DNA of 56,512 nt from Candidatus Hadarchaeota archaeon (GTDB lineage Archaea > Hadarchaeota > Hadarchaeia > Hadarchaeales > Hadarchaeaceae), in assembly GCA_964514965.1 (NCBI GenBank), contig CAZETV010000002.1:188545-245056 (forward strand). The letters are read 5' to 3'. Every line of letters starts with the position of its first letter. Positions within the stretch are counted from its first letter, which is position 1. Both the position numbers and the translations under genes were made by a program. The notes under the pieces were generated by a model. That model was not told the DNA's origin. It worked only from the letters and a program-made list of their open reading frames with translations, and did no database searches. Below are positions 1 through 56,512 of this stretch, piece by piece.

Positions 1-300
1 TGTTGTCAAAACTGCTGGCGGCGATATAGGAACCATCAGAAGAGATTGAAACTGAGTGGACCCAACCGCCAGCCGTGTATGACCAAAGCGGAGTGCTGCT
101 GCTCTTAGAGAAGAGATAAACATTGTTACCACTGCCGGCGGCGATATAAGAGCCATCAGAAGAGATTGAAACTGAGTAGACCTGAGCACCAGTCCTGTAT
201 AACCAAAGCGGAGTGCTGCTGCTCTTAGAGAAGAGATAAACATTGTTGTCAAAACTGCTGGCGGCGATATAGGAACCATCAGAAGAGATTGAAACTGACA
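1..300. repeat. Three tandem copies of a ~120-bp unit (about 90% nt identity), partial at the window edge. This is the DNA image of the 40-aa propeller blades.
   Basis: Unit boundaries are at the recurring cattgtt motif at 121-127 and 241-247. Copies 1 and 3 are near-identical over about 55 nt; copy 2 is diverged. Confidence 0.8.
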
Positions 301-472
301 AAACCACACTGCCAGCCGTGTATGGCCAAGGTGTTGTGGTTGTAGTTGTGGACGGGTTTGTTGTGGTTGTAGTTGTCGAGAGAATGACGGCAGATGCAAT
401 AACAACTACAACAACTGTAACTACTATCCCCACTATCGCGTTTGTACTAATCCCCTTCTCCTCTCTTTTCAT
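1..472 (-). CDS. Partial (5' portion, runs off left edge) cell-surface beta-propeller repeat protein. N-terminal TM or signal segment, Thr-rich linker, then ~40-aa blade repeats of PQQ/YVTN type.
   Basis: Minus-strand translation from ATG (revcomp of 470-472) gives MKREEKGISTNAIVGIVVTVVVVIASAVILSTTTTTTNPSTTTTTTPWPYTAGSVVLSVSISSDGSYIAASSFDNNVYLFSKSSSTPLWSYRTG... Repeated unit is SISSDGSYIAAGS.DNNVYLFSKSSSTPLWSYTTGG.V.SV. Open to position 1. The listed plus ORF 318..500 (poly-Val) is its antisense. Confidence 0.7.
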   Translation of the reverse strand, partial: MKREEKGISTNAIVGIVVTVVVVVIASAVILSTTTTTTNPSTTTTTTPWPYTAGSVVLSVSISSDGSYIAASSFDNNVYLFSKSSSTPLWLYRTGAQVYSVSISSDGSYIAAGSGNNVYLFSKSSSTPLWSYTAGGWVHSVSISSDGSYIAASSFDN

Positions 473-715
473 TTCATACCTTCACAAGTGTCGGCTTTGA
501 TACCTATTAAGGTGAGCTTAAGTTTTTAGGGCGTCTTTTCCGATGGCCAGCCAACTTTTCATAATCACCTCAATGTCTACATCTGAAAAGGGAAATTCAC
601 CAACCTTGATAGACGTAGCCGATCTGAGGAAAAAGTTATGGTTAGCCTCTCGGCATTGGGTGGCTCTAGAATCGGAACCTTAACTAAGTACCGCCATGTT
701 AAGCGAGACTTGTAA

Positions 716-900
716 GCCGAAAAACCGTTTATTCAAGTTCACGTAGAAGCCGAGATAGCCAAGGGGAAGTATCACGATTACGATACTTTTCTCGGTTGCG
801 AGGCGGACCAGCTCAAGGTTTTCGCTCAGGGGTTAGGGTTGAATCCTAGACAAGTTATAATGTCGGGGGCTTTCACCAAACCCCACCAGACTGTTATGTA
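716..900 (+). other. Stop-bounded coding-like segment without start codon. It is paralogous to the ORF at 50754..51056. Both lie immediately 3' of a minus-strand tRNA gene.
   Basis: In-frame translation ...EADQLKVFAQGLGLNPRQVIMSGAFTKPHQTVM* compares with DQLKVFAQGLGLNPDQIIMSGALAEPHRAIV in the 50754 ORF. The nucleotide match gaccagctcaaggttttcgctcagg vs gaccagctgaaagttttcgctcaagg is also visible. Confidence 0.45.
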
Positions 901-948
901 ATCGAGGAAATTAACATCCCCCAACGTAAACTTGATTCCATATATTAG

Positions 949-1023
949 TGGGGCCGCCGGAATTTGAATCCGGGTCACCAGCACCCCAAGCTGGGAGGCT
1001 AGACCAAGCTACCCCACGGCCCC
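949..1023 (-). tRNA. tRNA-Pro (anticodon GGG), no intron, CCA not encoded.
   Basis: Revcomp reads GGGGCCG-TG-GGGT-AGCTTGGTCTA-GCCT-C-CCAGC-TTGGGGT-GCTGG-TGAC-CCGGA-TTCAAAT-TCCGG-CGGCCCC-A. Acceptor, T-arm and anticodon stems all pair; the D-stem has two GU pairs. Anticodon loop is TTGGGGT. Confidence 0.75.
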
Positions 1024-1066
1024 TGAGGAATCTAGTTCCATCTACATAAAAACAAGTTGTCGAAGA

Positions 1067-2017
1067 TTATGTATTGATAATATTAACTATCTGTTTATTT
1101 GTCTCTTGCGGCGGCTCAATAGTATTAACCATATAAACATCCGTCAATTTGAAAAGCTTTTTGAAAAAATCCTTCCTGAGTTGCAGCTTTCGTTGGTCTC
1201 TTACCAATTGATGAGGGTTGCAAAAATCATTCGCCAGCAAATAATCCAGTGCCTCCTCAGGGCTGAGCTTTCTGATCACTTTTGGGTCATCTTTATCCCT
1301 CTTGAGCAGGATAATTTTTCTGAGTGTCGTCATCGGTATTACCCCACCACTACCTACTATCCACCTCACATTTACGACCGCCCTTCCACGCGAATCGAAA
1401 CGGGCTTTTTTCACGAGCCCCTCATATTCCTTCCATATGCTCCCGATATCTGCCTCGACATAGCAGTTCTTCTCCGAGCCGAAAGCAAGAGGGCCCTGCT
1501 CGTAAATTCTCACGAAATACCAGTCATCCGTCACCAGCCTCGCCCCTTCCAATCTCAACAGACCCCATGAGTGAGTCGTCTTGCCAGTTTTAGGTGGCGC
1601 TATGATGGAAACACCCGTTCCCTTCACGTCTATCGCTGCTCCGTGGACGGAGTATATCCCGTGTTCGTCTTCGAGAACATCACCCGCCACGGAAAGGGTG
1701 ATGCTCTTTATCCACCCATAGTAGTCGACATTGGTCAGGAACGCTGTATTCGTATAGGGGTCATACTTGACATCGAGCTGGTTCCCCTCCTCTCTCAAAA
1801 CGACGATGCGACCATGCGATCGGATGTTCTCGTCCATTGTGTAAAAGTTTTCATCCCATAGGTCTTTCACGTCCTCCAATTCTGTCAGGAGCTTTATGCA
1901 ACAACCGTAGATGTTCGCCTTCTTGGTATACAGGTACCGCTTTAAATTGAGCTCGAAGAGCCTCTGCTTCTCCTCGGGCATGATTAACTTTACCTCATAT
2001 TTCAAGGAACTCATCAA
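1067..2017 (-). CDS. HprK/P-like P-loop serine kinase homologue (N-domain plus C-terminal kinase core), adjacent to RuBisCO.
   Basis: VHGAAIDVKGTGVSIIAPPKTGKTTHSWGLLRLEGARLVTDDWYFV matches the HprK core pattern vHGvlvdv.G.GvLi.G.SG.GKSE.ALeL..rGh.LvaDD. The Walker A sits mid-protein as in HprK/PEPCK-fold kinases. Length 316 aa, similar to HprK. Confidence 0.5.
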   Translation of the reverse strand: MMSSLKYEVKLIMPEEKQRLFELNLKRYLYTKKANIYGCCIKLLTELEDVKDLWDENFYTMDENIRSHGRIVVLREEGNQLDVKYDPYTNTAFLTNVDYYGWIKSITLSVAGDVLEDEHGIYSVHGAAIDVKGTGVSIIAPPKTGKTTHSWGLLRLEGARLVTDDWYFVRIYEQGPLAFGSEKNCYVEADIGSIWKEYEGLVKKARFDSRGRAVVNVRWIVGSGGVIPMTTLRKIILLKRDKDDPKVIRKLSPEEALDYLLANDFCNPHQLVRDQRKLQLRKDFFKKLFKLTDVYMVNTIEPPQETNKQIVNIINT

Positions 2018-2024
2018 ATCACAT

Positions 2025-3320
2025 TTACTTGGGCCTGATATATCCCCACTTCTCTATGGCGGCCCTCAATTCTCCTCTTCCCTTGGCGTATTCTTCAAGC
2101 GGAACTTTCCTTAGCGTAGCATCGATGGCCTGACGCACAGCTGCTGCCCCCGCTCGTCCACCTAGCGGATGTCCCCAAACACCGCCCCCAACTTGGATGA
2201 TAATATCTGTTCCAAACATGCCGATGATCTCGGGTACCAAACCTGGGTGCAACCCGCCTGAGATGACGGGGAAAACAGGTCTGATCGCGCGCCACTCTTG
2301 AGCTAGAATTTGCCGTCCCCTTTTAACGTTACTATTCATGATTTCTCTTTGTAGCGCCAGAACCTCCTCCCGTGGCGCCTCAAGCTTCCCTATTGCGGTG
2401 CCGATGTGGAGCTGGTCAACGCCCACAAGGCGAGCTATTTTTGCAACGGCTAACATAGACATCCCATGCTCTGGCTTGCGCGTGAATGCGGCGTGGAACG
2501 CACGGTGAGCGTGGATCGCGAGCCCTAAATCTTCACAATCATCGCGCAGCGATTGAACTCCTGCCCACCCCGCCGTCAGGATATCTACCATCACATACTC
2601 CCCACCTTGCTCCTTTACGAATTTCGCGCGGCGGAGCATTTCTCGCGTCTCGGCGGTCACGTTAATCAAATAGCTCTTTCGTTCTCCAGTTTCGTGCTCG
2701 GCTCGGTCGCGCAGCTCAAGCGACTTAGTCACCCTGCGTTCGAATTGGTTGAATCGCTGCCCAGAGAGGTTCTCATCGTCCTTGAGCAGGTCAATGCCGC
2801 CTACCCAAGCTTCGTATCCCGCTCGAGCGTGCTCCTCGCTGCTCATCCCGACTTTGGGCTTTGGCACCGTTGCGGTCAGCGGCCCCTCTCTCCCCTTGAA
2901 TATCTTTCTGATGCCCTTGATACCAAACTGAGGACCCTTGAAAGATTTTATGAGCTCCGGAGGCCACCGCACGTCCTCGAGCCTGAGATTGCGCACGGCT
3001 TTCATCCCGAAGATGTTGCCCGCGATCGAGCTAAGCACTTGGGGCATGTTCCCCGCCTCGAAGAGGTCAAGCGGGTAGGCCACCTTCACCCACCGCCCTT
3101 TAATTTCGTAGGCCTTCGCCATGAGTCGTCGCTTTTCGGGCGTCATCGTCGTAAGGGTGGTCCAAGTGCCAATCGAGCTCTCCGAGGCCACGCGCCCCAC
3201 GGCTTCTCGCATGCTAATGCCGTTCGCAGGCTCAACTCTAAACAAAACGATCAAGTCCTCGCGGGCGGGCCTGTAGCTCGGGTCGACGAAATCTAAATAC
3301 CATTCGGTCTTCATGCTCAT
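2025..3320 (-). CDS. rbcL: Ribulose-1,5-bisphosphate carboxylase/oxygenase large subunit, archaeal form III.
   Basis: Motifs GIDLLKDDENL, LAIHAHRAFHAAFTR, GGGVWGHPLGGRAGAAAVRQA. 431 aa. No small-subunit gene nearby. Confidence 0.9.
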   Translation of the reverse strand: MSMKTEWYLDFVDPSYRPAREDLIVLFRVEPANGISMREAVGRVASESSIGTWTTLTTMTPEKRRLMAKAYEIKGRWVKVAYPLDLFEAGNMPQVLSSIAGNIFGMKAVRNLRLEDVRWPPELIKSFKGPQFGIKGIRKIFKGREGPLTATVPKPKVGMSSEEHARAGYEAWVGGIDLLKDDENLSGQRFNQFERRVTKSLELRDRAEHETGERKSYLINVTAETREMLRRAKFVKEQGGEYVMVDILTAGWAGVQSLRDDCEDLGLAIHAHRAFHAAFTRKPEHGMSMLAVAKIARLVGVDQLHIGTAIGKLEAPREEVLALQREIMNSNVKRGRQILAQEWRAIRPVFPVISGGLHPGLVPEIIGMFGTDIIIQVGGGVWGHPLGGRAGAAAVRQAIDATLRKVPLEEYAKGRGELRAAIEKWGYIRPK

Positions 3321-3561
3321 GAACCAATTAACAATAGCTTTTCAAGTAAAAATACACTTAGCGCTTGAATTTCGCTCTATCGTCTCAAATGGGCTGAGAT
3401 ACATTTGCGAATCCACATCCATTTTATCCAACCGTCAGATCCATTGTCTCTCCACTAGGTTAGGACTAAGCAATACCGCTTATTTCTTTTCTTTCTCTTC
3501 GGCGGTTCGTTTCGATTCACATTTCCCCATCTCACGTTTGGCTAAGCCGCCAACGACTGAA

Positions 3562-3798
3562 TCAAGCCAGCACCACGAATACCACGCTATCGCCGCGAAT
3601 GAAAAGCAAACCGTATCGCTTTCTCACTCGGTCCCCCTCAAGGCTCGTGGCATCGTCGAGCACCAAATTCATGTGCATATCGTAAGCGCGCAACTTGCCA
3701 CGGAGCCTAGCCGCCCCTTTTAGCCCAACGATCACCTCGTTGCTCGAAGCGCGACCCAGTATTTCAGACAGAAGGCTTTCGGGACGAACTTGCACCAT
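3562..3798 (-). CDS. Archaeal Sm-like (LSm) protein.
   Basis: Sm1/Sm2 pattern: VIVGLKGAARLRGKLRAYDMHMNLVLDDA ... RYGLLFIRGDSVVFV. 78 aa. Confidence 0.85.
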   Translation of the reverse strand: MVQVRPESLLSEILGRASSNEVIVGLKGAARLRGKLRAYDMHMNLVLDDATSLEGDRVRKRYGLLFIRGDSVVFVVLA

Positions 3799-4188
3799 CT
3801 ACCTACCCTCGCTCTTGCAGAGAATTTGTAGACTTTTCTGCAACTGCCCTCTCATCTGCACACGTATCTTCCGCTCGATGTGCATCCTCTCGCAGAGACT
3901 TTGAAGCCTTTTCTTCAACTGCTCCAGTTCATTGGTCCCTTCGCGGAGGTTTTCCAAGGTGGACTGGAGCTTGATCGCGAGGGATTGCTGCTCGTACAGG
4001 GGGCGTGAGTCCGGGAGCTCCCCGCGGTTTATCGATTCCTCGAGGTTGCTTGTGATTCGACTTATAAGCCCTTCCATCTCCTCGAGCTTCTTTGGGTCGA
4101 CCTTTACCGCCTCGAGCATCATCAAGGCTTTTCTCCATTGCTCAGCCCTTTTACTCATGCTATCTTCTCCACCAAACGAGCGAGCCAT
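3799..4188 (-). CDS. Coiled-coil hypothetical protein, likely co-transcribed with the Sm gene (stop/start abut).
   Basis: 129 aa, heptad-rich (LEEMEGLISRITSNLEESINRGELPD...LKKRLQSLCERMHIERKIRVQMRGQLQ). No recognisable family. Confidence 0.4.
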   Translation of the reverse strand: MARSFGGEDSMSKRAEQWRKALMMLEAVKVDPKKLEEMEGLISRITSNLEESINRGELPDSRPLYEQQSLAIKLQSTLENLREGTNELEQLKKRLQSLCERMHIERKIRVQMRGQLQKSLQILCKSEGR

Positions 4189-4273
4189 GGCACACTAAAA
4201 AGAGATTTCCTTCCAACAAATCTATCGAATTTCGACACGAAATTAATATAAAAGCTGCAATGTAGTCATTTTA

Positions 4274-5149
4274 GTGTCATCCATGGTGAGCGAGGTGTCT
4301 TCCAACATAGAAACCGTGCTGTCGAGCATCGAGTTCAAACACACTCTACACCTCTACAGCTCCGATGTGAACAAGTACTCGGTTCAGGCACCCTTCCTAG
4401 CGGCCGCAAAGAAGGGCGAAACCGTTGTATACGTCACCAACGAGAGCCCCGCAGCGATGATGAAGGAGTTTGAGGGACTCGGTATCAAACTTTCCGTCAT
4501 AAAGCCCGAAGAGTTAGGAAAATTACCAATCACCAATCGCGGTCTGAGAGTAGTCGTAGACGCTGGCTCGATCGACCCGAGCATGCTCCGAAGGCTGAGA
4601 AGTCGAACACGGGAAGCGATAGCTAAGTACATCGACCACTCCAAGCGGGAAAAATACTTGGCTGAGAGATGTAAAGACTGCCTCATCTTGTGCACTTACG
4701 ACATGGGCAAGCTCGGTCCCGATTTGGTCAAACAACTCGTCGCATCCCACGATAAGCTGGTGCTAACGACGAGCGATGCGACCATCCTAGCGGCGGAGTC
4801 GCTGGATCGGGCTGGGCTTGCGGCTGAATCGGTTCAGCGGTTTGTGAAGGATGAACTTGAGACCATAGTTCTGGCGCTCGTGCTCAGGGAGCCAATGTGC
4901 GGCACCGACATAATAAAAACAATCCACAGCAAGTTCAACGTACTTTTGAGCCCGGGCACGATATACCCTCTCTTGCACGACCTTGAGAAGAAGGGGCTAT
5001 TGAAATGCGAGTACGGCGTAAAGACTAAGACCTACAAGCCGATGGAAGGCGCCGAGGAAAAAATCCGCGCCATGCTTGAGGAGCACGTCAAAGCGAGCAG
5101 GTTCCTGAGCAAGTTTTTGCAGGTCACCAGCGCGAGCGAAAAGCGGTAA
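4274..5149 (+). CDS. Putative gvp regulator: degenerate KaiC/RecA-like (GvpD-like) domain fused to a C-terminal PadR-family winged HTH.
   Basis: N-terminal part GETVVYVTNESPAAMMKEFEGLGIKLSVIKPEE has a KaiC-like fold signature without an intact Walker A. C-terminal VLREPMCGTDIIKTIHSKFNVLLSPGTIYPLLHDLEKKGLLKCEYGVKTKTYKPMEGAEEKI is a PadR signature. Paralogue of 15819..16805. Confidence 0.6.
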   Translation: MSSMVSEVSSNIETVLSSIEFKHTLHLYSSDVNKYSVQAPFLAAAKKGETVVYVTNESPAAMMKEFEGLGIKLSVIKPEELGKLPITNRGLRVVVDAGSIDPSMLRRLRSRTREAIAKYIDHSKREKYLAERCKDCLILCTYDMGKLGPDLVKQLVASHDKLVLTTSDATILAAESLDRAGLAAESVQRFVKDELETIVLALVLREPMCGTDIIKTIHSKFNVLLSPGTIYPLLHDLEKKGLLKCEYGVKTKTYKPMEGAEEKIRAMLEEHVKASRFLSKFLQVTSASEKR

Positions 5150-5229
5150 CGGTTTTAGCGTTCAAATTTCGAAACACAAACTTATTAGGGATTTTTTCAG
5201 CGGACTTTATGTGGTGGGGGTGATTTCAG

Positions 5230-5436
5230 ATGCTCGGAAGGCGATCAATTATGGGGATTGTTTCCTCCGCGGATTACGATAAACTTCAAAATATGTGTGC
5301 TCGAGAGGGATGTCGCATCTCAGATATAGTCGGCAGAATCGTTTCCCAGTACTTGGCCAGAGTCCCCGCGGAAAAAGTTGTGAAAGTAAAGAAAATAAAA
5401 AGGATTAAAAAGGCCAAGAAACGGGCCCCCAAGTAA
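5230..5436 (+). CDS. Small ribbon-helix-helix (CopG-like) DNA-binding protein with a Lys-rich tail.
   Basis: RRSIMGIVSSADYDKLQNMCAREGCRISDIVGRIVSQYL is an RHH beta-alpha-alpha pattern. 68 aa. Lies between the PadR-fusion gene and the gvpF operon. Confidence 0.45.
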   Translation: MLGRRSIMGIVSSADYDKLQNMCAREGCRISDIVGRIVSQYLARVPAEKVVKVKKIKRIKKAKKRAPK

Positions 5437-5461
5437 AATCCGCTCAAAACGAGGTGAACCC

Positions 5462-5527
5462 ATGGGAAAATTGAAGGAGTGGTTTCGTAAGAAATCGAAG
5501 CGTAAGGCAAAGAAAAAGGGAAAATGA
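5462..5527 (+). CDS. Possible 21-aa highly basic micro-protein (MGKLKEWFRKKSKRKAKKKGK).
   Basis: Strong SD (gaggtga) 7 nt upstream of ATG. Not in the ORF track because it is under 60 aa. Confidence 0.25.
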   Translation: MGKLKEWFRKKSKRKAKKKGK

Positions 5528-5620
5528 TTCAGGGTTGATGGCTCATCTTTTTGCTTCTCAATTACCACCTTCGAAATCAGCTAGAATTCAGGCCCATTTT
5601 AATGTCGGATTTCTTTTGCG

Positions 5621-6970
5621 ATGGGTTGTATGTTTTCGAAGCTCGACACAAAACGTTTAAATCCCGCATATATCGAAATTCGATACGAGATTAGATACAA
5701 GGTGAAGTGTGTGGAGGTAAAACCACTTAGTAATATCATAGCTATCGGAAAGACGACGCGGGGGGGCAGACCATTCCCTGTCAGAAGGCATCGGGGCCTG
5801 TACTTTTTCATCCCGGTTGAGCAGTTCGACTGGTTAAGGGAAGTAAATGATGCTTACAAGACCCTCTACCGAATGGAGGGGGGGGTAGAGCCGCTTCAGA
5901 AGATAAAGATAGTTGGGAGAGGAGGCGTTGAGGGATACAAGCCATTCTTGCTCAGGGGGCACTACGGACGGTATTTGTGCATCCTCGCCGAGCATCTTAG
6001 ACAGCTCAAGCAGATCAACCGCGCGTATGCGGAACTACTTGAAGCTAAAGGGCTGGAGAAAGAGCGCAAGAGGAGGTTAGAAGAGAAGGAACGAGCGAGC
6101 AAAATTGTAGAAAGCGTGAAAGCGGCGGTAGAGGACGCCCGAAAGATAGGAGCACCCGAACATGGGGCCGAACTCATGCGGCCCGTCGACGAATCCCTTG
6201 CCGAAATCGAGGCTGCGTTCATCGCCGAGGAATACAACAAGACCATTGAGCTGGCATCAAAAGTGGATGAACTGGTCCGAGAAGCTAGGGCAAAAGCGCT
6301 CAAGAAAATCGAGGAAACGAAAAAGATCGAAGCGGTGAAAAGACCTCCAGAAGAGGGGAGGTACGTTTACTGCATCATCCCTTGGGAGGGGAGCCACAGC
6401 AGGCTTAGCTTTGGAGACTTGGGTGTAGAGGGCAACGGCGAGGTGTACGCCATACCCTTTGGAGACATCGCAGCGGTCGTGAGCAACGCCCCCTTCAAGG
6501 AATACGTGCTCACCGAGGACAACATACGCACCCATAACCAAGTCATAACGCGCGTGATGCAGGAGTACCCTGTCGTGCCAATGGCTTTCGGCATGGCGTT
6601 CAAAAATGAGGGGGTGCTCAAAGGGTTGCTCGGGAGGATGCGCGATGATTTGAAAAATGCCCTAAATGAAGTCAAGAGCAAGGTCGAACTCGGCGTCAAG
6701 GTGATCTTGCCGGAGGGGACCGAGTTCGACGAGAACGCATTTGCATCTGAGATCAAGGCGCTTCACGAGCTGGCGACCCAATGCAAGCTCGGCAAGCGGT
6801 TCAGCAAGCGTTTGATCTTGAACGCGTTTTATCTAGTAGCGAAAGAAAAAGTGGAAGATTTCCTAGGCGCGGCTAAAGCGCTGGAGGAGAAGTTCAAACA
6901 GCTGAGTATACAGTGCACTGGTCCATGGCCCCCGTTCAACTTCGCAACAATAAAAGTTGGAGGTAGGTGA
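5621..6970 (+). CDS. gvpF: GvpF/GvpL-family gas vesicle protein with a ~240-aa N-terminal extension (two copies of a ~45-aa domain plus a coiled coil).
   Basis: C-terminal 205 aa (GRYVYCIIPWEG...GDIAAVVSNAPFKEY...VVPMAFGMAFKNEG...TGPWPPFNF) is canonical GvpF/L. The N-term contains IIAIGKTTRGGRPFPVRRHRGLYFFIPVEQFDWLREVNDAYKTL and KIKIVGRGGVEGYKPFLLRGHYGRYLCILAEHLRQLKQINRAYAEL, the same duplicated domain as in ORF 9969..10274. Confidence 0.8.
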   Translation: MGCMFSKLDTKRLNPAYIEIRYEIRYKVKCVEVKPLSNIIAIGKTTRGGRPFPVRRHRGLYFFIPVEQFDWLREVNDAYKTLYRMEGGVEPLQKIKIVGRGGVEGYKPFLLRGHYGRYLCILAEHLRQLKQINRAYAELLEAKGLEKERKRRLEEKERASKIVESVKAAVEDARKIGAPEHGAELMRPVDESLAEIEAAFIAEEYNKTIELASKVDELVREARAKALKKIEETKKIEAVKRPPEEGRYVYCIIPWEGSHSRLSFGDLGVEGNGEVYAIPFGDIAAVVSNAPFKEYVLTEDNIRTHNQVITRVMQEYPVVPMAFGMAFKNEGVLKGLLGRMRDDLKNALNEVKSKVELGVKVILPEGTEFDENAFASEIKALHELATQCKLGKRFSKRLILNAFYLVAKEKVEDFLGAAKALEEKFKQLSIQCTGPWPPFNFATIKVGGR

Positions 6971-7265
6971 GGTGCCCTTCCTAGTCGATGACATAGTTCT
7001 CCGAATGCTCGGGATTTCGATCCCGCCCTTCGACATGATCTGGTTGCTGGAGACCATACGGGACTTCGCCGTTCGGGAAGTCTATGATCCTGAAAAGATA
7101 AGCGACTCGATAAAGGAAAACCGGATGCTCTACGAACTCGGGGAGATCACGAAGGAGGAGTATGAGCGGGTCAATACAGAGCTCCTCGAGGCGCTCGAGA
7201 TAGCAAAGCGTGCTAGGGAGACGAAGATCGAGCACCGCATCGATATTTTGGGAATTGGTGGGTAG
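6957..7265 (+). CDS. gvpG: GvpG-like gas vesicle protein.
   Basis: FLVDDIVLRMLG...YDPEKISDSIKENRMLYELGEITKEEYERVNTELLEALE matches the GvpG pattern as remembered. Position between gvpF and gvpH. Overlaps the gvpF stop. Confidence 0.6.
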   Translation: MEVGEVPFLVDDIVLRMLGISIPPFDMIWLLETIRDFAVREVYDPEKISDSIKENRMLYELGEITKEEYERVNTELLEALEIAKRARETKIEHRIDILGIGG

Positions 7266-7266
7266 G

Positions 7267-7791
7267 ATGAAAAGGCACCCTATGCAACTATGCAGGCTCC
7301 TCTTTGGCAACATATTTCACGACCTAGAAAAGCTGGCGAGGACAGTAGATGCGCTCGCCAAAGAGGGAGAGGTCCGGAAGGGGTACAAAGAGGGCCCCTT
7401 CATCGTCGAGTACCGGCGGACCGTTCGCTACATCCGCCCTGAGTCCACCGCTCCAGCCCCCGAAGCACCGCGAATCGAAATCAAGCCGAAACCAATCGAG
7501 GCCGAGGCCAAGCCTAGGGAATCGCTAGTGGACGTTTTCGACATGGGAGATCATATCTTGGTCATGGTCGGGCTCCCCGGTGTGAAGGAGGAAGATATCG
7601 AGTTCGAGACCGTGGGCAGCGCGCTCAAGATCAAGATTCACACACCCGGTGGCGATGTCGAGGGCGATATCTCGATTGCGGGAGTTGAACAGGTTAAAGA
7701 AATCATGGGTGCCTCTTTCAAGAACGGCACCCTCGAAATCAAACTGAAAAAAATAAGGGAGGTGAAGAGATGGGAACCAGCACAGCGATAG
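7267..7791 (+). CDS. gvpH: GvpH-like Hsp20/alpha-crystallin-domain protein.
   Basis: ESLVDVFDMGDHILVMVGLPGVKEEDIEFETVGSALKIKIH...GTLEIKLKK is an Hsp20 ACD. ATG at 7267 directly follows the gvpG stop. The track ORF starts at 7210 on an upstream alternative start. Confidence 0.75.
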   Translation: MKRHPMQLCRLLFGNIFHDLEKLARTVDALAKEGEVRKGYKEGPFIVEYRRTVRYIRPESTAPAPEAPRIEIKPKPIEAEAKPRESLVDVFDMGDHILVMVGLPGVKEEDIEFETVGSALKIKIHTPGGDVEGDISIAGVEQVKEIMGASFKNGTLEIKLKKIREVKRWEPAQR

Positions 7792-8174
7792 GGGTCGGGG
7801 GGCTGAGGAGGCGCAGGCGAAAGGCCATGATATCTAAAACAGTTGCGCGGAGCAAGCTGAGCAGGGACAGATCGAGAGTCAAGCTGCTGCACGCGAGGGA
7901 GCGGTACAAGATGAAGGTGTGGAAGCACGAGCGCGGGATGGCAGCCAGAAAGGCGGAGCAACCAAGCAAGCTTGGTCCGCTTGCGGTATCGTTCATGCCT
8001 TCGAAAGAGTCCGCCAAGCGATCCAGGCTGGTGCAGCCCCGCTGGTCGGCCGTGCCCAGCAAGCCCAAGTATTCCGATGTGAAGCCGAAGGAGAGGCTCT
8101 ACGGGCTGAGGTTCGAGGCGCGCGAGAAGCGACTCGCAAAGCAGGAGTCCGAGGAGAAAAAGCCCAAGGAATAG
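7770..8174 (+). CDS. gvpI: Basic Arg/Lys-rich protein in the gvpI position.
   Basis: 134 aa, very basic (RRRRRK, KAEQPSK, KPKYSDVKPKE...), as GvpI is described. Synteny between gvpH and gvpJ. Confidence 0.45.
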   Translation: MGTSTAIGVGGLRRRRRKAMISKTVARSKLSRDRSRVKLLHARERYKMKVWKHERGMAARKAEQPSKLGPLAVSFMPSKESAKRSRLVQPRWSAVPSKPKYSDVKPKERLYGLRFEAREKRLAKQESEEKKPKE

Positions 8175-8184
8175 GTAGGTGTGG

Positions 8185-8544
8185 ATGATGGTAGCTATCG
8201 CCCCGACAAGGGAGGGCCCGAGCGACTTAGCTCAAACAATCGAGAAGATTCTCGACAAGGGACTCGTGCTAGACGCCGACATCGCGGTTTCGGTCGCCGG
8301 TACCGAGTTGCTGGGCATAAAGATTCGCGCCGCACTCGCCTCTTTCGAAACCGCCGCGAAATATGGTCTCGAGTTTCCGAGCGGCGTCAACCTCAATGCC
8401 CCTGCATGGAAAGAGATAAACGTGAAAAAGGCGAAGTGCCCGGGCTGTGGAAACGAGTGTCCGGAGGAGGAGCTGCTCAAGCGGGGTTGTCCAATCTGTG
8501 GCTGGATGAGCCCGCTGAAGCCAAGACAGGCCCCGATCCCCTAG
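8185..8544 (+). CDS. gvpJ: GvpA-family (GvpJ-position) protein with a C-terminal CxxC...CxxC zinc ribbon.
   Basis: LAQTIEKILDKGLVLDADIAVSVAGTELLGIKIRAALASFETA is the GvpA/J/M core. C-terminal CPGCGNECPEEELLKRGCPICGW. Confidence 0.75.
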   Translation: MMVAIAPTREGPSDLAQTIEKILDKGLVLDADIAVSVAGTELLGIKIRAALASFETAAKYGLEFPSGVNLNAPAWKEINVKKAKCPGCGNECPEEELLKRGCPICGWMSPLKPRQAPIP

Positions 8545-8553
8545 GTGGTAAAC

Positions 8554-8868
8554 ATGGCAATCGAGATCGATGAGTACAACCTCAAACAAGGGTTGCTGGG
8601 GCTGGTAGTCGCTCTCGCCGAAGTCATCCAAGAGGTGCTCGAGCACCAAGCGCTGCGGAGGATGGAGTCGGGTGGGCTGACCGATGCTGAGGTGGAGCGG
8701 CTCGGCAACGCTCTCATCGAGCTCGACGAGGCACTTGAACGCATCAAGCGGGAGAACGGAATCGAGGAGTGCGTGAGGTCCGTGCGAGATGGGCTCGACC
8801 AAGTAGCGGACGAGGCCATCCGTAAGCTAGCCGACCCGCAGGAGTGGGCAAGGGAGGCCACATCGTGA
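8554..8868 (+). CDS. gvpK: GvpK gas vesicle protein.
   Basis: LLGLVVALAEVIQEVLEHQALRRMESGGLTDAEVERLGNALIELDEAL matches the GvpK signature. GGTGG SD 5 nt upstream of ATG 8554. Confidence 0.8.
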   Translation: MAIEIDEYNLKQGLLGLVVALAEVIQEVLEHQALRRMESGGLTDAEVERLGNALIELDEALERIKRENGIEECVRSVRDGLDQVADEAIRKLADPQEWAREATS

Positions 8869-9653
8869 ACGGAACCCAAAAAGCGACCGAGGGGAGGTAC
8901 CTATACTGTATAGCCAGCTGCGGCGATGGGTTGTCACTGGGAGAGATAGGGATAGACAAGGGCCAAGTTTACACGATTACGCATAACGACATCGCTGCAG
9001 TAGTACACGTTTGCCCGCCCAAGCCCTATGAGTCCAAGGACGAGGAGCGCGTGAAGCGCTGGGTCTTCACCCACAACTACATCATCGACCAAGCCACCAA
9101 GCGATTCGGCACGGTGCTGCCTTTCTCTTTCGATTCTATCGTCAAGGGGGACGACGACGCGGTGGAGGGATGGCTGAGCGAGAATTACTCCCGATTTAAA
9201 GGTGAGCTCGAGAGGCTCAGAGGGAAGTCGGAACACACGGTACAGATCTTCTGTGACGCCTCCTTGTTAGCGCGGAGGATTGAAAAAGACAACCAGGAGA
9301 TTGGGTGGCTCGCGGAAGAGATCAAAGTAGCTCCCAAGGGAAAAGCCCACCTACTCGAACGGAAGCTCCAAAAGATGATTAGGGAGGCCGTGGCAGCTCA
9401 GGTTCGCGATTGGTCCAAAAAGTTCCATGTGCAGATAGAAGAACATGTCGAGGAGGCGAGGGAGGAGCGAAGCAGGTTCGTGCCCGAGCGGTTCAAGGAT
9501 AAGAAACTCGTGCTAGGCCTATCGTGCTTGGTCAGCGAGGGGAAAGTCGAAAAACTCGGAGAGGTGCTCCGCCAAATAAACGAGCAAGAAGGGTTCTCGG
9601 TGCGGTTCACGGGGCCTTGGGCGCCATTCAGCTTTGTGAGGTTGACCAAATGA
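8865..9653 (+). CDS. gvpL: GvpL (second GvpF/L-family protein).
   Basis: GRYLYCIASCGDG...HNDIAAVVHVCPPKPY...TGPWAPFSFV. GTG start at 8865 overlaps the gvpK TGA (GTGA), with GGGAGG SD upstream. The track ORF uses an earlier GTG at 8844. Confidence 0.8.
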   Translation: MNGTQKATEGRYLYCIASCGDGLSLGEIGIDKGQVYTITHNDIAAVVHVCPPKPYESKDEERVKRWVFTHNYIIDQATKRFGTVLPFSFDSIVKGDDDAVEGWLSENYSRFKGELERLRGKSEHTVQIFCDASLLARRIEKDNQEIGWLAEEIKVAPKGKAHLLERKLQKMIREAVAAQVRDWSKKFHVQIEEHVEEAREERSRFVPERFKDKKLVLGLSCLVSEGKVEKLGEVLRQINEQEGFSVRFTGPWAPFSFVRLTK

Positions 9654-9883
9654 GGCCGACGCGGGAGTGCGGGCTCGTCGAGTTGCTCGATAAGATTTTG
9701 GACAAGGGCGTGGTGCTCAACGCAGATGTTATCATCTCGGTCGCTGGGGTTCCACTGGTGGGGGTGAGCCTCCGCGCTGCGCTTGCCGGAATCGAAACGA
9801 TGTTGGACTACGGCATAATGGAGGCTTGGGACCAGAGCATTAGGGAGCATTACTCAGAGGAGCTGGCGAAGAGAAAAGCGTAG
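9650..9883 (+). CDS. gvpM: GvpA-family (GvpM-position) minor gas vesicle protein.
   Basis: LVELLDKILDKGVVLNADVIISVAGVPLVGVSLRAALAGIETMLDYG. ATG overlaps the gvpL stop (ATGA). The track ORF 9524 is an upstream extension. Confidence 0.8.
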   Translation: MRPTRECGLVELLDKILDKGVVLNADVIISVAGVPLVGVSLRAALAGIETMLDYGIMEAWDQSIREHYSEELAKRKA

Positions 9884-9968
9884 GTGGGGCTTGCAGGGAA
9901 TGCTATTTCTGCTTGATTATGGCTGAAAAATCAAGCCACTGCTTTCTTGCATTTACCTGCTTCCTTTG

Positions 9969-10274
9969 TTAAAGCTCTCGATACGCTTCGTTGACCGCCC
10001 GAAGCCGCTCGAAGTCCTCCGCAAGGATGCAGAGGCAGCGTTCCCCCCTCACAAGAAATAGCTTGAAACCAAGTACGCCACCTCTGCCCACGATTTTTGG
10101 CTTGCTGAGTGGCTTCACCTTGGCCCTCCCCCTAGACAGCGCCTTGTAAGCTTCATTAATTTTCAGTAGTCTCTCGATGTCCCTTGCCGAGATAAATAAA
10201 TAGTCGCCTTTTTGCCCGGTGATTCTGAATGGCTCCTCGGTCCCTCGCTTACCTATAACCTTTATCCTCTTCAA
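9969..10274 (-). CDS. Standalone protein made of two copies of the ~45-aa domain also found at the N-terminus of GvpF (5621).
   Basis: IKVIGKRGTEEPFRITGQKGDYLFISARDIERLLKINEAYKAL plus KPKIVGRGGVLGFKLFLVRGERCLCILAEDFERLRAVNEAYREL. Convergent with gvpM. Confidence 0.55.
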   Translation of the reverse strand: MKRIKVIGKRGTEEPFRITGQKGDYLFISARDIERLLKINEAYKALSRGRAKVKPLSKPKIVGRGGVLGFKLFLVRGERCLCILAEDFERLRAVNEAYREL

Positions 10275-10385
10275 CGCTCTTACCGCCAGAGGTTCACCTT
10301 CATCCAGTCCCTCTTACCCATAGGGTTTTTCCATTTCCTTTCGCCCTTCGACATATCGCATGAACTCCCGCATGATGTCCTCGTA

Positions 10386-12551
10386 CTACCTTACCATCTC
10401 CGGAGTCATCGTCGGTCGAACCTTCTTTATCGCCCCATCGAAGTGCTTGCACTCGATCCGCTTGTCCTTGAGCGCCTTCCGCATCGCTTCCTTAGTCATC
10501 CCGGGCTTAATCGCCTCCCGGAGCGAGAGCATCACTGCCTCCCTGCATATCGCCGCTATGTCCGCGCCCACGTAGCCTTCGGTCCCCTTGGCGAGCGCGC
10601 TCAAGGAAACGTCCTTTGCAAGAGGTTTCTCCTTGAGGTGGACCTTGAAGATTTCCTCGCGCTCCTTCGGGTCGGGAGGTAGAACGTAAATCAGCCTGTC
10701 GATTCGGCCCGGCCTCAGCAGCGCCCGGTCGATCATGTCGGGCCGGTTGCTAGCGCACAGCACGAGCACATCCTTCAGCTCCTCCAACCCATCGAGTTCG
10801 GTCAACATCTGACTAACGACGCGCTCGGAGACATGCGAGTCGAAACTCACCGCGCGCGTCGGGCACATCGCATCGATTTCATCGAAAAAGACGATGCAGG
10901 GGCTTGCTTGCCTCGCCTTCCTGAACATCTCCCTCACGCCCCGCTCGCTCTCGCCAACCCACTTCGACAGCAGCTCTGGGCCTTTAATCGAGATGAAGTT
11001 CGCCTCGCTCTCGGTCGCGACGGCCTTCGCCAGCATTGTCTTGCCAGTGCCGGGGGGTCCGAACAATAAAATCCCCTTGGGGGGCTTGGTCTTGAAGCGC
11101 TCGAAAGCTTCGGGGTACTTGAGTGGCCACTCCACCGCCTCGATCAGCTCCTGTTTTGCCTGCTCCAAGCCGCCTATGTCATCCCAGTGCACGTTGGGGG
11201 CTTCGATGAACACCTCCCGCATCGCGCTGGGAGTCACAGTCTTGAACGCATTTGAAAAATCATTCATCGTGACTTCAAGTGCCTCAATGATCTCAGCTGG
11301 AATCTCCTTCTCGATCTCGATTTTCGGCAGGATCTTGCGCAGGGCGCTCATCGCCGCCTCCTTGCATAGCCCAGCGAGGTCAGCGCCTACAAAGCCGTGA
11401 GTTATGTCGGCGAGGTAGTTGAGGTTGACATCTTCTGTGAGTGGCATCCCGCGCGTGTGGATCTGCAGGATCTCGTAGCGCCCGTTTCGGTCTGGGATGC
11501 CTATCTCGATTTCGCGGTCGAATCTTCCTCCTCGGCGCAACGCCTCATCGAGAAGGTTGGGTTGGTTAGTTGCACCAATTACAACAACTTTTCCGCGCGT
11601 CTTAAGACCATCCATCAGCGAGAGAAGTTGCGCCACCACCCGCCGCTCAACCATCCGCTCCCCAGTCATCTCCGAGCGTTTTGGGGCAATCGCGTCTATC
11701 TCATCGATTAGGACGATCGCTGGAGGGTTCGCCTCCGCCTGCTCGAATATCTCCCTGAGGCGGGCCTCTGACTCCCCATAGTACTTACCGATCACTTCTG
11801 GACCCGAGACGAAAACGAAGTTCGCATCGGTCTCGTTTGCTACCGCCTTCGCTATTAGCGTTTTGCCTGTGCCTGGGGGGCCATGGAGCAGTACCCCTTT
11901 AGGGGGCTCAATCCCCAGCCTCTGAAAGAGTTCGGGATGCTTTAGCGGTAGCTCGATCATCTCACGGATGAGTCCTACCTCGCGCTTCAGCCCGCCGATG
12001 TCCTCGTAGGTGACGTAGGTCCGCATAGCCTCGATTGGCTTCTCTGCGAGCGTGACCTCGGTCTCCGGGACAACGATAACAACGCCCGTGGGCTGGGTGG
12101 AGGTGACGATGAAAGTAAGTGGTCTACCTAGAATATCGACTCGAATTTGCTGGTCCTTGATGATCGGCTGCCCCTCGAGCACCTTGCGGATGTACTCGTC
12201 GCCCTCCACTATCCTTATCGGCTCCGTGGGGGCAACACTTATTCTCCTCGCCTTCTCGGCGGCGGCCTTCCTGATCTCAACCCGCTCACCGATTCCAATG
12301 CTTGCGTTGCTCCGAATGTTACCATCGATCCGAATTATCCCACTGCCCGAATCCTCGGGATAGCACGGCCAAACAATCGCGTAAGCAGACCCCTTCCCCT
12401 TAATCTCGACGATGTCCCCGCTGACCATACCTAACTTTTTCATCACCTCTGAGTCTACCCGCGCTATCCCCCGACCTGCGTCGCGGTGCTTCGCCTCAGC
12501 AACTAGCAGGATTTGGGGCACGTTACCACGATTTTGTTCTCGCTTCCTCAA
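10386..12551 (-). CDS. cdc48: CDC48/VCP-type AAA+ ATPase (N-domain plus two AAA modules).
   Basis: Two Walker A sites (GPPGTGKT twice), SRH motifs, N-terminal double-psi barrel region. 721 aa. Confidence 0.9.
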
Positions 12552-12585
12552 CCTTTAAACGTGAAAAAAATGTGCTCGATACGGG

Positions 12586-12873
12586 TCATGTCATAAATTC
12601 TAATCCCTCTCGATCAGACCTGCGCCTTACCCGCACCTGATTGAACCCCTGTACTCCGCCATCCTCGCTGAGCGAGAGTTCGTACCTGCCGATCAAATCC
12701 TGAGCGTCGGGTATCGCTTTTCGCTCGAGCACTTCAACGAGCAGTTTCCACCCTCCCCCCTTCTCCTTCGAGACACCGATCACCGACTCAAACGGTTTCT
12801 TTATTGTCTCCTTGACAAATGCCGGAGCCATGTCAACTATCTCGACCGCTTTCCTCTCTTTTTTCTCCGCCAT
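12586..12873 (-). CDS. gvpO: GvpO-like gas vesicle protein.
   Basis: MAEKKERKAVEIV...GGGWKLLVEVLERKAIPDAQDLIGRYELSLSEDGGVQGFNQVRVRRRSD. GGAGGT SD before this ATG. The track ORF 12586..13020 is an upstream extension. Confidence 0.6.
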   Translation of the reverse strand: MAEKKERKAVEIVDMAPAFVKETIKKPFESVIGVSKEKGGGWKLLVEVLERKAIPDAQDLIGRYELSLSEDGGVQGFNQVRVRRRSDREGLEFMT

Positions 12874-12883
12874 GTTTAACCTC

Positions 12884-13249
12884 CTACGGCACGTAGATGT
12901 AGCCACCGCGCTTGTAGGGTACCACCTTGACGCTTTTGCCCTTCCAGTTCGCAACCCCCTCACGGACGTTATAGCGCTCCACATCTTTGGCCAGCTTGTA
13001 GTATTTGAGGAACTTCGCAAATCGCTGCTGCTTGGCCCTGCCGCCCGCGCGGAGCGCCGATGTGCTGAAAGTGCCGTCCGATTTTAGTCGTAAGTAAAAC
13101 GTCGTGCTCACGGTTCGCCCGTCTGGAGTTTTAGCCGCCACTATTACAGCATCGGTGTCTGCGATTGTCAGCCCTGGTGGCTTCTTCCGCCATAGCTTGC
13201 TTATCTTGCAGACCCTTACATCCTCTATCGTCGCACTCAACCTTTCCAT
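12884..13249 (-). CDS. Hypothetical gvp-associated protein inserted between gvpN and gvpO.
   Basis: 121 aa, no family recognised. Tightly packed in the gvpA-C-C-N-?-O operon. Confidence 0.4.
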   Translation of the reverse strand: MERLSATIEDVRVCKISKLWRKKPPGLTIADTDAVIVAAKTPDGRTVSTTFYLRLKSDGTFSTSALRAGGRAKQQRFAKFLKYYKLAKDVERYNVREGVANWKGKSVKVVPYKRGGYIYVP

Positions 13250-13259
13250 AACCTCACCC

Positions 13260-14288
13260 CTAACTTGGTATCACCTCTTTCACGAGGCGTTGCTTATTGA
13301 CAAGATCGACGGGCCCCTTAACCTTCGTCGCTAAGATATCGAGAACCAGTTCTTCGAGCCGCTTCTCGCCGTCGCCTAGCACCATGAGTCCTTGAGCGAC
13401 CATTATACAGGCCCGCGTCCCAGGCTTCTCGGCATCGGGCAGTTTTTCCCTTATCTTTCTGATAATCTCCACTATCCTCCGCGCATCTGCGTCGGATACT
13501 CCCGAATGCGCCGTCGTGATCTCCACCTCGGTCTCTGGGTCGTAGAAGTCCATGTAGATTCCAACGGTGCGATCAAGCAGCGCGTCCTGCGGGCGGTGCA
13601 CCCCGGCGTAGTCGACCGAGTTGCTCGTGAATATCGCCATGAATTCCGGATGGGCCTTGATGTATCGCTCCTCGCCGAATCGCGTGGGGAGTTCCAGCAC
13701 GCCCTCTTGGAACACCGAAAGCAGGACGTTGTTAGCTTCAGGCTTCGCTCGGGAGAAATCGTTATAGACGAAGATGTAACCATTCTTGCACGCGATCGTC
13801 AGCGGGTTGTCCACCCAACCAGCTTTCAGGATATTTTTCGCCTTGAGGACGGTGTGAACGTAACGGTCGCGGATGCTCTCACTCTCCACCTGTGAGTAAC
13901 CACCAACGAGATCAGTCGTAGTCATTGACTCGTCTCCGTTCAGCCAGACCGTCGGCTTTCCCAGCTCTTCGGCCACTTTCATCGCGAGCGTGGTCTTCCC
14001 GCAGCCGGTCGGGCCAATGATGTGAACAGGGTAGCCGGCGTTGAGCCAGAGCTTCACCTTCTCCTTGAGTTTTTTGACTTGCTCGGTCTCGACGAAATGC
14101 TCGACCTTCGGCATCAGGTATCTGGTCTCCACCGTTTCAGCAGCGAGTTCAGGTCTCACAGTAATCGCTCGCTTAACGAATTCCGCGCGCTTCGCACGTT
14201 CCTCGCGCCACCGCTCTTTTGCCTCCTCCAAGGTCTCGGTGATTCGCTCTCCCCTGACTTTCTTAGGATGGGCCCGTCTCCATCTCAC
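13260..14288 (-). CDS. gvpN: GvpN AAA+ (MoxR/CbbQ-like) gas vesicle ATPase.
   Basis: VHIIGPTGCGKTTLAMKVAEELGKPTVWLNGDESMTTTDLVGGY... Single AAA module, 342 aa. Confidence 0.85.
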   Translation of the reverse strand: MRWRRAHPKKVRGERITETLEEAKERWREERAKRAEFVKRAITVRPELAAETVETRYLMPKVEHFVETEQVKKLKEKVKLWLNAGYPVHIIGPTGCGKTTLAMKVAEELGKPTVWLNGDESMTTTDLVGGYSQVESESIRDRYVHTVLKAKNILKAGWVDNPLTIACKNGYIFVYNDFSRAKPEANNVLLSVFQEGVLELPTRFGEERYIKAHPEFMAIFTSNSVDYAGVHRPQDALLDRTVGIYMDFYDPETEVEITTAHSGVSDADARRIVEIIRKIREKLPDAEKPGTRACIMVAQGLMVLGDGEKRLEELVLDILATKVKGPVDLVNKQRLVKEVIPS

Positions 14289-14397
14289 ATAATTGCCTCC
14301 GCTAACCCCTCCATGATAGGCTTATTTAGTTTTTCGTTTCGAAATTCGATATATCTAAGAAGTAAAATTTGAAAAAAGTAAGGGAATCAACCGTTAG

Positions 14398-14595
14398 CTA
14401 CTCGTACCAAAAGTCATTTACGTACTTGCCCACATCTTCTTTGTGGTATCTTTCAATCTCGTTTTGAAATTTTTTGGCTTCTCCGAGTAACTCCTTAGCG
14501 CCCCGTTCGATTTTTTTCACCGCAGCATCAATCGCTGCGCGCTTCGCCATCACGCCAGTCTTTTCCTTTTCAGCCACCCTGCGCCCCCCTAACAA
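14398..14595 (-). CDS. Small alpha-helical GvpC-like or gvp-associated protein (paralogue of 14637..15065).
   Basis: C-terminus AKKFQNEIERYHKEDVGKYVNDFWYE parallels ...KRLGNEFKRYRKEDFSNAIQNFWYG of the neighbour. Position between gvpA and gvpN is where gvpC sits. Confidence 0.4.
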   Translation of the reverse strand: MLGGRRVAEKEKTGVMAKRAAIDAAVKKIERGAKELLGEAKKFQNEIERYHKEDVGKYVNDFWYE

Positions 14596-14636
14596 TCATA
14601 ATTTGATAATAAATAAAAATAAAAGAAAGGGGTAAT

Positions 14637-15065
14637 CTAACCGTACCAGAAGTTTTGGATAGCGTTACTGAAGTCTTCTTTCCTGTACCGCTTGAACTCG
14701 TTGCCTAACCGCTTGCATTCGTTGCTTAACTTCTTTGCATTGCTCAGGATTTGTTCGGTCCCCTTGCCGATCTTCGCTACTGCCTCCTCGTTCTCTTTGA
14801 CTTGCGCTTGGATCGCCGACTGAAGTTCACCTGCCCCAGTCTCTATCTTTTTGACAGCTTCCTCCACTTTATTGGTTGTCTCTTTAACTGCTGCTGTCAT
14901 CTGCTTGACTCCCTCGGTCATTCGTCTCTCTCCTTCTTTGTAAATGTCTTTGCCTGCTTTTTGAACATCTCTACTTGTCTTCTCAATCGCGGCACGCTTC
15001 GCTAAAACCCCCTTCTTCCCAATCTTCGGTTTTTCCACCTTAGGTGTATACTCCTCTTCTACCAT
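14637..15065 (-). CDS. gvpC: GvpC-like helical-repeat scaffold candidate.
   Basis: 142 aa. Repetitive Lys/Glu-rich helical segments (AKRAAIEKTSRDVQKAGKDIYKEGERRMTEGVKQMTAAVKETTNKVEEAVKKIETGAGELQ...). Directly downstream of gvpA. Confidence 0.4.
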   Translation of the reverse strand: MVEEEYTPKVEKPKIGKKGVLAKRAAIEKTSRDVQKAGKDIYKEGERRMTEGVKQMTAAVKETTNKVEEAVKKIETGAGELQSAIQAQVKENEEAVAKIGKGTEQILSNAKKLSNECKRLGNEFKRYRKEDFSNAIQNFWYG

Positions 15066-15130
15066 TTTCTACCCCCTAAATAATTGAACGGGCCCTCGCG
15101 GGGCCCGCCACGATCTCAGGCCGAGGCTCT

Positions 15131-15352
15131 CTAAGGCGCAGCTGGTGCACCGATCGCAGCTGCCTCGATTTTCGTCATCTCTTCCGCGTAGTGGACGAAG
15201 GTGTCGACTGACGCCACTACCACACGAGCCTCAACAGTAAGTATCTCAATTCCAACTAGCGAAACTCGTGCCCAGACATCGACGACAATCCCCTTGTCGA
15301 GGATTCGATCGAGAACCTCTGCCAAGTTACTAATTGCTGGTCTAGCTGCCAT
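15131..15352 (-). CDS. gvpA: GvpA, major gas vesicle structural protein.
   Basis: [52 protein letters not shown] is a near-canonical GvpA core. 73 aa. GGAGGT SD. Confidence 0.95.
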
Positions 15353-15389
15353 TTCCTAACCTCCCTATTTTTTCATATGAACTTCCCCG

Positions 15390-15818
15390 ATGTTTTTAAA
15401 CGAATTTTTTCTCGAAACTCACATCAGGAGTTGTTTTGAAATTCGAAAGTTGCATGATTCAGAAAGTTTATTTACAATCAATTCCAACTCTAAACGATGG
15501 GGTGAAGATTTGTCTGCTCGTAGAAATTTTTACAGAAGGATTGAGTTGCGCAGGGCATGGCTCGAGCGAAAGAAGCGAGCGACCGCCGCGATACAGGATC
15601 TCCGCTGGAAGCGACGGGCAGCCAAGCTGGGGAAAAAGCCTGCCCCTGAGGAAAAAGAAGCCCCAACTGAGGAAAAGGCCCCCGTGGAGGAAACCAGAGA
15701 GGAAGTTCCCGAAGAGAAAGCTCCCCAAGCGCCAAAAGATGAAGCGCCTGAGAAAAAGCCCACAGAAGAGGCGCCGCCCGAGAAGACTGGAGTCCCGCCC
15801 GCGCTCTTTCCCGAGTAA
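15390..15818 (+). CDS. Doubtful ORF: basic N-terminus plus Pro/Glu/Lys-rich low-complexity tail.
   Basis: KKPAPEEKEAPTEEKAPVEETREEVPEEKAPQAPKDEAPEKKPTEEAPPEK. Overlaps the gvpA promoter region. Three overlapping ORFs on both strands suggest compositional bias. Confidence 0.2.
   Translation: MFLNEFFLETHIRSCFEIRKLHDSESLFTINSNSKRWGEDLSARRNFYRRIELRRAWLERKKRATAAIQDLRWKRRAAKLGKKPAPEEKEAPTEEKAPVEETREEVPEEKAPQAPKDEAPEKKPTEEAPPEKTGVPPALFPE
15391..15400 (-). promoter_or_regulatory. Candidate TATA box (TTTAAAAA) of the gvpA promoter, about 40 nt upstream of the gvpA ATG.
   Basis: Minus-strand reads cgTTTAAAAAcatcggggaagttcatatgaaaaaatagGGAGGTtaggaaATG. Confidence 0.35.
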
Positions 15819-16805
15819 TCACTTCCGAATAGAATCGAGCAGATATTTTTGAGCCGAGATGAAATCGTTTATTTTATCCTCCGCCACCCGCTTGCCCTCC
15901 TCAGTCAGCGTATAGACCTTCGAGCGCAGGTTCCCAGATTTCATGTCCAGAAGCTCGCGCCTTTTCAAGTCGTACAAAAGTGGGTAAACGGTGCCCTGGC
16001 TGAGGAAGGTGTGGTACTTCCGATAAATCGTCCGGATCAGATCGTAGCCGCACATCGGGTTTCGCAATAGCAGGGAAAGGGTGATGACCTCGAGGTGCTT
16101 CTTGACGAGCCTTTCCAAGGCTTTTCTGGGAATGGTCTCGGTTGAGAGCAGGCTTGGCAACTCGGATGAGCGGTAGTTGAATATCGACATTCGGTGCTCG
16201 TTGCGCGTCGAAACCACGACGTTTTCATGGAACTCCAACAACCTTCCGACCGCGTCATCCCTCAGGAAGTTGACATTGAATGCCGTTATCATCCGAAGCG
16301 GAAGGGATGATTTCACATTTCTCTGTTTGTATCTTCTCCTACCCCAGGCCAAGGGGATCTTCTCGCCCCTCTTCTCTAGGATTCCCCTCACGCAATCGAT
16401 GATAGTGTCGAAGGTGCTACGGGTCGGCAAAGAGCCGAAGTCAATACCCACCCTTATACCTTTGCCCTCTTGGGATCTGACGCGCCTGCATAATTCCCAA
16501 ACCTTGGAATTGAGTTCTTTGATTCCCCGCAAAATCCCTCCCTTCTCCATCGGGAGGAGATACAGCTTACCGGCTTCAACATACTTCCCGAGAACGTTCT
16601 CCGGATGTAGCTGGTCCTCCGTATTGTCGTACGCGAAAATACAGAGCTCGTCGTTCTCCAAACCACTCTCGATGAAAGAGAGAAGTGCCCCATAGACCTC
16701 GGTGCCTTCCCCATACAGAAAAAGTGAACAATCGTTTTTTTTCTGCTTGAAAAGAAAGACTTTATCGCTGATTGGCAGGGACACTTGTTGACCAACAGCC
16801 GTCAT
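15819..16805 (-). CDS. Second KaiC/RecA-like (degenerate P-loop) plus PadR winged-HTH fusion regulator, divergent partner of 4274..5149.
   Basis: N-term LFLYGEGTEVYGALLSFIESGLENDELCIFAYDNTEDQL (KaiC-like). C-term LLRNPMCGYDLIRTIYRKYHTFLSQGTVYPLLYDLKRRELLDMKSGNLRSKVYTLTEEGKRV (PadR). Confidence 0.6.
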   Translation of the reverse strand: MTAVGQQVSLPISDKVFLFKQKKNDCSLFLYGEGTEVYGALLSFIESGLENDELCIFAYDNTEDQLHPENVLGKYVEAGKLYLLPMEKGGILRGIKELNSKVWELCRRVRSQEGKGIRVGIDFGSLPTRSTFDTIIDCVRGILEKRGEKIPLAWGRRRYKQRNVKSSLPLRMITAFNVNFLRDDAVGRLLEFHENVVVSTRNEHRMSIFNYRSSELPSLLSTETIPRKALERLVKKHLEVITLSLLLRNPMCGYDLIRTIYRKYHTFLSQGTVYPLLYDLKRRELLDMKSGNLRSKVYTLTEEGKRVAEDKINDFISAQKYLLDSIRK

Positions 16806-16810
16806 CGCCG

Positions 16811-16822
16811 CCCCCCCCCCCC
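16811..16822. repeat. C12 / G12 homopolymer tract beginning 6 nt upstream of the ATG of the PadR-fusion gene.
   Basis: gtcatcgccg CCCCCCCCCCCC gacg. The ATG is the revcomp of 16803-16805. Confidence 0.9.
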
Positions 16823-17098
16823 GACGAATGAAGTTTTGCTAGACCCCTGTTGGTGTGGCGGGAGCGCGGCATAGAACTCCGATTTTTACCCGCTATAGGT
16901 GAACCTCCTCCCGTCTCTAACATGTCCAGCCTCCGAAATCTGGGTCAAGAGTTCCACCGGATGAAGTGAAAATGAACCCTAGAATAAAAGAGAGTCTAGC
17001 ATTTTTATCCGTTTTCATTTTTGAAATCCGAAACGAAAGTCGTTTTGTAAATCGAAAAAATACAAAAGGGCGCGCTGTGATTTTATAGCGGGATTAGA

Positions 17099-17407
17099 TT
17101 GGACGTGAAAACCTTGAACACACTGAAGGAACTTGAAAGGTCCGGCACGGTGCCGATACTCTTAGCCATAAGCCGACTGGGGAGAGGGAAATTTACCGAC
17201 ATCCATTACGAGAGCATCCGGATGGGCTTTAGGGTCGGGAGCGGTGTCGTCAGCAGGCGACTTGACCAGTTATGCGCTCTGGGATGGGTTCAAAAGATAA
17301 AGAATGAAGAAAGGAGTAAAGTTTTCACCCTAACCGAGAAGTGGTTAAGGCTAGCTAAAGCTATCAAGGAATTCATCCGAAGTTTAGAACGAAACAAAGT
17401 TGAGTAA
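17099..17407 (+). CDS. Small winged-HTH transcriptional regulator.
   Basis: 102 aa. Helix-turn-helix plus wing (VSRRLDQLCALGWVQKIKNEERSKVFTLTEKW). Confidence 0.45.
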   Translation: MDVKTLNTLKELERSGTVPILLAISRLGRGKFTDIHYESIRMGFRVGSGVVSRRLDQLCALGWVQKIKNEERSKVFTLTEKWLRLAKAIKEFIRSLERNKVE

Positions 17408-17450
17408 AATGAAACCGATGTTTTCCTGAGCGTTTTACCGCTGTCCTCAT

Positions 17451-18035
17451 TCAGGGCAACGACTCTACTAAGATGTCGGAGAGCAACCTCGACTTGACAT
17501 CGTGATCCGCCCCGATGAATAGGAGTCCTATCTCGTCGTCTTTTAGGGTGTCCCCGATCTCCCCTGCTATAAATGCATCGCGTGCGCGAAGGAGCTCACC
17601 CTTAACCTGATTATATCTGCGCTCGGCCTCAGCCCTCTCCTTACCCGTCCTAGCCTCGACGATCGCCTTGATGTGCTCGCGCTCCTTTTTCGATAGGTCT
17701 GGTTCCTCGGTGGCCTCGAGGGTCGCTCCCTTGCCGATTAATTTCCGAATGAGCTGGAAGTTCTTGCTCCCGGCATCTGCCACGGAGTTAACGATCTTCA
17801 TCCCGAGCTCCCCGCCGCACGGCAACCCGTCCTGATATATCCTGACGCGTGAATAATCCAGCCCGAGGGCATCCAGCTCGCGCTCGACCTCGCTCCAGAA
17901 TCGCTCAATCCTCCGCACATTCTCGATCCATCTCTGCTTCCCTAGCTTTGCGGCACTCACCCGCTCCAAGCTCTCGCGCACCGAGCCCATATCCTCCGGT
18001 GTGTGAACGATCGGTATGTACATAAGTTTTCTCAT
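17451..18035 (-). CDS. Hypothetical protein.
   Basis: 194 aa, no family recognised. Directly downstream (minus strand) of the Hsp20 pair. Confidence 0.35.
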   Translation of the reverse strand: MRKLMYIPIVHTPEDMGSVRESLERVSAAKLGKQRWIENVRRIERFWSEVERELDALGLDYSRVRIYQDGLPCGGELGMKIVNSVADAGSKNFQLIRKLIGKGATLEATEEPDLSKKEREHIKAIVEARTGKERAEAERRYNQVKGELLRARDAFIAGEIGDTLKDDEIGLLFIGADHDVKSRLLSDILVESLP

Positions 18036-18049
18036 CTGACCATCAAATT

Positions 18050-18595
18050 TCAGCTTTCCGTCCTAGCTTTCTTCAGCTTTATCTCGAGGACGCCATGCTT
18101 GTAGCTTGTCGTTAGCTCGCCGCTGACGGGGGCCGGGAGTTCCACCCGCTCGCTGCAGTTTCGATCCCCTCGCTCGGCTGAAATCGTCAATACCGTCCCT
18201 TTTGCCTCGGCTCTTATATCGTGCTCCTCGACGCCGGGGAGCTCCGCCACCACTCGCAGGTGGTCTCCTTCATCGAAGACATCCACGGGGGGTTCCGTCC
18301 TTTCGGGCTCTCTCGGTGCGATCTTTTTAATCGGTCCCCTTCGTGTGGTTCTCGGCTTCTCACCCTCGATGATGTGCTTGACCGAATAGCCGCTTTCCAC
18401 ATGCGGGCGCAGGCTTCGATGCACGCCCCCGCGTATGTTTTCCTCTATTTGTTCGTTGACTTCCCTAAACCTCTGCTGGAACGCTGGCGATTGTAGCGCG
18501 AGGTCGACCAGATTGCTTAATCCGAGCTCCCTCAGTACGCCTTCCGCCATGCCCTCGCTTTTCTCTTCGGGCCTTTTCTTCTTCGCCATTTTCAC
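18050..18595 (-). CDS. Hsp20/alpha-crystallin-domain protein with N-terminal extension (GvpH-like paralogue).
   Basis: PPVDVFDEGDHLRVVAELPGVEEHDIRAEAKGTVLTISAER...GVLEIKLKK. Confidence 0.7.
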   Translation of the reverse strand: MKMAKKKRPEEKSEGMAEGVLRELGLSNLVDLALQSPAFQQRFREVNEQIEENIRGGVHRSLRPHVESGYSVKHIIEGEKPRTTRRGPIKKIAPREPERTEPPVDVFDEGDHLRVVAELPGVEEHDIRAEAKGTVLTISAERGDRNCSERVELPAPVSGELTTSYKHGVLEIKLKKARTES

Positions 18596-19197
18596 TCTGC
18601 CTTCTTCTTGAGCTTTACCTCTAGAACGCCGTTCTTGTAAGTCGACTCGAGTTCGCCCGTCACAGCCGCAGGAAGCTCAATTTCCTTCGAGTACTTTCGC
18701 TCCTTGGTCTCCGCTGAAATTTTCAGCGTTCGCTCTTTTATCTCGGTCTTGATGTCTTTCTCTTCAACCCCAGGAAGTTCCGCGATCACCGTTATCTCCT
18801 TCTCGTTCTCGAAGATGTCGACGAGTGGCTCCCTAACTTCTGCGACACCTAGCTTGAGCGTTGGTTTAATCGTGCCAAACCTGCTGAGCACCGGACCCTT
18901 TGGGCCGATCTTGACGCTCACCCCATACATCCCGTGGGGCAGCCTCCTTCGCTCGACTGAAACACCCGCCTTCTCTAGCTCCTTCGCCTCCTCGGCCAGC
19001 TTGGTAACTTGGCCGATAAACTCGCCGATCCCTGCGAACAATCCGCCTAGGTTGAGCCCCCACTCGATCACTGGCTCTGGCTTCTTCTCGGGATCTTTCT
19101 CCTTTTTTTCCTCCACCATTTTTACATCCCTCCGAATCTCTATTTGGAATCCCCCATATATAAATGTTATCATTAGTGATGATATTTTTATAACCAA
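18592..19197 (-). CDS. Hsp20/alpha-crystallin-domain protein with N-terminal hydrophobic and Gly-rich segment (GvpH-like paralogue).
   Basis: REPLVDIFENEKEITVIAELPGVEEKDIKTEIKERTLKISAE...GVLEVKLKK. Stop overlaps the start of 18050..18595. Confidence 0.7.
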   Translation of the reverse strand: MVIKISSLMITFIYGGFQIEIRRDVKMVEEKKEKDPEKKPEPVIEWGLNLGGLFAGIGEFIGQVTKLAEEAKELEKAGVSVERRRLPHGMYGVSVKIGPKGPVLSRFGTIKPTLKLGVAEVREPLVDIFENEKEITVIAELPGVEEKDIKTEIKERTLKISAETKERKYSKEIELPAAVTGELESTYKNGVLEVKLKKKAE

Positions 19198-19199
19198 AA

Positions 19200-19598
19200 G
19201 TGATAAATATTAGAATGCGTTATTGTTATTTGGCGGTCAACATGGCAGTCTACCTGAGTCCTGAAGCCAGGCTTAAGCTCTGCAAGCTAATAGCGGACCG
19301 GATAAAGCGAGGGGATCTGAAGTTCTATGCAACTTTGAACAAGGTTGGGCTGAAGGGGCCGGCATTCTATGCGTACGTCGAGGGGCGAAGCGTGCCATCC
19401 GAGGAGGTCGTACCGAAGATAGTCTCTCTCGCCTTGGCGCTCGACCACGATGGGACGGTGAAGATTGTGGGGGAGGACCTGAAGGGGCTCACGGAGTTTG
19501 TCAATCAGATCTTGGGATTTGCCTCGGCGAGCATCTCTACCGTAGATCAAATCCTGGCGGGTATTATCGGGAGGACAAAGAAAAGGCCGAGGGGCTGA
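19200..19598 (+). CDS. Hypothetical protein (true start probably the internal Met near 19244).
   Basis: 132 aa, no family recognised. Confidence 0.3.
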   Translation: MINIRMRYCYLAVNMAVYLSPEARLKLCKLIADRIKRGDLKFYATLNKVGLKGPAFYAYVEGRSVPSEEVVPKIVSLALALDHDGTVKIVGEDLKGLTEFVNQILGFASASISTVDQILAGIIGRTKKRPRG

Positions 19599-19891
19599 GA
19601 AATAGTCTGGCTCTGTAAAGCACCATTTTTGAAGTGGCCAGCCCAGTGATTATTTGCCCAGGATTATCTCAATCGTTGACACGTTGGATTTCCCGCCTTC
19701 CTAGTCGTGATCTCCTCGATGCCAGTACGAATCTCCTTCACCTTAATACCCGAAAGGAACTGTCTTCTAGCTATCTCGGTGGCATCGACTGTCCAATCCC
19801 ACGAGGAAGAAAAGGCGCAAAGGCTGAAAGGTGGTACTCTATCCAATTTCTTTTTACTGGGAATTTTAATCCCGGCCATACAGCTTGCCCA

Positions 19892-20083
19892 TTAGCGCTT
19901 GAATTTCGCTATTTCTTCCGTCAGGTCTATGCTCGTGAGTATCGTACTCCTGCAACAGTAGCGCTTGATTCCCAACTCGTCGAGTACTCGCTTAGGCTCC
20001 TCCCCTCTTTTGACGCGCTGCTCGAACTCTTCGTACTTGTTGCCCAGCAGCTTGCCGCAAGTTATACAACGAACTACCCGCAT
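19892..20083 (-). CDS. rpoN: DNA-directed RNA polymerase subunit N (Rpb10).
   Basis: MRVVRCITCGKLLGNKYEEF... CxxC ... RYCCR. Follows rps9 as in the conserved archaeal cluster. The track ORF is extended upstream. Confidence 0.8.
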   Translation of the reverse strand: MRVVRCITCGKLLGNKYEEFEQRVKRGEEPKRVLDELGIKRYCCRSTILTSIDLTEEIAKFKR

Positions 20084-20087
20084 GCAA

Positions 20088-20486
20088 TCACCTGTAGCTC
20101 TTCTGATATTTTGCGCGCGCGCCGGGCCCTCCCGGTTTTTTGGGCTCCTTGAAGCGCACATCGCTCTTTATCAAAGTCCAGTCGTGCTGCTTAAAAAGCT
20201 CACGTACTTCAGGGGCACCCGACCACTCGATGAGTCCTCTGGCGATAGCCGTGCGAACGGCATCAGCCTGCCCCATGAAACCCCCACCCTCGACGCTAAC
20301 CTCGATGTCAACGCGACGTGCGAGCTCGGGCACTAAAGCCAATGGCTCAAAAATCTTGCGTCGCGCGAGTTCCGGTTCGTAAACCTCGAGCGCGCAGCGG
20401 TTGACAAAAACTTGCCCTTTACCATCCCTAACTCTGGCCCTAGCAAGTGCAGCCTTACGTCTGCCAGTTGCGAGTACAACCTTCAT
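20088..20486 (-). CDS. rps9: 30S ribosomal protein S9.
   Basis: GRRKAALARARV ... KYQKSYR C-terminus. Confidence 0.9.
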   Translation of the reverse strand: MKVVLATGRRKAALARARVRDGKGQVFVNRCALEVYEPELARRKIFEPLALVPELARRVDIEVSVEGGGFMGQADAVRTAIARGLIEWSGAPEVRELFKQHDWTLIKSDVRFKEPKKPGGPGARAKYQKSYR

Positions 20487-20920
20487 CAGAATCTCGCTCC
20501 TAAGTGTTTGCTGAGGTTCTCAACTCTTATAAAACGTCGTGTGCCGAGCCGCTTAAGGCTGGCTTCAGGCAAATCTTGTATTTCCTTGCCGGCGAGCTCT
20601 TGTGGCACCCCGATGTAAACACGGAGGCGATGATAGGCCGACCGCCCTTTAGGTTTGTCGAAGGGCAGCATTCCTCTAATAGCCCGACGTACGAGTTCCT
20701 CAGGGCGCTTAAGATGGAAAGGCCCCTTGCGGGGGTTAGTAAGGTTTCGAACCTCAAGCCAAGCATCGTAAACGCCAAAGGTAGCTTCTTTTCTACCGGA
20801 AACTACGATCTTTTCGGAGTTCACCACAATCACATGTTCACCATCGAGCAGACGTTTCGCCACGAAGCTCGCGAGCCTCCCCAAGACCAAATCCTCTCCA
20901 TCAATTATCACGTTTCTCAC
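20486..20920 (-). CDS. rpl13: 50S ribosomal protein L13.
   Basis: IIDGEDLVLGRLASFVAKRLL...; synteny. Confidence 0.85.
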   Translation of the reverse strand: MRNVIIDGEDLVLGRLASFVAKRLLDGEHVIVVNSEKIVVSGRKEATFGVYDAWLEVRNLTNPRKGPFHLKRPEELVRRAIRGMLPFDKPKGRSAYHRLRVYIGVPQELAGKEIQDLPEASLKRLGTRRFIRVENLSKHLGARF

Positions 20921-21282
20921 TCCATCAGTTTGATGTCTTTGCCATTCGGGTTTTGCTCGAATAGCTGTTGAATAGTCAGAACATTACCGCCAGCGGTCAC
21001 TATTTTTCGTCTAGCCGCGCCCGAGAACTTAAAAGCAGCAACGGAGATTGCGTGATTCAATTTGCCAGCAGCTAAGACCTTGCCAGGTACGACAATTGTG
21101 CTCCCCTCGCCAGAATAACGGTTCAGCTGGCTAAGATTGACTTCTGCCCGAGCTCGGCGAGGCTGCTCGAGACGCTCCGCTAAATCACGCCAAAGACTTA
21201 CCTTTTGCTTTTTACCTCTTGCCCGAAGCTCTCTCACGAGCCTTCGCAGCACGGGGTTCGTTGGTCCTGTTGGTCTCGGCAT
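20917..21282 (-). CDS. rpl18e: 50S ribosomal protein L18e.
   Basis: NPVLRRLVRELRARGKK...WRDLAERL; synteny with L13/S9. Confidence 0.8.
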   Translation of the reverse strand: MPRPTGPTNPVLRRLVRELRARGKKQKVSLWRDLAERLEQPRRARAEVNLSQLNRYSGEGSTIVVPGKVLAAGKLNHAISVAAFKFSGAARRKIVTAGGNVLTIQQLFEQNPNGKDIKLME

Positions 21283-21437
21283 TTAGACACCTCAAACAGT
21301 TGACACATTTTCTAGCTTCCTTAAAATAAACCTATGGTGGTGCGAGCGGAAAGGGGTTAAGCACAAATCACGAACTCTTTTGGAGTCGCTGTTGCAAGAG
21401 TCCGGCTATCCGTTTGAATAAGCGTGAAACGAAAAGA

Positions 21438-23063
21438 TTAAGTTTTGATTCTTTTAGCGAGAGCTGCTTTGATAAAAGCGCTGAACACTGACGCTGGTCT
21501 AGCTGGTCTTGACTTGTACTCTGGATGAAATTGGGTGGCCAAGAAGAACGGATGCTTTGAGAGTTCTAGAATCTCCATGCGTCTCCTGTCGGGCGATTTT
21601 CCCGAGAAAACTAGCCCAGCTTTGCTTAACTTATCTATATAGCACGGATTAACTTCGTAGCGATGTCTGTGTCGCTCGGAAATTCGCTCGCTTCTGTAAA
21701 TCTTGAAAGCTTTCGTCCCCTTAGTGATACGCACTTCATGCGCTCCGAGCCTCATCGTTCCACCCATCTCTTTGACCTTCTTCTGTTCGGGGAGAAGATC
21801 GATTACGGGGTGAGAAGTTCTAGAATCTATCTCTGCGCTGGCGGCCCGCTTCAAACCCAAGACGTTTCTAGCGAATTCTACGACCGCAAGCTGGAAACCA
21901 AAGCATAAACCTAAGAAGGGTATCGAGTGTTTGCGCGAATAACCTATCGCAGCTATTTTTCCTTCAACCCCCCGCGAACCGAACCCGCCCGGCACAAGGA
22001 CGCCATTGTACGCGGTCAATGTTTCAAGTTTATCTTTGCATTCTTCGTACGTCTCAGCATCTATCCAATCTATCTCGACTCTACAATCGTGCCAACCTGC
22101 AGCGTGCTTAAGGGCTTCATTTATGCTTAAGTAAGTGTCCGCGAACTTGATGTATTTTCCAACCATCGCGATTTTCACAACTCTCTGCGCGCGCTCCATA
22201 CGGTCAACAATTTTTTTCCATCCCTCGAGATTCCTCTCCTTTAGCGGGAGATTTAGCCTTTCCAGTAACTTAGTGCATAGGCCCTCTTTCTCAAGCCAAA
22301 GAGGTACTCTATAAATATTTTCAACATCAGGAGCACTTACCACGGCACCTTCCGGGACGTTGCAGAATAGTGAGATCTTCCGCTTCGCCTCTTCATCGAG
22401 AGGTTTCTCCGCCCTGCAAACGATGACATCAGGTGTTATGCCGATTTCGAGAAGCTCCTTGACCGAGTGCTGGGTGGGTTTGGTCTTTTGTTCGCCCACC
22501 ACATTTAGCACTGGCACCAATGTGACATGAACGAAAATCACGTTAGTCTGTCCTTCCTCAAGCCTCAACTGCCGAACAGCCTCAAGGAAAGGCATACTCT
22601 CGATATCTCCCACCGTGCCCCCAATTTCAACCAAGCAAATGTCTGCTCCGCTTTTCTTCGCGACTTGCCGAATGCGATTTTTGATCACATCGGTGACGTG
22701 AGGGATTATCTGAACCGTACGACCCAAGTAGTCGCCTTTTCGCTCTTTCCTTATTACCTCGTCATAAATCTGCCCAGTTGTGATATTGTGATCTTTTGTC
22801 AGATTGATGTCTAGGAAACGTTCATAGTGCCCCATGTCCAAATCTATCTCGCCTCCATCCTCAGTCACGAAAATTTCACCGTGCTCAAAAGGGTTCATAG
22901 TCCCCGCGTCGACATTTAGATAAGGATCGATTTTGATTGCTGTGATTTCAAATTTGCACGATTGAAGTAGCTTTCCTATCGAGGCCGCGGTTATACCTTT
23001 CCCAAGACCGCTAATCACCCCGCCAGTAACGACGATATATTTCATCCGCTCACCTACGTACAT
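21438..23063 (-). CDS. pyrG: CTP synthase (glutamine-hydrolysing).
   Basis: [24 protein letters not shown]... plus C-terminal class I GATase (GLCFGFQ). Confidence 0.95.
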
Positions 23064-23151
23064 CCAATATTTTCCTTTACGCTTTTAAATCCATAAATAT
23101 CGAGGCAATGTTTGATGGTGCACCACACATTTTTTCTCCAACCACATAAAA

Positions 23152-24660
23152 TCACGAAGTTTCATATATCCTCCCGATTTCCCTCTCTCCCTTATCAAAT
23201 CTAGCTTTCATCTCATCTGCCAGTTTTTGTGCGAGCGCTGTTGGATACCGGCAGGTGAGACAGCCAAGGCAAAGTTCATTCCTCCCCAAACCCGTTGCTT
23301 TGACGAAATTTTCAAGCGATTGATAGTGCACCGAATCTGCCCCGATGATCTTCGCCACTCCGGCCGCATCATTATTCGCCCCAATCAGCTCGCCGAAAGT
23401 CGCCATGTCAATACCATAGAAGCACGGAGATATTATCCGCGGGAAGGTGATATACATGTGCACCTCTTTCGCCCCCGCCTCCCTAATCTTTTTAATCACC
23501 CTACGGCAGGTGTCGCCCCTCACGATAGAATCCTCGACTACTGCAACTCGTTTTCCCTTTATCTCGCGCCCCACATTCAATTTCTTAGTTATTATCGTCT
23601 CGCGCTCTTTGGACTTGACGATGAACGCACGATCCGTCACATAACGGTGCCTCCTCAGTGCCCGTTCCCAAGGGATTCCTGTTTGTTCGTGCAACCCATA
23701 AGTCGCGTCGTCACCGGTCTCTGGTATCGAAACTACGACTTCAGCTTTCTTCGCTATGTCTGGGTCTTCCTTCCCCAGATTCCTCCCGAAAGCTTCCCTA
23801 ATTTTGTACACGGGCTTAGTGCCGTTTAAAACTGAATCAGGTCTAGCAAAATATGCAAACTCAAAACTACAGAAAGCTCGCTTTTCACATTTAACAATCT
23901 GCTCTCGTTTAAAGCCTTCCTTAGACCAAGTCAGCAGTTCACCCGGTTTCACCTCGGACTCATACCGAAAATTATTGATTCTTAGACCAACGTTCTCCGA
24001 GGCCACCGCGAAAACCGCATTGTCCTCGCTGCACCCGTAACAGAGAGGTTTTATCCCCAAAGGATCCCTAAATGCGAAAAAATCTCCATCTTGATTCAAC
24101 CCAATGACGGAAAAAGACCCCTCCACTTCTCGCATACAATCAGATACGGCGGAGGCCAAATCGGAGCCATTCAACCCATGCATCAATTTTTTGGCGATCA
24201 GCTCCACATCCGATGAGGAGGATAGACCCCCAAACTCCGATTTGAACTCCGCCTTGAGCTGTGCGACATTGACGAGGTTACCATTATACGCGAGACCAAT
24301 CTTGGCTTTCGCATCACCCACGATGAATGGTTGGGCATCCCCCCAAAGCCGTTGTTTAGCGTCCCTGCCAGAGGTGACATACCTAACGTGTCCTATGCCA
24401 GTGCTCCCTCCAAGTTTCTTGAATAACCTCTGAATGAGAGGATGTCTTACGGGCGGCAAAAGACCCAGTCCGTGGTGCAGCCTAAACCCTTCGGCGGACG
24501 TGAGGAAACCGTAAGAATGATGCCCACGGTGGTTTTGGGATATCAACCCCCAATAGATATAAGGGATTACCGGTCTGCTATCGAAACTATAGGCTCCGAA
24601 GACTCCACAGGATTCTCCTAGCGAATCAGACATGGCAACAAAGTTAGAGCCAGGCGACAT
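23152..24660 (-). CDS. purF: Amidophosphoribosyltransferase.
   Basis: N-terminal CGVFG Ntn-GATase, PRTase motif VVEDSIVRGDT, C-terminal Fe-S cysteines. Confidence 0.9.
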   Translation of the reverse strand: MSPGSNFVAMSDSLGESCGVFGAYSFDSRPVIPYIYWGLISQNHRGHHSYGFLTSAEGFRLHHGLGLLPPVRHPLIQRLFKKLGGSTGIGHVRYVTSGRDAKQRLWGDAQPFIVGDAKAKIGLAYNGNLVNVAQLKAEFKSEFGGLSSSSDVELIAKKLMHGLNGSDLASAVSDCMREVEGSFSVIGLNQDGDFFAFRDPLGIKPLCYGCSEDNAVFAVASENVGLRINNFRYESEVKPGELLTWSKEGFKREQIVKCEKRAFCSFEFAYFARPDSVLNGTKPVYKIREAFGRNLGKEDPDIAKKAEVVVSIPETGDDATYGLHEQTGIPWERALRRHRYVTDRAFIVKSKERETIITKKLNVGREIKGKRVAVVEDSIVRGDTCRRVIKKIREAGAKEVHMYITFPRIISPCFYGIDMATFGELIGANNDAAGVAKIIGADSVHYQSLENFVKATGLGRNELCLGCLTCRYPTALAQKLADEMKARFDKGEREIGRIYETS

Positions 24661-24663
24661 TTG

Positions 24664-25788
24664 TCATCTCCTTTTATTTTTCAACATCTCAACGAAGCGG
24701 TCAAAAAGGTACTGATTATCCTGCGGTCCTGGGGAGCCTTCCGGATGATATTGCACGGAGAAAACAGGGAGTTCCTCGTGATCGATTCCTTCAACCGTGC
24801 CGTCGTTGCAGTTGATTTTTGTAACTTTGAATCCAGTACCTTGTAGGCTTTCCGCGTCAATCGCAAAACCGTGGTTCTGCGCGGTTATGTGAACTTTCCC
24901 AGTTTGAAGGTCCTTAACTGGCTGATTAGTCCCGCGATGTCCAAACTTGAGTTTAAAAGTCTTCGTTCCAGCAGCCAAAGCCAAAATTTGATTACCCAAA
25001 CATATACCCATAATCGGATATTTTTCCATTAGTTGCCCAACGGTCTTGTGGAGGTGGGTCAAAACCGCTGGGTCACCCGGGCCATTTGATATCACGATGC
25101 CATCTGGCTCCAATGCCTCAATTTGGCTCACGTCCATCGTTGCGGGAACAGCGATTACTGAGAGTCCTCTTTTGACTAGACTTCTGAGGATACTTCTTTT
25201 AACTCCGCAGTCGATGAGCACGATTTTTAACTTACCCCCATTGCCAAATCTGTTTATTTCCTTCCGAGTTGTTTCCCCAACCAAGTCCTGCTCTGAAATG
25301 TCTGGATGCTTCCTAACCTTTTCAAGCAACTCTTCGACATGGGGCTCTTTACCTTCATAAGTAACCATGCCGCATTTCATCGTGCCATATTTTCTAACCT
25401 TGATCGTTAACGCGCGAGTATCCACGCTCATGATGCCAGGAATCTTGAATTCCTCCAAGAACTCTTCGAGCTTTTTTGTTCCCTTCCAATGAGATGGCTC
25501 CTCGCAGAGTTCCCTGAGTACCAATCCCTTAACCCAAATTCTATCTGACTCGAACCAATCGGGATGCACTTTGTAGTTCCCAATCAACGGATAGGTAAAC
25601 ATCAGGATTTGCCCATTGTAAGAAGGGTCCGTCAAAGACTCAACGTAGCCTGTCATCGATGTGTTGAAAACGATTTCACCAAGCGCTTCCCTTTTAGCTC
25701 CTAATCCCGCTCCCCTGAATACTGTTCCATCTTCGAGCACTAGCATCGCTTTAATGTTCTCGCTCAGATTTGAGTGGTGGGATTTCAA
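24664..25788 (-). CDS. carA: Carbamoyl-phosphate synthase small (glutaminase) subunit.
   Basis: LVLEDGTVFRGAGLGA... GICLGNQILALAAG...HGFA. No carB adjacent. Confidence 0.9.
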   Translation of the reverse strand: MKSHHSNLSENIKAMLVLEDGTVFRGAGLGAKREALGEIVFNTSMTGYVESLTDPSYNGQILMFTYPLIGNYKVHPDWFESDRIWVKGLVLRELCEEPSHWKGTKKLEEFLEEFKIPGIMSVDTRALTIKVRKYGTMKCGMVTYEGKEPHVEELLEKVRKHPDISEQDLVGETTRKEINRFGNGGKLKIVLIDCGVKRSILRSLVKRGLSVIAVPATMDVSQIEALEPDGIVISNGPGDPAVLTHLHKTVGQLMEKYPIMGICLGNQILALAAGTKTFKLKFGHRGTNQPVKDLQTGKVHITAQNHGFAIDAESLQGTGFKVTKINCNDGTVEGIDHEELPVFSVQYHPEGSPGPQDNQYLFDRFVEMLKNKRR

Positions 25789-26771
25789 ATTTTTTTCAAC
25801 TCCTTAACAGAGATGAGGCAGTGCGGTGCAAATGTTTCGATCTTGGCTCCGCGTTCTTTCATGATGACAGCGGGTATCAACCCACCAACCATAGAAATTC
25901 CAACTCTGTCCATGCTTACTGGAATACCCAGAATGGCTTCATTGGGCTTACCAAAGGCTAAGATTCCACCCCATCCTTTATCTTTTAGGTTTGAAATCAC
26001 TCGTTGCGTAGCATCCCCCGCAGTCATTGGAAGCTCTCTTAAACCAGCGGTTAACATCCCAGAACCGGTCTTGAGGACGCTATCTATTGAAGTCATGCCC
26101 CTGTAAACGAACACCTCCAGAGGCGGTATTGTTGTTCCATTGTAGGAAATCAGCTCCACGAAGCGGATGGGTTTGTATTTCAAAAATTGAACCAGACCTC
26201 CATAAGTAGGGATTATCGGAATACCTGAGTGCATAAGGACGCCATCTATTGTAAGATTGCAAACGGTAAAAATAGCTATTTGCCCTTTTGGAACGGATAT
26301 TTCGCCATGTTCTTCTCCTTCATCCAACACTTTGATGTAAGGAGCCAACAGGAGATCCTTTTCGTGGAGGGAATCCAAGACCTTGAGAACCCGATCGTGA
26401 AGGGCCTTGTCCACGAAGGAAACATTAGCGACCACCTTTCCTTTATCACTCCTAGGTTCGTAAGTCACAGTATACGCTAAAGATAGGAAACGCGTGGTAA
26501 CGAAGCCCACTCTTTCATAAGCTAACGCCCTGCCAAGCTCTTTTAGTCCCTCCTGAGTTATCGTTCTCCCACTCCGATCATGCCCATGAATGAGACCTCT
26601 AGCTTGTAATAATTGAAGGTGATATCTTATCGCCCTCTCGCTGAGCAGAAAACCTCTTCTCCTCAGTTCTCGGCTAAGCATCGTAGAGCCTAAGGGTTTA
26701 TCATGCCCGCTCAAAGCCTTTAAAATCTCAATCTCCTTCCTGTTGCTCTCGTTCTGCCCAGAATCAAGCAT
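25785..26771 (-). CDS. nrpR: NrpR-like nitrogen regulatory repressor (wHTH plus one NRD/DUF128 domain).
   Basis: ILKALSGHDKPLGSTMLSRELRRRGFLLSERAIRYHLQLLQARGLI... Paralogue of 38452..39453. Heads the nrpR-carA-purF-pyrG string, divergent from glnA. Confidence 0.65.
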   Translation of the reverse strand: MLDSGQNESNRKEIEILKALSGHDKPLGSTMLSRELRRRGFLLSERAIRYHLQLLQARGLIHGHDRSGRTITQEGLKELGRALAYERVGFVTTRFLSLAYTVTYEPRSDKGKVVANVSFVDKALHDRVLKVLDSLHEKDLLLAPYIKVLDEGEEHGEISVPKGQIAIFTVCNLTIDGVLMHSGIPIIPTYGGLVQFLKYKPIRFVELISYNGTTIPPLEVFVYRGMTSIDSVLKTGSGMLTAGLRELPMTAGDATQRVISNLKDKGWGGILAFGKPNEAILGIPVSMDRVGISMVGGLIPAVIMKERGAKIETFAPHCLISVKELKKI

Positions 26772-26807
26772 GCCCTACCCGAAAATCACTACAACCTCTA
26801 CCCTTAA

Positions 26808-26827
26808 ATAGGTAAACGGCTACCTAT
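26808..26827. promoter_or_regulatory. Perfect inverted repeat ATAGGTA-N6-TACCTAT in the 71-bp divergent nrpR/glnA intergenic region. Candidate operator.
   Basis: ataggtaaacggctacctat, 16 nt upstream of the glnA ATG. Confidence 0.45.
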
Positions 26828-26842
26828 TACCGAGGATAGACC

Positions 26843-28171
26843 ATGGTAAGCCACACTAAAGAAGATGTCTTAAAGGTTGTAACTGAGAATGATGTCAGGT
26901 TCATAAGGCTTTGGTTTACCGATATCTTGGGGCAACTGAAGAGTTTTTCCATTACATCAGGGGAATTAGAGACAGCTTTTACCGAAGGGATGGGATTTGA
27001 TGGTTCGTCCATAAAAGGTTTTGCACGAATCGATGAGAGCGATATGATCGCCAAACCGGACCCCACAACCTTTACTATTCTTCCTTGGAGACCAAAAGAA
27101 AAAGCTGTTGCGAGGATGTTTTGTGACATTCTGGAACCGGACGGGAGACCCCACGAAGGTGACCCTCGCTATATATTGAAGCGAAATTTGGAGCGATTGA
27201 AGGAAAAAAATTATACTTTTTACGTCGGGCCTGAAGTAGAGTATTTTTACTTTAAAGATGCAGAGCATCCAGACGTTTTAGACAAGGGCGGGTACTTTGA
27301 CCTCACTACCTTAGATGCAGCGAGCGACTTACGAAGAGACACGATTTTGACATTGGAAGCAATGGGAGTAAAGGCTGAATATAGCCATCACGAAGTCGCG
27401 CCTTCTCAACATGAGATAGACCTGTACTATATGGACGCACTTACCATGGCCGATAACGTAATGACTTACAAGGTAGTGGTGAAGGAGATTGCACACAAAT
27501 ACGGCTACTATGCTACCTTCATGCCCAAGCCGATCTTCGGGGAAAATGGAAGTGGGATGCATACTCACCAATCTTTGTTCAAAGGAGACAAAAACGTCTT
27601 CTTTGATGCAAGTGATGAATATCACCTATCCCCAATTGCTAAAGGATACATCGCTGGATTGCTAAAACATGCCCCGGAAATCACCGCCATTACTAACCAA
27701 TGGGTCAATTCTTACAAGAGGCTGGTCCCCGGCTATGAGGCGCCAGTTTATCTAAGTTGGGCTCGTCGGAATAGGTCCACGTTAGTAAGAGTGCCCATGT
27801 ACAAACCAGGGAAGGAGAAGGCCACACGAATTGAATTCCGTAGTCCAGATCCAGCTTGCAATCCTTATTTGGCATTTGCTGTTATGCTAGCAGCTGGACT
27901 CGAGGGAATTGAGAAAGGATATTCGCTTCCGGGTCCAATCGAAAAAGATGTTTACCACCTCAGCGAAAAAGAAAGAAAAAAACTGGGCGTAGAAACACTT
28001 CCGGGAAGCTTGGTTGAGGCTATAGAATTAGCGGAAAAAAGCGAGCTGATGCACAAGACCTTAGGGGCCCATATTTTCAACAATTTTATCGAGAGCAAAA
28101 AGGTTGAGTGGGACAATTATAGAAAACAAATCCACCCTTGGGAAGTGAAAGAGTACCTCCCTATCCTGTAG
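26843..28171 (+). CDS. glnA: Glutamine synthetase (type I-alpha).
   Basis: VRFIRLWFTDILGQLKSF..., GPEVEYFYF, NGSGMHTHQSLF, KPGKEKATRIEFRSPD. Confidence 0.95.
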   Translation: MVSHTKEDVLKVVTENDVRFIRLWFTDILGQLKSFSITSGELETAFTEGMGFDGSSIKGFARIDESDMIAKPDPTTFTILPWRPKEKAVARMFCDILEPDGRPHEGDPRYILKRNLERLKEKNYTFYVGPEVEYFYFKDAEHPDVLDKGGYFDLTTLDAASDLRRDTILTLEAMGVKAEYSHHEVAPSQHEIDLYYMDALTMADNVMTYKVVVKEIAHKYGYYATFMPKPIFGENGSGMHTHQSLFKGDKNVFFDASDEYHLSPIAKGYIAGLLKHAPEITAITNQWVNSYKRLVPGYEAPVYLSWARRNRSTLVRVPMYKPGKEKATRIEFRSPDPACNPYLAFAVMLAAGLEGIEKGYSLPGPIEKDVYHLSEKERKKLGVETLPGSLVEAIELAEKSELMHKTLGAHIFNNFIESKKVEWDNYRKQIHPWEVKEYLPIL

Positions 28172-28218
28172 GAATCTGGGGTTTGAAAAGATGAAATCCT
28201 CGGGAAAAAGGTGGAAAA

Positions 28219-29301
28219 ATGAATCGCTATCTGGAAAAAGAAAGAAGTGGCTGTTCCCTTGTGGGGATAATGAACGAACAGGGAAAGAGATTTAGCGGCA
28301 AATTAGTGATAAAATCTATCGCCGTGATGCGCGAACGGGCAAATGGTTTGGGCGCGGGGTTCGCCGGTTATGGTATATACCCCAAATACAGCGATTTTTA
28401 CGCCTTCCATTTGCTGTATGATAACGATAAAGCCAAAGATTTAACTGAGGAATACTTAGAAAAAAATTATCTAATCCAGAAAGACGAAGCCATTCCGTCT
28501 AGGGAAGTAGAGGCAATAAAAAATTCACCCTGTATCTGGCGATATTTTCTAAAGATAAAAGAAGAGAGAAAAGAAGAACGTTGCGACCTTGCTGAAGAAG
28601 ATTTCATTGTCAAAACAGTGATGGACATAAACACCGGCATTGACGGGGCATTTGTATTCTCAAGTGGGAAAAACATGGGCATCTTTAAAGGCGTAGGTTT
28701 TCCTGAAGACATCGGCGCCTTTTACAGGTTGGAGGATTATAAAGGCTACAACTGGATTGCCCACGGGAGATTTCCAACAAACACGGGCGCATGGTGGGGG
28801 GGAGCTCATCCTTTAGGGCTTTTAGATTGGTCTGTGGTCCATAACGGAGAGATTTCATCTTACGGGACAAACAGAAGGTTTTTGCTCAACTACGGATATC
28901 ACTGTGCCCTTTTTACTGACACAGAGGTAATGACATACCTCTTCGACCTGCTGGCGAGAAAACACAAACTAGATTTTGGGGTGATATCAAAAATTCTCGC
29001 CGCCCCATTTTGGGATGAGATAGATAGAGCCCAGAACGGCGAATCTACGTTGGTTAAGGCCCTGCGCATGACTTATAGCAGCGCTCTGGTTAACGGCCCG
29101 TTCTCGGTTATAGTGGGGCGCAACAGGGAATTGGTGGGCCTAAACGATCGCATCAAGTTAAGGCCGTTAGTAGCTGGAAGAAAAGATGATATGCTCTATA
29201 TGTCTAGCGAAGAGTCCGGCATTAGGGAAGTATGTCCTTCGCCTGACAGAGTCTGGGCGCCGAAAGCGGGAGAGCCGGTAATCGGACGGTTGAGGGGGTA
29301 A
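28219..29301 (+). CDS. Archaeal glutamate synthase, glutamine amidotransferase domain protein (GltB domain 1).
   Basis: Class II GATase (Ntn) with the catalytic Cys near the N-terminus ([19 protein letters not shown]). Precedes the FMN domain gene. Confidence 0.7.
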
Positions 29302-29303
29302 AA

Positions 29304-30824
29304 ATGCCTATCACTTTCATTCCACCCGAATTCATTATCGAAAGAGACGATGAAAAATGTATCACTTGCCAAGTTTGTTGTAGGCAGTGTGCAAACGATG
29401 CTCATACCTACGATGCTGAAGACGACAAAGTTTACACCGATAATTCTAAATGTGTGGGATGCCATCGCTGCGTGACACTTTGCCCAACCGGTGCACTAAA
29501 TGTCATACGCAATCCTCTGCACTTTAAAGATAATCCCAACTGGACGCCTCGTGCGATAAAAGACATCTATAAGCAGGCCGAGTCTGGCGGGGTGCTGTTG
29601 ACTGGGATGGGCTGTGACCGACCCTACTTTGATTACTTTAGCCATATTGTACTCAACGCGTCACAAGTGACTAACCCATCAATCGACCCCCTCCGGGAGC
29701 CGATGGAACTACGTACCTACATCGGGAAAAAACCAGACAAAGTCGAAATAGAGGGTACTAGCGAGAGGGCCCGACTAAAGACCAAGATACTCCCGCAGCT
29801 GGAGTTGAGTACTCCAATCCTCTTCTCGGCGATGTCGTTCGGCTCGATAAGTTACAATGCTCATTTGTCTTTGGCTAAGGCAGCCCAAGAGTTCGGGATT
29901 TTTTATAACACTGGAGAGGGCGGATTACACCCGGACCTGTACAAATACGGTAAACACACGATAGTCCAAGTCGCCTCGGGTCGGTTCGGTGTACATCGGG
30001 ACTACTTGGAGGTAGCTGCCGCGATAGAGATAAAAATCGGCCAGGGTGCAAAACCGGGAATAGGCGGACATCTCCCGGGAGAGAAAGTAAGCGAACAAAT
30101 AAGTCGAACCAGGATGATTCCAGAAGGAACGGATGCCCTTTCCCCAGCCCCGCATCACGACATTTATTCGATAGAGGACCTGCGACAACTCATTTATGCG
30201 TTAAAAGAGGCAACGAGCTACACGAAACCAGTGGGGGTAAAGATTGCCGCCGTGCATAACGTGGCCCCCATCGCGAGCGGCATAGTTCGTGCGGGTGCTG
30301 ATTTTGTAGCCATTGACGGGATTCGTGGTGGCACTGGTGCCGCCCCTACAGTAATCCGAGACAACGTGGGGATACCGATAGAACTCGCTGCTGCTGTAGT
30401 TGACAGCCGTCTTAGGGAGGAGGGGATTAGACATCGAGCTTCGCTTATAGTTGGTGGCGGTATAAGATCCAGCGCGGATGTCGTAAAGGCTATTGCGTTA
30501 GGCGCAGATGCTGTCTATATCGGGACCGCCTCATTGGTAGCAATGGGTTGCCGCGTTTGCCAAAAATGTTATACTGGAAAATGCAACTGGGGTATCGCTA
30601 CTCAAGACCCCTATTTGACCAAAAGATTGAATCCTGAGATTGGCGCCCGAAGATTGCTAAACTTACTCCGTGCGTGGTCATTGGAAATCAAGGATATGCT
30701 CGGCGGCATGGGCATCAACGCAATTGAAAGCCTGCGGGGGAATAGAGATCAATTAAGAGGCGTTGGACTTACGGATGTGGATTTGAAAATGCTGGGGATA
30801 AAGCCAGCTGGAGAGGCGTGGTAA
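29304..30824 (+). CDS. Glutamate synthase FMN-binding (synthase) domain protein with N-terminal 2x[4Fe-4S] ferredoxin.
   Basis: CITCQVCCRQCAN / CVGCHRCVTLCP. FMN/Fe-S region FYNTGEGGLHPD, GQGAKPGIGGHLPGEKV, GGTGAAP. Confidence 0.85.
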   Translation: MPITFIPPEFIIERDDEKCITCQVCCRQCANDAHTYDAEDDKVYTDNSKCVGCHRCVTLCPTGALNVIRNPLHFKDNPNWTPRAIKDIYKQAESGGVLLTGMGCDRPYFDYFSHIVLNASQVTNPSIDPLREPMELRTYIGKKPDKVEIEGTSERARLKTKILPQLELSTPILFSAMSFGSISYNAHLSLAKAAQEFGIFYNTGEGGLHPDLYKYGKHTIVQVASGRFGVHRDYLEVAAAIEIKIGQGAKPGIGGHLPGEKVSEQISRTRMIPEGTDALSPAPHHDIYSIEDLRQLIYALKEATSYTKPVGVKIAAVHNVAPIASGIVRAGADFVAIDGIRGGTGAAPTVIRDNVGIPIELAAAVVDSRLREEGIRHRASLIVGGGIRSSADVVKAIALGADAVYIGTASLVAMGCRVCQKCYTGKCNWGIATQDPYLTKRLNPEIGARRLLNLLRAWSLEIKDMLGGMGINAIESLRGNRDQLRGVGLTDVDLKMLGIKPAGEAW

Positions 30825-30836
30825 GCGGGGATAGAA

Positions 30837-31271
30837 ATGAAACGGATCTACATAAAAGAAGATGTTTGCATTGGATGCCGGCTTTGTGAGATTTATTGTC
30901 TGGTTCAACATTCGAAGTCAAAAAAGATAATCAAAGCCTACAAAGGGGAGTATCCCAAAGCCATCCCTAGGATTTTGGTGGAAGAGAAAGGGCACGTGTC
31001 CTTTGCCCTTCAATGCCGTCACTGTGAGGATGCCCCATGCATTGACGCTTGCATAACAGGAGCAATGTACCGGGATAAAAAGACGGGAGCCATCCTCTGT
31101 GACGAAAAGAAGTGCGTCGGCTGTTGGATGTGCATCATGGTATGCCCGTTCGGGGTTATAATGAGGGATGTGGAAGGCAAGAAAGTCGCCTCCAAATGCG
31201 ACTTGTGTTGCGGGGAGGAAATCCCTGTTTGCGTGGCGAATTGTCCTAATGAAGCGCTGGAATTCAGGTGA
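30837..31271 (+). CDS. 4Fe-4S dicluster ferredoxin-domain protein.
   Basis: CIGCRLCEIYC, CRHCEDAPCIDAC, CVGCWMCIMVCP, CDLCCGEEIPVCVANCP. Confidence 0.8.
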   Translation: MKRIYIKEDVCIGCRLCEIYCLVQHSKSKKIIKAYKGEYPKAIPRILVEEKGHVSFALQCRHCEDAPCIDACITGAMYRDKKTGAILCDEKKCVGCWMCIMVCPFGVIMRDVEGKKVASKCDLCCGEEIPVCVANCPNEALEFR

Positions 31272-31276
31272 AATGA

Positions 31277-32554
31277 ATGACCCACTACGTGATTATCGGA
31301 AACTCGGTAGCCTCCATAGCTGCGGTTGAGGCGATTCGCAATCAGGACAAAGATGGTGCAATAACCATCATCTCCGATGAACCTCACCACGCTTACTCGC
31401 GGCCGCTTATTTCGTACCTACTCGCTGGCAAGGTTTCAGAAGAATCGATGTTATATCGAGATAGAAACTTTTACAAAAAGAATAAGGTCGAGGTTCTCTT
31501 GGGCAAGAAAGCCATCGCCTTAAACCCGAAGAAGAAGTTGATTACTCTCGCTGACAAAAAGAAAATCCATTTCGACAAGCTATTGATTGCAACCGGGGGA
31601 ACTCCGATTCTCCCAAAAGTTAAAGGCAAAAATCTAGACGGTGTCTTCACTTTCACCAAATGGGACGATGCCAAGAAGATTAAGGAGTACATCAACAAAA
31701 ACAAGGTAAAAAAAGTAATCGTAGTAGGAGGCGGGCTAATAGGACTAAAAACTGTCGAAGGCTTGATTGGGCTTAAAGTAAAGGTGAGTATTGTCGAACT
31801 TGCCGACAGGATATTAAGTGCCACTTTCGATAAGAAAGCTTCCAATCTCATAAAGACTTGTTTGAATAAAATGGGTTGTAACGTAATCACCAAAAATACC
31901 GTGACTAAAATCAGGGGCAAAAAGAAAGTAACCAGCGTGATTTTAAAGGATGGATTGAAACTCGATTGCGGCATGGTCATCTTCGCTATCGGCGTTGCTC
32001 CAAACGTAGAGATCGCCAAAGGTACAGATATCGAAATAAATAAGGGTATCCTTGTCGACAACCACATGCAAACTAATATCCCGGACATCTACGCAGCAGG
32101 CGATGTTGTTGAAGGGCTTGATTTTATTACAGGATTAACTCGCCCTATAGCCATTTGGCCAAACGCTTACAAACAAGGCAACATTGCTGGATCCAACATG
32201 GCCGGGGTGCCTAAAGAATACACGGGTAGTTTTGTTATGAACTCGGTTGAACTTTGCAACATACCAACCATTTCGGTGGGATTAACCGACCCCAAAGAGG
32301 ACGGATACGAGGTGCTCGATTATTACGACGAGGAAAATTTAGTATACAGGAAAGTTGTGCTGAAAGGAAACCGGATAGTCGGCGCCATATTTATCAAGAA
32401 TATCGATAGAGCGGGAATTTATACAGGTCTCATCATAGAAAAGGTAGATGTTTCGAGCTTTAGAAATCACCTTCTAGAAGAAGATTTTGGTCTGCTATCT
32501 CTACCCAAAGAGTACAGGAAACACTTAGTTTATGGACCGGGGGTTGAGGTATGA
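31277..32554 (+). CDS. FAD/NAD(P)-dependent pyridine nucleotide-disulfide-family oxidoreductase (probable electron-input subunit of GOGAT).
   Basis: HYVIIGNSVASIAAVEA (FAD Rossmann), VVGGGLIGLK (NAD Rossmann), AAGDVVEG. Confidence 0.75.
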   Translation: MTHYVIIGNSVASIAAVEAIRNQDKDGAITIISDEPHHAYSRPLISYLLAGKVSEESMLYRDRNFYKKNKVEVLLGKKAIALNPKKKLITLADKKKIHFDKLLIATGGTPILPKVKGKNLDGVFTFTKWDDAKKIKEYINKNKVKKVIVVGGGLIGLKTVEGLIGLKVKVSIVELADRILSATFDKKASNLIKTCLNKMGCNVITKNTVTKIRGKKKVTSVILKDGLKLDCGMVIFAIGVAPNVEIAKGTDIEINKGILVDNHMQTNIPDIYAAGDVVEGLDFITGLTRPIAIWPNAYKQGNIAGSNMAGVPKEYTGSFVMNSVELCNIPTISVGLTDPKEDGYEVLDYYDEENLVYRKVVLKGNRIVGAIFIKNIDRAGIYTGLIIEKVDVSSFRNHLLEEDFGLLSLPKEYRKHLVYGPGVEV

Positions 32555-33282
32555 GGATAGATGCGAAGGGGGTTTATTATAAGGATTTAAATGAGCAAAT
32601 CCGCCAAGCCGTCGCTAAAGGGGAAAAGGAAATCATTCTAGACAACATTAACGGACAAAGGTATATCGGTGCTGGGCTAAAGGGTGATATAGATATCAAA
32701 ATTTTTGGGGTTCCGGGAAACGATCTCGCCGCTTTCATGGACGGCCCAACTATAACAGTGTTTGCAAATGGACAAGATGGGGTGGGAAATACGATGAATT
32801 CTGGTAAAATCGTGATTCGCGGAGATGCCGGAGATATATTGGGGTATTCCATGCGCGGGGGGAAGATCTTTGTCAAAGGTGATGTTGGTTACCGCGTGGG
32901 CATACACATGAAGTCTTACAAAGAGGCATATCCTGTTGTGATTGTTGGGGGGCGTGCACAAGATTTCCTTGGAGAGTATATGGCAGGGGGATTACTAGTC
33001 GTTTTAGGACTAGAGAAAGGGGAATCACGGATGACTGGGAACTATGTGGGGACAGGTATGCATGGCGGGGTGATGTACATCCGGGGGAAATTGGAGGATT
33101 ACCAACTTGGGAAAGAAGTGGAGATACTCAAACCCAATGAACAAGACATTAAAATGTTAGATTGTTATTTAGAAGAATACTGTCACGATTTTAATTTAGA
33201 TTTAAATGAGATTTCAAACGAAGAGTTCGTGAAATTAGTACCTCACTCCTACCGCCCCTATGGGAGGATATACGCTTATTGA
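32551..33282 (+). CDS. Glutamate synthase GXGXG (alpha-subunit C-terminal) domain protein.
   Basis: GAGLKGDIDIKIFGVPGNDLAAFMDGPTITVFANGQDGVGNTMNSGKIVIRGDAGD... repeated GXGXG beta-helix. Confidence 0.8.
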   Translation: MRIDAKGVYYKDLNEQIRQAVAKGEKEIILDNINGQRYIGAGLKGDIDIKIFGVPGNDLAAFMDGPTITVFANGQDGVGNTMNSGKIVIRGDAGDILGYSMRGGKIFVKGDVGYRVGIHMKSYKEAYPVVIVGGRAQDFLGEYMAGGLLVVLGLEKGESRMTGNYVGTGMHGGVMYIRGKLEDYQLGKEVEILKPNEQDIKMLDCYLEEYCHDFNLDLNEISNEEFVKLVPHSYRPYGRIYAY

Positions 33283-33310
33283 ATATCTGGTGTTTTCGTT
33301 GAAATCTATT

Positions 33311-34780
33311 ATGAAAATCAAGGATTTCAAAAAGCTAGCAGACCAATTAGATAGACCGTGCATAATACCTCTTATTCACACGGTCGAAGGGTGCGGCGAT
33401 CCAGCTAAAATTTATAATAACCTAAGACGCATACACAACCCATCTTACCTCCTCGAGTCTGCAGAAGGACCTGGTGGGTCAGCTCGCTATTCTATTATAG
33501 GCTGTAACCCACTGCTTCACATCTCCGTGCGCAATGGTACACTCAAGGCTTCAGGTAGAGCAGATGTAGTTAACCTTTCTCAAAAATATGCACGAAAAGT
33601 CGCCAAAGCTGATGCCTTGGACAAGATGAAGGAAGCAATGTTTTTAAAAATTATGGGGCAAGCAACTGAAAGTGTGCCACGCTTTGTGCTCGGGGTGGTT
33701 GGATATGTGGGTTATGATTTAGTGAGATCTATGACCAACATTGGAGCACACGCTCTCGATGACCGTAACCACCCAGATGTTGAGTTCATGCTTGCAGAAG
33801 GGTCCATCACTTTTGACCATCTTAAGCATCAAACTCACTATTGTTCTCTGACTCTATTTACCGAGGAAATCGATGTAGACAGCTACTATGAAAAAGCATT
33901 GTCGAACATCAAAAAACTCAAGGCCATAAAACCAATATCGGCCGAGCCCCAACGGCAAAAAATCGTGACGCGGTCAAATATCTCGAAATCAAAATTTGAG
34001 CATGATGTCAAGGTGGCAAAGCGATACATCCGGGCAGGAGACATAATCCAAGTCGTGCTTTCGAGACGTATCGAGCTGAAGCCCGCGCCCCCGCTCGACC
34101 AGTTTTACATGAATCTCCGAAAAATCAATCCTTCCCCTTACATGTTTTTCCTTGATTTTCCGAATCGTTCTCTGATTGGATCAAGCCCGGAAATCTTGGT
34201 GAAAGTCGATGGCAAAAAAGTATTAACTAGGCCCATCGCCGGCACACGACGTCGGGGCAATAACAAAATCGAGGATATCTCTCTCGAGCGTGACCTCCTC
34301 GGAGACGAGAAGGAGCGAGCCGAACACATCATGCTTGTCGATTTAGGAAGGAACGACATCGGCCGCATCTCAGAGTATGGCGCCGTTAAGGTAACTGATT
34401 TCATGGAGGTCGAAAAGTACAGTCATGTCCAGCACATAGTTTCGAATGTTGTTGGGCGAATGAGACCAGAGAAAGACGCTTTTGATGCATTACGTGCGAC
34501 TTTCCCTGCCGGCACGGTGACGGGAGCGCCGAAAGTTAGGGCAATGGAGATAATTGATGAACTCGAACCCACGCGACGAGGCATCTATGCTGGAGCAGTC
34601 GGATCCTTCAGCTATAGCGGTCATGCTGACCTCGCGATAACCATCAGGACCATGGTGGCAGAGCGAGGCAGAGGTTATATCCAAGTAGGCGCTGGCATCG
34701 TTGCAGATTCTATACCGTGGAAAGAACACTACGAAACTGAAAACAAAGCACAGGCGCTTTTGCGTGCGGCGGGTGTTTAA
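33311..34780 (+). CDS. trpE: Anthranilate synthase component I.
   Basis: LESAEGPGGSARYSIIG, chorismate-binding C-terminus GAVGSFSYSGHADLAITIRT. The track ORF starts 17 codons upstream. Confidence 0.9.
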   Translation: MKIKDFKKLADQLDRPCIIPLIHTVEGCGDPAKIYNNLRRIHNPSYLLESAEGPGGSARYSIIGCNPLLHISVRNGTLKASGRADVVNLSQKYARKVAKADALDKMKEAMFLKIMGQATESVPRFVLGVVGYVGYDLVRSMTNIGAHALDDRNHPDVEFMLAEGSITFDHLKHQTHYCSLTLFTEEIDVDSYYEKALSNIKKLKAIKPISAEPQRQKIVTRSNISKSKFEHDVKVAKRYIRAGDIIQVVLSRRIELKPAPPLDQFYMNLRKINPSPYMFFLDFPNRSLIGSSPEILVKVDGKKVLTRPIAGTRRRGNNKIEDISLERDLLGDEKERAEHIMLVDLGRNDIGRISEYGAVKVTDFMEVEKYSHVQHIVSNVVGRMRPEKDAFDALRATFPAGTVTGAPKVRAMEIIDELEPTRRGIYAGAVGSFSYSGHADLAITIRTMVAERGRGYIQVGAGIVADSIPWKEHYETENKAQALLRAAGV

Positions 34781-35350
34781 GTGCGCGTTACGGTGATTGA
34801 CAACATTGATTCATTCGTCTATAACCTTGTGCAATACATCGGGGAGCTAGGAGCGGAACTCCGAGTTTTCACGAACGATGTATCACTCCGTAAGATCATC
34901 GATGAAAATCCAGATAAAATTGTCATTTCTCCAGGCCCCAAGACTCCCGAAGTTGCTGGCGTATCAATCGATGTGATTAAGGAATTTAGCGGCAAAGTCC
35001 CGATTCTTGGGGTATGCCTTGGTCACCAAGCGATTGGCTATGCATTTGGAGCAAATATCGTCCCAGCAAAACGATTGATGCACGGCAAAACTTGTTTTAT
35101 TGAGCACGATGGTAGTGAACTCTTTAAAGGAGTGCCGAATCCATTTGAGGCAACACGCTATCATTCTCTAGCGGTCGACCGTGCAACGTTACCGTCCTGC
35201 TTACGCATAACGGCTGAAACTTCCGATGAGCATCACGAAATAATGGGAATAAAACACGCGGAACATCCAACTTTTGGGGTACAATTTCACCCGGAGTCGA
35301 TACTGACCACACATGGGAAGCTCATGATAAAAAATTTCATCAAGCTATGA
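34781..35350 (+). CDS. trpG: Anthranilate synthase component II (GATase).
   Basis: VIDNIDSFVYNL, GVCLGHQAIG, HPES triad. GTG start abutting the trpE stop. Confidence 0.9.
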   Translation: MRVTVIDNIDSFVYNLVQYIGELGAELRVFTNDVSLRKIIDENPDKIVISPGPKTPEVAGVSIDVIKEFSGKVPILGVCLGHQAIGYAFGANIVPAKRLMHGKTCFIEHDGSELFKGVPNPFEATRYHSLAVDRATLPSCLRITAETSDEHHEIMGIKHAEHPTFGVQFHPESILTTHGKLMIKNFIKL

Positions 35351-35403
35351 GATGTATAGTAATGCAAAAAACTCGAACGGAAAATAAGTGGTAGTGTGTT
35401 CAG

Positions 35404-36177
35404 ATGTTAACGAAACGAATCATCCCCTGCCTCGATATGCGCTGGGGGCGTGTTGTCAAGGGTGTCAAGTTCAAGCAACTACGTGATGCGGGCGATCCAG
35501 CTGAGCTAGCACATTGGTATGACGAACAAGGCGCCGATGAGGTGGTGTTCTTGGATATCGGAGCATCACCAGAGGGGAGGGAAACTATGTTTGAAGTGGT
35601 CAAGCACACAGCCAAACAACTATTTATCCCACTAACAGTTGGCGGCGGCATTAATTCGCTCGATCATATCAACCGCATGCTCAAGTCAGGGGCGGACAAG
35701 GTGGCGATAAATACTGCTGCAGTTGAGAGCCCTGAACTGGTACGTGAGTCGGCGGAGAAGTTTGGGAGCCAGTGCATCGTCATCGCTATAGACGCCAAGA
35801 GTATCGGAGAGCGAAAGTGGGAGGTTTACACTTATGGCGGCCGCAAGCCAACCGGCGTGGATGTATTGGAATGGGCCAGACAAGTCGAGTCATTAGGAGC
35901 AGGCGAAATTCTGCTTACGAGCATGGACGCCGATGGCACGAAAGCCGGTTATGATTTAGAACTCACCAAAACTGTAGCTAACGCGGTTAACATACCAATC
36001 ATCGCTTCGGGCGGCGCTGGCAATCCTCAACACATTTGCGAGGTTCTTACGACTACTGGAGCAGACGCTGCTTTAGCCGCTGGCATTTTTCATTTCGGCG
36101 CTTATTCTATCGGCGACGTTAAAAGTTACTTGCGCGAACAAGGCGTTCCTGTGAGGTTGTGGGTGAGGCAAAAATGA
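35404..36177 (+). CDS. hisF: Imidazole glycerol-phosphate synthase cyclase subunit.
   Basis: [32 protein letters not shown]. Confidence 0.95.
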
Positions 36178-36779
36178 CCCGAATAGCAATCGTTGACTAT
36201 GGTGTCGGCAATCTGCATAGCATCCGGCGTGGCCTCGACCTAGCTGGTGCTCAAACCAAAATCACAAATGAACCCGATGAAATCGCTGCAGCTGATGCCA
36301 TCGTGCTCCCAGGAGTCGGGGCATTCAAGAGTGCAATGCAGGAGCTTGGGGCTAATCTCGATATCATCAAACAAGCTACTTCTGCAGGCAAGCCTTTATT
36401 GGGTATTTGTTTGGGCATGCAACTATTGCTGGCTCGGAGTGAGGAAGGCGGCAACACAGAGGGCTTAGGACTCATTCCCGGCAAGGTGGTCAAGCTACCG
36501 CGTACTCAAAAGGTGCCGCATATGGGCTGGAATTCTTTAGAAGTTAAACGCGAACACCCATTCTTGGTGGACGTTCAATCTGGCGCCCAAATTTACTTTG
36601 TGCATTCCTATCTCGTGCAGCCTGAAGACGAAAAATCTGTTATCGCGACTAGCACTTACGGTATCGAATTCCCCGCTATTGTGGCACAGGGCACAGTGAT
36701 TGGGACACAGTTTCACCCAGAAAAAAGCGGAAGGGTCGGATTACAAATGCTTAAAAATTTTGTTATGATGGTAGAATAA
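36174..36779 (+). CDS. hisH: Imidazole glycerol-phosphate synthase glutaminase subunit.
   Basis: [33 protein letters not shown] overlap with hisF. Confidence 0.9.
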
Positions 36780-36803
36780 AGGGCAGCCACCCAAAATGAG
36801 GAT

Positions 36804-38354
36804 ATGTTTATGAAAACCGATGCAATCATTGTAGTTGATTTTGGCGGGCAATATTGTCACCTGATAGGAAGAAGGGTTAGGGAGTACAAAGTTTACTCCG
36901 AAGTAGTGCCATATGATGTAACCCCCGAAGAAATCAAAGCACTCAACAAAAAGTTCAATGTTAAGGGGATAATCCTATCTGGCGGACCGTCTAGCATTCA
37001 CGAAGAAAACGCTCCTAAATGTAGTCGAGAAATTTTAGAATTGAACATTCCAATCTTAGGTTTATGTTACGGACACCAGCTCATCGCTCATTTTTCTGGG
37101 GGGGAAGTAAAAAGAGCGGACAAGAGGGAGTATGGAATAACAATTGTTATAATCGATAAGCCAATTGGAGTCCTAAAGGGATTAGATGATAAAGAAAAAG
37201 TCTGGATGAGCCACGGTGATACTGTTTACACGCTTTCACAAGAATACGATATCCTCGCACACACTGAAAATTGTCCTGTAGCTGCATTCAAGCATAAGGA
37301 GGAGCCCATTTACGGTCTACAGTGGCATCCCGAAGTTATCCATACTGAGAAAGGAGGAAAAATGCTAGAAAATTTCATCTTCGAAATCTGCAAATGCCAA
37401 GCGAATTGGAAGATGGAAGATTTCGTGAAAAAATCCATCCAAGAAATAAAACAGGTAACAGGTAATAAAAAAGCTATAATCGCTTTAAGCGGGGGTATCG
37501 ACTCTAGCACGGCTACAGTATTGGCCGCAAAAGCCATGGGGAAGAACTTAACTGCAGTCTTCGTTGATCACGGATTCATGAGGGAGGGGGAACCTGAATT
37601 TATCAAAGATACATTTGAAAAATTTGATTTCAACTTCATTGCGGTGGATGCACGGGAAAGGTTCCTGCGAAGATTAAAAGGGATAATAGACCCCGAGCGG
37701 AAAAGGAAGATAATTGGAGAAGAATTCATCAAGGTTTTCGAGGAAGTCGCAAGAGAAGTTGGAGCGGAGTACCTTTTGCAAGGAACGATTTATCCGGATA
37801 GAATCGAATCAGGTTTTAGGAAGTATTCCGACAAAATAAAAACCCACCATAACGTTGCGGGCTTACCAACCAAAATTGAATTTCTTGGAGTAGTCGAACC
37901 GTTAAGGAACCTGTATAAAGATGAAGTAAGGAAGGTTGCAAAAAAGTTGAGATTACCAAACGAAATTATCTGGAGACAACCCTTTCCCGGCCCAGGTTTA
38001 TCCGTGAGAATAATTAATGAGGTAACTCCTGAGAAAATCGAAATAATTAAAAAAGCTGACAAAATAGCGACCGAGGAGATAGAGGAAAGCGGATTGAAAG
38101 AGGATTTATGGCAATATTTCGCTGTTTTGACTGACACCAAAAGTACCGGGGTGAAAGGCGATTCAAGAGCGTATGGTTACACGGTCGCTATCAGAGCCGT
38201 TAAAAGTAAAGAAGCTATGACCGCTAACTTTGCAAAAATCCCTTATGATGTGTTGGAGCGGATTTCTACGAAAATAACAAATGAGATACCAGAAGTTACA
38301 AGAGTTGTATATGATGTCACCCACAAACCACCGGCAACAATTGAATGGGAGTGA
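36804..38354 (+). CDS. guaA: GMP synthase (glutamine-hydrolysing), fused GATase plus ATP-PPase.
   Basis: IIVVDFGGQY, GLCYGHQL, PP-loop SGGIDSS, C-terminal dimerisation KPPATIEWE. Confidence 0.95.
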   Translation: MFMKTDAIIVVDFGGQYCHLIGRRVREYKVYSEVVPYDVTPEEIKALNKKFNVKGIILSGGPSSIHEENAPKCSREILELNIPILGLCYGHQLIAHFSGGEVKRADKREYGITIVIIDKPIGVLKGLDDKEKVWMSHGDTVYTLSQEYDILAHTENCPVAAFKHKEEPIYGLQWHPEVIHTEKGGKMLENFIFEICKCQANWKMEDFVKKSIQEIKQVTGNKKAIIALSGGIDSSTATVLAAKAMGKNLTAVFVDHGFMREGEPEFIKDTFEKFDFNFIAVDARERFLRRLKGIIDPERKRKIIGEEFIKVFEEVAREVGAEYLLQGTIYPDRIESGFRKYSDKIKTHHNVAGLPTKIEFLGVVEPLRNLYKDEVRKVAKKLRLPNEIIWRQPFPGPGLSVRIINEVTPEKIEIIKKADKIATEEIEESGLKEDLWQYFAVLTDTKSTGVKGDSRAYGYTVAIRAVKSKEAMTANFAKIPYDVLERISTKITNEIPEVTRVVYDVTHKPPATIEWE

Positions 38355-38451
38355 CAAATTGAACTTTTAGCCACGAAGCTGAAGATTCAATATGGGAAAA
38401 TTAAATGAGGTCAATGTTACATATGTTTAAACAATTTTTGGGGGAGAACAC

Positions 38452-39453
38452 ATGATAAGCGAAGAGAAAGTTCAGAGGCTAGTGTTTGAGATTTTACGAA
38501 TCCTTAAAGAAAAAGAACATGATGGGCCAGTGGGCGCACGGACGATAGCCAGGGAGCTAGGTAAAAGAGGATTTAAAATAGGAGAAAGAACAGTACGTTA
38601 TCACCTAAGACTACTCGATGCAAAAGGATTTACCAAAAAGATAGGTTCACTAGAAGGGAGGCTCCTCACAGAAGAGGGTAAAGAAGAGATAAAACACACT
38701 CTTGTTGGTAAACGCGTTGGTTTCGTTATTGGAAAAATTGAGGAACTCATCTACAGAATGAGTTACAACCTCAAAAGTGAGAGAGGCACCATAATCGTTA
38801 ACATTTCTTTACTGGATGCGAGGGAACTTAAAAAAGCGCTTGCTATAATGAAAAAAGTTATCGGTGCAGGGTATGCCTCTAGCCCTTTAATTAAAGTAGC
38901 TCATGAAGGGGAGAACATAGCGGAGGTTAGCGTGCCTAAGGGAAAGATTGGCATAGCCACTATGTGTAGCATTACTATTGACGGGTTGTTGACGAAGGCA
39001 GGCGTTCCTGTATCCCCAAAATTTGGTGGAGTTTTAGAAATCGAAAATCGAGAACCAAAAAGATTTACCGATGTTATAACCTATCAGGGGTCTTCGTTGG
39101 ACCCTCTTGAGGTTTTTGCGTCCAGAAAGATGACCTCATACTTAAATGTGGTAAAAATGGGGTCTGGTAGAATACTCGCTAATCTTAGGGAAATTCCCAT
39201 GCTCGCGAGAGATTCTGCCCAAGATATCATAAACCAAGCTAAAAGGAATGGATTAAATGGTGTTTTGGTTATGGGCGCCCCAGGTGAATCTTTGTATGGG
39301 CTCCCCGTTGATGTGAACCGAGTGGGCATAGTAATCTTAGGTGGAATTAATCCAATGACAGCGGTTGAAGAAAGTGGCATCGCAATTGAAACAAAACCTA
39401 TGGAAACGACATTAGATATTGCAGAAATGCAGCTTATTCAAAAATGGATGTAA
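38452..39453 (+). CDS. nrpR: Second NrpR-like regulator (wHTH plus NRD/DUF128).
   Basis: ILKEKEHDGPVGARTIARELGKRGFKIGERTVRYHLRLLDAKGF... Paralogue of 25785..26771, about 35% identity. Confidence 0.65.
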   Translation: MISEEKVQRLVFEILRILKEKEHDGPVGARTIARELGKRGFKIGERTVRYHLRLLDAKGFTKKIGSLEGRLLTEEGKEEIKHTLVGKRVGFVIGKIEELIYRMSYNLKSERGTIIVNISLLDARELKKALAIMKKVIGAGYASSPLIKVAHEGENIAEVSVPKGKIGIATMCSITIDGLLTKAGVPVSPKFGGVLEIENREPKRFTDVITYQGSSLDPLEVFASRKMTSYLNVVKMGSGRILANLREIPMLARDSAQDIINQAKRNGLNGVLVMGAPGESLYGLPVDVNRVGIVILGGINPMTAVEESGIAIETKPMETTLDIAEMQLIQKWM

Positions 39454-39480
39454 GGACCAATCATTTTTAATCTATAGTAG

Positions 39481-39565
39481 TGCGGGGGACAGGATTCGAA
39501 CCTGCGAACCCCTTCGGGATGAGGTCCTAAACCTCACGCCTTTGACCTGACTTGGCTACCCCCGC
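39481..39565 (-). tRNA. tRNA-Leu (anticodon TAG), type II long variable arm, no intron.
   Basis: Revcomp GCGGGGG-TA-GCC-AAGTCAGGTCAAA-GGC-G-TGAGG-TTTAGGA-CCTCA-TCCCGAAGGGGTTC-GCAGG-TTCGAAT-CCTGT-CCCCCGC-A. Confidence 0.85.
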
Positions 39566-39595
39566 CCAATTCAGATTTCATCTCAGAAGATAAAA

Positions 39596-39808
39596 CTACC
39601 ACATTCGACCCGGTTTATCTCTGCCTAGAGCCTCGCGCTGGGCCATCCGCTCGAAGCGTGCCTGTTTTTTTGCCTGTTTGTAGCAGCCCTTACAATAGGA
39701 CTTACCCATCGTTCGCTTAGCGCATGCGCGGTGGAGCTCGACATTGCAGCTCAAGCACTTAACAATCGGCGGCTCAAGAGGTTTGTCACAGATTGGGCAG
39801 TTGGGCAT
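39596..39808 (-). CDS. Small zinc-finger protein (CPxC...C...C, C..C).
   Basis: MPNCPICDKPLEPPIVKCLSCNVELHRACAKRTMGKSYCKGCYKQ, 70 aa. Confidence 0.4.
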   Translation of the reverse strand: MPNCPICDKPLEPPIVKCLSCNVELHRACAKRTMGKSYCKGCYKQAKKQARFERMAQREALGRDKPGRMW

Positions 39809-40209
39809 GTGGTCACCAGCTAAACTGCATTAACAATATCTGGAATTAAGTAATTAAAGTATCGAGCTCCGGCGATGTTTAAGTCCGACTACAATCCAGC
39901 TTCTCGCTTAAATTCGGGTCTTGTTCTATAAAACGCCATGAATGAGGATAAAAGAGTTATCAGGCTACTGACGAACAGTATCCACAGGCCCCAACGACTT
40001 CCTCCTCTTGCAAGATTTTCTATACTGTAGAAAAAAATAGAATCACCCCACAAACAATAGAGACACTGAAAATGCTTTTTCTAGGAATGGACTATCTGAC
40101 CACTTATAAACTCACTCAACCGTGCCAAGCGGCCCCTGGCAAAACTCGGGCTTGACTTCATCACTTGCCACAACCCTCACTCTGCTCACTTGTAGCCGAT
40201 TAAAAATAT

Positions 40210-40785
40210 TTAGTCGGAACTCGGTTCCAACAAATCCTTGCTCAAAATCGCGAAGGTGTCGCCACCAACCTGATAGAAGTTCCGGACTTTTTCAACATTC
40301 ATAAATCTACCGTCAAATGCGCCCTCGTTCGCGTACGCTGCGACCACCTCTCCCACGAATAGGGTATGATCTCCCGTGGTAATCTGGTTCACAAGCTTGC
40401 ACTCGAGATGGGCAACGCATTCTTCGACGATCGGAGATTTAACGACTTTTGCGGGCTTGGCAGTCAAACCAATCTCGGAGAACTTGTCATGCTCGCGCCC
40501 AGAGGCTCTGCCGCACTTGATTGCTTTGTCGAGGATTTCAACTGCGGGGATATTTATTACGAATTCTTTGGCGCGCGCGATTAGCCCATGTGAGTATCGG
40601 CGAGGGGCAACGAGAACCCCAACAAGCGGCGGGTTCGCGGAGAGTGGCGCGGCCCAAGCGATTGTAATTAAATTAGGCTTTCCAGTCGTAGGGTCGACAC
40701 AACTGACAAGGACGACCAGCCTCGGGTAAAGTAATCTATACGCTTTTTGGCTTGGCACTTCTATTTTTTCCATCCCAATCACCAT
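40210..40785 (-). CDS. Flavin reductase-like (FMN-binding split-barrel, flavoredoxin-type) protein.
   Basis: RLVVLVSCVDPTTGKPNLITIAWAAPLSANPPLVGVLVA...HTLFVGEVVAAYA. ATG at 40785. The track ORF 40210..40902 reads through the upstream tRNA. Confidence 0.7.
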   Translation of the reverse strand: MVIGMEKIEVPSQKAYRLLYPRLVVLVSCVDPTTGKPNLITIAWAAPLSANPPLVGVLVAPRRYSHGLIARAKEFVINIPAVEILDKAIKCGRASGREHDKFSEIGLTAKPAKVVKSPIVEECVAHLECKLVNQITTGDHTLFVGEVVAAYANEGAFDGRFMNVEKVRNFYQVGGDTFAILSKDLLEPSSD

Positions 40786-40787
40786 GG

Positions 40788-40899
40788 TGCCCCGGGCGGG
40801 ATTCGAACCCGCGTCACAGCCTTTCTTCGTTAGCAACTCGAAAGGGCTGTATGATTTCGGCGGAGATTTACTCCTTGACCGGCCTACACCACCGGGGCC
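40788..40899 (-). tRNA. Intron-containing tRNA, most likely tRNA-Glu (anticodon TTC).
   Basis: Acceptor GCCCCGG/CCGGGGC, T-arm GCGGG-TTCGAAT-CCCGC, anticodon stem CAGCC/GGCTG with loop CTTTCGA followed by a 16-nt insert (GTTGCTAACGAAGAAA). A further ~20-nt insert (GGAGTAAATCTCC hairpin) sits in the D-arm region. The genomic CCA overlaps the ATG of the next gene. Confidence 0.55.
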
Positions 40900-41026
40900 C
40901 AATACCGTTTATGTTTTAAATTATTAAACTCGACTTCTTTGGAACATTTCTCGACCACAAATTTTTTTACTAAGTCGGTGGGGCACCATTATCTGTTCAT
41001 TTGACAAATCTGAAATCTATTCAAAT

Positions 41027-41046
41027 GGTGGGCCCGAAGGGGTTTA
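41027..41046. repeat. Short copy (GGTGGGCCCGAAGGGG) of the tRNA-Met 3'-end sequence. Possible att remnant.
   Basis: Matches gggcccgaaggg of the tRNA-Met gene at 51031 and the copy at 42391. Confidence 0.4.
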
Positions 41047-41160
41047 TACTTTTCTAGGTGTGAGTCCATCCGATTTCACCCAAAAAAATTTCCTTCATTG
41101 TATAGCACCTGAACCAAGGGCCCCGTCTTAATAAAAATCGCGCCTAGGCCTCCGGGACGG

Positions 41161-41360
41161 GAGCGCCTACTCGGAGAACTACACCTACGACGACGCCAAC
41201 CAGCTCCTAGAGATCGTGGCCTCGAACAACAGCGTCACCACCCTGAGACTTATGACAACAACGGCGGCATGACCGGCATGGTGACCACGGTCGGGGGAAC
41301 CGTCACCGACAACATGGCCTACTTCTACGACTACGACGGCAGGCTGGTGCGGGTGGAGAA
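41161..41360 (+). pseudogene. RHS/YD-repeat protein gene fragment (high GC, no intact ORF).
   Basis: Translates to ...SYSENYTYDDANQLLEI... and AYFYDYDGRLVRVEN, which are YD-repeat motifs. Near-duplicate of 42069..42120. Confidence 0.5.
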
Positions 41361-41388
41361 CTTAGATTTAATCGACTCCCCCCCTGAT

Positions 41389-41655
41389 TTATTTTCCCTT
41401 GTACGCCCCACGCCTGTGTCTGACGTATTGAATTTCAACCGACGCCTCACTTACTATTCTGTAAATAATCCGATAATCCCCAGCTCGTAATTTCCAGTAC
41501 CCCTCCCATCCGCCGTGGAGCTTGTCGCCCGCCCTGACATCGTCAAACAATTCGTCCATCGCCAGCTCTATCCGCCGTTGCACATCCGTCGGGAGCTTTC
41601 TTATGTCCCGCATCGCCCTTCGGGTAAAAGAAATTTCAACCATGTTGACGCCCAT
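41389..41655 (-). CDS. relE: RelE/ParE-family type II toxin.
   Basis: FTRRAMRDIRKLPTDVQRRIELAMDEL...WKLRAGDYRIIYRIVSEASVEIQYVRHR. Confidence 0.8.
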   Translation of the reverse strand: MGVNMVEISFTRRAMRDIRKLPTDVQRRIELAMDELFDDVRAGDKLHGGWEGYWKLRAGDYRIIYRIVSEASVEIQYVRHRRGAYKGK

Positions 41656-41681
41656 CGTTTAAAACGATTCAGTACCAGCTC

Positions 41682-41972
41682 TCACTTATTTTTTACACTC
41701 AAGCGCGGGGGCTGACGCCCGAAGACTTCCTCGTAGGTATAAATCCTTCCGGCCGCAGAGTCCTCTTGGGCCTCTCTAAGCGCGCGCAGAGCACGAGGGT
41801 CTGCCATCTCCTCAAGGGTCGCCATTATGCTGTTGTATTCCTTAGCCCCAATAACCACAGCGACGGGCTTCCCCTTTCTGCTCACGACAATCTGTTTCCC
41901 CGCCTCGGCATCGCGAAGCAAGCGGGGCAACTTTCGGTTCGCTTCCCTCACTCCTACAACCCGTCCAACCAT
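41682..41972 (-). CDS. Phd/YefM-family antitoxin.
   Basis: VGVREANRKLPRLLRDAEAGKQIVVSRKGKPVAVVIGAKEYNSIMATLEEMADP. Upstream of relE with 26-nt gap. Confidence 0.75.
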   Translation of the reverse strand: MVGRVVGVREANRKLPRLLRDAEAGKQIVVSRKGKPVAVVIGAKEYNSIMATLEEMADPRALRALREAQEDSAAGRIYTYEEVFGRQPPRLSVKNK

Positions 41973-42068
41973 CTGGATCACCAGTAACAATCGCCGTTAT
42001 CATACTTATAGGTTTGTATCTTTGTCAATACAAATGTATGTACTAAGTGTGAGGTTGCCAAGGAGAAC

Positions 42069-42326
42069 ATGGCCTACTTCTACGACTACGACGGCATGCT
42101 GGTCCGGGTGGAGAACTCGGCGACCTGGCCCAAGCTGGTCGTGGAGTACGGCTACGACCCGCTGGGCAACCGCGTCCTGCGGCGTGAATATCGTCTCTAC
42201 GAAAACGGCGACAGGACCGGAGAGAACGACCTCTACTACGTCGACGACTTGGCCGGCTCTTTGACCCAGGTGCTCCAGGCGTCCGACAACGCGGGGCGCT
42301 GTCCTCTGCGTATAAGGAATCCATGA
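42069..42326 (+). pseudogene. RHS/YD-repeat C-terminal fragment.
   Basis: MAYFYDYDGMLVRVEN...YGYDPLGNRVLRREY. Isolated 85-aa ORF, GC-rich island. Confidence 0.5.
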
Positions 42327-42390
42327 AACGCGAGATCGTGAAAGAGCTTTCTATTGGGTCCGAAAATGACGAAATATTCTTACCTGGGCA

Positions 42391-42423
42391 GGTGGGCCCG
42401 AAGGGATTTAACCCGCCAACCAC
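42391..42423. repeat. Degenerate direct copy of the tRNA-Met 3' half (T-arm plus acceptor). att-like remnant 8.6 kb from the intact gene.
   Basis: gggcccgaagggatttaacccgccaaccacgaac vs gggcccgaagggattcgaacccttgaccactcgg at 51031. About 26/30 identical, same orientation. Confidence 0.55.
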
Positions 42424-42764
42424 GAACTTCTAGACCCAACTCAGAACCGCCTTGGAACCGACGCAATAAGCGAAAACGCTTTCGGGGGCCCACGCTATGA
42501 CCTCCCTGTGCGCCATGAACTGCCAATTTTTATTTATGAAACGTGGGGGATGAAGCTGGGGGCCGGATTATGCACCGTGGGTTTGGGTTCGATGGCTCAA
42601 GTGCGTTGGCGAGGCGCCGCACGGACTGCTCGCTGGGGAGGTTGAAAGAAATATACGAGAAGGCGGGGTTGAGGATGCTTTCCTAAGATTTAGACCTCAT
42701 GCGCAGCAATTGGTAAAATATCTGCACCTGTGTTGAGTAAAAAAATAAAAAGGGACGGAAAGAA

Positions 42765-43049
42765 TTACTTCTTTCCGAGCACTATTTCAATTGTTGAGAC
42801 GTTTGTTGCACCGCGTTCTCCTTGCATGGACTCGGTTCCTATCAAAATGTTCTTCACTATCATGTTTTGCAGGAATCTGTTTTTGGTGATCTCCGCAACG
42901 TCGACCGCTCTGCTAATCGCTTTGCCTCGTGCCTTGAGGGTGACGTCGCCGACACCCTGGTTGGCCTGCGTTATCACTGCAAGGACGTAGTTCATCACTA
43001 GTTTTATTCCAATAAAAACCACGTTTCCAGCGGCTCTTTGTTCTGCCAT
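42765..43049 (-). CDS. albA: Alba (Sso10b) DNA/RNA-binding chromatin protein.
   Basis: [52 protein letters not shown]. Confidence 0.9.
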
Positions 43050-43165
43050 AGTTTCTTACCTCCCCACGATTTGTCCAAATATTCTATGATTTCTAATCCT
43101 AAATTTTTTGGGGTTAATCCCTTGGCGAGGAACTACTTTATAACCTGACGAAGAAACCATGAGAA

Positions 43166-43831
43166 CTAGACTGGAAGTCTTAACACTACGATCTTTTGTT
43201 CCTTAGGTAAACTGTCTTTCGTGACGCTAAGGCCCGGACCATTGGTTTTCTCAACGGTTTTCTTACCTTTTAGAAATGCATCGAGGGCGATAGGCATCAC
43301 CCTTGACAACCACGGCGATGCACCTGAGAACCCTGTGTTGTAATGCATCGGTATAATTATTTTCGGGTCCAATTTGGTGATAACCGACCATGCGACATCG
43401 GGCCCTATGGTGGCTCCTCCCGCAACTGGTGTGCACAGCACGTCTACCTTGCCTATCTCCTTTGCCTGCTCCGCGGTCAGGTCGTGACCTAGGTCTCCCA
43501 AATGACACAGTTTGAGGCCGTCAAGCTGTACAGTGTAGACGCTGTTCTTCCCTCTTTGGCTGCCCCCAGCGTCGTCGTGTAGGGTCGCCACGCCCTTCAC
43601 TGGAATGCCTCCAACGTCCTTTGCGCCCACGAATCCTTCTAGGGCATCTCCTCCTTCTTTGAGGACCGGTTTTACGTTGTTGTGGTCCCTGTGGCCGTGG
43701 CTGCACAGGACGACGTCAGCTTTTGCCTTTGGCTCAGGTAAGCCGATCCCTCCGAAGGGGTCAAACACGATTGTAGCATTCTGTCCCCTCACCTCAAAGC
43801 ACGCGTGCCCATGCCATAGAATATTCACCAA
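43166..43831 (-). CDS. Metallo-beta-lactamase-fold hydrolase (UPF0173-like).
   Basis: NILWHGHACFEV...VLCSHGHRDH. Confidence 0.7.
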   Translation of the reverse strand: MVNILWHGHACFEVRGQNATIVFDPFGGIGLPEPKAKADVVLCSHGHRDHNNVKPVLKEGGDALEGFVGAKDVGGIPVKGVATLHDDAGGSQRGKNSVYTVQLDGLKLCHLGDLGHDLTAEQAKEIGKVDVLCTPVAGGATIGPDVAWSVITKLDPKIIIPMHYNTGFSGASPWLSRVMPIALDAFLKGKKTVEKTNGPGLSVTKDSLPKEQKIVVLRLPV

Positions 43832-43977
43832 AATACCCGCCCCCTTTCTAAATGCACCGAGTTTTAATAGTTGAACAAAGCCTTAACTTTTTCGCTCTCC
43901 TGGAGTTTGATGGCATGCTGAATTCTCCGCTTTAGACTCCACCTCCCAAACCATTGAATGGGAGGTGTGGAAAAAGC

Positions 43978-44277
43978 ATGACCACATACGTGGGTTTGGA
44001 TGTGCATCTGCGCACGTGCCACGCGACGGTGATGGACGAACACGGAAGAATCCTGAAGCAGGAGAAATTCCCGAACGAGCGTCCGGAGTTCGAGAGGGTC
44101 CTCAAGGGCATCGACGATGCGAAGGTCGCGATGGAAGCGTGCTACTGCTGGCAGCCCGTTCACGAGCTGCTCGAAACCTTTCTCGTAACCAGATTGCCTA
44201 TTGCGGCATTCAATATTCCTATTGTCGTCGTAGTTTTCATTTTTCATCAGGCCTCTTCCTTTGATATAACTCGGTGA
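43978..44277 (+). pseudogene. IS110-family transposase N-terminal fragment (truncated).
   Basis: MTTYVGLDVHLRTCHATVMDEHGRIL...AKVAMEACYCWQPVHELLE is the DEDD N-domain only. The 3' part is overwritten by the convergent radical-SAM gene. Confidence 0.55.
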
Positions 44278-45625
44278 CAAGGTAGTGCATCGCTTTTCTA
44301 AATATGAACCCTTTATCCTTTATCAAGTCCTTTGCTAGTGTTTTTGGACGAAGGTAAAATTTCAGGTAAGCCAATTTCAAAGCGTTTGCTATCTGAGACG
44401 CCGTGAGGTATTTTAATTTCATTACAGGGTCCAATGTTGTGAATTTTTTCCAGTTCGTTGTGAGAAGTAATTTTTCTTTCAAAGCATATGACCATAATTT
44501 CGTCCCCGGATAAGGAGTGGCTATGGTAAATTGGGCGAAATCAACTCCTACTTTTTTCGAAAAATTTATTGTTTTATTAACATCTTCCCCATTTTCCTCG
44601 GGAAAGCCTATCACAAAAGACCCCAGCGCATGCAGTCCAGCTTCCTTCGCGTTTTTCACGGCCAATCCCGATTTTTCCAGCGTGATCCCTTTCCCAATGA
44701 AATCGAGTGTTTTTTGGGAGCCTGATTCCAGGCCAAAGTATACGGTGTGGGCTCCTCCTTTTTTCATCGTGTTTGCAATTTCCGCAGAGAACGTGTCCAC
44801 TCTTGAAGACGCGGTCCAAGAAATATCCAATCCCTCTTCCCTTATTTTCTTGGCTATTGCGATCACCCTAGGTTTCAATAAGGTGAATGTATCATCCATA
44901 AATTCCACGTCGGTTTTACCGTATTCATGCCTGAGTATGGATAGTTCTTCCATGGTTCTCTCCACGCTGTGCCCACGCCATTTCTTCCCGAATTGCAGGG
45001 ATGAGGAGCAGAATATACAGTTGAATGGGCAACCCCTGCTAGTAATTATTGTCGCAAATTCAACTTTGCCCGACTTGTATTTTTTCATGGGAAGTAATTC
45101 ATAAGATGGAATTGGAATTGTATCGATGTTTTCTATCAGCTTTCTTGGCGGGTTATTTATTATTTTTCCGTTCTTTTTAAAAGTCAACCCATTTATCTTT
45201 TTAAAATCCGCTCCATTTCCGAGGGCATAGACCAGTTCTTTAAATGTGTCTTCCCCTTCCCCTCTCACGATAAAGTCTACATACGGGCATTCCTGCATGA
45301 TCCTCTCTGGTACAAAAGTTGCGTGTGGCCCTCCTAAAATAATATTAATGTTTTCATTTATCCCTTTAGCGATCTTTGCTATTTCGTATGCATCTGGCAT
45401 CATCGAAGTTGTCGCCGTTAAACCAACTATGTCAGGGTCTGAATCTCTTATTATCTTGGCCACATCTTCCCTTCCGTATCCTTCCGCAATTGAATCGATG
45501 ATTTTCACGTCATGTTCATCTTTTACCATTGAAGCAAGATATGCTAAGCCAAGAGGGGGCATGGTTTCGCCCATAACTCTTCTTACGGCGCTTTCTGTTG
45601 GGGGAGAAACCAGCATCACGTTCAT
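44237..45625 (-). CDS. B12-binding domain radical SAM enzyme (class B rSAM).
   Basis: N-terminal cobalamin-binding domain (PLGLAYLASMV...DIVGLTATTS), then SRGCPFNCIFCSS. Confidence 0.8.
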   Translation of the reverse strand: MNVMLVSPPTESAVRRVMGETMPPLGLAYLASMVKDEHDVKIIDSIAEGYGREDVAKIIRDSDPDIVGLTATTSMMPDAYEIAKIAKGINENINIILGGPHATFVPERIMQECPYVDFIVRGEGEDTFKELVYALGNGADFKKINGLTFKKNGKIINNPPRKLIENIDTIPIPSYELLPMKKYKSGKVEFATIITSRGCPFNCIFCSSSLQFGKKWRGHSVERTMEELSILRHEYGKTDVEFMDDTFTLLKPRVIAIAKKIREEGLDISWTASSRVDTFSAEIANTMKKGGAHTVYFGLESGSQKTLDFIGKGITLEKSGLAVKNAKEAGLHALGSFVIGFPEENGEDVNKTINFSKKVGVDFAQFTIATPYPGTKLWSYALKEKLLLTTNWKKFTTLDPVMKLKYLTASQIANALKLAYLKFYLRPKTLAKDLIKDKGFIFRKAMHYLVTELYQRKRPDEK

Positions 45626-45665
45626 GTTATCTCACTTTTTCTGGGTGGCCGGTCATATACCGGTG

Positions 45666-47189
45666 TTAGGCAGCCATCCGCGGTGGAACTTGGGATCTTG
45701 ATCTAGCCTGCTCGAGCTCCTGCCAGTAATGGATGTTGTGGATGCAACCCGGGTCGGGCGCCTGTACGTCCCCATAGTAGCCGTAGGCACGTGCCCTGCA
45801 CCCGCCGCATATGTACTTGTGTTCGCATTGGCCGCAGTTCTCCAGGGCATCGCGGTTCCTGAGCTTCCAGAGGAGCTCCGTGGAGTCCCAGATATCGCGC
45901 AGCCTGTCCTTCCTTATGTTGCCGAGCTTGATGGGCATGAAGACGCAGGGGGTTATGTCGCCGTTAGGTTCGAGCCCGCAGTACAGCCTTCCGGCCCCGC
46001 ACCCCCCTAGGAACTCCGCGAGGCTCTTTGTCCGCCCCTGTAGCGCACTCATGGCAGCGCGGTTCGTGAAGTGCGTGGCCACCACCCCGACCGCATCGTT
46101 GCCCAGAGCGTACTCCCAGGAGACGGTGGAGTACTGGGGCGCAGTCGAATAGCATATCATCTTGCAGTTGCTGTCCATCATCCTGTTGTAAAGGTACTTG
46201 AGGAGCTCCTGCCTGTCCTCCGGGCTTAGGTCCTGTTCGGTGATTTCCTTTCCCCTCCCCGTCGGCACGTAGTTGAATACTATCACGCGTCCAACTCCGA
46301 GCTCCTTCTCGGCGAAGTCAACCAGCTTCGGAATCTCGTGAAGGTTATAACGAGTTGCGGTGAGGGCAACGCAGGTGTCAATCCCTTCGGCAACGCAGTT
46401 CTTGATTCCCTCGCATGTGCGCTTCCAGGCCCCGGGCACCCCCCTGAACTTGTCGTGGGCCGCCTCGAATCCATCGAGGGAGATTTCAGCGTAGCCGAAA
46501 ACATCCTTCATCTTCTTGGCCATATCCCGCGTGATCAGCGTTCCATTGGTAGCGACTGAGGTGTAGAACCCCCTGCTTTTCGCGTATCCGGCGACTTCAA
46601 AGATGTCCTTCCTCGTTAACGGCTCTCCCCCTGAAAAGGCGATGGCAACCACGCTGGCATCTTCGAACTCGTCGATTACGTGCTTGGCCTCCTCGGTTGT
46701 GAGTTCGTCCTCCATCGCCTTCGGTCCTGCATTCTCATAGCAATGCTCGCACCGCAGGTTGCATAACTTTGTATAGTTCCAAACGACCAGGAAGGGCGCC
46801 ACGGAGATGAAGGGCCTTCGAGTGCCGTAACGCGCGATGCCCTCCAGCACGTTGACCATGGCGCGCCTTATCATCGGGTCCGACATGTTTTCCTTCAGAT
46901 TGGAGTCAGAATAACCGAAGGCGTTTGCCCCGTGATCAAGCACGAATTTAACGATTAGTGAGGCGAGAGCGTCCTGCACGTCGCATTTAATTTCCTCGCC
47001 GGTATATTTACGAAGAGCAATATCGAGCCTGTTGCCTCCCCCCCTGCTTCGGCCACAGACTAATCTTAGCATGGCCCTTGAGACTGGGTTATCGAGCCAA
47101 CGCTGGACATGGCCAATTACCGCATCCTCAGTCCTAACCTCAGCTCCCACCTTGATGCTTTTGTTGGAGGCCATTCTATCCACCCCCAA
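45666..47189 (-). CDS. Radical SAM enzyme with C-terminal SPASM domain and ~130-aa N-terminal extension.
   Basis: CNLRCEHCY core; SPASM cysteines CGQCEHKYICGGCRARAY. Confidence 0.8.
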   Translation of the reverse strand: MGVDRMASNKSIKVGAEVRTEDAVIGHVQRWLDNPVSRAMLRLVCGRSRGGGNRLDIALRKYTGEEIKCDVQDALASLIVKFVLDHGANAFGYSDSNLKENMSDPMIRRAMVNVLEGIARYGTRRPFISVAPFLVVWNYTKLCNLRCEHCYENAGPKAMEDELTTEEAKHVIDEFEDASVVAIAFSGGEPLTRKDIFEVAGYAKSRGFYTSVATNGTLITRDMAKKMKDVFGYAEISLDGFEAAHDKFRGVPGAWKRTCEGIKNCVAEGIDTCVALTATRYNLHEIPKLVDFAEKELGVGRVIVFNYVPTGRGKEITEQDLSPEDRQELLKYLYNRMMDSNCKMICYSTAPQYSTVSWEYALGNDAVGVVATHFTNRAAMSALQGRTKSLAEFLGGCGAGRLYCGLEPNGDITPCVFMPIKLGNIRKDRLRDIWDSTELLWKLRNRDALENCGQCEHKYICGGCRARAYGYYGDVQAPDPGCIHNIHYWQELEQARSRSQVPPRMAA

Positions 47190-47793
47190 AAGTAGAAGTG
47201 ATCTTTGACCAATCCGCAGCCCATCGGATCTGGTTGCCGTACTTGTCCATGAGCAGCAAATGCCTGGCCGGGAAGGGGAGTTCGTCCAAGTTCGTTATCA
47301 ACGGCGTTGGGGGGTTCCTGGCGATGCTGTCGCCATTGCGATAGCATATGCCGGTTACTGTGGCTAGGCCGCCGCCGCTTTCGAGTGCTTTCGTCAGATT
47401 GAGCATAGTTCTTTCCCCTTCGCCGACGCAAACCGCATCCAGCTGGGGACACCCTTTCAGGGTTTCGGTCGGGAGGAACGTGGGGTGTGCGCCGCCCATT
47501 ACAGTAAAGGCGTCCGGGCAGGACTCCTTGGCTATACCCATGGCGGCCATCGCGCCGTAGATTGTCGGCGTTACGGCCGTTGTGCCCACGATGTCCGGAT
47601 TCTCCTTTCCCAGTCGCGCTTTCAATTCCGCGGGCCCGATGCACGTCGCTGGGACGTCTATTATCCCGACCTCGTGCCCAGCCCCCTCGAGAACCGCAGC
47701 TATGTACGCCAGTCCCATCGGAGGCATCAGGATCTTGAGGTACTCCTGAACTTCCATCCCCGGCGAAGCGGGGTTGATTAATATTACCTTCAT
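47176..47793 (-). CDS. Standalone B12-binding domain protein (possibly the truncated 5' half of a class B rSAM gene).
   Basis: KVILINPASPGMEV...PPMGLAYIAAVLEGAGHEVGIIDV...DIVGTTAVT...FPARHLLLMDKY, then the ORF ends just where the CxxxCxxC would be expected. Overlaps the next rSAM by 14 nt. Confidence 0.55.
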   Translation of the reverse strand: MKVILINPASPGMEVQEYLKILMPPMGLAYIAAVLEGAGHEVGIIDVPATCIGPAELKARLGKENPDIVGTTAVTPTIYGAMAAMGIAKESCPDAFTVMGGAHPTFLPTETLKGCPQLDAVCVGEGERTMLNLTKALESGGGLATVTGICYRNGDSIARNPPTPLITNLDELPFPARHLLLMDKYGNQIRWAADWSKITSTFGGG

Positions 47794-47883
47794 TTTGCCA
47801 TCCCCTCAGGGCTCGGCGGTTTTCGCCCGCCCGGGTTCGGGGGCCATATGAGTACCGCCTTTATGCTCGATGCGCCCTCCGTT

Positions 47884-48336
47884 TCATCCCCTAGGCCGGG
47901 ACATCTCTTCCCGGAGCTTCTCAAGGAGATTGCGTAGTGTCCTCCGTTCGTCTGTCGTGAACGCTCGAAAGACGTTCCGCATGTACTCGCTGTACCTCGT
48001 AGCTACAATTTCTTGCACGGCTTTCCCCTTGGGGGTGAGCTCTATGATGGTGGCCCTCCTGTCTCCCCGTCGCGCCATCCTCTTTAGGAGCCCCTTGGAC
48101 TCGAGCCTGTCGATTATCCCGGTGATGTTGGCCGGAGTCACGAGCATTTCATCGCTTATCCCCTTCATCGGCGTCGCGCCATTTTTGGCAACTATCCTCA
48201 ACACCCGGAACTGCGGCTGAGTCAGCCCTTCCTTTAAAAGCATTTCTGTGATGCTGCATTGCATCACCTTGTACGTCGCTATGACGGCGTTGTATGTCTC
48301 GTTGGGATGTCCCGCTGGTCCTTCTCCTTTGGGCAT
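47884..48336 (-). CDS. MarR-family transcriptional regulator.
   Basis: LTQPQFRVLRIVAKNGATPMKGISDEMLVTPANITGIIDRLESKGLLKRMARRGDRRATIIELTPKG. Start placed at the internal Met (TATA-like box about 25 nt upstream, probably leaderless). Confidence 0.75.
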   Translation of the reverse strand: MPKGEGPAGHPNETYNAVIATYKVMQCSITEMLLKEGLTQPQFRVLRIVAKNGATPMKGISDEMLVTPANITGIIDRLESKGLLKRMARRGDRRATIIELTPKGKAVQEIVATRYSEYMRNVFRAFTTDERRTLRNLLEKLREEMSRPRG

Positions 48337-48895
48337 GTTGTAAAATAAGTTAGTCAAAGTATAAATAGTTAAGTCATTAACTGTTTCTTTGGTTATACCT
48401 TGAACGCAAGCAGCATAGGCTCTGAAATGGTCCCCTTCAGAGGCACACGAGAACCCACAAAGGCCCGTTTTTCCGGGCCTGAAACGAGCGAGCCAAGGCC
48501 CGCAATCGCAGTGATACACGAGGTATGGGGAGTTAGTAAACCACACAAAGGACGTAACGAACAGATTCGCGAGGGAGGGATACGTGGCGCTCGCTCCCAA
48601 CTTCTCCTCGTGTCCAGAGCTGGCCTCGCTGCTCACACCTCAGAATATTGGCATCACGATGGGTTTCGTTCAGACACTGCCTGCCGAGAGGAGGGCGGAC
48701 ATGGTTTATGCACGGCAAGAGTCTGCAAAGCAACCGGCCGGGACGAGAGATGTGGCACAGAGGATGATGAGTAAGATGTTTGGAGGAATGCAGAAGGACG
48801 CTCCCACAAAAGAAGCGGTGAAAGTAGTGGACGTGTTATATCGCGGTTAGGAGCTTGCGCGCTTTAGCCCCTGCTCGAACTCGAGGTGCAAAAGA

Positions 48896-50716
48896 ATGGT
48901 CGAATACAAGTGGGTCGCCCTCTCCAACACCACCCTGGGCGTGCTGATGGCCACGATAAACGGATCGATAACCCTGATCTCTCTGCCAGCGATATTTCGC
49001 GGGATTAACATCGACCCCCTCACATCTTTTCAGTACCTGTTGTGGATTCTCTTCGGCTACAGTATCGTCACGGCCTCCTTGCTCGTCATGTTCGGACGGA
49101 TATCCGACATGTACGGGAGGGTGAAGCTGTACAACATGGGGTTCTTAATCTTCACGGCAGGTTCCATACTCCTGTACTTTACTCCAAGCGGCGGAGACCT
49201 CGGAGCATTAGAAATAATCTTCTTCAGGATAGTGCAAGGACTGGGCGCCGCCTTCCTCTTTGCCAACAGCGCGGCAATTATCACCGATGCCTTCCCCTTC
49301 AACGAACGTGGTAAAGCCTTGGGCATAAACCAAGTAGCAGCAATGATCGGCTCCATCGCGGGGCTCATCCTGGGCGGAATCCTGGCGGCCTTCGACTGGC
49401 GTTACGTCTTTCTCGTCAGCGTGCCCGTTGGTATTTTCGGGACAATCTGGTCGTACCGGAAGCTCAGGGAGCTCGCTGCGATACGGAAGAACCAAAAGCT
49501 CGACCTCTTGGGCAACGCCCTGTGGGGTACGGGTCTCACCGTGATCCTGCTGGGGGTGACGTACGGGTTGATCCCGTACGGAGGCTCAACCATGGGCTGG
49601 GGCAACCCCTGGGTAATCACCGCGCTCATATTCGGCGTTGCGCTGCTGGTGGCGTTTCCCTTCGTAGAGGCCAGGGTAAAGGATCCGATGTTTAGGCTGG
49701 GGCTGTTCAGGAACAGGATGTTCAGCGCCGCAAATTTCGCCGGGATGCTTGCAGCCATCGGCAGAGGAGGGGTCATGATCATGCTGATAATACTGCTACA
49801 GGGAATATGGCTCCCGCTCCACGGATACAGCTATGAATCGACGCCCTTCTGGTCCGGCATATACATGCTGCCCCTGTTGGCTGGTTTTGTTGTCATGGGA
49901 CCGCTGAGCGGCTGGCTCTCGGACAGATACGGTGCCCGGGGCCTCTCCACGCTTGGGATGCTGATCACGGCGGTCACCTTTTTCGCGCTCGCGGCCCTTC
50001 CTTACAACTTCGACTATTTGCCCTTCGGCGTGATCCTCTTCGTGCAGGGTATCGGGGGTGGGATGTTTGCGTCTCCAAACACGGCATCGATCATGAACTC
50101 CGTTCCCGGAGAACACCGCGGCGCCGCTTCGGGGATGAGGGCGACACTCCAGAACACAGCGACGACGGTGAGCCAGGCGCTGTTCTTCACCATCGTGATT
50201 TTCACCCTCGCCAACAACCTGCCCAGCGCCTTCTCGGCCGCCTTCACGAGTGCCGGCGTGCCCCAGCTCGGTTCGGTCTTCGCCCAGACTCCGCCGACCG
50301 GGGCTCTCTTCGCTGCCTTCCTCGGCTACAACCCTGTCGGCAGCATCGTCTCGCAGCTCTTGCTCAACCAGAGCACGGCCTCGTTGGTGTCGTCTATTCC
50401 GCCGCAGACCCTGAGCTACCTGACGGGCAACACTTTCTTCCCGACCGCGATCGCCCCTCCGTTTATGGGCGCACTGAGTTTCGCCTTCTACGTCGGCCTT
50501 GGCCTCTCCGTTGCGGCCGCGGTCTCGTCCCTTTTCCGTGGCAGGGTTTACATATACAAAAAGGAGGTGACTGTCGCCCCCAAGCCTCCCGTCCTTCCGC
50601 CGATAACGGGGCAGGAAAGCGATGCTCAAAACCTGAGCGGCAAAGGAGATATGCGAAAGGCCCCCCGTGGCGCGATTGGATTAGAACCTTCGCCGCGCAA
50701 GGAGGGGGATGACTAA
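48896..50716 (+). CDS. MFS transporter, 14-TMS DHA2/EmrB-like efflux pump.
   Basis: [11 protein letters not shown], multiple hydrophobic spans, 606 aa. Confidence 0.85.
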
Positions 50717-50753
50717 TTGAGTCAACAAGTCTACAATTATTACTCTAGACGGA

Positions 50754-51056
50754 TTGAGGAGCGTTTACGCCAACGCGAACATGAACATCAGGCAACGGCC
50801 CGCAATCTCCAAGATAGACCAGCTGAAAGTTTTCGCTCAAGGCCTGGGGTTGAATCCCGATCAGATCATCATGTCCGGCGCATTGGCAGAACCACACAGG
50901 GCCATAGTGACTCCGGGCGACTTGGAGGCTTGGCAGGTACAAACCCTATCCTCGGCTCTGAAGGAAACCCTCAAAAACGAGATTATTTCCGAGCTATCGT
51001 TTGGGTCCAAAGGTATATGGTTAGAGGAATGGGCCCGAAGGGATTCGAACCCTTGA
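50754..51056 (+). CDS. Hypothetical ORF running into the 3' end of tRNA-Met. Paralogous to the segment at 716..900. Candidate N-terminal fragment of a tRNA-targeting, SSV-type partitioned integrase, or a decayed gene.
   Basis: IDQLKVFAQGLGLNPDQIIMSGALAEPHRAIV shared with 716..900. The last 26 nt of the ORF are tRNA-Met sequence. Confidence 0.3.
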   Translation: MRSVYANANMNIRQRPAISKIDQLKVFAQGLGLNPDQIIMSGALAEPHRAIVTPGDLEAWQVQTLSSALKETLKNEIISELSFGSKGIWLEEWARRDSNP

Positions 51057-51125
51057 CCACTCGGTTATGAGCTTCGCCCAACTTAAGCAGCTGTCGAGCG
51101 CTCTAACCAGCTGAGCTACGGGCCC
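51030..51125 (-). tRNA. tRNA with anticodon CAT (elongator Met or Ile2) carrying a ~22-nt intron immediately 5' of the anticodon loop (non-canonical position).
   Basis: Revcomp GGGCCCG-TA-GCTC-AGCTGGTTA-GAGC-G-CTCGA-[CAGCTGCTTAAGTTGGGCGAAG]-CTCATAA-CCGAG-TGGTC-AAGGG-TTCGAAT-CCCTT-CGGGCCC-A. G1:C72, so not an initiator. Confidence 0.7.
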
Positions 51126-51209
51126 TGTACCAACTTCTCTAAGGATTGATTAAAACATTTGCTAAACAATATTAAAATGGAATCGCACGAATTATTATAA
51201 GGTGGAGAC

Positions 51210-52196
51210 TTGGCTGTAAAAATTCTATCTCACGGCGACACCGATGGCGTATGTTCAGCAGCCCTCGCTAAGGCGCGCTTTCCCAATGCAGAAGTTTGGT
51301 TCACCCGCCCGATAACACTCTTGCGCGACCTCAACACAATTAACATCGGCAACGTAGTTTTCATTTCAGATATCGCAATAAGCGAGACCCATAAAGAGGA
51401 GATATTCAAGCGCATGCGTGAACTTGCGCAGAAGGATGAAGTCATCTACATCGACCACCACCCGCTCCCCCCCAATACTCTGAAGAGGGACATCCCGGCC
51501 ACGCAGTCTGCTCATGAGATAGGCACGAGTGCTTCGGAGATTACCTTCCGATTTTTTAAATCAGACATAAACCCAGATTTGGACCGAGTCGCATTGTGGG
51601 GCGCGATTGCCGATTACTGCGAAGAGACCGAGTTCGTGCGCGATGGAATGAGCAAGTACGACAGGCGAACAATCTACATGGAGGCAGGGCTGCTTACCCA
51701 AGCGCTGGGCGAGGCTGCAGGCGATTATCACTACAAACGCGATGTTGCACTCAAGCTAGCGCGGGGCGACCCCCCAACGGAAATCCCAGAAATTGTCGAC
51801 CGGGCAATTAAAGCAACGAAACGTGAGTGGGAGGTATGGCGGTACGTCAAGGAACATGTAATACGTGAGGGGAATATTGCGATTATCTATGACTTGCCCT
51901 CCGGCAGCCTCGGGAAAGCGGCGCTCTACGCGCTGGGAACGACTGGCGCTAATGTTGGAATTTGCACCCGAAAAGACGACGACGAGATAGACGTGAGCAT
52001 GCGGCGCCGGGCAGGGGCAAAGATCGACCTTAACGAGATGCTCCGCCACATCACCGCTCGCGTAGGAGGCTCTGGAGGTGGGCACGAAGGAGCCGCTGGT
52101 GCGACTATTCCGGCCGACCTCTTTGACTCTTTCTTGGATACAATTAAGAAAGAAATCTCGCCTGTGATAAGCAGGAACTTTACACTCAAGAGATAG
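51210..52196 (+). CDS. DHH-family phosphoesterase (NrnA/RecJ-like, DHH plus DHHA1).
   Basis: ILSHGDTDGVCSAA, YIDHHP. Confidence 0.75.
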   Translation: MAVKILSHGDTDGVCSAALAKARFPNAEVWFTRPITLLRDLNTINIGNVVFISDIAISETHKEEIFKRMRELAQKDEVIYIDHHPLPPNTLKRDIPATQSAHEIGTSASEITFRFFKSDINPDLDRVALWGAIADYCEETEFVRDGMSKYDRRTIYMEAGLLTQALGEAAGDYHYKRDVALKLARGDPPTEIPEIVDRAIKATKREWEVWRYVKEHVIREGNIAIIYDLPSGSLGKAALYALGTTGANVGICTRKDDDEIDVSMRRRAGAKIDLNEMLRHITARVGGSGGGHEGAAGATIPADLFDSFLDTIKKEISPVISRNFTLKR

Positions 52197-52275
52197 CTAG
52201 AACAAATCTACCTCAATAATTCTCTAGGCCTAACCATCACAACAATGCGTGAGCCTTCTCGTGCTAGATACTTTG

Positions 52276-52441
52276 TGGCGCCGGGGAGAGGACTCGAACC
52301 TCTGACCGCCTGGTCGCTGTACACAAGCATGTCGTCCCCGGTAATTGAGGTTCGTTCTTCATCCATGCCAGGTTTAACAGCCAGGCGCGTTCGGCAGGCG
52401 CAGAATTAACTGTAGCCTACTACCTACTGCGCCACCCCGGC
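52276..52441 (-). tRNA. Probable tRNA-Asn (anticodon GTT) interrupted by a ~64-nt intron at 37/38 and a second ~29-nt insert in the D-arm. CCA encoded.
   Basis: Acceptor GCCGGGG/CCCCGGC-G-CCA, T-arm AGAGG-TTCGAGT-CCTCT. Anticodon stem CCTGG/CCAGG with loop CTGTTA|A separated by about 64 nt. D-stem GCGC then a 38-nt stretch before the 3' D-stem. Confidence 0.5.
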
Positions 52442-52548
52442 GCCGTAGGATATATCCCAACTTTAAACATATAAGGCATCTTTAAATATCTCGGGGATTG
52501 TTGGAACCGATCATTTAAACCATTTTTACATTCTTTGAGCTTGCCGCT

Positions 52549-53304
52549 TCAAATTTCCAGTATCGCCTTCCGGCACATCTTTCTAAAAGTTACTCTGAGA
52601 TTTACTTTATTATCAAAATTCTTAGCTTTTTTGCGCAGCCTCGCCCGCGGCTGATACGACAAACACTCAGCCGTTTTTATTAGAAGTGGCATAGCACGAA
52701 CTATATTGTCAACAATCGTAATGTCCGCCGCCCGTGCAGTCCTTGACAACGGATTCAGGTCAATCGCAATGATGTGTTTTCCGAGTTTTTTCAAAGTGTC
52801 CGTTCGATCGCCATCCTCGAGCGGAACTAGAACGACATCCGCAACAGCGATTCCCCTCCGGTCAACTTTCCTTCGATCACTATAGATCTCATTTATCCGA
52901 ATCGAGAACTTTTTACCAGACCCGAGCACCTCTTTTACTCCATGTTTTCGCAACCATCGGGCTATTGCTGCCTCACGTTTTATTGAACCATGAAATAGAT
53001 TGACCTCGACTTTCGCGTTTGTTACTTTCGCCAGTTTTGCAATATCTTCCGGCACGAGCGCCGCTACGTTGCCGTTCACAGAGATTACAGGATGTTTTGC
53101 CAAGAGGAGCATTGCAGCCGCGGCCTCGATAGCGTGTCGGGCGTGCTTGGTCGTTTGTTCGCCCAGCATATAGTCGAACGCCTCACCCCGACCGTGCGCC
53201 GCCAGTCCCTCAGGTACAACTAATCCAGCATTGAATCCATCGACGAGCCGCTCACGAATGCGTAAAGACTCCGCGCGAGGATGCAAAGGAGAAACTTTGC
53301 TCAT
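52549..53304 (-). CDS. Conserved archaeal protein, possibly phosphopantothenate synthetase-like (COG1701).
   Basis: 251 aa. GEAFDYMLGE motif. Family call is from memory only. Confidence 0.3.
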   Translation of the reverse strand: MSKVSPLHPRAESLRIRERLVDGFNAGLVVPEGLAAHGRGEAFDYMLGEQTTKHARHAIEAAAAMLLLAKHPVISVNGNVAALVPEDIAKLAKVTNAKVEVNLFHGSIKREAAIARWLRKHGVKEVLGSGKKFSIRINEIYSDRRKVDRRGIAVADVVLVPLEDGDRTDTLKKLGKHIIAIDLNPLSRTARAADITIVDNIVRAMPLLIKTAECLSYQPRARLRKKAKNFDNKVNLRVTFRKMCRKAILEI

Positions 53305-53384
53305 CTGATCATCGATAAATTTCCCCTCGTTCGTTTAAATCTGACTATGAAAAGCTTTTTTGGGCAGGCAAAACCATCTCAAAA

Positions 53385-54062
53385 GTGATGATCATGCGCC
53401 CTCATCCTCTTATCATTGTCCCCCTTTTCTTGGCCGTGATCGCTTTGGTAATAACGAGTGGTACGAGTGGATATCTCCTGCCTCTCGCAGCGGGGTTGTC
53501 GGTCGCGACTGTGTTCCTTGCATTCGCCGTGATCTTCCAGTATACGAGACCGCCCCCCGATGTCAAACAAGTCCCAGTCGAGAATTTCTACCTCTGGGCA
53601 GATATCGGTGAGTCCGGAGCGGAACTTAGTCGGCTCAGCCTTGGAGATGTCGAAGCAGCGACGCGCATAGTTAGTGCTGATCTCAGCGCTCTCTCCTCAA
53701 ACGCGGACCTTCTCAATGCTCGCATTTCCCTGCTCCTTGGTAGAGAAGGATTCGAGGAATTGACGCGAGAGAAGTTTAACTTGCAAACCGAAAAACTTTC
53801 CGAGGACCTCCGCGGAATCACCAGACAACTGAAGAAAGAATTTCAAGCTGAAATATTGAGCTCAATCGAACAGTGTGCTTCTCAGGCCGATCGAATCGCG
53901 AACAAACTTTACGATTTCCAGCGAGGAAAGTCGGAAGTAATCCACACTTATGCCGAACCTCTGCGCAGGGCTGCAGAAAAACTTTCCAGCGACCTGAGAC
54001 TCGCCTTCGTGAATATTTCAAATTTCATGAAAAGCTCACAGGCTGGATTTGAGAGTTCTTAG
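53385..54062 (+). CDS. Hypothetical membrane-anchored coiled-coil protein.
   Basis: Two N-terminal hydrophobic helices (LIIVPLFLAVIALVITS..., LLPLAAGLSVATVFLAFAVIF) then a helical region. Confidence 0.4.
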   Translation: MMIMRPHPLIIVPLFLAVIALVITSGTSGYLLPLAAGLSVATVFLAFAVIFQYTRPPPDVKQVPVENFYLWADIGESGAELSRLSLGDVEAATRIVSADLSALSSNADLLNARISLLLGREGFEELTREKFNLQTEKLSEDLRGITRQLKKEFQAEILSSIEQCASQADRIANKLYDFQRGKSEVIHTYAEPLRRAAEKLSSDLRLAFVNISNFMKSSQAGFESS

Positions 54063-54073
54063 AGGGATCGTTC

Positions 54074-55318
54074 ATGGCGAAGCCGCACGTAAACTTGGTA
54101 TTTATCGGTCATGTCGACCACGGGAAGTCCACACTTATTGGCAAGCTACTCATTGAGCTTGGCGTAGTCTCAGAGAAGGAAATCAGTGAAGATGCGGGAA
54201 GTTTCAAGTTTGCGTGGGTGATGGACCGCGAGAAAGAGGAGCGCGACCGAGGACTGACAATCGATGTGGCTTACCGTAAGCTTGAGACTTCCAAGAATTA
54301 CATCACTATAATCGACGCACCTGGACACCGAGATTTTGTGAAAAATATGATTACTGGGGCAAGCCAAGCCGACGCAGCGGTGCTCGTGGTCGCGGCTGAC
54401 GATGGAATCATGCCCCAGACGCGGGAGCACGCGGCGCTCGCGTTCACTCTTGGTGTGGGACAGCTCATTGTGGCGATAAACAAGATGGACCTCGTAAATT
54501 ACGACGAGGCGGCCTACGATAAATTGAAGGAAGATTTAGTCACGCTGCTAGGCGGTATAGGATATCGTAACGCAAGCGATTTTATTTACATACCAATCTC
54601 CGCTTTCCACGGAGAAAACGTGGCAAAGGCTAGCTCGAAGATGCCTTGGTACAACGGTCCTAATTTGCTCCAAGGGCTGGAAACGTTCACCGAGCCTGAG
54701 AAACCAATCGACAAGCCCCTTAGAATTCCCATACAAGATGTCTTTTCAGTCACAGGTGTTGGAACCGTACCCATAGGGCGGGTCGAAACCGGAGTACTAA
54801 AGATCGGTGATTCCATTGTGTTCGAGCCCTCGGGAAAGAGCGGTGAGGTTCGATCAATCGAGATGCACCACGAATCCATGCAAAAAGCCATGCCCGGCGA
54901 CAATATAGGCTTCAACGTTCGCGGTGTTTCAAAGGCAGACGTGAAGCGGGGCGATGTTGCCGGACATCCTGACAGACCCCCCACTGTCGCGAGCGAGTTC
55001 ACCGCAAAAATCATTGTGCTCGCAGTGCCCACTGATCTCACTCCTGGTTTCGTGCCGTTATTCCATTGCCACTCCGCACATGCTCCCGGGAGGTTTGAAG
55101 AGATTATCCAAAAAATAGACCCGCGCACGGGAGCAGTGGTTGAAGAGAGACCTAAGGCACTGCGAAAAGGCGATGCAGGTCTCGTTCGCGTGGTTCTGAA
55201 TAAGCCCATCGTGATTGAGCGCACCAGCGATATCCCCGAGCTAAGCAGGTTCGCGGTTCGCCACGGGGGGCAAACAATTGCGGCGGGGATGTGTGTCGAC
55301 CTAACGCCAGCAAAGTGA
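54074..55318 (+). CDS. Translation elongation factor 1-alpha family GTPase (aEF1A or close paralogue).
   Basis: NLVFIGHVDHGKST, DAPGHRDFVKNMITGASQADAAVLVVAA, NKMD. Not embedded in an str-type ribosomal operon. Confidence 0.8.
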   Translation: MAKPHVNLVFIGHVDHGKSTLIGKLLIELGVVSEKEISEDAGSFKFAWVMDREKEERDRGLTIDVAYRKLETSKNYITIIDAPGHRDFVKNMITGASQADAAVLVVAADDGIMPQTREHAALAFTLGVGQLIVAINKMDLVNYDEAAYDKLKEDLVTLLGGIGYRNASDFIYIPISAFHGENVAKASSKMPWYNGPNLLQGLETFTEPEKPIDKPLRIPIQDVFSVTGVGTVPIGRVETGVLKIGDSIVFEPSGKSGEVRSIEMHHESMQKAMPGDNIGFNVRGVSKADVKRGDVAGHPDRPPTVASEFTAKIIVLAVPTDLTPGFVPLFHCHSAHAPGRFEEIIQKIDPRTGAVVEERPKALRKGDAGLVRVVLNKPIVIERTSDIPELSRFAVRHGGQTIAAGMCVDLTPAK

Positions 55319-55332
55319 ACAAAAGCGTATGC

Positions 55333-56154
55333 CTAAAGCTTCGGAATTTCTGGCATGCTGAGCTTGTGGGTTATTCGCCGTTCTCGCTCGATGAAGCGGT
55401 TTACATCCTCAACCTTAATGTCTGCCGCACCAGCTATTACATCCGGCTCCAATCCAAGGTCAAGCCCAGCATAAATTATGTCGAGTTTTTCGTATGATAT
55501 GCCGAGCTCCTCCTCATCTGTCTGTCCCCGCCAAAGGCCAGCTGAGGGCGCATTTTCAACTATCCACTTCGGCACTTTCAGATGCGCTGCGAGCTGTCTA
55601 ACCTGCGTCTTGTAAATGCAACCGAGCGGCATTATATCGACCGCTCCATCCCCGTGTTTAGTGAAATATCCAGCCCGAAGCTCGCTCCGGTTGCCAGTCC
55701 CAACCACGAGGCTGTTGAGCAGGTTTGCATAATAGTAGAGAATCGTCATTCGCACTCGAGGTTTGACGTTGGCCGCTGGGATGCGCGCGCCAATCCTAAA
55801 ATCGTATAAGTTTTGGTGTATCCCCAACACTGCTGGAGTGATATCAACTACTCTAAATTTTATACCCAACCTGTTCGAGATGTCATGAGCGTCGGCAACA
55901 TCTCGAGGATTTGTGACTCCCGCCTCTGGCATGCAGACCCCTAAGACATTAGGTTTGCCCAAAGCTTTTTCGCAAAGGATAGCCACTACAGATGAGTCTA
56001 AACCCCCGCTGAGCCCTACCACCGCACCATCAGCCCCAGCTTCCCTGATTTTTCGCTTGATGAATGCGACGAGTTTTCGCTCCACGGCAGGAAGGTTTAT
56101 TTTAAGTGAACGCTTAATCAGCTTCGTGACGTCCTTTTTGGTCATCTGTGTCAC
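55333..56154 (-). CDS. nadE: NH3-dependent NAD+ synthetase.
   Basis: PP-loop VVGLSGGLDSSVVA. 273 aa. Confidence 0.85.
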   Translation of the reverse strand: MTQMTKKDVTKLIKRSLKINLPAVERKLVAFIKRKIREAGADGAVVGLSGGLDSSVVAILCEKALGKPNVLGVCMPEAGVTNPRDVADAHDISNRLGIKFRVVDITPAVLGIHQNLYDFRIGARIPAANVKPRVRMTILYYYANLLNSLVVGTGNRSELRAGYFTKHGDGAVDIMPLGCIYKTQVRQLAAHLKVPKWIVENAPSAGLWRGQTDEEELGISYEKLDIIYAGLDLGLEPDVIAGAADIKVEDVNRFIERERRITHKLSMPEIPKL

Positions 56155-56512
56155 TTTATTAAAGCGAATAAGTCTATAAACTACTTACTCTTGTCCTTCT
56201 TTTCCTCCTGTTCTTGACTTTGAATTCCGCCTTTTTACTCTGCCCGTCGCTTTGGCTTGGAAGCTGTTCCGGAGTTTACCGGCCACGCGCTCGAGGTGAT
56301 GCAGTAAACGCGAGTTTCAAGGAGGGGAACCTCACGGACGGACGTAGCTCGAATTCAGAAGACTTGTTCTTAACCAGCCTCTCAACCTCCACTATGGACT
56401 TCCCGGTCCAGCGCCCTTTTCGTGGATTTCGGTGAAGGAATTTGTTTCGACCACTATCGGCTTTGTTGAATAAGTCTTCATCACCCCCTACTTTTGCAAC
56501 ACGATAGTGGCT

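What the first reader, a model, noticed from the sequence alone, without database searches (positions are those of the whole stretch)
21438..39453. Supercluster of glutamine-amidotransferase genes bracketed by two NrpR-like regulators
Within 17 kb sit pyrG, purF and carA on one strand, and glnA, a three-part archaeal GOGAT (GATase, Fd-FMN, GXGXG) with its ferredoxin and flavoprotein partners, trpEG, hisFH and guaA on the other. Every enzyme here makes or consumes the glutamine amide nitrogen. NrpR-like genes sit at 25785 (heading nrpR-carA-purF-pyrG) and at 38452 (closing the plus-strand run). This looks like a glutamine-centred regulon organised physically, and is far denser than usual. carA lacks an adjacent carB.
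Basis: partly seen in the sequence, partly recalled or inferred. Interest (0 to 1): 0.65.

Follow-up and report, generated by a model that had tools for sequence, protein, structure and literature searches.

The report
NrpR-linked glutamine enzyme supercluster, Hadarchaeota
In an uncultured subsurface archaeon (Hadarchaeota), the genes that make glutamine and seven enzyme systems that spend its nitrogen sit in one 18-kb block around a single nitrogen-repressor binding site, which suggests that supply and demand for glutamine are switched together.

Summary
The organism is a Hadarchaeota archaeon (EF-1alpha 90% identical to Hadesarchaea DG-33). The 71-bp nrpR1/glnA control region holds one TATA element, 33 nt from each start codon, overlapped by a perfect palindrome, AATAGGTA-N6-TACCTATT. 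This is a symmetric variant of the canonical NrpR operator GGAA-N6-TTCC. The same extended motif sits at promoters of nrpR- and GOGAT-linked operons in seven other loci: 9 exact matches in 2.28 Mb against about 0.5 expected, 8 of them at or beside such operons. The full arrangement is shared by a ~90% relative, which additionally carries nadE, glnK and amt. An operator-GOGAT-hisF-trpEG-hisH-nrpR2 operon exists in a 78% relative. Other lineages gather different amidotransferases around glnA/GOGAT. The two NrpRs belong to different clades (39% identity) with different operator variants (GGWA versus GGCA). I infer a 2-oxoglutarate-responsive operon set organised by shared substrate rather than by pathway. 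Regulation itself is untested, and carB could not be located. This is a new variant of a known regulatory system; interest 0.6.

The parts
21438..23063 (-). pyrG, glutamine-hydrolysing CTP synthase. It is the last gene of the leftward string. An 88-nt gap with a TATA-like TTTAAAA precedes it, so it may also have its own promoter.
   Evidence: TIGR00337 822 bits (cutoff 463) and PF06418 + PF00117. Gap sequence. An nrpR1-pyrG neighbourhood also occurs in a distant Bathyarchaeia genome, L082.
23152..24660 (-). purF, amidophosphoribosyltransferase of the B. subtilis type, with an N-terminal propeptide before the catalytic Cys18.
   Evidence: Full-length alignment with PDB 1AO0, E 1.8e-78. TIGR01134 scores 330 bits, slightly below its cutoff of 350.
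24664..25788 (-). carA, the glutaminase small subunit of carbamoyl-phosphate synthase, with no carB next to it. The probable true start is Met15 (25746).
   Evidence: TIGR01368 497 bits. N-terminus inspected. No carB in the window.
25785..26771 (-). nrpR1, an NrpR-family regulator (winged HTH + one NRD) of the clade common in Bathyarchaeia. It is the first gene of the leftward string.
   Evidence: PF08461 7.8e-19 and PF01995 2e-77. Nearest named relatives are Bathyarchaeia at ~63%. It is 39% identical to NrpR2. Clade-specific HTH and wing residues are shown.
26772..26842 (.). 71-bp divergent control region. It has a single TATA-like element, TTAAATA (26804-26810), exactly 33 nt from both start codons.
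   Evidence: Sequence and distances. No other A/T-rich box lies in the region. Its role as a shared bidirectional promoter is inferred.
26807..26828 (.). NrpR-type operator AATAGGTA-AACGGC-TACCTATT (core GGTA-N6-TACC). It overlaps the 3' end of the TATA box and lies 14 nt before the glnA ATG.
   Evidence: It is the only perfect TAGGTA-N6-TACCTA site in the window. The half-sites are conserved in L091 while the flanks have diverged. The same extended motif sits at promoters in L177, L173, L175, L127, L128 and L152. The canonical consensus is GGAAN6TTCC (PMC2723118).
26843..28171 (+). glnA, type I glutamine synthetase. It is the first gene of the rightward string.
   Evidence: TIGR00653 557 bits; PF00120 + PF03951.
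28219..29301 (+). Split glutamate synthase, glutaminase (GATase_2) subunit.
   Evidence: PF00310 2.5e-09. The gene order is conserved in many GOGAT loci.
29304..30824 (+). Split glutamate synthase, Fer4 + FMN (Glu_synthase) subunit.
   Evidence: PF01645 1.1e-145 plus Fer4 domains.
30837..31271 (+). 4Fe-4S dicluster ferredoxin-like protein, part of the five-gene GOGAT module.
   Evidence: PF13247 3.4e-17. It co-occurs with GOGAT in bacterial and archaeal loci.
31277..32554 (+). Pyridine-nucleotide-disulfide-type flavoprotein, the presumed NAD(P)H electron-input partner of GOGAT.
   Evidence: PF07992 8.6e-62 and PF18267. It co-occurs with GOGAT. The electron-donor role is inferred.
32551..33282 (+). 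Split glutamate synthase, GXGXG subunit.
   Evidence: PF01493 2.2e-33.
33260..34780 (+). trpE, anthranilate synthase component I (probable start 33311), separated from the other trp genes.
   Evidence: PF00425 + PF04715. TIGR00564 and TIGR01820 score 509 and 507 bits, a few bits below their cutoffs. The junction with GXGXG is conserved in L093 and L176.
34781..35350 (+). trpG, the glutamine amidotransferase of anthranilate synthase.
   Evidence: TIGR00566 230 bits (cutoff 121).
35404..36177 (+). hisF, the cyclase subunit of imidazole glycerol phosphate synthase, separated from the other his genes.
   Evidence: TIGR00735 386 bits (cutoff 295).
36159..36779 (+). hisH, the glutaminase subunit of imidazole glycerol phosphate synthase (probable start 36174).
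   Evidence: TIGR01855 251 bits.
36804..38354 (+). guaA, fused glutamine-hydrolysing GMP synthase.
   Evidence: NF000848 717 bits.
38452..39453 (+). nrpR2, an NrpR-family regulator of the Hadarchaeota/MSBL1 clade. It lies behind a 97-nt gap with a TATA-like GTTTAAAC and is followed by a T5 run.
   Evidence: PF08461 6.1e-21 and PF01995 4.5e-94. 3NEK match at 1.7e-32. Nearest named relatives are MSBL1 at 78% and Hadarchaeota at 72%. Gap sequence.

Best explanation
This is a nitrogen-status-controlled supraoperon organised around one metabolite, glutamine, in a Hadarchaeota archaeon.

Two divergent transcription units share a 71-bp control region with one TATA element and one NrpR operator (AATAGGTA-N6-TACCTATT).
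- Rightward: glnA, a five-gene ferredoxin/flavoprotein-linked split GOGAT, trpEG, hisFH and guaA, followed by nrpR2 on its own promoter.
- Leftward: nrpR1, carA and purF, and probably pyrG.

Proposed mechanism, by analogy with characterised NrpR proteins:
- When fixed nitrogen is plentiful, 2-oxoglutarate is low. An NrpR oligomer sits on the operator between the TATA box and the start site and blocks transcription in both directions. NrpR2 is the more likely binder, because its clade is the one associated with GGWA-type operators.
- When nitrogen runs short, 2-oxoglutarate rises and NrpR is released. The cell then raises glutamine synthesis (GS), glutamate regeneration (GOGAT) and the amounts of the glutamine-dependent entry enzymes of purine, pyrimidine, arginine, tryptophan, histidine, GMP and CTP synthesis together, so that flux is held when glutamine is scarce.
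- Basal expression of the essential enzymes would come from leaky repression or from internal promoters in the 47-, 53- and 88-nt gaps.

Shown here: the gene identities, NrpR family membership, the operator-like palindrome with its conservation and enrichment, the tight gene spacing, and conservation of the cluster in relatives.

Inferred: which NrpR binds, the 2-oxoglutarate response, co-transcription, use of the TATA box in both directions, and the physiological logic.
For: - Gene identities.
- NrpR membership.
- Operator in the window: a unique perfect palindrome in the divergent promoter, overlapping the TATA box and 14 nt from the glnA ATG.
- Footprint: the half-sites are retained in the ~90% relative L091 although the surrounding intergenic DNA has diverged.
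- Shared promoter: nearly identical promoter-operator sequence (cttaaaTAGGWAAAMGGYTACCTAttRcc) precedes the L177 GOGAT-hisF-trpEG-hisH-nrpR2 operon and the L173 operon that ends in nrpR2.
- Enrichment: exact TAGGWA-N6-TWCCTA occurs 9 times in 2.28 Mb against about 0.5 expected, and 8 of the 9 are at or beside nrpR, GOGAT or glnA operons.
- Link to the known system: the motif contains or mimics the experimentally defined consensus GGAAN6TTCC, and glnA is a classical NrpR target (PMC2723118; PMC9765008).
- Operon structure: gaps of -23 to 53 nt and no T5 run inside either string. T-runs occur only after purF, after pyrG, before nrpR2 and after nrpR2.
- Conservation and recurrence:
  - L091 + L176 carry both arms plus nadE, glnK and amt.
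  - L093 keeps the GXGXG-trpE junction.
  - L177/L178.
  - L113 has guaA-amt-glnK-RHH divergent from glnA-GOGAT-hisHF.
  - L082 has nrpR1 followed by pyrG.
  - Bacterial L164 has hisHF inside the GOGAT operon, with amt, glnK, glnA and two asnB genes nearby.
Against: - Only one operator was found for 16 genes. The bare 4+4 core occurs at chance frequency in the window (4 against 3.7 expected).
- Complete repression of essential genes (pyrG, purF, guaA) would be lethal, so control must be partial, or there are internal promoters that I could not demonstrate.
- In characterised methanogens nrpR is not nitrogen-regulated, and the regulon contains assimilation and transport genes only. Extending it to biosynthetic amidotransferases has no precedent.
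- Relatives with NrpR2 at 83% (L173) and 72% (L175) lack the amidotransferase extension.
- In L091 the gene to the right of the operator is not glnA but a small Cys-rich gene, so the junction is fluid.
- There are no expression or binding data.
Confidence: 0.6

Rival explanations
1. NrpR controls only the classical part (glnA and GOGAT). The amidotransferase genes have drifted next to it and are read mainly from internal constitutive promoters, so the clustering reflects loose co-expression or shared chromosomal context rather than a single regulon.
For: - Gaps of 47 nt (before the GOGAT glutaminase gene), 53 nt (before hisF, with a TATAGTAAT-like stretch), 88 nt (before pyrG, with TTTAAAA) and 97 nt (before nrpR2) could hold promoters.
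- In L175 the operator-controlled operon is just nrpR2 plus GOGAT.
- The known NrpR regulons hold assimilation genes only.
Against: - trpE starts within 28 nt of, or overlaps, the GXGXG stop. No gap separates trpE from trpG, and 24 nt separate hisH from guaA, so at least trpEG must be read through from GOGAT.
- In L177 hisF, trpEG and hisH sit between the operator-controlled GOGAT and nrpR2 with short gaps.
- nrpR1, carA and purF are essentially contiguous.
Confidence: 0.22
2. The block is a compositionally foreign or recently shuffled island whose content is a historical accident of gene transfer and rearrangement, without selective meaning.
For: - GC3 of the 16 cluster genes is 0.48, against 0.62 for 19 other genes in the window (p = 3e-5).
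- nrpR1 is of the Bathyarchaeia type.
- The five-gene GOGAT module is 72-80% identical (FMN subunit) to loci that look bacterial.
- The complete arrangement was seen only in relatives at about 83% identity or more. There is a four-gene indel between the window and L176.
Against: - Chance cannot place 14 glutamine-linked enzyme genes in a row.
- The same theme recurs with different gene sets and orders in L177, L113, L127, L082 and bacterial L164, which points to repeated selection.
- The promoter and operator are conserved across loci whose GOGAT type differs.
- Ribosomal-protein and EF-1alpha genes also have lowish GC3 (0.49-0.58), so the dip may reflect expression level.
Confidence: 0.08
3. 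The genes are clustered so that their products are made together and assemble into a physical glutamine-channelling complex (GS handing glutamine to the amidotransferases), with regulation secondary.
For: Known heteromeric pairs are adjacent and often overlap (trpE/trpG, hisF/hisH, the GOGAT subunits). carA is separated from carB yet sits next to other glutaminase-type genes.
Against: - No evidence for contacts between different amidotransferases.
- Gene order is shuffled among relatives (window against L177 and L113), which argues against order-dependent assembly.
- A regulator and an operator are the conserved elements.
Confidence: 0.05

Closest known systems
Methanococcus maripaludis NrpR repressor with nif/glnA operators (GGAA-N6-TTCC), released by 2-oxoglutarate
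   Same: - Same protein family (winged HTH + NRD, PF01995).
- glnA is a target.
- The operator is an inverted repeat with a 6-nt spacer, sitting next to the TATA box.
- The core matches GG-A-N6-T-CC.
   Different: - The proteins here have one NRD (~330 aa) rather than two (~540-560 aa, as in the methanogen hits P0173 and P0185).
- The operator core is GGTA/TACC with extended TA..TA flanks.
- nrpR1 itself lies directly at the operator, whereas methanogen nrpR is not nitrogen-regulated.
- The genes behind the operator include trpEG, hisFH, guaA, carA, purF and pyrG, none of which is in the M. maripaludis regulon.
- The organism is a non-methanogenic Hadarchaeon.
Methanosarcina mazei NrpRI/NrpRII pair
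   Same: Two NrpR paralogues in one genome. NrpRI is the single-NRD, HTH-bearing type, like both proteins here. One paralogue binds DNA while the other contacts TBP (PMC3960522). This gives a precedent for a division of labour between paralogues.
   Different: - Here both paralogues carry a complete winged HTH.
- They belong to clades associated with different operator variants (GGWA against GGCA).
- They flank one gene cluster.
- Whether they interact is unknown.
glnA + split (archaeal-type) GOGAT operons with ferredoxin and flavoprotein genes, widespread in Clostridia, Spirochaetes, Methanothrix and others
   Same: The five-gene module GATase_2 / Fer4-FMN / Fer4_11 / Pyr_redox_2 / GXGXG occurs in the same order, often with glnA and sometimes pyrG or purF within 10 kb (L006, L022, L034, L012, L018).
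   Different: None of the 80 loci from the genome scan has trpEG, guaA or carA fused to the operon, and none except L027 has an nrpR beside it.
Classical supraoperons (for example the Bacillus subtilis aro-trp-his supraoperon; from my own knowledge, not checked here)
   Same: Many biosynthetic genes from several operons are read as overlapping transcription units.
   Different: Those are organised by pathway, and whole pathways are present. Here only the glutamine-using step of each pathway is present, and the rest of each pathway is elsewhere. The organising principle is the shared substrate.

Membership tests
NrpR family of nitrogen repressors (both nrpR1 and nrpR2) | N-terminal winged helix-turn-helix DNA-binding domain | tested here: met
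   PF08461 E 7.8e-19 (NrpR1, residues 14-79) and 6.1e-21 (NrpR2, residues 13-80). The ERxxRYH recognition-helix motif is invariant across clades.
NrpR family of nitrogen repressors (both nrpR1 and nrpR2) | NrpR regulatory domain (NRD, former DUF128) | tested here: met
   PF01995 full-length matches, E 2e-77 and 4.5e-94. NrpR2 residues 88-326 align with the MJ0159 NRD structure 3NEK, E 1.7e-32. There is one NRD per protein.
NrpR family of nitrogen repressors (both nrpR1 and nrpR2) | Palindromic operator GGAA-N6-TTCC at target promoters | tested here: inconclusive
   The canonical sequence is absent from the window. A symmetric one-base variant, GGTA-N6-TACC with extended arms, lies in the nrpR1/glnA promoter. 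Related loci have TAGGAA-N6-TTCCTA at equivalent positions, and exact matches are enriched about 18-fold. Binding itself was not tested.
NrpR family of nitrogen repressors (both nrpR1 and nrpR2) | DNA binding relieved by 2-oxoglutarate | not testable with these tools
   This needs a gel shift or footprint with purified protein, with and without 2-oxoglutarate. The paper on induction-deficient mutants was not in the library. A Cys in the C-x-x-T-[ILV]-DG motif is invariant in the alignment (C171), but I could not map it onto the published mutants.
NrpR regulon as defined in Methanococcus maripaludis | Targets are nitrogen assimilation and transport genes (nif, glnA, glnK-amtB, mod, an alanine symporter) | tested here: not met
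   glnA is present behind the operator, but so are GOGAT, trpEG, hisFH and guaA, with nrpR1-carA-purF-pyrG running divergently. None of these is in the published regulon. Hence a variant regulon.
Split archaeal-type glutamate synthase | Separate polypeptides for the glutaminase, FMN/Fe-S and GXGXG domains of GltB | tested here: met
   PF00310, PF01645 (+Fer4) and PF01493 lie on three adjacent ORFs. The same module is found in many loci.
Methanosarcina-type NrpRI/NrpRII two-protein system | One paralogue binds DNA; the second bridges to TBP/TFB | not testable with these tools
   Two paralogues are present at 39% identity, and both have an HTH. No interaction data are available. The precedent is described in PMC3960522.

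The most novel reading that the evidence does not exclude
Hadarchaeota run a 'glutamine budget' regulon. A single 2-oxoglutarate-sensing switch co-transcribes glutamine supply (GS/GOGAT) with the first glutamine-consuming step of nearly every major biosynthetic branch. This would be an operon logic based on a shared substrate instead of a shared pathway. Two NrpR paralogues with distinct operator specificities (GGWA-N6-TWCC for the Hadarchaeota clade, GGCA-N6-TGCC for the Bathyarchaeia clade) are wired into it as a cascade or a hetero-oligomer, and the operator-proximal nrpR1 is itself under nitrogen control.
Probability: 0.3. Interest if true: 0.75.

Novelty: new variant of a known kind. Interest (0 to 1): 0.6.

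Why it matters
Operons are normally explained by shared pathway or shared complex. Here only the glutamine-dependent step of seven different pathways has been pulled out and placed beside glutamine synthetase, GOGAT and two nitrogen repressors. The theme recurs with different gene sets in relatives.

If one 2-oxoglutarate-responsive switch does control the block, this would be a clear natural example of regulation organised around a metabolite's supply and demand. It would also extend the NrpR regulon well beyond nitrogen assimilation.

It gives a first concrete handle on gene regulation in Hadarchaeota, a largely uncultured subsurface phylum: a defined operator, two candidate repressors and a testable target set. 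It also suggests that NrpR clades have diverged in operator specificity at a single half-site position.

Tried and rejected
1. Canonical GGAA-N6-TTCC search of the window: no match. This first looked like evidence against NrpR control, until the GGTA variant and its relatives were found.
2. The 4+4 core GGWA-N6-TWCC alone is uninformative (4 against 3.7 expected). Matches with up to one mismatch to the 12-base motif are not enriched either (20 against 14-19 in shuffles). Only exact extended matches carry signal.
3. The genome-contig scan with the GOGAT FMN subunit returned mostly bacteria and methanogens, because that protein is too conserved. I used it as an outgroup control.
4. I first took the organism for a Bathyarchaeon from the NrpR1 hit names. 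EF-1alpha and NrpR2 show it is Hadarchaeota.
5. I first treated the metagenome loci with 60-67% GXGXG identity as relatives. Several look bacterial: Shine-Dalgarno sequences and terminator-like leaders in L096-L098 and L112, an NtrC-type gene in L125, and an L10 leader in L164. They count only as independent recurrences.
6. A second, Bathyarchaeia-type operator (CGGCA-N6-TGCCG) was sought in the window. Only a degenerate CGGCT-N6-TACCG copy (26817-26832) overlaps the main palindrome, and it is not conserved in L091. I rejected it as unsupported.
7. The sigma-70 promoter and hairpin terminator scan is at or below chance and does not apply to an archaeon.
8. Rfam found no riboswitch or leader in the cluster or in the Hadarchaeota-type loci.
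9. Literature searches found no paper linking NrpR with Hadarchaeota or Bathyarchaeota, and none describing a glutamine-amidotransferase supercluster.
10. carB could not be located.

Full report
**What is there.**
- The minus strand carries nrpR1 (25785-26771), carA, purF and pyrG (down to 21438).
- The plus strand carries glnA (26843), a five-gene split glutamate synthase module (GATase_2, Fer4+FMN, Fer4_11 ferredoxin, Pyr_redox_2 flavoprotein, GXGXG), trpE, trpG, hisF, hisH, a fused guaA and nrpR2 (to 39453).

The PurF call falls just below its NCBIfam cutoff. It still aligns end to end with B. subtilis PurF, including the catalytic Cys that follows a propeptide. Both regulators have a winged HTH plus one NrpR regulatory domain (PF01995, E 2e-77 and 4.5e-94). 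The NrpR2 domain aligns with the solved MJ0159 NrpR structure. The two are only 39% identical.

Nothing else in the 56.5-kb window belongs to the arginine/pyrimidine, purine, tryptophan or histidine pathways. So only the glutamine-using step of each pathway is here, and carA indeed lacks carB.

**Organism.**
Two tRNA genes contain introns, which points to an archaeon. EF-1alpha (54074-55318) is 90% identical to 'Hadesarchaea archaeon DG-33' and 89% to a Hadarchaeaceae MAG.
- NrpR2's nearest named relatives are MSBL1 (78%) and Hadarchaeota (72%).
- NrpR1's nearest named relatives are Bathyarchaeia at about 63%.

The host is therefore a Hadarchaeon that carries one native-type NrpR and one Bathyarchaeia-type NrpR. 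No paper in the library connects NrpR with either phylum.

**Control region.**
The nrpR1/glnA intergenic region is 71 bp. Its only A/T-rich box, TTAAATA (26804-26810), lies exactly 33 nt from each start codon. Overlapping it is a perfect palindrome, AATAGGTA-AACGGC-TACCTATT (26807-26828), which is unique in the window.

The canonical NrpR operator GGAA-N6-TTCC (PMC2723118) is absent from the window. The palindrome is its symmetric one-base variant, GGTA-N6-TACC.

Three lines of evidence indicate a real operator:
1. In L091, a relative with 92% identical NrpR1, the intergenic DNA has diverged but the half-sites are intact.
2. The same extended motif, with GGAA or GGTA cores, lies just upstream of operons that contain or adjoin nrpR, GOGAT or glnA in L177, L173, L175, L127 (twice), L128 and L152. 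The four Hadarchaeota-type promoters are alike even in the spacer (cttaaaTAGGWAAAMGGYTACCTAttRcc).
3. Exact TAGGWA-N6-TWCCTA matches number 9 in 2.28 Mb of fetched DNA, against about 0.5 expected from base frequencies. Eight of the nine are at or beside such operons.

Weaker versions of the motif are not informative.

**Operon structure.**
Gene spacing within each string runs from overlaps to 53 nt. Runs of T occur only after purF, after pyrG, before nrpR2 and after nrpR2. This fits three units: glnA to guaA, nrpR2 alone, and nrpR1-carA-purF with pyrG either read through or also served by its own promoter. Co-transcription is inferred from spacing only.

**Conservation.**

| Locus | Relatedness to the window | Arrangement |
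|---|---|---|
| L091 + L176 (one sample) | 85-95% amino-acid identity | nrpR1-carA-purF-pyrG-rpL18e-rpL13; GXGXG-trpE-trpG-hisF-hisH-guaA, then an RHH-domain gene, a glutamine-dependent nadE, convergent glnK-amt, then nrpR2 |
| L093 | GXGXG 83% | keeps the GXGXG-trpE junction |
| L177/L178 | NrpR2 78%; hisF, trpE, trpG, hisH 73-86% | operator, a different (ACT-domain) three-gene GOGAT, a small RAM-domain protein, hisF, trpE, trpG, hisH, nrpR2 |
| L175 | NrpR2 72% | nrpR2 heads a bare GOGAT operon |
| L173 | NrpR2 83% | nrpR2 ends an operon of GltD-like and Fe-S genes |

The window differs from L176 by a clean four-gene indel. So the GOGAT/His/Trp/NrpR2 association is older than the window's genus. 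The addition of glnA, guaA and the leftward nrpR1-carA-purF-pyrG arm was seen only in the closest relatives.

Independent recurrences of the theme:
- L113 has guaA-amt-glnK-RHH divergent from glnA-GOGAT-hisH-hisF.
- L082, a Bathyarchaeon, has nrpR1 followed by pyrG.
- L164 and its kin have hisH and hisF interleaved with the GOGAT genes, next to amt, glnK, glnA and two asnB genes. L164 is bacterial, as shown by an L10 leader and rplJ.
- nadE lies beside GOGAT in several bacterial-looking loci.
- In the outgroup scan the five-gene GOGAT module is common, but none of the 80 loci has trpEG, guaA or carA attached.

**Two NrpR clades, two operator variants.**
Loci with Bathyarchaeia-type nrpR1 orthologues carry a different extended palindrome, ATCGGCA-N6-TGCCGAT, at the promoters of nrpR1 or of adjacent GOGAT-type genes (L082, L085, L087, L089, and L092 with one mismatch). 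All variants fit GGNA-N6-TNCC and differ at one half-site position.

The clades also differ in the HTH and wing:
- NrpR1 clade: LSERAIRYHL...GHDRSGRTIT.
- NrpR2 clade: IGERTVRYHL...GSLEGRLLT.
- Methanobrevibacter: LGERAVRYHM.

The window has no convincing GGCA-type site. I therefore think NrpR2 is the more likely occupant of the palindrome, which would put nrpR1 under NrpR2 control. This is inference. M. mazei gives a precedent for two cooperating NrpRs (PMC3960522).

**Mechanism proposed.**
This is by analogy with characterised NrpRs.
- With low 2-oxoglutarate, NrpR sits on the operator. The site lies between the TATA box and the start site for glnA, and over the BRE side of the same TATA box for nrpR1.
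- Nitrogen limitation raises 2-oxoglutarate and releases NrpR.
- The result is a joint rise in GS, GOGAT and the glutamine-dependent entry enzymes of purine, pyrimidine/arginine, CTP, GMP, Trp and His synthesis. That would keep fluxes up when glutamine is scarce.

Because these enzymes are essential, repression must be partial, or internal promoters must supply a basal level.

**Comparison and novelty.**
- The proteins are members of the NrpR family: the domain criteria are met, the operator criterion is met in variant form, and the effector response is untested.
- The regulon differs from the described ones, which contain only assimilation and transport genes. It also differs in that nrpR1 sits at the operator, whereas methanogen nrpR is not nitrogen-regulated.
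- I found no description of a glutamine-amidotransferase supercluster.
- I class it as a new variant of a known kind.

**Rivals.**
- NrpR controls only glnA and GOGAT, with constitutive internal promoters for the rest (0.22).
- The block is an accidental or foreign island (0.08). Its best support is the low GC3 of all 16 genes (0.48 against 0.62, p = 3e-5). Ribosomal-protein and EF-1alpha genes are also lowish, however.
- A glutamine-channelling complex (0.05).

**Limits.**
- There are no expression or binding data.
- carB and the remaining pathway genes were not located.
- Taxon labels for many loci rest on a few marker features.
- Motif expectations come from base frequencies and block shuffles.

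Noticed in passing
L175 13489-14031; L176 5360-5953; L113 302-838 (minus strand): A conserved ~180-197-aa protein with an N-terminal ribbon-helix-helix domain (orthologues 50-54% identical) sits inside three different glnA/GOGAT/amt clusters. It may be a second nitrogen regulator. The window has no copy.
   Followed up: partly
L173 9694-9933; L177 6115-6360: A stand-alone ~80-aa RAM (AsnC_trans_reg) domain protein, 73-74% identical between the two loci, lies inside the operator-controlled operons close to nrpR2. It could be an amino-acid (glutamine?) sensor. It is absent from the window.
   Followed up: partly
L082 9889; L085 9891; L087 11079; L089 4734; L092 1397: Bathyarchaeia-type nrpR1 loci carry a different extended palindrome, ATCGGCA-N6-TGCCGAT, at promoters of nrpR1 or of GOGAT-type genes. 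This suggests a clade-specific operator variant (GGCA instead of GGAA or GGTA). Several of these loci also have a divergent ~530-aa gene with only a weak Glu_synthase match.
   Followed up: partly
L152, L153, L156, L163, L164: hisH and hisF are interleaved with the GOGAT genes in one operon (fdx-hisH-PyrRedox-GATase-hisF-FMN-GXGXG). L164 is bacterial (L10 leader, rplJ) and also has an OmpR-type regulator, amt, glnK, glnA and two asnB genes nearby. L163 has an nrpR homologue, and L152 has a TAGGAA-N6-TTCCTA site.
   Followed up: partly
window 21438-39453 compared with the rest of the window: All 16 cluster genes have lower third-position GC (mean 0.48) than 19 other genes in the window (0.62; Mann-Whitney p = 3e-5). 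The cause could be foreign origin or expression-linked codon usage; this was not resolved.
   Followed up: partly
window 38355-38451 compared with L176 5404-9442: A clean indel. The closest relative has RHH, a glutamine-dependent nadE, glnK and amt between guaA and nrpR2. The window has 97 nt there. Homology stops right after the guaA stop codon and resumes about 15 nt before the nrpR2 ATG.
   Followed up: yes
L091 1-147; L173 6717-7406: In the ~90% relative, the gene to the right of the operator is not glnA but a homologue of a 229-aa protein with repeated C-x-E-C-E motifs that heads the L173 operon. Also, the orthologous nrpR1 start codon in L091 reads ATA instead of ATG.
   Followed up: partly
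window 2025-3320 (minus strand); 5621-9653; 13260-14288: A form III-like RuBisCO large subunit, and a gas-vesicle gene set (two GvpL/F genes and an AAA_5 ATPase) flanked by PadR-type regulators. Gas vesicles are unexpected in a subsurface Hadarchaeon.
   Followed up: no
window 40788-40898 (minus strand); 51030-51125 (minus strand): Two intron-containing tRNA genes. The first is found by Rfam only. For the second, ARAGORN cannot assign the anticodon.
   Followed up: no
window 55333-56154 (minus strand): A NAD synthetase-like ORF that has the synthetase domain only, with no glutaminase domain. It is 35% identical to the C-terminal half of the glutamine-dependent NadE of L176. So the window's organism may use ammonia for this step, or may encode a glutamine-dependent copy elsewhere.
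   Followed up: no
L002-L004, L033, L095-L098, L110, L112, L125: The five-gene GOGAT module of this archaeon is 72-80% identical (FMN subunit) to loci that look bacterial or are labelled as bacterial MAGs. This suggests the module has moved between domains.
   Followed up: partly

Follow-up and report, generated by a model that had tools for sequence, protein, structure and literature searches.

What is a perfect inverted repeat doing in the short spacer between a glutamine synthetase gene and a divergent gene for a nitrogen repressor, in an archaeon that is probably a Hadarchaeon? The spacer between nrpR and glnA measures 71 bp (26772-26842) and lies in a stretch of 56,512 nucleotides that was analysed whole and is called the window below. 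To our knowledge, NrpR and its operators have been studied experimentally in methanogens only, and a literature search returned no paper tying NrpR to the Hadarchaeota or to the Thermoproteota lineages considered here. The initial annotation had offered the repeat as a candidate operator for the NrpR-like repressor. This is the best-supported reading, given the match to known operators, the conservation of the site and its recurrence at nitrogen genes, and judging from sequence comparison we put the probability that an NrpR-family nitrogen repressor uses the repeat as its operator at roughly three in four. The elements and genes concerned are these:

26807-26828, no strand assigned: dyad 1, the proposed NrpR operator, an 8-6-8 repeat with core GGTA-N6-TACC
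26804-26810, no strand assigned: TATA-like TTAAATA, overlapping the left half-site (sequence reading)
26815-26834, no strand assigned: possible second dyad, offset by 7 bp and overlapping dyad 1, AACGG-N10-CCGAG, weak here
26832-26835, plus strand: Shine-Dalgarno-like GAGG, 7 nt ahead of the glnA ATG (sequence reading)
26843-28171, plus strand: glnA, for a type I glutamine synthetase, proposed target of the regulation (Pfam Gln-synt_N and Gln-synt_C)
25785-26771, minus strand: nrpR-a, 328 aa, divergent from glnA (HTH_12 and a single NRD1_2, E 2e-77)
38452-39453, plus strand: nrpR-b, a second paralogue, 333 aa (Pfam HTH_12 and NRD1_2)
28219-38354, plus strand: ten tightly packed co-directional genes past glnA (Pfam, L001 annotation)
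21438-25788, minus strand: carA, purF and pyrG, downstream of nrpR-a (Pfam, L001 annotation)

The repeat and its setting

The sequence first picked out, ATAGGTA-AACGGC-TACCTAT at 26808-26827, is present with no mismatch. It was described as having 7-bp arms, and these are indeed perfect, but the true arms are 8 bp long with the same 6-nt spacer, so that the full perfect repeat is AATAGGTA-AACGGC-TACCTATT (26807-26828, arms 26807-26814 and 26821-26828), within the sequence cccTTAAATAGGTAAACGGCTACCTATTAccGAGGatagaccATG (window 26801-26845). It was rightly placed close to the glnA ATG at 26843, from which the 7-6-7 repeat is separated by 15 nt and the end of the 8-6-8 repeat by 14 nt, and about 35 nt from the divergent start, the actual interval being 36 nt (nrpR start codon 26771-26769, minus strand).

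The window contains three distinct perfect inverted repeats whose arms measure 8 bp or more and whose spacers measure 3-9 nt, where Markov-1 simulations predict about six. The chance of finding such a repeat inside the 71-bp spacer is about 0.002 for arms of at least 8 bp and about 0.007 for arms of at least 7 bp, while AGGTA-N6-TACCT, one mismatch being allowed, is found four times in the window where 0.77 would be expected. As palindromes of this size are not rare in the window, the significance of the repeat comes instead from its position, its identity to a known operator and its conservation.

Two other occurrences of the core were considered as operators and set aside. The AGGTA-N6-TACCT at 28925-28940 sits within the GATase_2 gene (gltB N-domain) and is probably constrained by coding. 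It forms part of a perfect 7-6-7 repeat with the same core, AGAGGTA-ATGACA-TACCTCT (28923-28942), which encodes a conserved 11-residue peptide; the closest orthologues (81-92% identity), those of L165, L166 and L167, retain the DNA core, which is gone in more distant ones. Because the core is confined to these three orthologues, coding constraint is the likely cause of the repeat, rather than an intragenic site. A third GGTA-N6-TACC, at 1925, lies within an ORF, has non-palindromic flanks and is probably due to chance.

The window has two further perfect inverted repeats. One, CGGAAAGAATTACTTCTTTCCG at 42756-42777, has 9-bp arms, is preceded by an A-rich run and lies in an apparently non-coding stretch; the other is CGTACGGGTTGATCCCGTACG at 49560-49580.

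The gene calls on either side of the spacer, nrpR-like and glnA, are both borne out by their Pfam domains. The glnA product also matches the NCBIfam model TIGR00653 (GlnA) at 557 bits, and the NRD domain of NrpR-a matches Methanocaldococcus jannaschii MJ0159, an NrpR-like structure (PDB 3NEK), at E 3.5e-29. The nrpR-a gene heads an nrpR-carA-purF(-pyrG) run, with its stop overlapping the carA start, and the order nrpR-a-carA-purF-pyrG is shared with L082. The window thus encodes two NrpR paralogues with winged helix and NRD, NrpR-b being 39% identical to NrpR-a (BLASTP). In L167 and L168 the gene just 5' of glnA, across the operator, encodes an orthologue of NrpR-b (77-82% identity), and NrpR-b could be an alternative or partner binder of the operator; a matrix scan of the window gave no operator-like box in the region upstream of nrpR-b itself.

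The ten genes past glnA encode a split GOGAT (GATase_2, Glu_synthase, Fer4, Pyr_redox_2, GXGXG), trpE/G-like products, hisF/H and guaA. The gaps between them run from an overlap up to 53 nt, and the matrix scan found no other operator-like site between 28219 and 38354; these genes may possibly form one operon driven from the regulated promoter. The carA, purF and pyrG genes, whose products consume glutamine, are possibly under the same divergent promoter.

Taken as a whole, 21438-39453 is a "glutamine island" in which nearly all genes make or consume glutamine. Its minus strand carries pyrG, purF, carA and nrpR-a, and its plus strand glnA, five split-GOGAT genes, the trpE/G-like genes, hisF/H, guaA and nrpR-b, so that the plus-strand run is flanked by an NrpR gene at either end.

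The functional unit had been taken to be the 7-6-7 repeat; the conserved block is larger, at about 30 bp, with a TATA-like element fused to the left half-site and an extra CCTAT-like half-site 7 nt downstream. The TTAAATA of the window lies at the midpoint of the spacer, 32 nt from either start codon, and is a good candidate for an archaeal TATA box, possibly shared or bidirectional. An A/T-rich stretch (TTAAA, TTATA, TAAAA or ATATA) immediately precedes TAGG in most of the 11 sites that we aligned. Archaeal TATA boxes lie at a usual spacing from the transcription start, which places the predicted glnA start at about 26830-26836, at the GAGG; given that start, the repeat would span roughly -26 to -5. 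The extra half-site belongs to a possible second dyad, which in relatives reads AAAGG-N10-CCTAT, the AAAGG in the spacer of the first dyad and the second CCTAT 7 nt past the first both being conserved. In the window this dyad is degenerate, with symmetry left only in CGG...CCG, and its standing as a real element is possible.

Published operators and the site in other archaea

The initial annotation held that the geometry of two half-sites with an N6 spacer agreed with NrpR operators, whereas the half-site sequence differed. The geometry agrees with both published forms. The half-site does differ from that of Methanococcus, GGAAN6TTCC, but the GGTA-AACGGC-TACC inside the 8-6-8 repeat is a GGnA-N6-TnCC inverted repeat whose core is identical to GGTA-N6-TACC of Methanosarcina mazei.

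The NrpR of Methanococcus maripaludis, according to Lie and Leigh, reportedly carries two NRD domains. It binds GGAAN6TTCC ahead of nif, glnK-amtB and glnA (PMC2723118), so that the operators of that organism likewise include a 6-bp-spaced inverted repeat in the glnA promoter served by a repressor with an NRD sensor. The window site differs from this operator by one base per half-site, while the exact GGAA-N6-TTCC core is found at the homologous position in the relative L168. The nitrogen operators of M. maripaludis sit just past the transcription start (PMC5512572), whereas the window site overlaps the TATA-like element. The glnK1 operon of M. maripaludis has overlapping NrpR binding sites according to the title of Lie et al. 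(2010, Mol Microbiol 75:755; title in PMC3462420), that is, several half-site pairs in one promoter, as in the 7-bp-offset dyads of the relatives described here; the comparison extends to the title and not to the geometry, and the second dyad of the window is degenerate. For M. mazei, a single sentence of the source gives the NrpRI operator as GGTA-N6-TACC and terms it "potential" (PMC3177094), and the NrpR regulon of that organism includes glnA1 (PMC11456600). The 4+6+4 core is identical to that of the window, and the regulators share an architecture of a winged helix and a single NRD domain. The conserved half-site is longer here (ATAGGnA), however, the T/A base that defines the M. mazei operator is not conserved among relatives of the window, and the host here is a probable Hadarchaeon and non-methanogen. 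In Methanothermobacter, NrpR is predicted to bind an inverted repeat at glnA (MTH1569/MTH1570; PMC3087415), and there, too, nrpR adjoins glnA.

The site is conserved in close relatives. The closest homologue of NrpR-a is in L082 (92%), and among GlnA homologues whose promoter is in view, those of L167 (89%), L168 (89%) and L170 (86%) come closest. Five sites in these four relatives (two of them in L167) keep the block TTAAATAGGnAAAGGTTnCCTATTnCCTAT, which precedes either glnA or a RAM-domain gene followed by nrpR/glnA, the downstream gene of L082 being partial. In the direction of the downstream gene, the blocks read:

Window: TTAAATAGGTAAACGGCTACCTATTACCGAG
L082: TTATATAGGTAAAAGGTTACCTATTGCCTAT
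L167, 5' of glnA: TTAAATAGGAAAAAGGTTGCCTATTACCTAT
L167, 5' of RAM-nrpR: TTAAATAGGAAAAAGGTTACCTATTTCCTAG
L168: TAAAATAGGAAAAAGGTTTCCTATTGCCTAT
L170: CTTAATAGGCAAAAGGTTTCCTATTTCCTAT

Across these six promoters, 22 of the 26 positions from 26808 to 26833 are invariant and ATAGG...CCTATT is the same in 6/6, while the flanks have diverged so far as to be unalignable (MAFFT, long flanks). At the same place L168 has the perfect repeat AATAGGAA-AAAGGT-TTCCTATT, with the core GGAAN6TTCC, and in the glnA direction the spacer of L082 is AAAGGT against AACGGC in the window. The third base of GG[T/A]A is the least conserved position, so the base that separates the "Methanosarcina" from the "Methanococcus" consensus varies freely among close relatives.

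In L165, L166 and L169 (87-94% glnA identity), glnA follows another gene and its promoter is out of view. The preceding ORF (1-140 in L165 and L166, 1-186 in L169) appears gltD-like by eye (...AQSINRYLL...), and its stop overlaps the glnA start, glnA lying inside a longer operon in these three loci.

The motif is specific in its spacing. Close relatives, over 50 kb, contain five exact copies of ATAGG-N10-CCTAT and none with a spacer of 7-9 or 11-13. The form TAGGNA-N6-TNCCTA has seven exact matches in archaeal loci totalling 939 kb together with the window, where other spacers give 0-2, and none in mostly bacterial glnA loci totalling 608 kb. Each of the seven is intergenic; six are located 5' of glnA, of a RAM-domain gene followed by nrpR/glnA, or of a gltS-type glutamate-synthase gene, and the seventh (L082) is between nrpR and a partial ORF. 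With a weight matrix built from ten other sites, the window site being left out, the window site scores 37.2 bits, compared with a maximum of 9.0 in 20 simulated windows. Recurrence upstream of nitrogen genes, as anticipated, thus holds in the relatives (at glnA, at split GOGAT or glutamate-synthase genes and at the RAM-domain/nrpR operon) but not within the 56.5-kb window, where the site is unique, nothing else scoring above 8 bits besides its own opposite strand.

Elsewhere the scans were negative. No match of 10 bits or more was found in eight Hadarchaeal control loci (about 129 kb). Upstream of nrpR, a survey of 73-78 loci, most of them from Bathyarchaeia (Thermoproteota), gave the motif at background only, and GGnA-N6-TnCC, the minimal core, showed no enrichment in mostly Bathyarchaeial loci either (5 against about 5.7 expected). 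The box tracks glnA and glutamate-synthase promoters, not nrpR as such. Most of the comparison loci were fetched by NrpR homology, so that adjacency to nrpR is partly built in. A scan of 80 metagenomic glnA loci (66-80% GlnA identity) gave no motif above background, but it is uninformative, as GlnA matches at that identity are largely bacterial.

More distant lineages have the box at related genes. The Wolframiiraptor locus L043 carries two sites (TAGGTA-N6-TTCCGA) between divergent glnA and gltB-N, one of them, TTTTATATATAGGTAACCATATTCCGATTCAGGATG, with a TATA box fused to the left half-site. In the Thermoproteota single-cell genome AM-311-L02 (L046), AATAGG-N10-CCTATT lies 20 nt 5' of a Fer4/Pyr_redox_2/GATase_2 GOGAT cluster, and in the Hecatellales locus L052 the box is 42 nt 5' of the glutamate-synthase gene (gltS), between two nrpR genes. 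The Bathyarchaeia L013, L004 and L002 have a variant, ATCGGCA-N6-TGCCGAT, beside gltS. In L013 (at about 5847), L002 (about 5882) and L083 (about 1391) this variant separates nrpR from a divergently oriented gene of the glutamate-synthase type; in L004 (about 731) it is located 5' of a gene of that type, and in L019 (about 2692) 5' of nrpR. The CGG/CCG in place of AGG/CCT may be a lineage-specific shift in operator specificity.

One palindrome from the same comparison, AGGGATTTAAATCCCT, was rejected as an NrpR box: it precedes an HTH_3 gene and is unrelated. It is perfect and conserved in four Bathyarchaeia loci (L008 at about 377, L009 at about 323, L032 at about 253 and L037 at about 280), ahead of a gene of about 130-165 aa in which HTH_3 (XRE-type) was confirmed in L008 and L009, and it is probably the HTH_3 regulator's own operator.

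Proposed action and competing explanations

The site is flanked by genes for an NrpR (HTH_12 and NRD) and for glutamine synthetase, and glnA is well established as being under NrpR control in M. maripaludis (PMC2723118) and in M. mazei (PMC11456600). NrpR-a, NrpR-b or both in complex could be the binder, and a dimer of either paralogue or a mixed assembly would set its winged helices on ATAGGTA and TACCTAT when 2-oxoglutarate is low, that is, when nitrogen is sufficient. Because the repeat shares bases with the TATA-like element at its left half-site and stops only a few bases short of the predicted start, a bound repressor would block initiation: TBP, TFB and RNA polymerase could not assemble on the glnA promoter, and glnA would be silenced, as probably would the co-directional GOGAT and amidotransferase genes that follow. 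Under nitrogen scarcity 2-oxoglutarate, the presumed effector, would bind the NRD domain, release the repressor and so permit transcription. The shortness of the spacer and the central position of the TATA-like element suggest that the same site probably also affects the nrpR-a, carA, purF operon. Autoregulation of nrpR-a looks plausible here, in contrast to methanogens, in which nrpR is not nitrogen-regulated (PMC9765008).

A more ambitious version of the operator is doubtful in our estimation. It would make the block a composite, TATA-fused operator of up to four interdigitated half-sites, found in Hadarchaeota and several Thermoproteota (Bathyarchaeia, Hecatellales, Wolframiiraptor), with one bidirectional TATA-centred copy controlling both arms of the glutamine island (glnA, GOGAT, trpE/G, hisF/H and guaA on one side; nrpR-a, carA, purF and pyrG on the other) and with the NrpR paralogues acting as heteromers. 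If true, the NrpR regulon would reach glutamine-consuming biosynthesis and NrpR would be autoregulated, unlike the methanogen models.

It is improbable that the conserved block is bound by some other factor, such as an Lrp/AsnC protein acting with a RAM-domain protein, and that its adjacency to nrpR is a coincidence. The idea draws on L167 and L170, where the block lies directly 5' of a stand-alone AsnC_trans_reg (RAM) gene, and on the full-length AsnC-type regulator encoded beside a second glnA in L167. However, no AsnC or RAM gene is near the window site, we know of no DNA-binding domain in RAM-only proteins, and the core fits two published NrpR operator consensus sequences. Moreover, nrpR is at most 200 nt from the site in the window, L082, L084, L168 and L052 and within about 5 kb of it in L043 and L046, and in L167 it directly precedes the site at glnA and is the second gene past the other site.

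We give similarly little credence to the block being a mere conserved core promoter, a TATA box with a proximal element in which the dyad is fortuitous and no repressor takes part. Palindromes of this size do occur near the chance rate in the window, the TATA-like element is part of the block, and close relatives may share a promoter by descent or duplication, the two L167 copies having sequence upstream of the block in common as well. A purely promoter function would not explain why the dyad, its inner spacing always 10 bp, recurs in distant phyla at unrelated promoters (L043, L046, L052) whose flanks and downstream genes differ, nor why it is specific to one spacing; and half-sites containing G and C match known repressor sites and are atypical of archaeal proximal promoter elements.

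An RNA hairpin in the glnA 5' leader, acting on translation or mRNA stability, is very unlikely: the region folds at -13.4 kcal/mol (z = -2.4 against shuffles) and the hairpin would stop 4 nt short of the Shine-Dalgarno-like GAGG, but the fusion of left arm and TATA-like element seen in most sites puts the predicted start past the repeat and would leave the left arm untranscribed, the arms are conserved without compensatory changes, their sole variable position breaks pairing in 8/11 sites, the distance from site to start codon ranges from 6 to 95 nt, a terminator scan gave no terminator-like site, and a structured cis-regulatory RNA such as a glutamine riboswitch finds no counterpart in Rfam (best 11-16 bits against gathering scores of 35-56) and no stem-supporting covariation in the 11 sites. 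The asymmetry of that variable arm base is more easily reconciled with a protein-binding site in which one position is unspecified than with an RNA stem.

The NrpR-type glnA operator is most likely, then, an ordinary and known switch, what is new being the little-studied host lineage, the Hadarchaeota; the current view of NrpR action is unchanged by these results. The same repressor-operator logic, GGnA-N6-TnCC at glnA, is indicated in uncultured non-methanogenic subsurface archaea, namely the Hadarchaeota and several Thermoproteota, and the extended motif ATAGGnA-N6-TnCCTAT (with its CGG variant in Bathyarchaeia) is usable for predicting nitrogen regulons in metagenome-assembled genomes.

Host lineage and neighbouring loci

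Among named matches to ribosomal protein L13 of the window (20486-20920) there are only Hadarchaeota, at 66-87% identity: Hadesarchaea at 87%, Hadarchaeaceae at 85% and Hadarchaeum at 67-68%. Hadarchaeal genomes retrieved by way of L13 also share synteny with the window and with L167, the closest long glnA contig (aroE-tyrA-pheA-nadE ... L18e-L13-S9-RpoN-RuBisCO). From L13 identity and synteny, the host is probably a Hadarchaeon, of the kingdom Methanobacteriati. Named homologues of NrpR-a reach 68% identity at most and come without exception from Bathyarchaeia and other Thermoproteota. By themselves they would suggest a Bathyarchaeon as host, a reading rejected on the strength of L13 and the synteny. 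Either nrpR-a has moved between subsurface archaeal lineages or Hadarchaeal NrpR-a lacks names in the databases. GlnA of the window is 79-82% identical to bacterial GlnA of Nitrospirota and Thermodesulfovibrionia, and this bacterial-like GlnA in a Hadarchaeon may reflect an inter-domain transfer of glnA.

The small stand-alone RAM (AsnC_trans_reg) gene directly downstream of the block, at 8353-8613 in L167 and 184-429 in L170, precedes nrpR-b in the former and glnA in the latter; none is near the window site. Such a stand-alone RAM protein could be an amino-acid-sensing partner in nitrogen control. In addition, at 6037-7891 L167 has a second glnA, a paralogue of 430 aa, transcribed divergently from the gene of a full-length regulator of the AsnC/Lrp type. 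The spacer between these two genes is AT-rich and has no NrpR-type box, which suggests that the two glutamine synthetases of L167 are under separate regulation.

At 1067-3320 on the minus strand, the window encodes a 431-aa homologue of the RuBisCO large subunit, and after it comes a conserved ORF of 316 aa without a Pfam domain. This pair follows L18e-L13-S9-RpoN in the Hadarchaeal metagenome-assembled genomes L171-L178; in the window it is about 17 kb away from those genes, which points to a rearrangement.

Follow-up and report, generated by a model that had tools for sequence, protein, structure and literature searches.

Three of the five tRNA genes in the window (the whole 56,512-nt stretch of DNA analyzed here) are interrupted, and the five short inserts that they carry are very probably archaeal BHB introns, as judged from their sequences and those of their relatives. 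Two genes, tRNA-Glu and tRNA-Asn, have two introns each, and three of the five introns sit off the usual 37/38 site, at 20b/21, 22/23, and 30/31 (Table 1). The minus strand encodes all five tRNA genes. The initial annotation had reported introns in three of the five genes, and this was borne out, with the inserts at the places given there and their coordinates verified; its alternative outcome, in which all introns would fold into the canonical 37/38 position, was not what we found. The neighboring proteins place the window in the Hadesarchaea/Hadarchaeota, the adjacent DHH protein being up to 94% identical to those of Hadarchaeota MAGs. An identical contig occurs in the Logan run SRR14802574.

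Table 1. tRNA genes, their introns, and the conserved intron core in the window.
Feature	Positions	Strand	Length and site	Details
tRNA-Pro(GGG)	948-1023	-		without intron
tRNA-Leu(UAG)	39480-39565	-		without intron
tRNA-Glu(UUC) gene	40785-40898	-		CCA encoded; exons 40876-40898, 40839-40855, 40785-40822
tRNA-Glu canonical intron	40823-40838	-	16 nt, 37/38	AGUUGCUAACGAAGAA; strict hBHBh'
tRNA-Glu D-loop intron	40856-40875	-	20 nt, 20b/21	AGGAGUAAAUCUCCGCCGAA
tRNA(CAU) gene	51030-51125	-		CCA not encoded; exons 51095-51125, 51030-51072
tRNA(CAU) intron	51073-51094	-	22 nt, 30/31	anticodon-stem 5' strand; ACAGCUGCUUAAGUUGGGCGAA
tRNA-Asn(GUU) gene	52276-52441	-		CCA encoded; exons 52420-52441, 52375-52389, 52276-52314
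tRNA-Asn canonical intron	52315-52374	-	60 nt, 37/38	strict BHB and long covarying stem
Conserved core in tRNA-Asn canonical intron	52331-52363	-		stem, GAU bulge, GA, near-invariant AGAACGAACCUCAA; 3' strand ACGA, then stem
tRNA-Asn D-arm intron	52390-52419	-	30 nt, 22/23	UAGGCUACAGUUAAUUCUGCGCCUGCCGAA

The comparison set comprised orthologues in 26 Hadarchaeota genome loci (L001–L026) and 43 metagenome contigs. Junctions were set by homology to intron-less orthologues and then tested for BHB pairing; a few misaligned tRNA(CAU) genes were resolved by hand. For all five window introns, both junctions fell in 3-nt bulges on opposite strands of a 4-bp helix, and this central helix (H) was paired at 4/4 positions in four introns and at 3/4 in the tRNA-Asn 22/23 intron. 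For 121 distinct related introns at homology-inferred junctions, the central helix was paired at 4/4 in 100 and at 3/4 in 21, whereas control junctions shifted by 5–7 nt gave 4/4 in only 1.2% and 3/4 in 9% of cases. The BHB pairing at the inferred junctions is not a matter of chance. An unrestricted BHB scan is not evidence on its own, because chance motifs abound in any tRNA; a greedy BHB-splicing script merged adjacent introns and was dropped in favor of the homology-anchored test. In-silico excision of the five inserts yielded canonical 73–75-nt cloverleafs with the anticodons UUC, CAU, and GUU and with normal D, anticodon, and T arms. The Hadarchaeota orthologues have the same exons, and the insert is either precisely missing or replaced by a different sequence at the same site. 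Compensatory changes back the intron helices at tRNA(CAU) 30/31 and tRNA-Asn 37/38.

The tRNA-Glu gene matched the Rfam tRNA model with 42.9 bits and two large inserts, and its spliced form was called tRNA-Glu(ttc) by ARAGORN. The anticodon-loop intron and the additional D-arm insert previously proposed for this gene are both present, the former with an H of 4/4 flanked by an h of 7 and an h' of 3. The D-loop intron has the relaxed HBh' form (H CGGU/GCCG, bulges CA|A and AA|A, h' GGAG/CUCC), in which the outer helix is absent (h = 0). The MFE fold reproduced H, the 3-nt bulge, and h' of this intron, and the MFE fold of the pre-tRNA-Glu held both BHB motifs (z = −3.97). The D-loop intron is polymorphic in Hadarchaeota (present in 7 of 17 orthologues examined, with 15 or 20 nt): it is precisely missing in L002, L003, L005, L007, L010, L015, and L018, and a 15-nt variant occupies the site in L006, L008, L009, and L011. 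The alleles of L007, L010, and L018 lack the 37/38 intron too and thus have no intron at all. The reported overlap between the CCA of tRNA-Glu and the start of the downstream gene is real insofar as the A of the CCA (40785) is also the A of an in-frame ATG, but this ATG is absent in all relatives, which read CCAAGGTGAT, and arises from a single window-specific A-to-T change. The conserved start of the downstream gene is the ATG at 40773–40771, which lies behind a GGTGAT Shine–Dalgarno box and 12 nt downstream of the overlapping ATG.

The tRNA(CAU) is of the elongator type (G1–C72, stem CUCGG/CCGAG), and by resemblance it is putatively Met or, more likely, Ile2. The gene scored 56.7 bits against the Rfam tRNA model with a 31-nt stretch in place of the anticodon loop, and ARAGORN called the spliced form tRNA-Met(cat). 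The initial annotation had placed an insert of about 22 nt directly 5' of the anticodon loop, which corresponds exactly to the intron at 30/31, a strict hBHBh' motif (h GAG/CUC, H CGCU/GGCG, h' CAGCU/AGUUG). The same site is also occupied in L002, L005, L012, L018, and L020, and alleles without the intron were found in L007, L011, L013, L017, and L024. In the alignment of the 30/31 introns, 60 of 60 cells were paired and two h' pairs were changed on both sides, compared with 24–43% pairing in slid controls; the covariation score comes from only five sequences, and 66 of 500 shuffles reached it.

The tRNA-Asn gene was located by a T-arm/acceptor scan, and its spliced form was called tRNA-Asn(gtt) by ARAGORN. 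A separate T-arm-like match at 707–856 on the plus strand yielded no tRNA. Both proposed inserts in tRNA-Asn are real, the one in the D-arm and the one in the anticodon loop, and the length of the latter, given earlier as about 64 nt, was corrected (Table 1). The D-arm intron has an H of AGGU/GCCG with an A·G mismatch, an h of 2, and an h' of AGGC/GCCU. Its junction is fixed at 22/23 because intron-less alleles show the mature D-arm to consist of stem, AGUAGGUA, and stem. The 22/23 intron is lacking in 13 of the 22 genomic orthologues (including L007, L011, and L013), and in L004, L015, L021, and L025 the site holds another intron sequence, whose H is a strict 4/4. Four introns were observed in the tRNA-Asn of one metagenomic relative.

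It is unlikely that this D-arm intron is cut in another register, with both cuts 2 nt further 3' to release 28 nt from a strict helix GGUA/UGCC. The central helix of that register is perfect and has 3-nt bulges, and ARAGORN still called its product tRNA-Asn; however, it has no outer helix, against an h of 2 in the 22/23 register, and it would give a mature tRNA-Asn with a 10-nt D-loop and a C13·A22 mismatch, whereas the 8-nt D-loop AGUAGGUA and a fully paired D-stem occur in every relative that has no intron or another intron family at 22/23. A mature D-arm reading GCGCAGUAGGUAGCGC would support the 22/23 register and one reading GCGCAGUAGGUAGUACGC the alternative.

A second explanation holds that only the anticodon-loop inserts are introns, the D-arm inserts being alignment artefacts, a doubt raised in the initial annotation itself, or the genes being decaying pseudogenes. 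The gene finders lend it some color. The Rfam tRNA model at its gathering score missed tRNA-Asn and tRNA-Pro, default ARAGORN missed tRNA-Asn, and ARAGORN, by default or with -i, forced a single anticodon-loop intron and miscalled genes as Arg, Leu, and Ile; the D-arm motif of tRNA-Asn, with its H of 3/4, is also imperfect. However, BHB motifs occur at D-arm junctions that were set independently by intron-less orthologues, and in many lineages the same site again holds a D-arm insert, with a sequence that differs and with compensatory changes. The exons are conserved while the introns vary, and G18G19/A21 and the D-stem are restored only when the D-arm inserts are taken out. The artefact or pseudogene reading, which we consider highly improbable, is largely refuted by the comparative data.

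That the inserts are instead remnants of group I or II introns or small mobile-DNA insertions, removed otherwise or not at all, has next to no probability: group I introns exist in archaea (PMC6125680), and DNA clearly integrates at tRNA(CAU), but inserts of 16–60 nt are far too short for self-splicing, match no Rfam intron family, and all have BHB geometry, and the scars of integration are distinct from them and lie outside the gene body. These scars belong to two tandem islands in the 3' end of tRNA(CAU), in the region 41042–51029. Three exact copies of CCCTTCGGGCCCA (0.12 expected) form direct repeats of the tRNA 3' end that bound DNA missing in relatives, and beyond the third copy the native spacer continues; the distance from tRNA(CAU) to tRNA-Glu is 10,131 nt in the window, compared with 57–628 nt in relatives. 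The Pfam content of the islands comprises MFS, MarR, B12/radical-SAM, MBL, Alba, ParE/Phd, RHS fragments, and a truncated IS110 transposase, and no integrase was detected in them by Pfam in a scan of the ORFs other than 43864–44280. A weak SAM-III match at 42387–42499 was recognized as a decayed copy of the tRNA(CAU) 3' half, and a weak sR30 match at 48760–48815 was rejected, as it has a C box and no D box.

For the five BHB introns, the pre-tRNA fold would place both junctions of an intron in the 3-nt bulges, the splicing endonuclease EndA would cut each strand after the second bulge nucleotide, and an RtcB-type ligase would join the exons and probably circularize the intron, giving ordinary tRNA-Glu(UUC), tRNA(CAU), and tRNA-Asn(GUU). 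The enzymes, the cleavage, the ligation, and the order of removal are inferred from established archaeal tRNA splicing. The EndA of the host lineage would be the reported alpha4 enzyme with an extra L3 loop; Kaneta et al. (2018) described more tRNA gene disruption in Hadesarchaea together with an alpha4 EndA with an L3 insert (YNP_N21; PMC5829648). A tblastn search with an M. jannaschii EndA query, which a divergent homologue may have escaped, found no endA either in the window or in related loci totaling about 0.4 Mb, and rtcB is not in the window. The initial annotation had held that multiple or non-canonical introns require an endonuclease of relaxed specificity. Position alone does not; the 30/31 intron of tRNA(CAU) is as strict as the two 37/38 introns, and relaxed motifs are confined to the Glu D-loop and Asn 22/23 introns (two of five). 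A broad-specificity endonuclease is demanded by relaxed motif shape, not by intron position; the form without an outer helix, that of the Glu D-loop intron, is cleaved poorly by EndA enzymes without a specificity loop (PMC5829648).

The tRNA-Asn 37/38 intron (H 4/4, h 7) contains a conserved core. In an alignment of 18 sequences, 95% of the stem cells were paired, eight pairs were changed on both sides, and none of 500 shuffles reached the covariation score. The core AAGARCGARCCUC is near-invariant in the tRNA-Asn genes of the Hadarchaeota type (22 genomic and 43 metagenomic), and it usually stands beside a K-turn-like motif with a box C-like GGAUGA and a box D-like ACGA. A K-turn-compatible arrangement (stem, NAU bulge, GA...GA, stem) was present in 51 of 55 distinct introns, with C-like boxes of the form (G/A)UG(G/A)AUGA and the D-like ACGA in 45 of 51. 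The one CUGA D-like box, that of L145, is flanked by a stem of only 3 bp, and in some lineages a plain hairpin without a K-turn presents the conserved stretch. On sequence inspection, CGAACCUC, 8 nt of the core, is complementary to G50–G57 in the T-arm of the host tRNA-Asn. Upstream of the D-like box the sequence varies, a C'/D' pair would not fit into the intron, and the 12-nt spacer is not followed by a conserved D'. A search of the window and the related loci, a set without rRNA, for trans targets of the conserved stretch returned only its own antisense and chance matches in coding sequences. We suggest, tentatively, that this intron may be a functional RNA and not a passive spacer. The K-turn-like C/D-type motif would probably bind L7Ae, and the intron could act in cis, or in trans once excised, to guide or chaperone the modification or folding of the T-loop; if so, it would add a second kind to the known intron-encoded guides.

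The first kind, the box C/D guide RNA in the tRNA-Trp intron (Haloferax, Pyrococcus sR50; PMC7994747), likewise lies at the canonical site and, much as the Asn intron seems to do, sets a conserved K-turn-type motif beside a single-stranded stretch that is conserved too and can pair with the host tRNA. The Asn intron differs in its ACGA, instead of CUGA, and lack of a C'/D' pair, in a complementary stretch placed after the C-like box with no D' ruler, and in pairing with the T-arm (8 nt) and not with the anticodon arm. Given these differences and the K-turn-free lineages, it does not belong to the tRNA-Trp box C/D family on present evidence.

Across Hadarchaeota, non-canonical introns were found at sites 8/9, 9/10, 20b/21, 22/23, 30/31, 34/35, 53/54, 59/60, and 68/69. 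Such introns had been called lineage-informative, which holds at a fine scale only, as relatives with DHH proteins 93–94% identical already differ in intron content. In the comparative set, the gain and loss of introns can be followed as a clean natural series over nine sites of three tRNA families, and in a lineage with a reported alpha4 EndA and L3 loop this series bears on the proposed co-evolution of endonuclease specificity and tRNA gene disruption. Default finders missed or mislabeled three of the five window tRNAs and many in related MAGs, and without BHB-aware tools Hadarchaeota genomes will therefore seem to lack tRNAs for Asn, Glu, and Ile2/Met.

The gene structure is already documented in archaea, including this class, and our findings add detail to a known picture and open no new question. 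Sites 20/21, 22/23, and 30/31 were known in archaea (PMC4090602). The layout of tRNA-Glu is that of the Methanopyrus kandleri pre-tRNA-Glu(UUC/CUC), which combines a strict BHB at 37/38 with a relaxed HBh' that directly precedes A21 in the D-loop; removal of both introns was demonstrated there by RNA-seq and by cleavage in vitro, the D-loop intron lagging, and the canonical intron appears to leave first (PMC3695527, PMC5829648). The likeness seen here is one of layout, and the EndA of M. kandleri is an (alpha-beta)2 enzyme that lacks a specificity loop, unlike the alpha4 enzyme with an L3 loop reported for Hadesarchaea. Thermoproteales and other TACK archaea, Nanoarchaeota, and ARMAN similarly carry BHB introns at many non-canonical sites, several per gene (Sugahara 2007/2008; Fujishima 2010), including 20/21, 22/23, 30/31, 53/54, and 59/60, with fast turnover between close relatives (PMC4090602, PMC4033280); those groups have (alpha-beta)2 or epsilon2 EndA with CSL/ASL loops, whereas the host here is euryarchaeote-related. 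A further precedent, Hadesarchaea archaeon YNP_N21 (Kaneta et al. 2018), belongs to the same class as the window organism. That study gave proportions only, for one genome and in a figure, whereas individual genes, intron sites, and their polymorphism across Hadarchaeota are described here.

ARAGORN and Rfam retrieved four minus-strand tRNA-like genes (948-1023, 39480-39565, 40788-40898, and 51030-51125), and ARAGORN with introns allowed added a fifth (52276-52441). An independent scan for the T-arm and acceptor strand recovered exactly the same five genes and no convincing sixth in the window. In the Rfam alignments, the tRNA-Glu gene carried 29 nt at the place of approximately five D-loop positions and 19 nt at the place of three anticodon-loop positions, and the tRNA(CAU) gene carried 31 nt replacing nine central anticodon-arm positions. 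The inserts are thus located where the initial annotation had placed them. In tRNA(CAU), the acceptor stem reads GGGCCCG and the discriminator is A73; together with GGCUCAUAACC, these features are probably closer to those of archaeal tRNA-Ile2 (agmatidine) than to those of elongator tRNA-Met. On the intergenic plus strand beside tRNA-Pro (707-856), GCCGAGA...UCUCGGU forms a hairpin carrying the D-arm-like GCCAAGGGGAAG, and TTAGG-GTTGAAT-CCTAG resembles a T-arm. This segment did not yield a tRNA and had no Rfam match.

The introns were delimited using the archaeal bulge-helix-bulge (BHB) rule, in which a 4-bp central helix (H) separates two 3-nt bulges, one per strand, and cleavage occurs after the second bulge nucleotide.

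Introns and inserted islands at the tRNA genes (h, outer helix; h', inner helix)
Feature	Position	Strand	Description
tRNA-Glu(UUC) canonical intron	40823-40838	minus	37/38, 16 nt; H CUUU/GAAG, outer helix 7 bp, inner helix 3 bp
tRNA-Glu(UUC) D-loop intron	40856-40875	minus	20b/21, 20 nt; H C17a-G18-G19-U20 / GCCG
tRNA(CAU) sole intron	51073-51094	minus	30/31, 22 nt; strict; h GAG/CUC, H CGCU/GGCG, h' CAGCU/AGUUG
tRNA-Asn(GUU) canonical intron	52315-52374	minus	37/38, 60 nt; strict
tRNA-Asn(GUU) D-arm intron	52390-52419	minus	22/23, 30 nt; H A17-G18-G19-U20 / GCCG, A.G mismatch
Putative islands	42406-51029; 41042-42392		bounded by 13-mer copies; absent from relatives
tRNA-Asn introns of metagenome locus L066		minus	8/9, 20 nt; 22/23, 28 nt; 37/38, 59 nt; 59/60, 27 nt

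The D-loop intron of tRNA-Glu has the bulges CA|A and AA|A and an inner helix GGAG/CUCC and lacks an outer helix, corresponding to the relaxed HBh' form, and the D-arm intron of tRNA-Asn has an inner helix AGGC/GCCU and an outer helix of 2 bp. The minimum free energy fold of pre-tRNA-Glu contained the BHB motifs of both tRNA-Glu introns. In silico splicing yielded products of 73-75 nt (CCA excluded), which ARAGORN folded into normal cloverleafs of Glu(ttc), Met-type(cat), and Asn(gtt). The introns would be removed via the standard EndA/RtcB pathway. These results confirm the introns described in the initial annotation, the interpretation of which was largely right.

The junctions were further defined by comparison with related loci. 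As the order of tRNA-Asn, the DHH-family protein gene, tRNA(CAU), tRNA-Glu, and the flavin-reductase gene is syntenic in the relatives, their tRNA genes can be read directly as orthologues. tRNA-Glu had no intron in L007, L010, and L018, only the 37/38 intron in L002, L003, L005, and L015, and both in L001, L004, and the window; the D-loop variant of L006, L008, L009, and L011 was 15 nt long. Other sites were 34/35, inside the anticodon (L012), and 53/54 (L013). tRNA(CAU) was without an intron in five loci and was interrupted at 37/38 in seven, at 9/10 in four, and at 30/31 in six (window, L002, L005, L012, L018, and L020). The 37/38 intron was found in every tRNA-Asn gene, accompanied by introns at 8/9 (10/22 genes) and 22/23 (9/22); L025 carried three. 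The exons were near-invariant, and the introns were either missing precisely or swapped for unrelated sequences of the same BHB geometry. The mature D-arms could be read from alleles without introns (GUGU-AGxCCGGUCAA-UCAU for Glu and stem-AGUAGGUA-stem for Asn), and this fixed the Asn D-arm junction at 22/23 despite the perfect H of a register 2 nt away.

For 121 distinct introns with junctions taken from homology, all four H pairs were formed in 100 and three of four in 21; with shifted junctions, the corresponding values were 1.2% and 9%. The alignment of the CAU 30/31 intron was paired in 60/60 cells (slid controls, 24-43%), with changes on both sides in two h' pairs. For the Asn 37/38 intron, 95% of the cells were paired, eight pairs showed compensatory changes, and the covariation score was reached by none of 500 shuffles. 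tRNA-Pro(GGG) has no intron in the window; ARAGORN called one in L006, L008, L009, L022, and L023. The acceptor 5' strand of tRNA-Asn is duplicated (GCCGGGGA(A)(A)U GCCGGGGU...) immediately before the genes that carry the 8/9 intron (L006, L008, L018, L019, L020, L022, L023, and several metagenome loci), and the extra copy might pair alternatively with the 3' acceptor strand or act as a leader-processing motif.

The metagenomic relatives added the tRNA-Asn intron sites 59/60 and 68/69. The tRNA-Asn gene of L066 (contig Ga0164318_10048536) is 207 nt in length and contains four BHB introns, the in silico removal of which left a perfect 73-nt tRNA-Asn. Three introns are given in the reviews consulted as the maximum per tRNA gene in Archaea (PMC4033280), and the nuclear tRNA genes described for C. 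merolae likewise carry no more than three (PMC3728597).

The tRNA-Asn 37/38 intron contains a conserved element (52331-52363, minus strand), comprising a covarying stem and, after it, (G/A)AU-GA-AGARCGARCCUC(A/C)A (5' side) and (G/A)ACGA (3' side), in which the near-invariant AAGARCGARCCUC stands beside a K-turn-like motif (stem, NAU bulge, GA ... NNGA, stem). The core was used to scan metagenomes; of the 120 loci retrieved, 43 were tRNA-Asn introns and the others were chance matches in coding DNA. All tRNA-Asn(GUU) introns of this type (window, Hadarchaeota genome loci L001-L026, and these 43 of L029-L148) kept the element. The arrangement was K-turn-compatible in 51 of 55 distinct Asn introns; the four misfits were three short introns, in which a plain hairpin loop presents this stretch, and L145, which has a CUGA box and a flanking stem of only 3 bp. 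The eight nucleotides CGAACCUC are complementary to G50-G57 of the host T-arm. No Rfam family matched the element. It is not a box C/D RNA of the canonical kind, since it lacks both a C'/D' pair and a D' ruler and has ACGA in place of CUGA; it is kept as a candidate functional intron RNA.

tRNA(CAU) and tRNA-Glu are 10,131 nt apart in the window versus 57-628 nt in the relatives. The 3'-terminal 13-mer of tRNA(CAU), CCCTTCGGGCCCA, is present in three exact minus-strand copies (51030-51042, 42393-42405, and 41029-41041; chance expectation, 0.12). The spacer after the third copy is the one that directly follows tRNA(CAU) in L001 and L004, leading to tRNA-Glu, and the encoded CCA of tRNA(CAU) is lost in the window. 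The sequence arrangement indicates two putative tandem insertions (~8.6 kb and ~1.35 kb) into the 3' end of tRNA(CAU). Pfam matches in the islands were MFS, MarR, B12/radical-SAM, MBL, and Alba, together with a toxin-antitoxin pair of ParE/Phd type (41389-41990), short ORF fragments with RHS/YD repeats (41269-42326), and a truncated transposase of the IS110 family (43954-44277); no integrase was found in the Pfam scan of the island ORFs other than 43864-44280. The middle att copy lies within a decayed tRNA-like remnant of ~110 nt (42391-42499, minus strand) that begins with GGGCCC and includes both the D-arm-like UUCU-GAGUUGGGUCU-AGAA and a degenerate T-arm. A weak SAM-III match on the opposite strand was explained by this remnant.

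The tRNA-Glu CCA was annotated to overlap the ATG of the downstream gene (Pfam Flavin_Reduct). This overlap is present but window-specific, resulting from a single A-to-T change that created an extra ATG; the relatives read GGGGCACCAAGGTGAT...ATGGAAAAAATAGA, with a Shine-Dalgarno GGTGAT immediately behind the CCA and the ATG 12 nt downstream. In the window, the GGTGAT box (40783-40778, minus strand) starts 1 nt past the CCA, and the flavin-reductase start is most likely the conserved ATG at 40773-40771 (minus strand). The conserved feature is that tRNA-Glu directly abuts the flavin-reductase ribosome-binding site, which suggests co-transcription of the tRNA and the mRNA.

The window encodes an NrpR regulator, an archaeal phosphopantothenate synthetase, and aEF-1alpha (Pfam), and its DHH-family protein, the gene for which lies between tRNA(CAU) and tRNA-Asn, was 56-94% identical to homologues in 26 Hadesarchaea/Hadarchaeota MAGs. 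A contig of Logan run SRR14802574 has an identical DHH gene and the same gene order. The introns were proposed to be lineage-informative, which holds at a fine scale only. Intron content differs from that of the window even at loci with 93-94% identity in the DHH protein: the CAU intron of L001 is at 37/38 in place of 30/31, and the Glu D-loop intron is missing from L002 and L005, which have an additional CAU 9/10 intron.

The known archaeal intron positions listed in a review include 20/21, 22/23, 25/26, 29/30, 30/31, 45/46, 53/54, 56/57, and 59/60 (PMC4090602), and multi-intron tRNAs are prominent in Thermoproteales (PMC4033280). A relaxed-specificity endonuclease, regarded as a requirement in the initial annotation, is needed for the Glu D-loop HBh' and mismatched Asn 22/23 introns but not for the three strict motifs (PMC5829648), because archaeal EndA reads the motif and not the position. 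endA was not found in the window by tblastn with an M. jannaschii EndA query. For Hadesarchaea, Kaneta et al. reported increased disruption of tRNA genes and an alpha4 EndA with an L3 insert (PMC5829648). The window is another case of a phenomenon already described, in a class where it had already been noted; new are the particular genes, their precise junctions, and the polymorphism at the population level. The tRNA-Glu of M. kandleri has the same intron pair as that of the window, a canonical intron and a D-loop HBh' intron, and RNA-seq and in vitro cleavage have confirmed both (PMC3695527; PMC5829648).

Follow-up and report, generated by a model that had tools for sequence, protein, structure and literature searches.

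A probable fossil genomic island, with signs of tandem integration, at the 3′ end of tRNA-Met in a Hadesarchaeon

Background

How do partial copies of a tRNA gene come to lie kilobases from the working gene on an archaeal chromosome, and what does the DNA between them represent? The question is raised by a 56,512-nt stretch, hereafter the window, from a Candidatus Hadarchaeota archaeon (GCA_964514965.1, CAZETV010000002.1:188545-245056), in which an earlier note made from the sequence alone described two degenerate copies of the 3′ half of tRNA-Met, 8.6 and 10 kb from the intact gene, and proposed successive tRNA-targeted integrations followed by decay. Here, the repeats, the intervening genes, and the orthologous sites of related genomes are examined together.

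Results

Repeats of the tRNA-Met 3′ end

The intact, intron-bearing tRNA-Met(CAU) gene occupies 51030-51125 on the minus strand and matches the full Rfam tRNA model at 56.7 bits. Its intron is non-canonical, its sequence is 98.9% identical to the allele of the related locus L003, and it differs from every relative in that CCA is not encoded. The 3′-terminal 16 nt of the gene, TGGGCCCGAAGGGATT (51030-51045), recur exactly and in the same orientation at 42393-42408, and TGGGCCCGAAGGGGTT, identical at 15 of 16 positions, lies at 41029-41044, again in the same orientation, where the earlier note had placed a shorter copy near 41027. The note was also right that the copy it placed at 42394 has the orientation of the gene; its estimate of about 85% identity was somewhat too high, as the copy spans 31 nt at 77% ungapped identity to tRNA-Met. 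The two distal copies are closer to each other (19/20 identical, GGTGGGCCCGAAGGGrTTTA) than either is to the tRNA gene. The shared core is short (13-16 nt), and similarity of the arms outside it was not significant. An additional copy of the resident tRNA-Met 16-mer was found in none of 18 related loci that have tRNA-Met beside the DHH gene.

Given a core of only 16 nt in a metagenome-assembled contig, the repeats might be put down to chance or to a chimeric contig joined at short repeats, and we regard this as scarcely credible. Three sites match the 16-mer with two or fewer mismatches versus 0.07 expected, and 0 of 100 dinucleotide shuffles reached three, placing the repeats far above chance. 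The segments 42299-42414 and 50946-51052 are moreover alike for approximately 95 nt past tRNA-Met, into the adjoining ORF, so the copy at 42393 is no chance match. As for a chimera, 16-nt repeats are far below assembler k-mer sizes, and independent Logan contigs, which break at an IS110 fragment (43954-44277), match 42067-44175 and 44146-54388 at 100% identity, thereby covering the middle (in L031) and tRNA-proximal junctions, two of the three. The distal junction was sought in independent assemblies and found in none; its breakpoint falls on exactly the base at which the tRNA ends in the empty sites described below.

Empty sites in relatives

The left chromosomal flank holds a tRNA-Glu(UUC) gene with two introns (40788-40898, minus strand; Rfam tRNA, 42.9 bits), which ARAGORN missed in the window and places at the same site in L008 and L011. 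At least 12 related Hadesarchaea have an uninterrupted run of flavin reductase, tRNA-Glu, a spacer, tRNA-Met, and DHH, with flavin reductase and tRNA-Glu only 300-450 bp from tRNA-Met and DHH and with 60-250 nt between the two tRNA genes. The spacer that follows tRNA-Glu in the window (40899-41028) is the ancestral one; it is colinear with those of L002 and L005 and aligns with the relatives' spacers up to the base before the copy at 41029, which itself sits where L002 and L005, at their empty sites, have the tRNA-Met 3′ end. The blastn breakpoints against L002 (3178-4132 matching 40096-41044 and 4117-5673 matching 51030-52580) overlap by exactly the 16-nt repeat. Together, the empty sites and the spacer alignment indicate that 41045-51029, approximately 10 kb, was inserted at the tRNA 3′ end in this lineage. 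The relatives compared do not have the genes of this segment beside tRNA-Met; their presence there without repeats would have counted against the earlier proposal.

By these coordinates, 41029-41044 (plus strand) would be attL, representing the original tRNA-Met 3′ end after its displacement, and the intact gene attR. The former is still preceded by a genomically encoded CCA (TGG on the plus strand). The ancestral CCA is thus kept at attL, element-derived sequence replaces it in the working tRNA-Met, and this pattern fits recombination within the core. The middle att (42393-42423, plus strand) consists of the exact 16-nt core and 15 nt of degenerate, T-arm-like sequence, which we interpret as the core with a second element's attP arm behind it; GG precedes this att, as at the position of the ancestral CCA.

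Integrase tails beside the att sites

The search for integrase remnants that the earlier note had recommended recovered two C-terminal tails. The first ('ORF100', 50745-51056, plus strand) ends with 27 nt antisense to the tRNA-Met 3′ end and was identified by BLASTP, with 51% identity (E 2e-27) to residues 392-476 of P0004, a 490-aa Phage_integrase protein, and by a profile search that returned 207 homologues and placed the match at the C-terminus of full-length proteins (474-507 aa). The second (42284-42392, plus strand; ALSSAYKESMKREIVKELSIGSENDEIFLPGQV) reads on into the middle att and is 45% identical to residues 96-129 of P0005 (BLASTP, E 2e-6), a relationship also found by tblastn. Nucleotide identity between the tails is no more than about 70%, and each reads the att core in a frame of its own; the tails therefore derive from two different elements rather than from a recent duplication. 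Both begin after Y384, the catalytic parts having been deleted, and for this reason the remnants themselves cannot display the catalytic residues. Eight family members used as tblastn queries gave no N-terminal integrase fragment next to attL or on the right-hand side of the middle att, and the 10 kb contain neither an intact integrase nor any gene for replication, capsids, or conjugation.

The full-length family to which the tails belong comprises tyrosine integrases of roughly 480 aa, with a Pfam Phage_integrase domain (PF00589) and a C-terminal extension of approximately 100 aa whose last codons enter the att site. R231, K264, H353, R356, H379, and Y384 (P0004 numbering) are invariant in 13 full-length homologues. 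Full-length ORFs stop 0-60 nt from or inside antisense tRNAs (L029, L044, L046, L092, L097, and others), in L029 19 nt inside the tRNA. ARAGORN detected an antisense tRNA at or near the integrase stop in 17/88 family loci, and an independent scan for antisense T-arms located one between −60 and +80 nt from the stop in 17 of 79 loci (background, 0.85%). L045 combines an MCM helicase and a full-length integrase with an attP-like sequence, TGGGCCCGCGGGGATTTATAC, which is not a tRNA and resembles the attL junction of the window, GGGGTTTATAC. A putative attP is TGGGCCCGAAGGGRTTTA. Integration leaves the integrase gene of this family intact, att being located beyond the ORF or at its end, as in classical integrases; the gene is not split into Int(N) and Int(C) as in the SSV type, and the tails lie upstream rather than downstream of att. 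A placement in the pNOB8-type subfamily (R...YxxR...Y) was considered and rejected: the family has HSLR, i.e., HxxR instead of YxxR, and so acts like the classical type without being filed as pNOB8-type.

Gene content of the two segments

The segment between attL and the middle att (41045-42392, 1.35 kb; no strand assigned), absent in relatives, is the older remnant under the model proposed below, and Pfam matches agree with the RHS/YD fragments and the RelE/Phd pair noted there earlier. A frameshifted YD/RHS-repeat pseudogene fragment (41148-41362, plus strand) ends in a 55-nt repeat, and a further fragment (42063-42290, plus strand) opens with the other copy of that repeat (95% identity), its 3′ end being fused to the integrase tail at 42284-42392; this fragment shares 86% nucleotide identity with a fragment in L030 that is also fused to an integrase remnant. 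The reconstructed RHS sequence matches RHS_repeat (PF05593) at 43.3 bits (E 4.6e-11). A working Rhs gene was rejected: only about 120 aa of YD repeats survive, and because these are frameshifted, interrupted, and truncated, they are best described as pseudogene fragments. Between them lie a ParE/RelE-superfamily toxin gene (41389-41655, minus strand; PF05016, E 2.3e-12) and a Phd/YefM antitoxin gene (41682-41990, minus strand; PF02604, E 1e-13), on the same strand with the antitoxin upstream and a 26-nt gap, a pair predicted from its domains to form a type II toxin-antitoxin system.

The segment between the middle att and tRNA-Met (42424-51029, 8.6 kb; no strand assigned), likewise absent in relatives, is a cargo mosaic and would be the younger remnant. 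It contains a conserved motif of roughly 45 nt (42558-42605, plus strand; ..CCGTGGGTTyrGkTTyGAyGGCTCAAGT) common to two other loci with integrase remnants. Domain matches bear out the gene list of the earlier note, comprising an Alba chromatin protein (42765-43049, minus strand; PF01918, E 7.7e-16); an N-terminal fragment of an IS110-family transposase (43954-44277, plus strand; positions 1-49 of 155 of PF01548); three radical-SAM/B12 genes, namely a B12-binding radical SAM enzyme (44237-45625, minus strand; NCBIfam matches to the BchE/HpnJ class, all below equivalog cut-offs), a radical SAM/SPASM enzyme of the NirJ/AhbD type (45666-47189, minus strand), and a B12-binding-domain protein, truncated or stand-alone (47176-47793, minus strand; PF02310, E 2.9e-24); a MarR-family regulator (47884-48636, minus strand; PF01047); and a DHA2-family MFS efflux transporter (48896-50716, plus strand; GC3 0.76), the nearest named homologues of which belong to Nitrososphaerota and Thermoprotei MAGs (Thermoproteota-type), outside Hadesarchaea. 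Two genes can be added to that list, the two-intron tRNA-Glu at 40788-40898 and an MBL-fold metal-dependent hydrolase (43166-43831, minus strand; PF13483, E 3e-47). The latter has 81-86% nucleotide identity to L032-L034, confined to the gene, and its orthologues in other Hadesarchaea-like contigs occupy unrelated chromosomal contexts.

GC3 ranges from 0.44 to 0.76 in the 8.6-kb segment, and it reaches 0.70-0.84 in the RHS, radical SAM/SPASM, B12, and MFS genes versus 0.48-0.63 in the flanking genes. The foreign signal in composition and phylogeny is confined to part of the island. Alba and the MBL hydrolase resemble normal chromosomal genes of Hadesarchaea rather than element genes, and the island is therefore a mosaic, not decayed element DNA alone; part of the 8.6-kb segment may derive from other recombination, e.g., mediated by IS110.

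These two host-like genes, together with the occurrence of Alba some 10 kb upstream of DHH in L023 and L024, two distant relatives, are what could be said for an ancestral origin of the 10 kb, with relatives having lost it through recombination between direct repeats that would be tRNA pseudogene duplications and not att sites. By DHH identity, the window is sister to L002-L006, with L007-L012 outside, and because empty sites occur in both groups, one gain is more parsimonious than the two or more independent, precise losses that ancestry needs. The repeats also comprise nothing but the tRNA 3′ end, and an integrase tail adjoins each; the GC-rich cargo has a foreign composition; and the structure would, even then, have arisen by integration. 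We consider an ancestral origin very improbable.

Discussion

Absence from orthologous sites, a distal direct repeat, and a recombinase remnant at att are the properties of a genomic island, and we conclude with good confidence that 41045-51029 is a fossil one, formed in a Hadesarchaeon by mobile elements that integrated site-specifically at the tRNA-Met 3′ end. The most economical reading is that there were probably two related elements, integrated one after the other in tandem, the number and order of events being deduced from the arrangement of the remnants. On this model, each element would have carried a tyrosine recombinase of roughly 480 aa, with the gene ending inside its own attP, which would mimic the final 13-16 nt of the tRNA, comprising the discriminator, the 3′ acceptor-stem strand, and the beginning of the T-stem. 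A crossover between this attP and the tRNA would insert the circular element and duplicate the core; the integrase-proximal end would then keep a complete tRNA (attR, 51030), and the original 3′ end would be displaced to the opposite border (attL, 41029). The first element would have entered in this way and a related second element next, into the regenerated tRNA, such that the integrase tail and core of the first were left as the internal att at 42393.

Decay is evident from the anatomy of the remnants. Of either integrase gene, nothing upstream of the catalytic tyrosine region is left, the first element being reduced to 1.35 kb of YD/RHS pseudogene fragments with the ParE/Phd cassette between them and the second becoming an 8.6-kb mosaic of the host-like Alba and MBL genes, the IS110 fragment, and GC-rich, foreign radical-SAM/B12, MarR, and MFS genes. 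With no functional integrase left, the island should no longer be able to excise by itself, and its mobility is predicted to be lost. The repeats, empty sites, and integrase tails thus support the successive integrations and decay that the earlier note had envisaged.

A single integration could have produced the same arrangement had the incoming element been a composite already holding the internal integrase-tail/att scar, for instance a tandem array from an earlier host that was excised as one unit. The outermost repeats (41029 and 51030) alone would explain the insertion relative to other genomes, and archaeal tandem arrays do excise and recombine as composites (PMC8371274). The middle att, however, has the exact 16-nt core of the host's own tRNA-Met allele with GG before it, as expected if the second element entered the regenerated tRNA; this observation is not decisive, and we hold a composite to be unlikely. 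We accordingly retain two tandem integrations as the working model.

Events of this type are ordinary, and the documentation of this one is unusually good. As in classical (type II, lambda/pNOB8-paradigm) archaeal integrations, a tRNA is the target, a direct repeat lies at the distal end, an intact tRNA is regenerated, and the integrase gene of the family is unsplit and beside att. The loss of the integrase and trapping of cargo in the chromosome likewise parallel 'gene capture in archaeal chromosomes' (She et al. 2001, 2002, and 2004, as summarised in PMC8371274). The host phylum here is Hadesarchaea, and a full-text literature search yielded no paper on integrative elements of this phylum. 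The core also differs, being 13-16 nt versus the 40-50 bp of Sulfolobales pNOB8-type sites (PMC8371274), as does the integrase, which combines the canonical HxxR with a C-terminal extension of approximately 100 aa where the pNOB8 type has YxxR.

The SSV-type 'suicidal' integrases, those of SSV1 and of pTN3 and pT26-2 of Thermococcales (PMC7253208, PMC8371274), are likewise archaeal and tRNA-targeting, with att translated within the integrase ORF. In that type, att lies inside the gene and Int(N) and Int(C) are split to opposite ends of the element, whereas here the very 3′ terminus of the gene holds att and full-length genes stand beside tRNAs (L029, L044, L046). Other counterparts are the integrated mobile elements of Thaumarchaeota (Krupovic et al. 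2019, PMC6563490) and the short att sites of SNJ2 (cited in PMC8371274), with which the present case shares short att cores (8-13 bp), intron-containing tRNA targets, elements with MCM helicase, and many decayed remnants with metabolic cargo. The host lineage and integrase family are different, and the present remnants are two in tandem, with YD/RHS fragments as cargo. Bacterial tRNA-linked genomic islands (Williams 2002, cited in PMC8371274) resemble the present case in using the asymmetric 3′-terminal region of a tRNA as attB, in their tandem arrays, and in their decay to integrase-less islands; the host here is archaeal and the target tRNA has an intron. Finally, scattered tRNA fragments in Caldiarchaeum subterraneum were attributed to recombinase-bearing insertions (Sugahara et al. 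2012, PMC3293823), where a partial tRNA copy also lies kilobases from the working gene by way of a recombinase-encoding insert and where tRNA introns are polymorphic among related genomes. The fragment in that case is a 5′ one lying beside a 1.8-kb transposable unit, whereas those in the window are 3′-end fragments at classical attL-type borders.

Copies of the tRNA-Met 3′ end and the empty site

A tRNA gene with an intron and the anticodon CAU was called by both ARAGORN and Rfam on the minus strand at 51030-51125, and the intron-free alleles of its relatives are called tRNA-Met(CAT) by ARAGORN. The plus-strand start of this gene is its 3′ end, TGGGCCCGAAGGGATT, and copies of this 16-mer recur in the same orientation at 42393-42408 (exact) and 41029-41044 (one mismatch), giving three sites in 56.5 kb at up to two mismatches versus 0.07 expected from dinucleotide-preserving shuffles. 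The copy at 42393 is 77% identical to the T-arm over 31 nt; its position and orientation were reported correctly in the earlier note, and the identity of ~85% given there was slightly generous. Its similarity extends leftward for ~95 nt into the open reading frame (ORF) that precedes the tRNA (42299-42414 versus 50946-51052). The 42393 and 41029 copies match each other at 19 of 20 positions, including flanking bases that are absent from the tRNA. Given their rarity among shuffles, the extended similarity, and the match between the two distal copies, the copies of the tRNA-Met 3′ half to which the earlier note drew attention are real. No second copy of the locus's own tRNA-Met 16-mer was present in any of the 18 relatives examined.

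The DHH-family gene to the right of the tRNA (51210-52196) retrieved 26 loci from Hadesarchaea/Hadarchaeota MAGs at 56-94% identity. In the related loci L002, L004, L005, and L007-L012, just 300-450 bp separate this gene from the flavin reductase gene (40210-40785 in the window), and the gap holds a tRNA-Glu, a short spacer, and tRNA-Met, and nothing more. The window's spacer (40899-41028) is colinear with those of L002 and L005 up to ..CAAATGG/TGGGCCCG, and blastn alignments stop at 41044 and restart at 51030, their overlap being exactly the 16-nt repeat. The colinear spacer and these breakpoints identify 41045-51029 (9,985 bp) as an insertion, hereafter the island, at the 3′ end of tRNA-Met, and the copy at 41029 (attL) as the end that the gene originally had, now displaced. 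By DHH identity the window groups as sister with L002-L006 (93-94.5%), and L007-L012 fall outside (85-86% to both); since both groups show the empty state, parsimony favours a gain in the lineage of the window. Logan assemblies of run SRR14802574, produced independently, cover 42067-44175 and 44146-54388 at 100% identity and confirm the middle and tRNA-proximal junctions; exact look-ups with ParE, a Zn-ribbon protein, and flavin reductase found no independent contig on record across attL. Rfam, run at E values up to 1 on 38-53 kb, found no structured RNA in the island besides tRNAs.

Several features of the surrounding tRNA genes were also recorded. The tRNA-Glu(UUC), which has two introns (40788-40898), scored 42.9 bits in Rfam and was missed by ARAGORN, and the long TTG-start ORF that crosses it (40210-40902) is artefactual upstream of the genuine start of flavin reductase. 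LAGLIDADG-type endonuclease ORFs adjoin tRNA-Met in some relatives (L003 9086-9835, L006, and L014 6994-7770), and the presence and position of the tRNA-Met intron, the stem sequences, and the spacer types form a mosaic among close relatives, which suggests gene conversion or homing at this locus. On the minus strand, ~52270-52440 is 93.6% identical to L007 versus 77-79% in its flanks and aligns with ARAGORN tRNA-Val(GAC) genes of L008 and L012; neither ARAGORN nor Rfam called the window copy, whose D region contains an additional insertion of ~23 nt and which probably represents a tRNA with several introns.

Integrase remnants and their family

The ORF that reads into tRNA-Met (50754-51056, within tail 2 at 50745-51056) has no Pfam match, and a word-indexed protein search with it returned only itself and one 82-aa fragment. 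This homologue starts with MGHTIDTYHD, and the frame upstream reads ..SYVEYMMGHTIDTYHDV, resembling box II of tyrosine recombinases. A scan of metagenome and viral contigs with a two-sequence alignment of the tail ORF gave no match; the family was exposed solely by an exhaustive profile search with the tail ORF, which yielded 207 matches. Among these, proteins of 474-507 aa match the tail at their extreme C-terminus and carry Phage_integrase, with the N-terminal SAM-like domain present or absent, and R, K, HxxR, H, and Y are invariant in 13 of them. The tail-2 ORF aligns with residues 392-476 of the 490-aa member P0004 (51% identity, E 2e-27), and the translation of 42284-42392 (tail 1) aligns with the tail of another member, P0005 (E 2e-6), including a ..GQVGP.. 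segment that overlaps the tRNA. On these tail-only or internally deleted matches, all three integrases of the window are pseudogenes, and both island copies are without any catalytic domain. The 91-100-aa 'hypothetical protein' annotated beside tRNA-Met is such an integrase pseudogene. An SSV-type split integrase, which an ORF reading into a tRNA would suggest, was rejected: the ORF is the C-terminal tail and not the N-terminus, it lies upstream of the att site, and the other border has no complementary fragment. A tblastn search with eight members of the family found the third, internally deleted copy (491-937), which runs into tRNA-Pro(GGG) at 948-1023, and no copy in the window beyond these three remnants.

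Members of the family are ~480 aa long; their catalytic residues are canonical, and the coding sequence of their C-terminal extension runs into the target tRNA. In the family-carrying locus L029, the end of the full-length P0004 gene lies 19 nt within an intron-containing tRNA in antisense orientation, amid ordinary chromosomal genes, and L030 has the same arrangement with a tRNA-Pro-like gene. Relatives returned by an alignment-driven scan number 8 among IMG/VR viral contigs and at least 535 among metagenome contigs. For 17 of the 88 loci retained, ARAGORN called an antisense tRNA at the integrase stop or close to it (Trp, Ile, Leu, Gly, Asp, Lys, Val, Gln, and Pro, plus one odd Asn(att) call), and by an independent motif scan 17 of 79 loci have an antisense T-arm between -60 and +80 nt from the stop, versus a background of 0.85%; both counts are lower bounds, since intron-rich archaeal tRNAs are often missed. 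From this geometry, the family behaves as a classical non-suicidal tRNA-targeting integrase whose ORF runs into attP. Unlike the SSV type, it has an unsplit gene, and the opposite border carries no N-terminal fragment; unlike the pNOB8 type, it has no YxxR signature (consensus definitions from PMC8371274).

Locus L045 encodes an MCM-family helicase together with a full-length integrase, and behind them stands TGGGCCCGCGGGGATTTATAC; this non-tRNA sequence has the look of an attP and is similar to the attL junction of the window (..GGGGTTTATAC..). The arms beyond the core gave scores that were reached by 49 of 1000 shuffles for attL against the middle att site, and by 576 and 974 for these two against L045, so arm similarity beyond the core is not significant, and the shared part is limited to the TTTAyAC directly behind the core. 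A search of viral contigs with the attP sequence GTGGGCCCGAAGGGRTTTA gave no match. In the representative library, one family match, the 290-aa protein P0020, has a Phage_portal_3 segment fused to an integrase tail; together with the eight IMG/VR relatives, this indicates that at least some elements with a family integrase are probably tailed proviruses.

Proposed order of integration

Three junctions share the core. At attL the core is preceded by the ancestral flank with its encoded CCA and followed by TATAC..; at the middle att site (from 42393) it stands between integrase tail 1 and TAACCCGCCAACCAC..; and at attR it stands between integrase tail 2 and the rest of the tRNA. Under the proposed reconstruction, element 1, with an attP of tail 1, core, and TATAC.., would have integrated first, and element 2, with an attP of tail 2, core, and TAACCC.., would next have integrated into the regenerated tRNA gene. 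The attP sites expected are (tail)-TGGGCCCGAAGGGrTT-TATACTTTTC.. for element 1 and (tail)-TGGGCCCGAAGGGATT-TAACCCGCC.. for element 2. The junction order supports this scheme, being what two successive integrations into a functional tRNA would be expected to leave. One insertion of a pre-formed composite element would draw on the tandem arrays and composite excision known for archaeal elements (PMC8371274); we regard it as unlikely here. The two tails are only ~70% identical in nucleotides, and each translates the core in a frame of its own (VGPKGF versus WARRDSNP), which argues that they are distinct relatives and not products of a recent duplication. Successive tRNA-targeted integrations followed by decay, as first proposed from the repeats, are thus supported by the empty sites, the junctions, and the integrase tails.

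The CCA end of tRNA-Met (TGG on the plus strand) is encoded in every relative and is retained beside attL at 41026-41028; the working tRNA-Met of the window has GAA of element origin in its place (51027-51029). This pattern fits a crossover inside the 13-16-nt core. With the encoded CCA lost, the window's gene depends on the CCA-adding enzyme.

Cargo of the two segments

Segment 1 (41045-42392) consists of frameshifted YD/RHS-repeat fragments, whose reconstructed sequence scores 43.3 bits against RHS_repeat and whose GC3 reaches 0.84, interrupted by a 700-bp ParE/Phd cassette. A 55-nt direct repeat of 95% identity (41308-41362 and 42063-42117) brackets the cassette inside the YD/RHS pseudogene and would result either from a toxin-antitoxin insertion with a long target duplication or from recombination between YD repeats. 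The second YD/RHS fragment is directly fused to integrase tail 1. The same fragment, at 86% nucleotide identity, occurs in L030 (704-1270; a contig of GCA_041643135.1) from an unrelated metagenome, where it joins an integrase remnant in frame, at another point and across a shared GYD codon triplet (..VVEYGYD/LRVHSLRKFF..); the junction suggests that microhomology mediated a deletion between a YD gene and the integrase next to it. From the near-identical fragments in the window and L030, YD/RHS genes seem to be recurrent cargo beside the family integrase.

Segment 2 (42424-51029) holds, in order, a ~45-nt motif, Alba, an MBL-fold hydrolase, an IS110 N-terminal fragment, a B12-binding radical SAM gene, an NirJ/AhbD-like radical SAM/SPASM gene, a B12-domain ORF, MarR, and an intact DHA2 MFS transporter, right after whose stop codon the integrase is cut off; the gene content noted earlier between 42.4 kb and the tRNA (IS110, radical-SAM/B12, MarR, MFS, and Alba) was all recovered. 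No replication, structural, or transfer genes were found in the segment. GC3 in the MFS, rSAM-SPASM, and B12 genes is 0.70-0.76 versus 0.48-0.63 in the flanks, and the nearest named homologues of the MFS protein (73-78% identity) are annotated to Nitrososphaerota or Thermoprotei MAGs. Orthologues of the MBL gene occur in other Hadesarchaea-like contigs at 81-86% nucleotide identity limited to the gene, in contexts that are unrelated to each other and have no adjoining Alba. Segment 2 is therefore a mosaic of foreign cargo and host-like genes. Alba and MBL were rejected as a conserved pair in relatives, as MBL alone is conserved and its contexts vary.

The IS110 transposase fragment (43954-44277) overlaps the 3′ end of the B12-rSAM gene, and its sequence is probably repeated elsewhere in the genome, since two Logan contigs break there (44146-44175). 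A ~30-45-nt motif (..CCGTGGGTTyrGkTTyGAyGGCTCAAGT) without an Rfam match lies close to the integrase/att module at window 42558-42605, L030 649-695, and L001 1556-1583, all three of which carry family integrase remnants.

Relation to known archaeal elements

For archaeal elements and their 'gene capture', an asymmetric 3′-terminal tRNA region serving as attB, tandem arrays, decay to integrase-less islands, and short cores such as those of SNJ2 or thaumarchaeal elements are established (PMC8371274; related cases in PMC6563490 and PMC3293823). The island fits this picture in its attB, short core, tandem order, and decay; it brings no new knowledge of the mechanism, and specialists would find it unsurprising, although it is a clean, well-controlled example that helps annotation and the curation of MAGs. 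What is new is the host phylum and the integrase family with its C-terminal extension, a full-text literature search having found no description of integrative elements in Hadesarchaea. These archaea are known from metagenomes only, and the locus provides base-resolution evidence that they acquire genes via tRNA-targeted elements. Accessory DNA amounts to ~10 kb, or to ~45 kb of the 56-kb window when two other insertions are counted, and it would be unsafe to take the island's Alba gene for the ancestral one.

Other insertions in the window

Relative to sister species, the window has at least three insertions. An 18.1-kb insertion (21355-39468) relative to L002, L003, L005, and L007 sits exactly at the 3′ end of tRNA-Leu(UAG) (39480-39565), with a short degenerate repeat, CTATrGTrGTGCG, at the far border. 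It encodes CTP synthase (pyrG), GMP synthase (guaA), and an NrpR-like regulator at a low GC3 of 0.37-0.51, no integrase of the ~480-aa family was detected in it, and some of its genes have homologues upstream of DHH in L023 and L024, which are distant relatives. Insertions with a tRNA end or a direct repeat at the border, some of them with housekeeping or host-like genes, might reflect integrase-mediated relocation of core genes. The full form of this reading, which we consider unlikely, is that the family captures and relocates core genes among tRNA sites and Hadesarchaeal lineages, in the manner of specialised transduction, and that the YD/RHS link marks a family of Rhs-toxin-carrying archaeal elements. 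The relocation part draws on the tRNA-Leu insertion with pyrG and guaA and on the tRNA-Met island with its host-like Alba and MBL genes, and the Rhs-toxin part on YD/RHS fragments found with the integrase in unrelated metagenomes (the window and L030). If relocation held, such islands would not simply be places where foreign cargo has been deposited.

A 16.5-kb insertion (3385-19891) relative to L003 and L005 is flanked by a ~27-nt direct repeat (TTAGCGCTTGAATTTCGCT..; 3358-3384 and 19892-19918) that is not a tRNA, and its right border differs among relatives, since L002 aligns already from 18992. It encodes a PadR-like regulator, Hsp20, and a GvpL/GvpF gas-vesicle protein, and a gas-vesicle gene in a Hadesarchaeon seems to deserve attention of its own. 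Over 1-1023, relatives align from tRNA-Pro onward only, so another element probably lies left of the window; 1-323 is a 120-nt tandem repeat of 2.7 copies.
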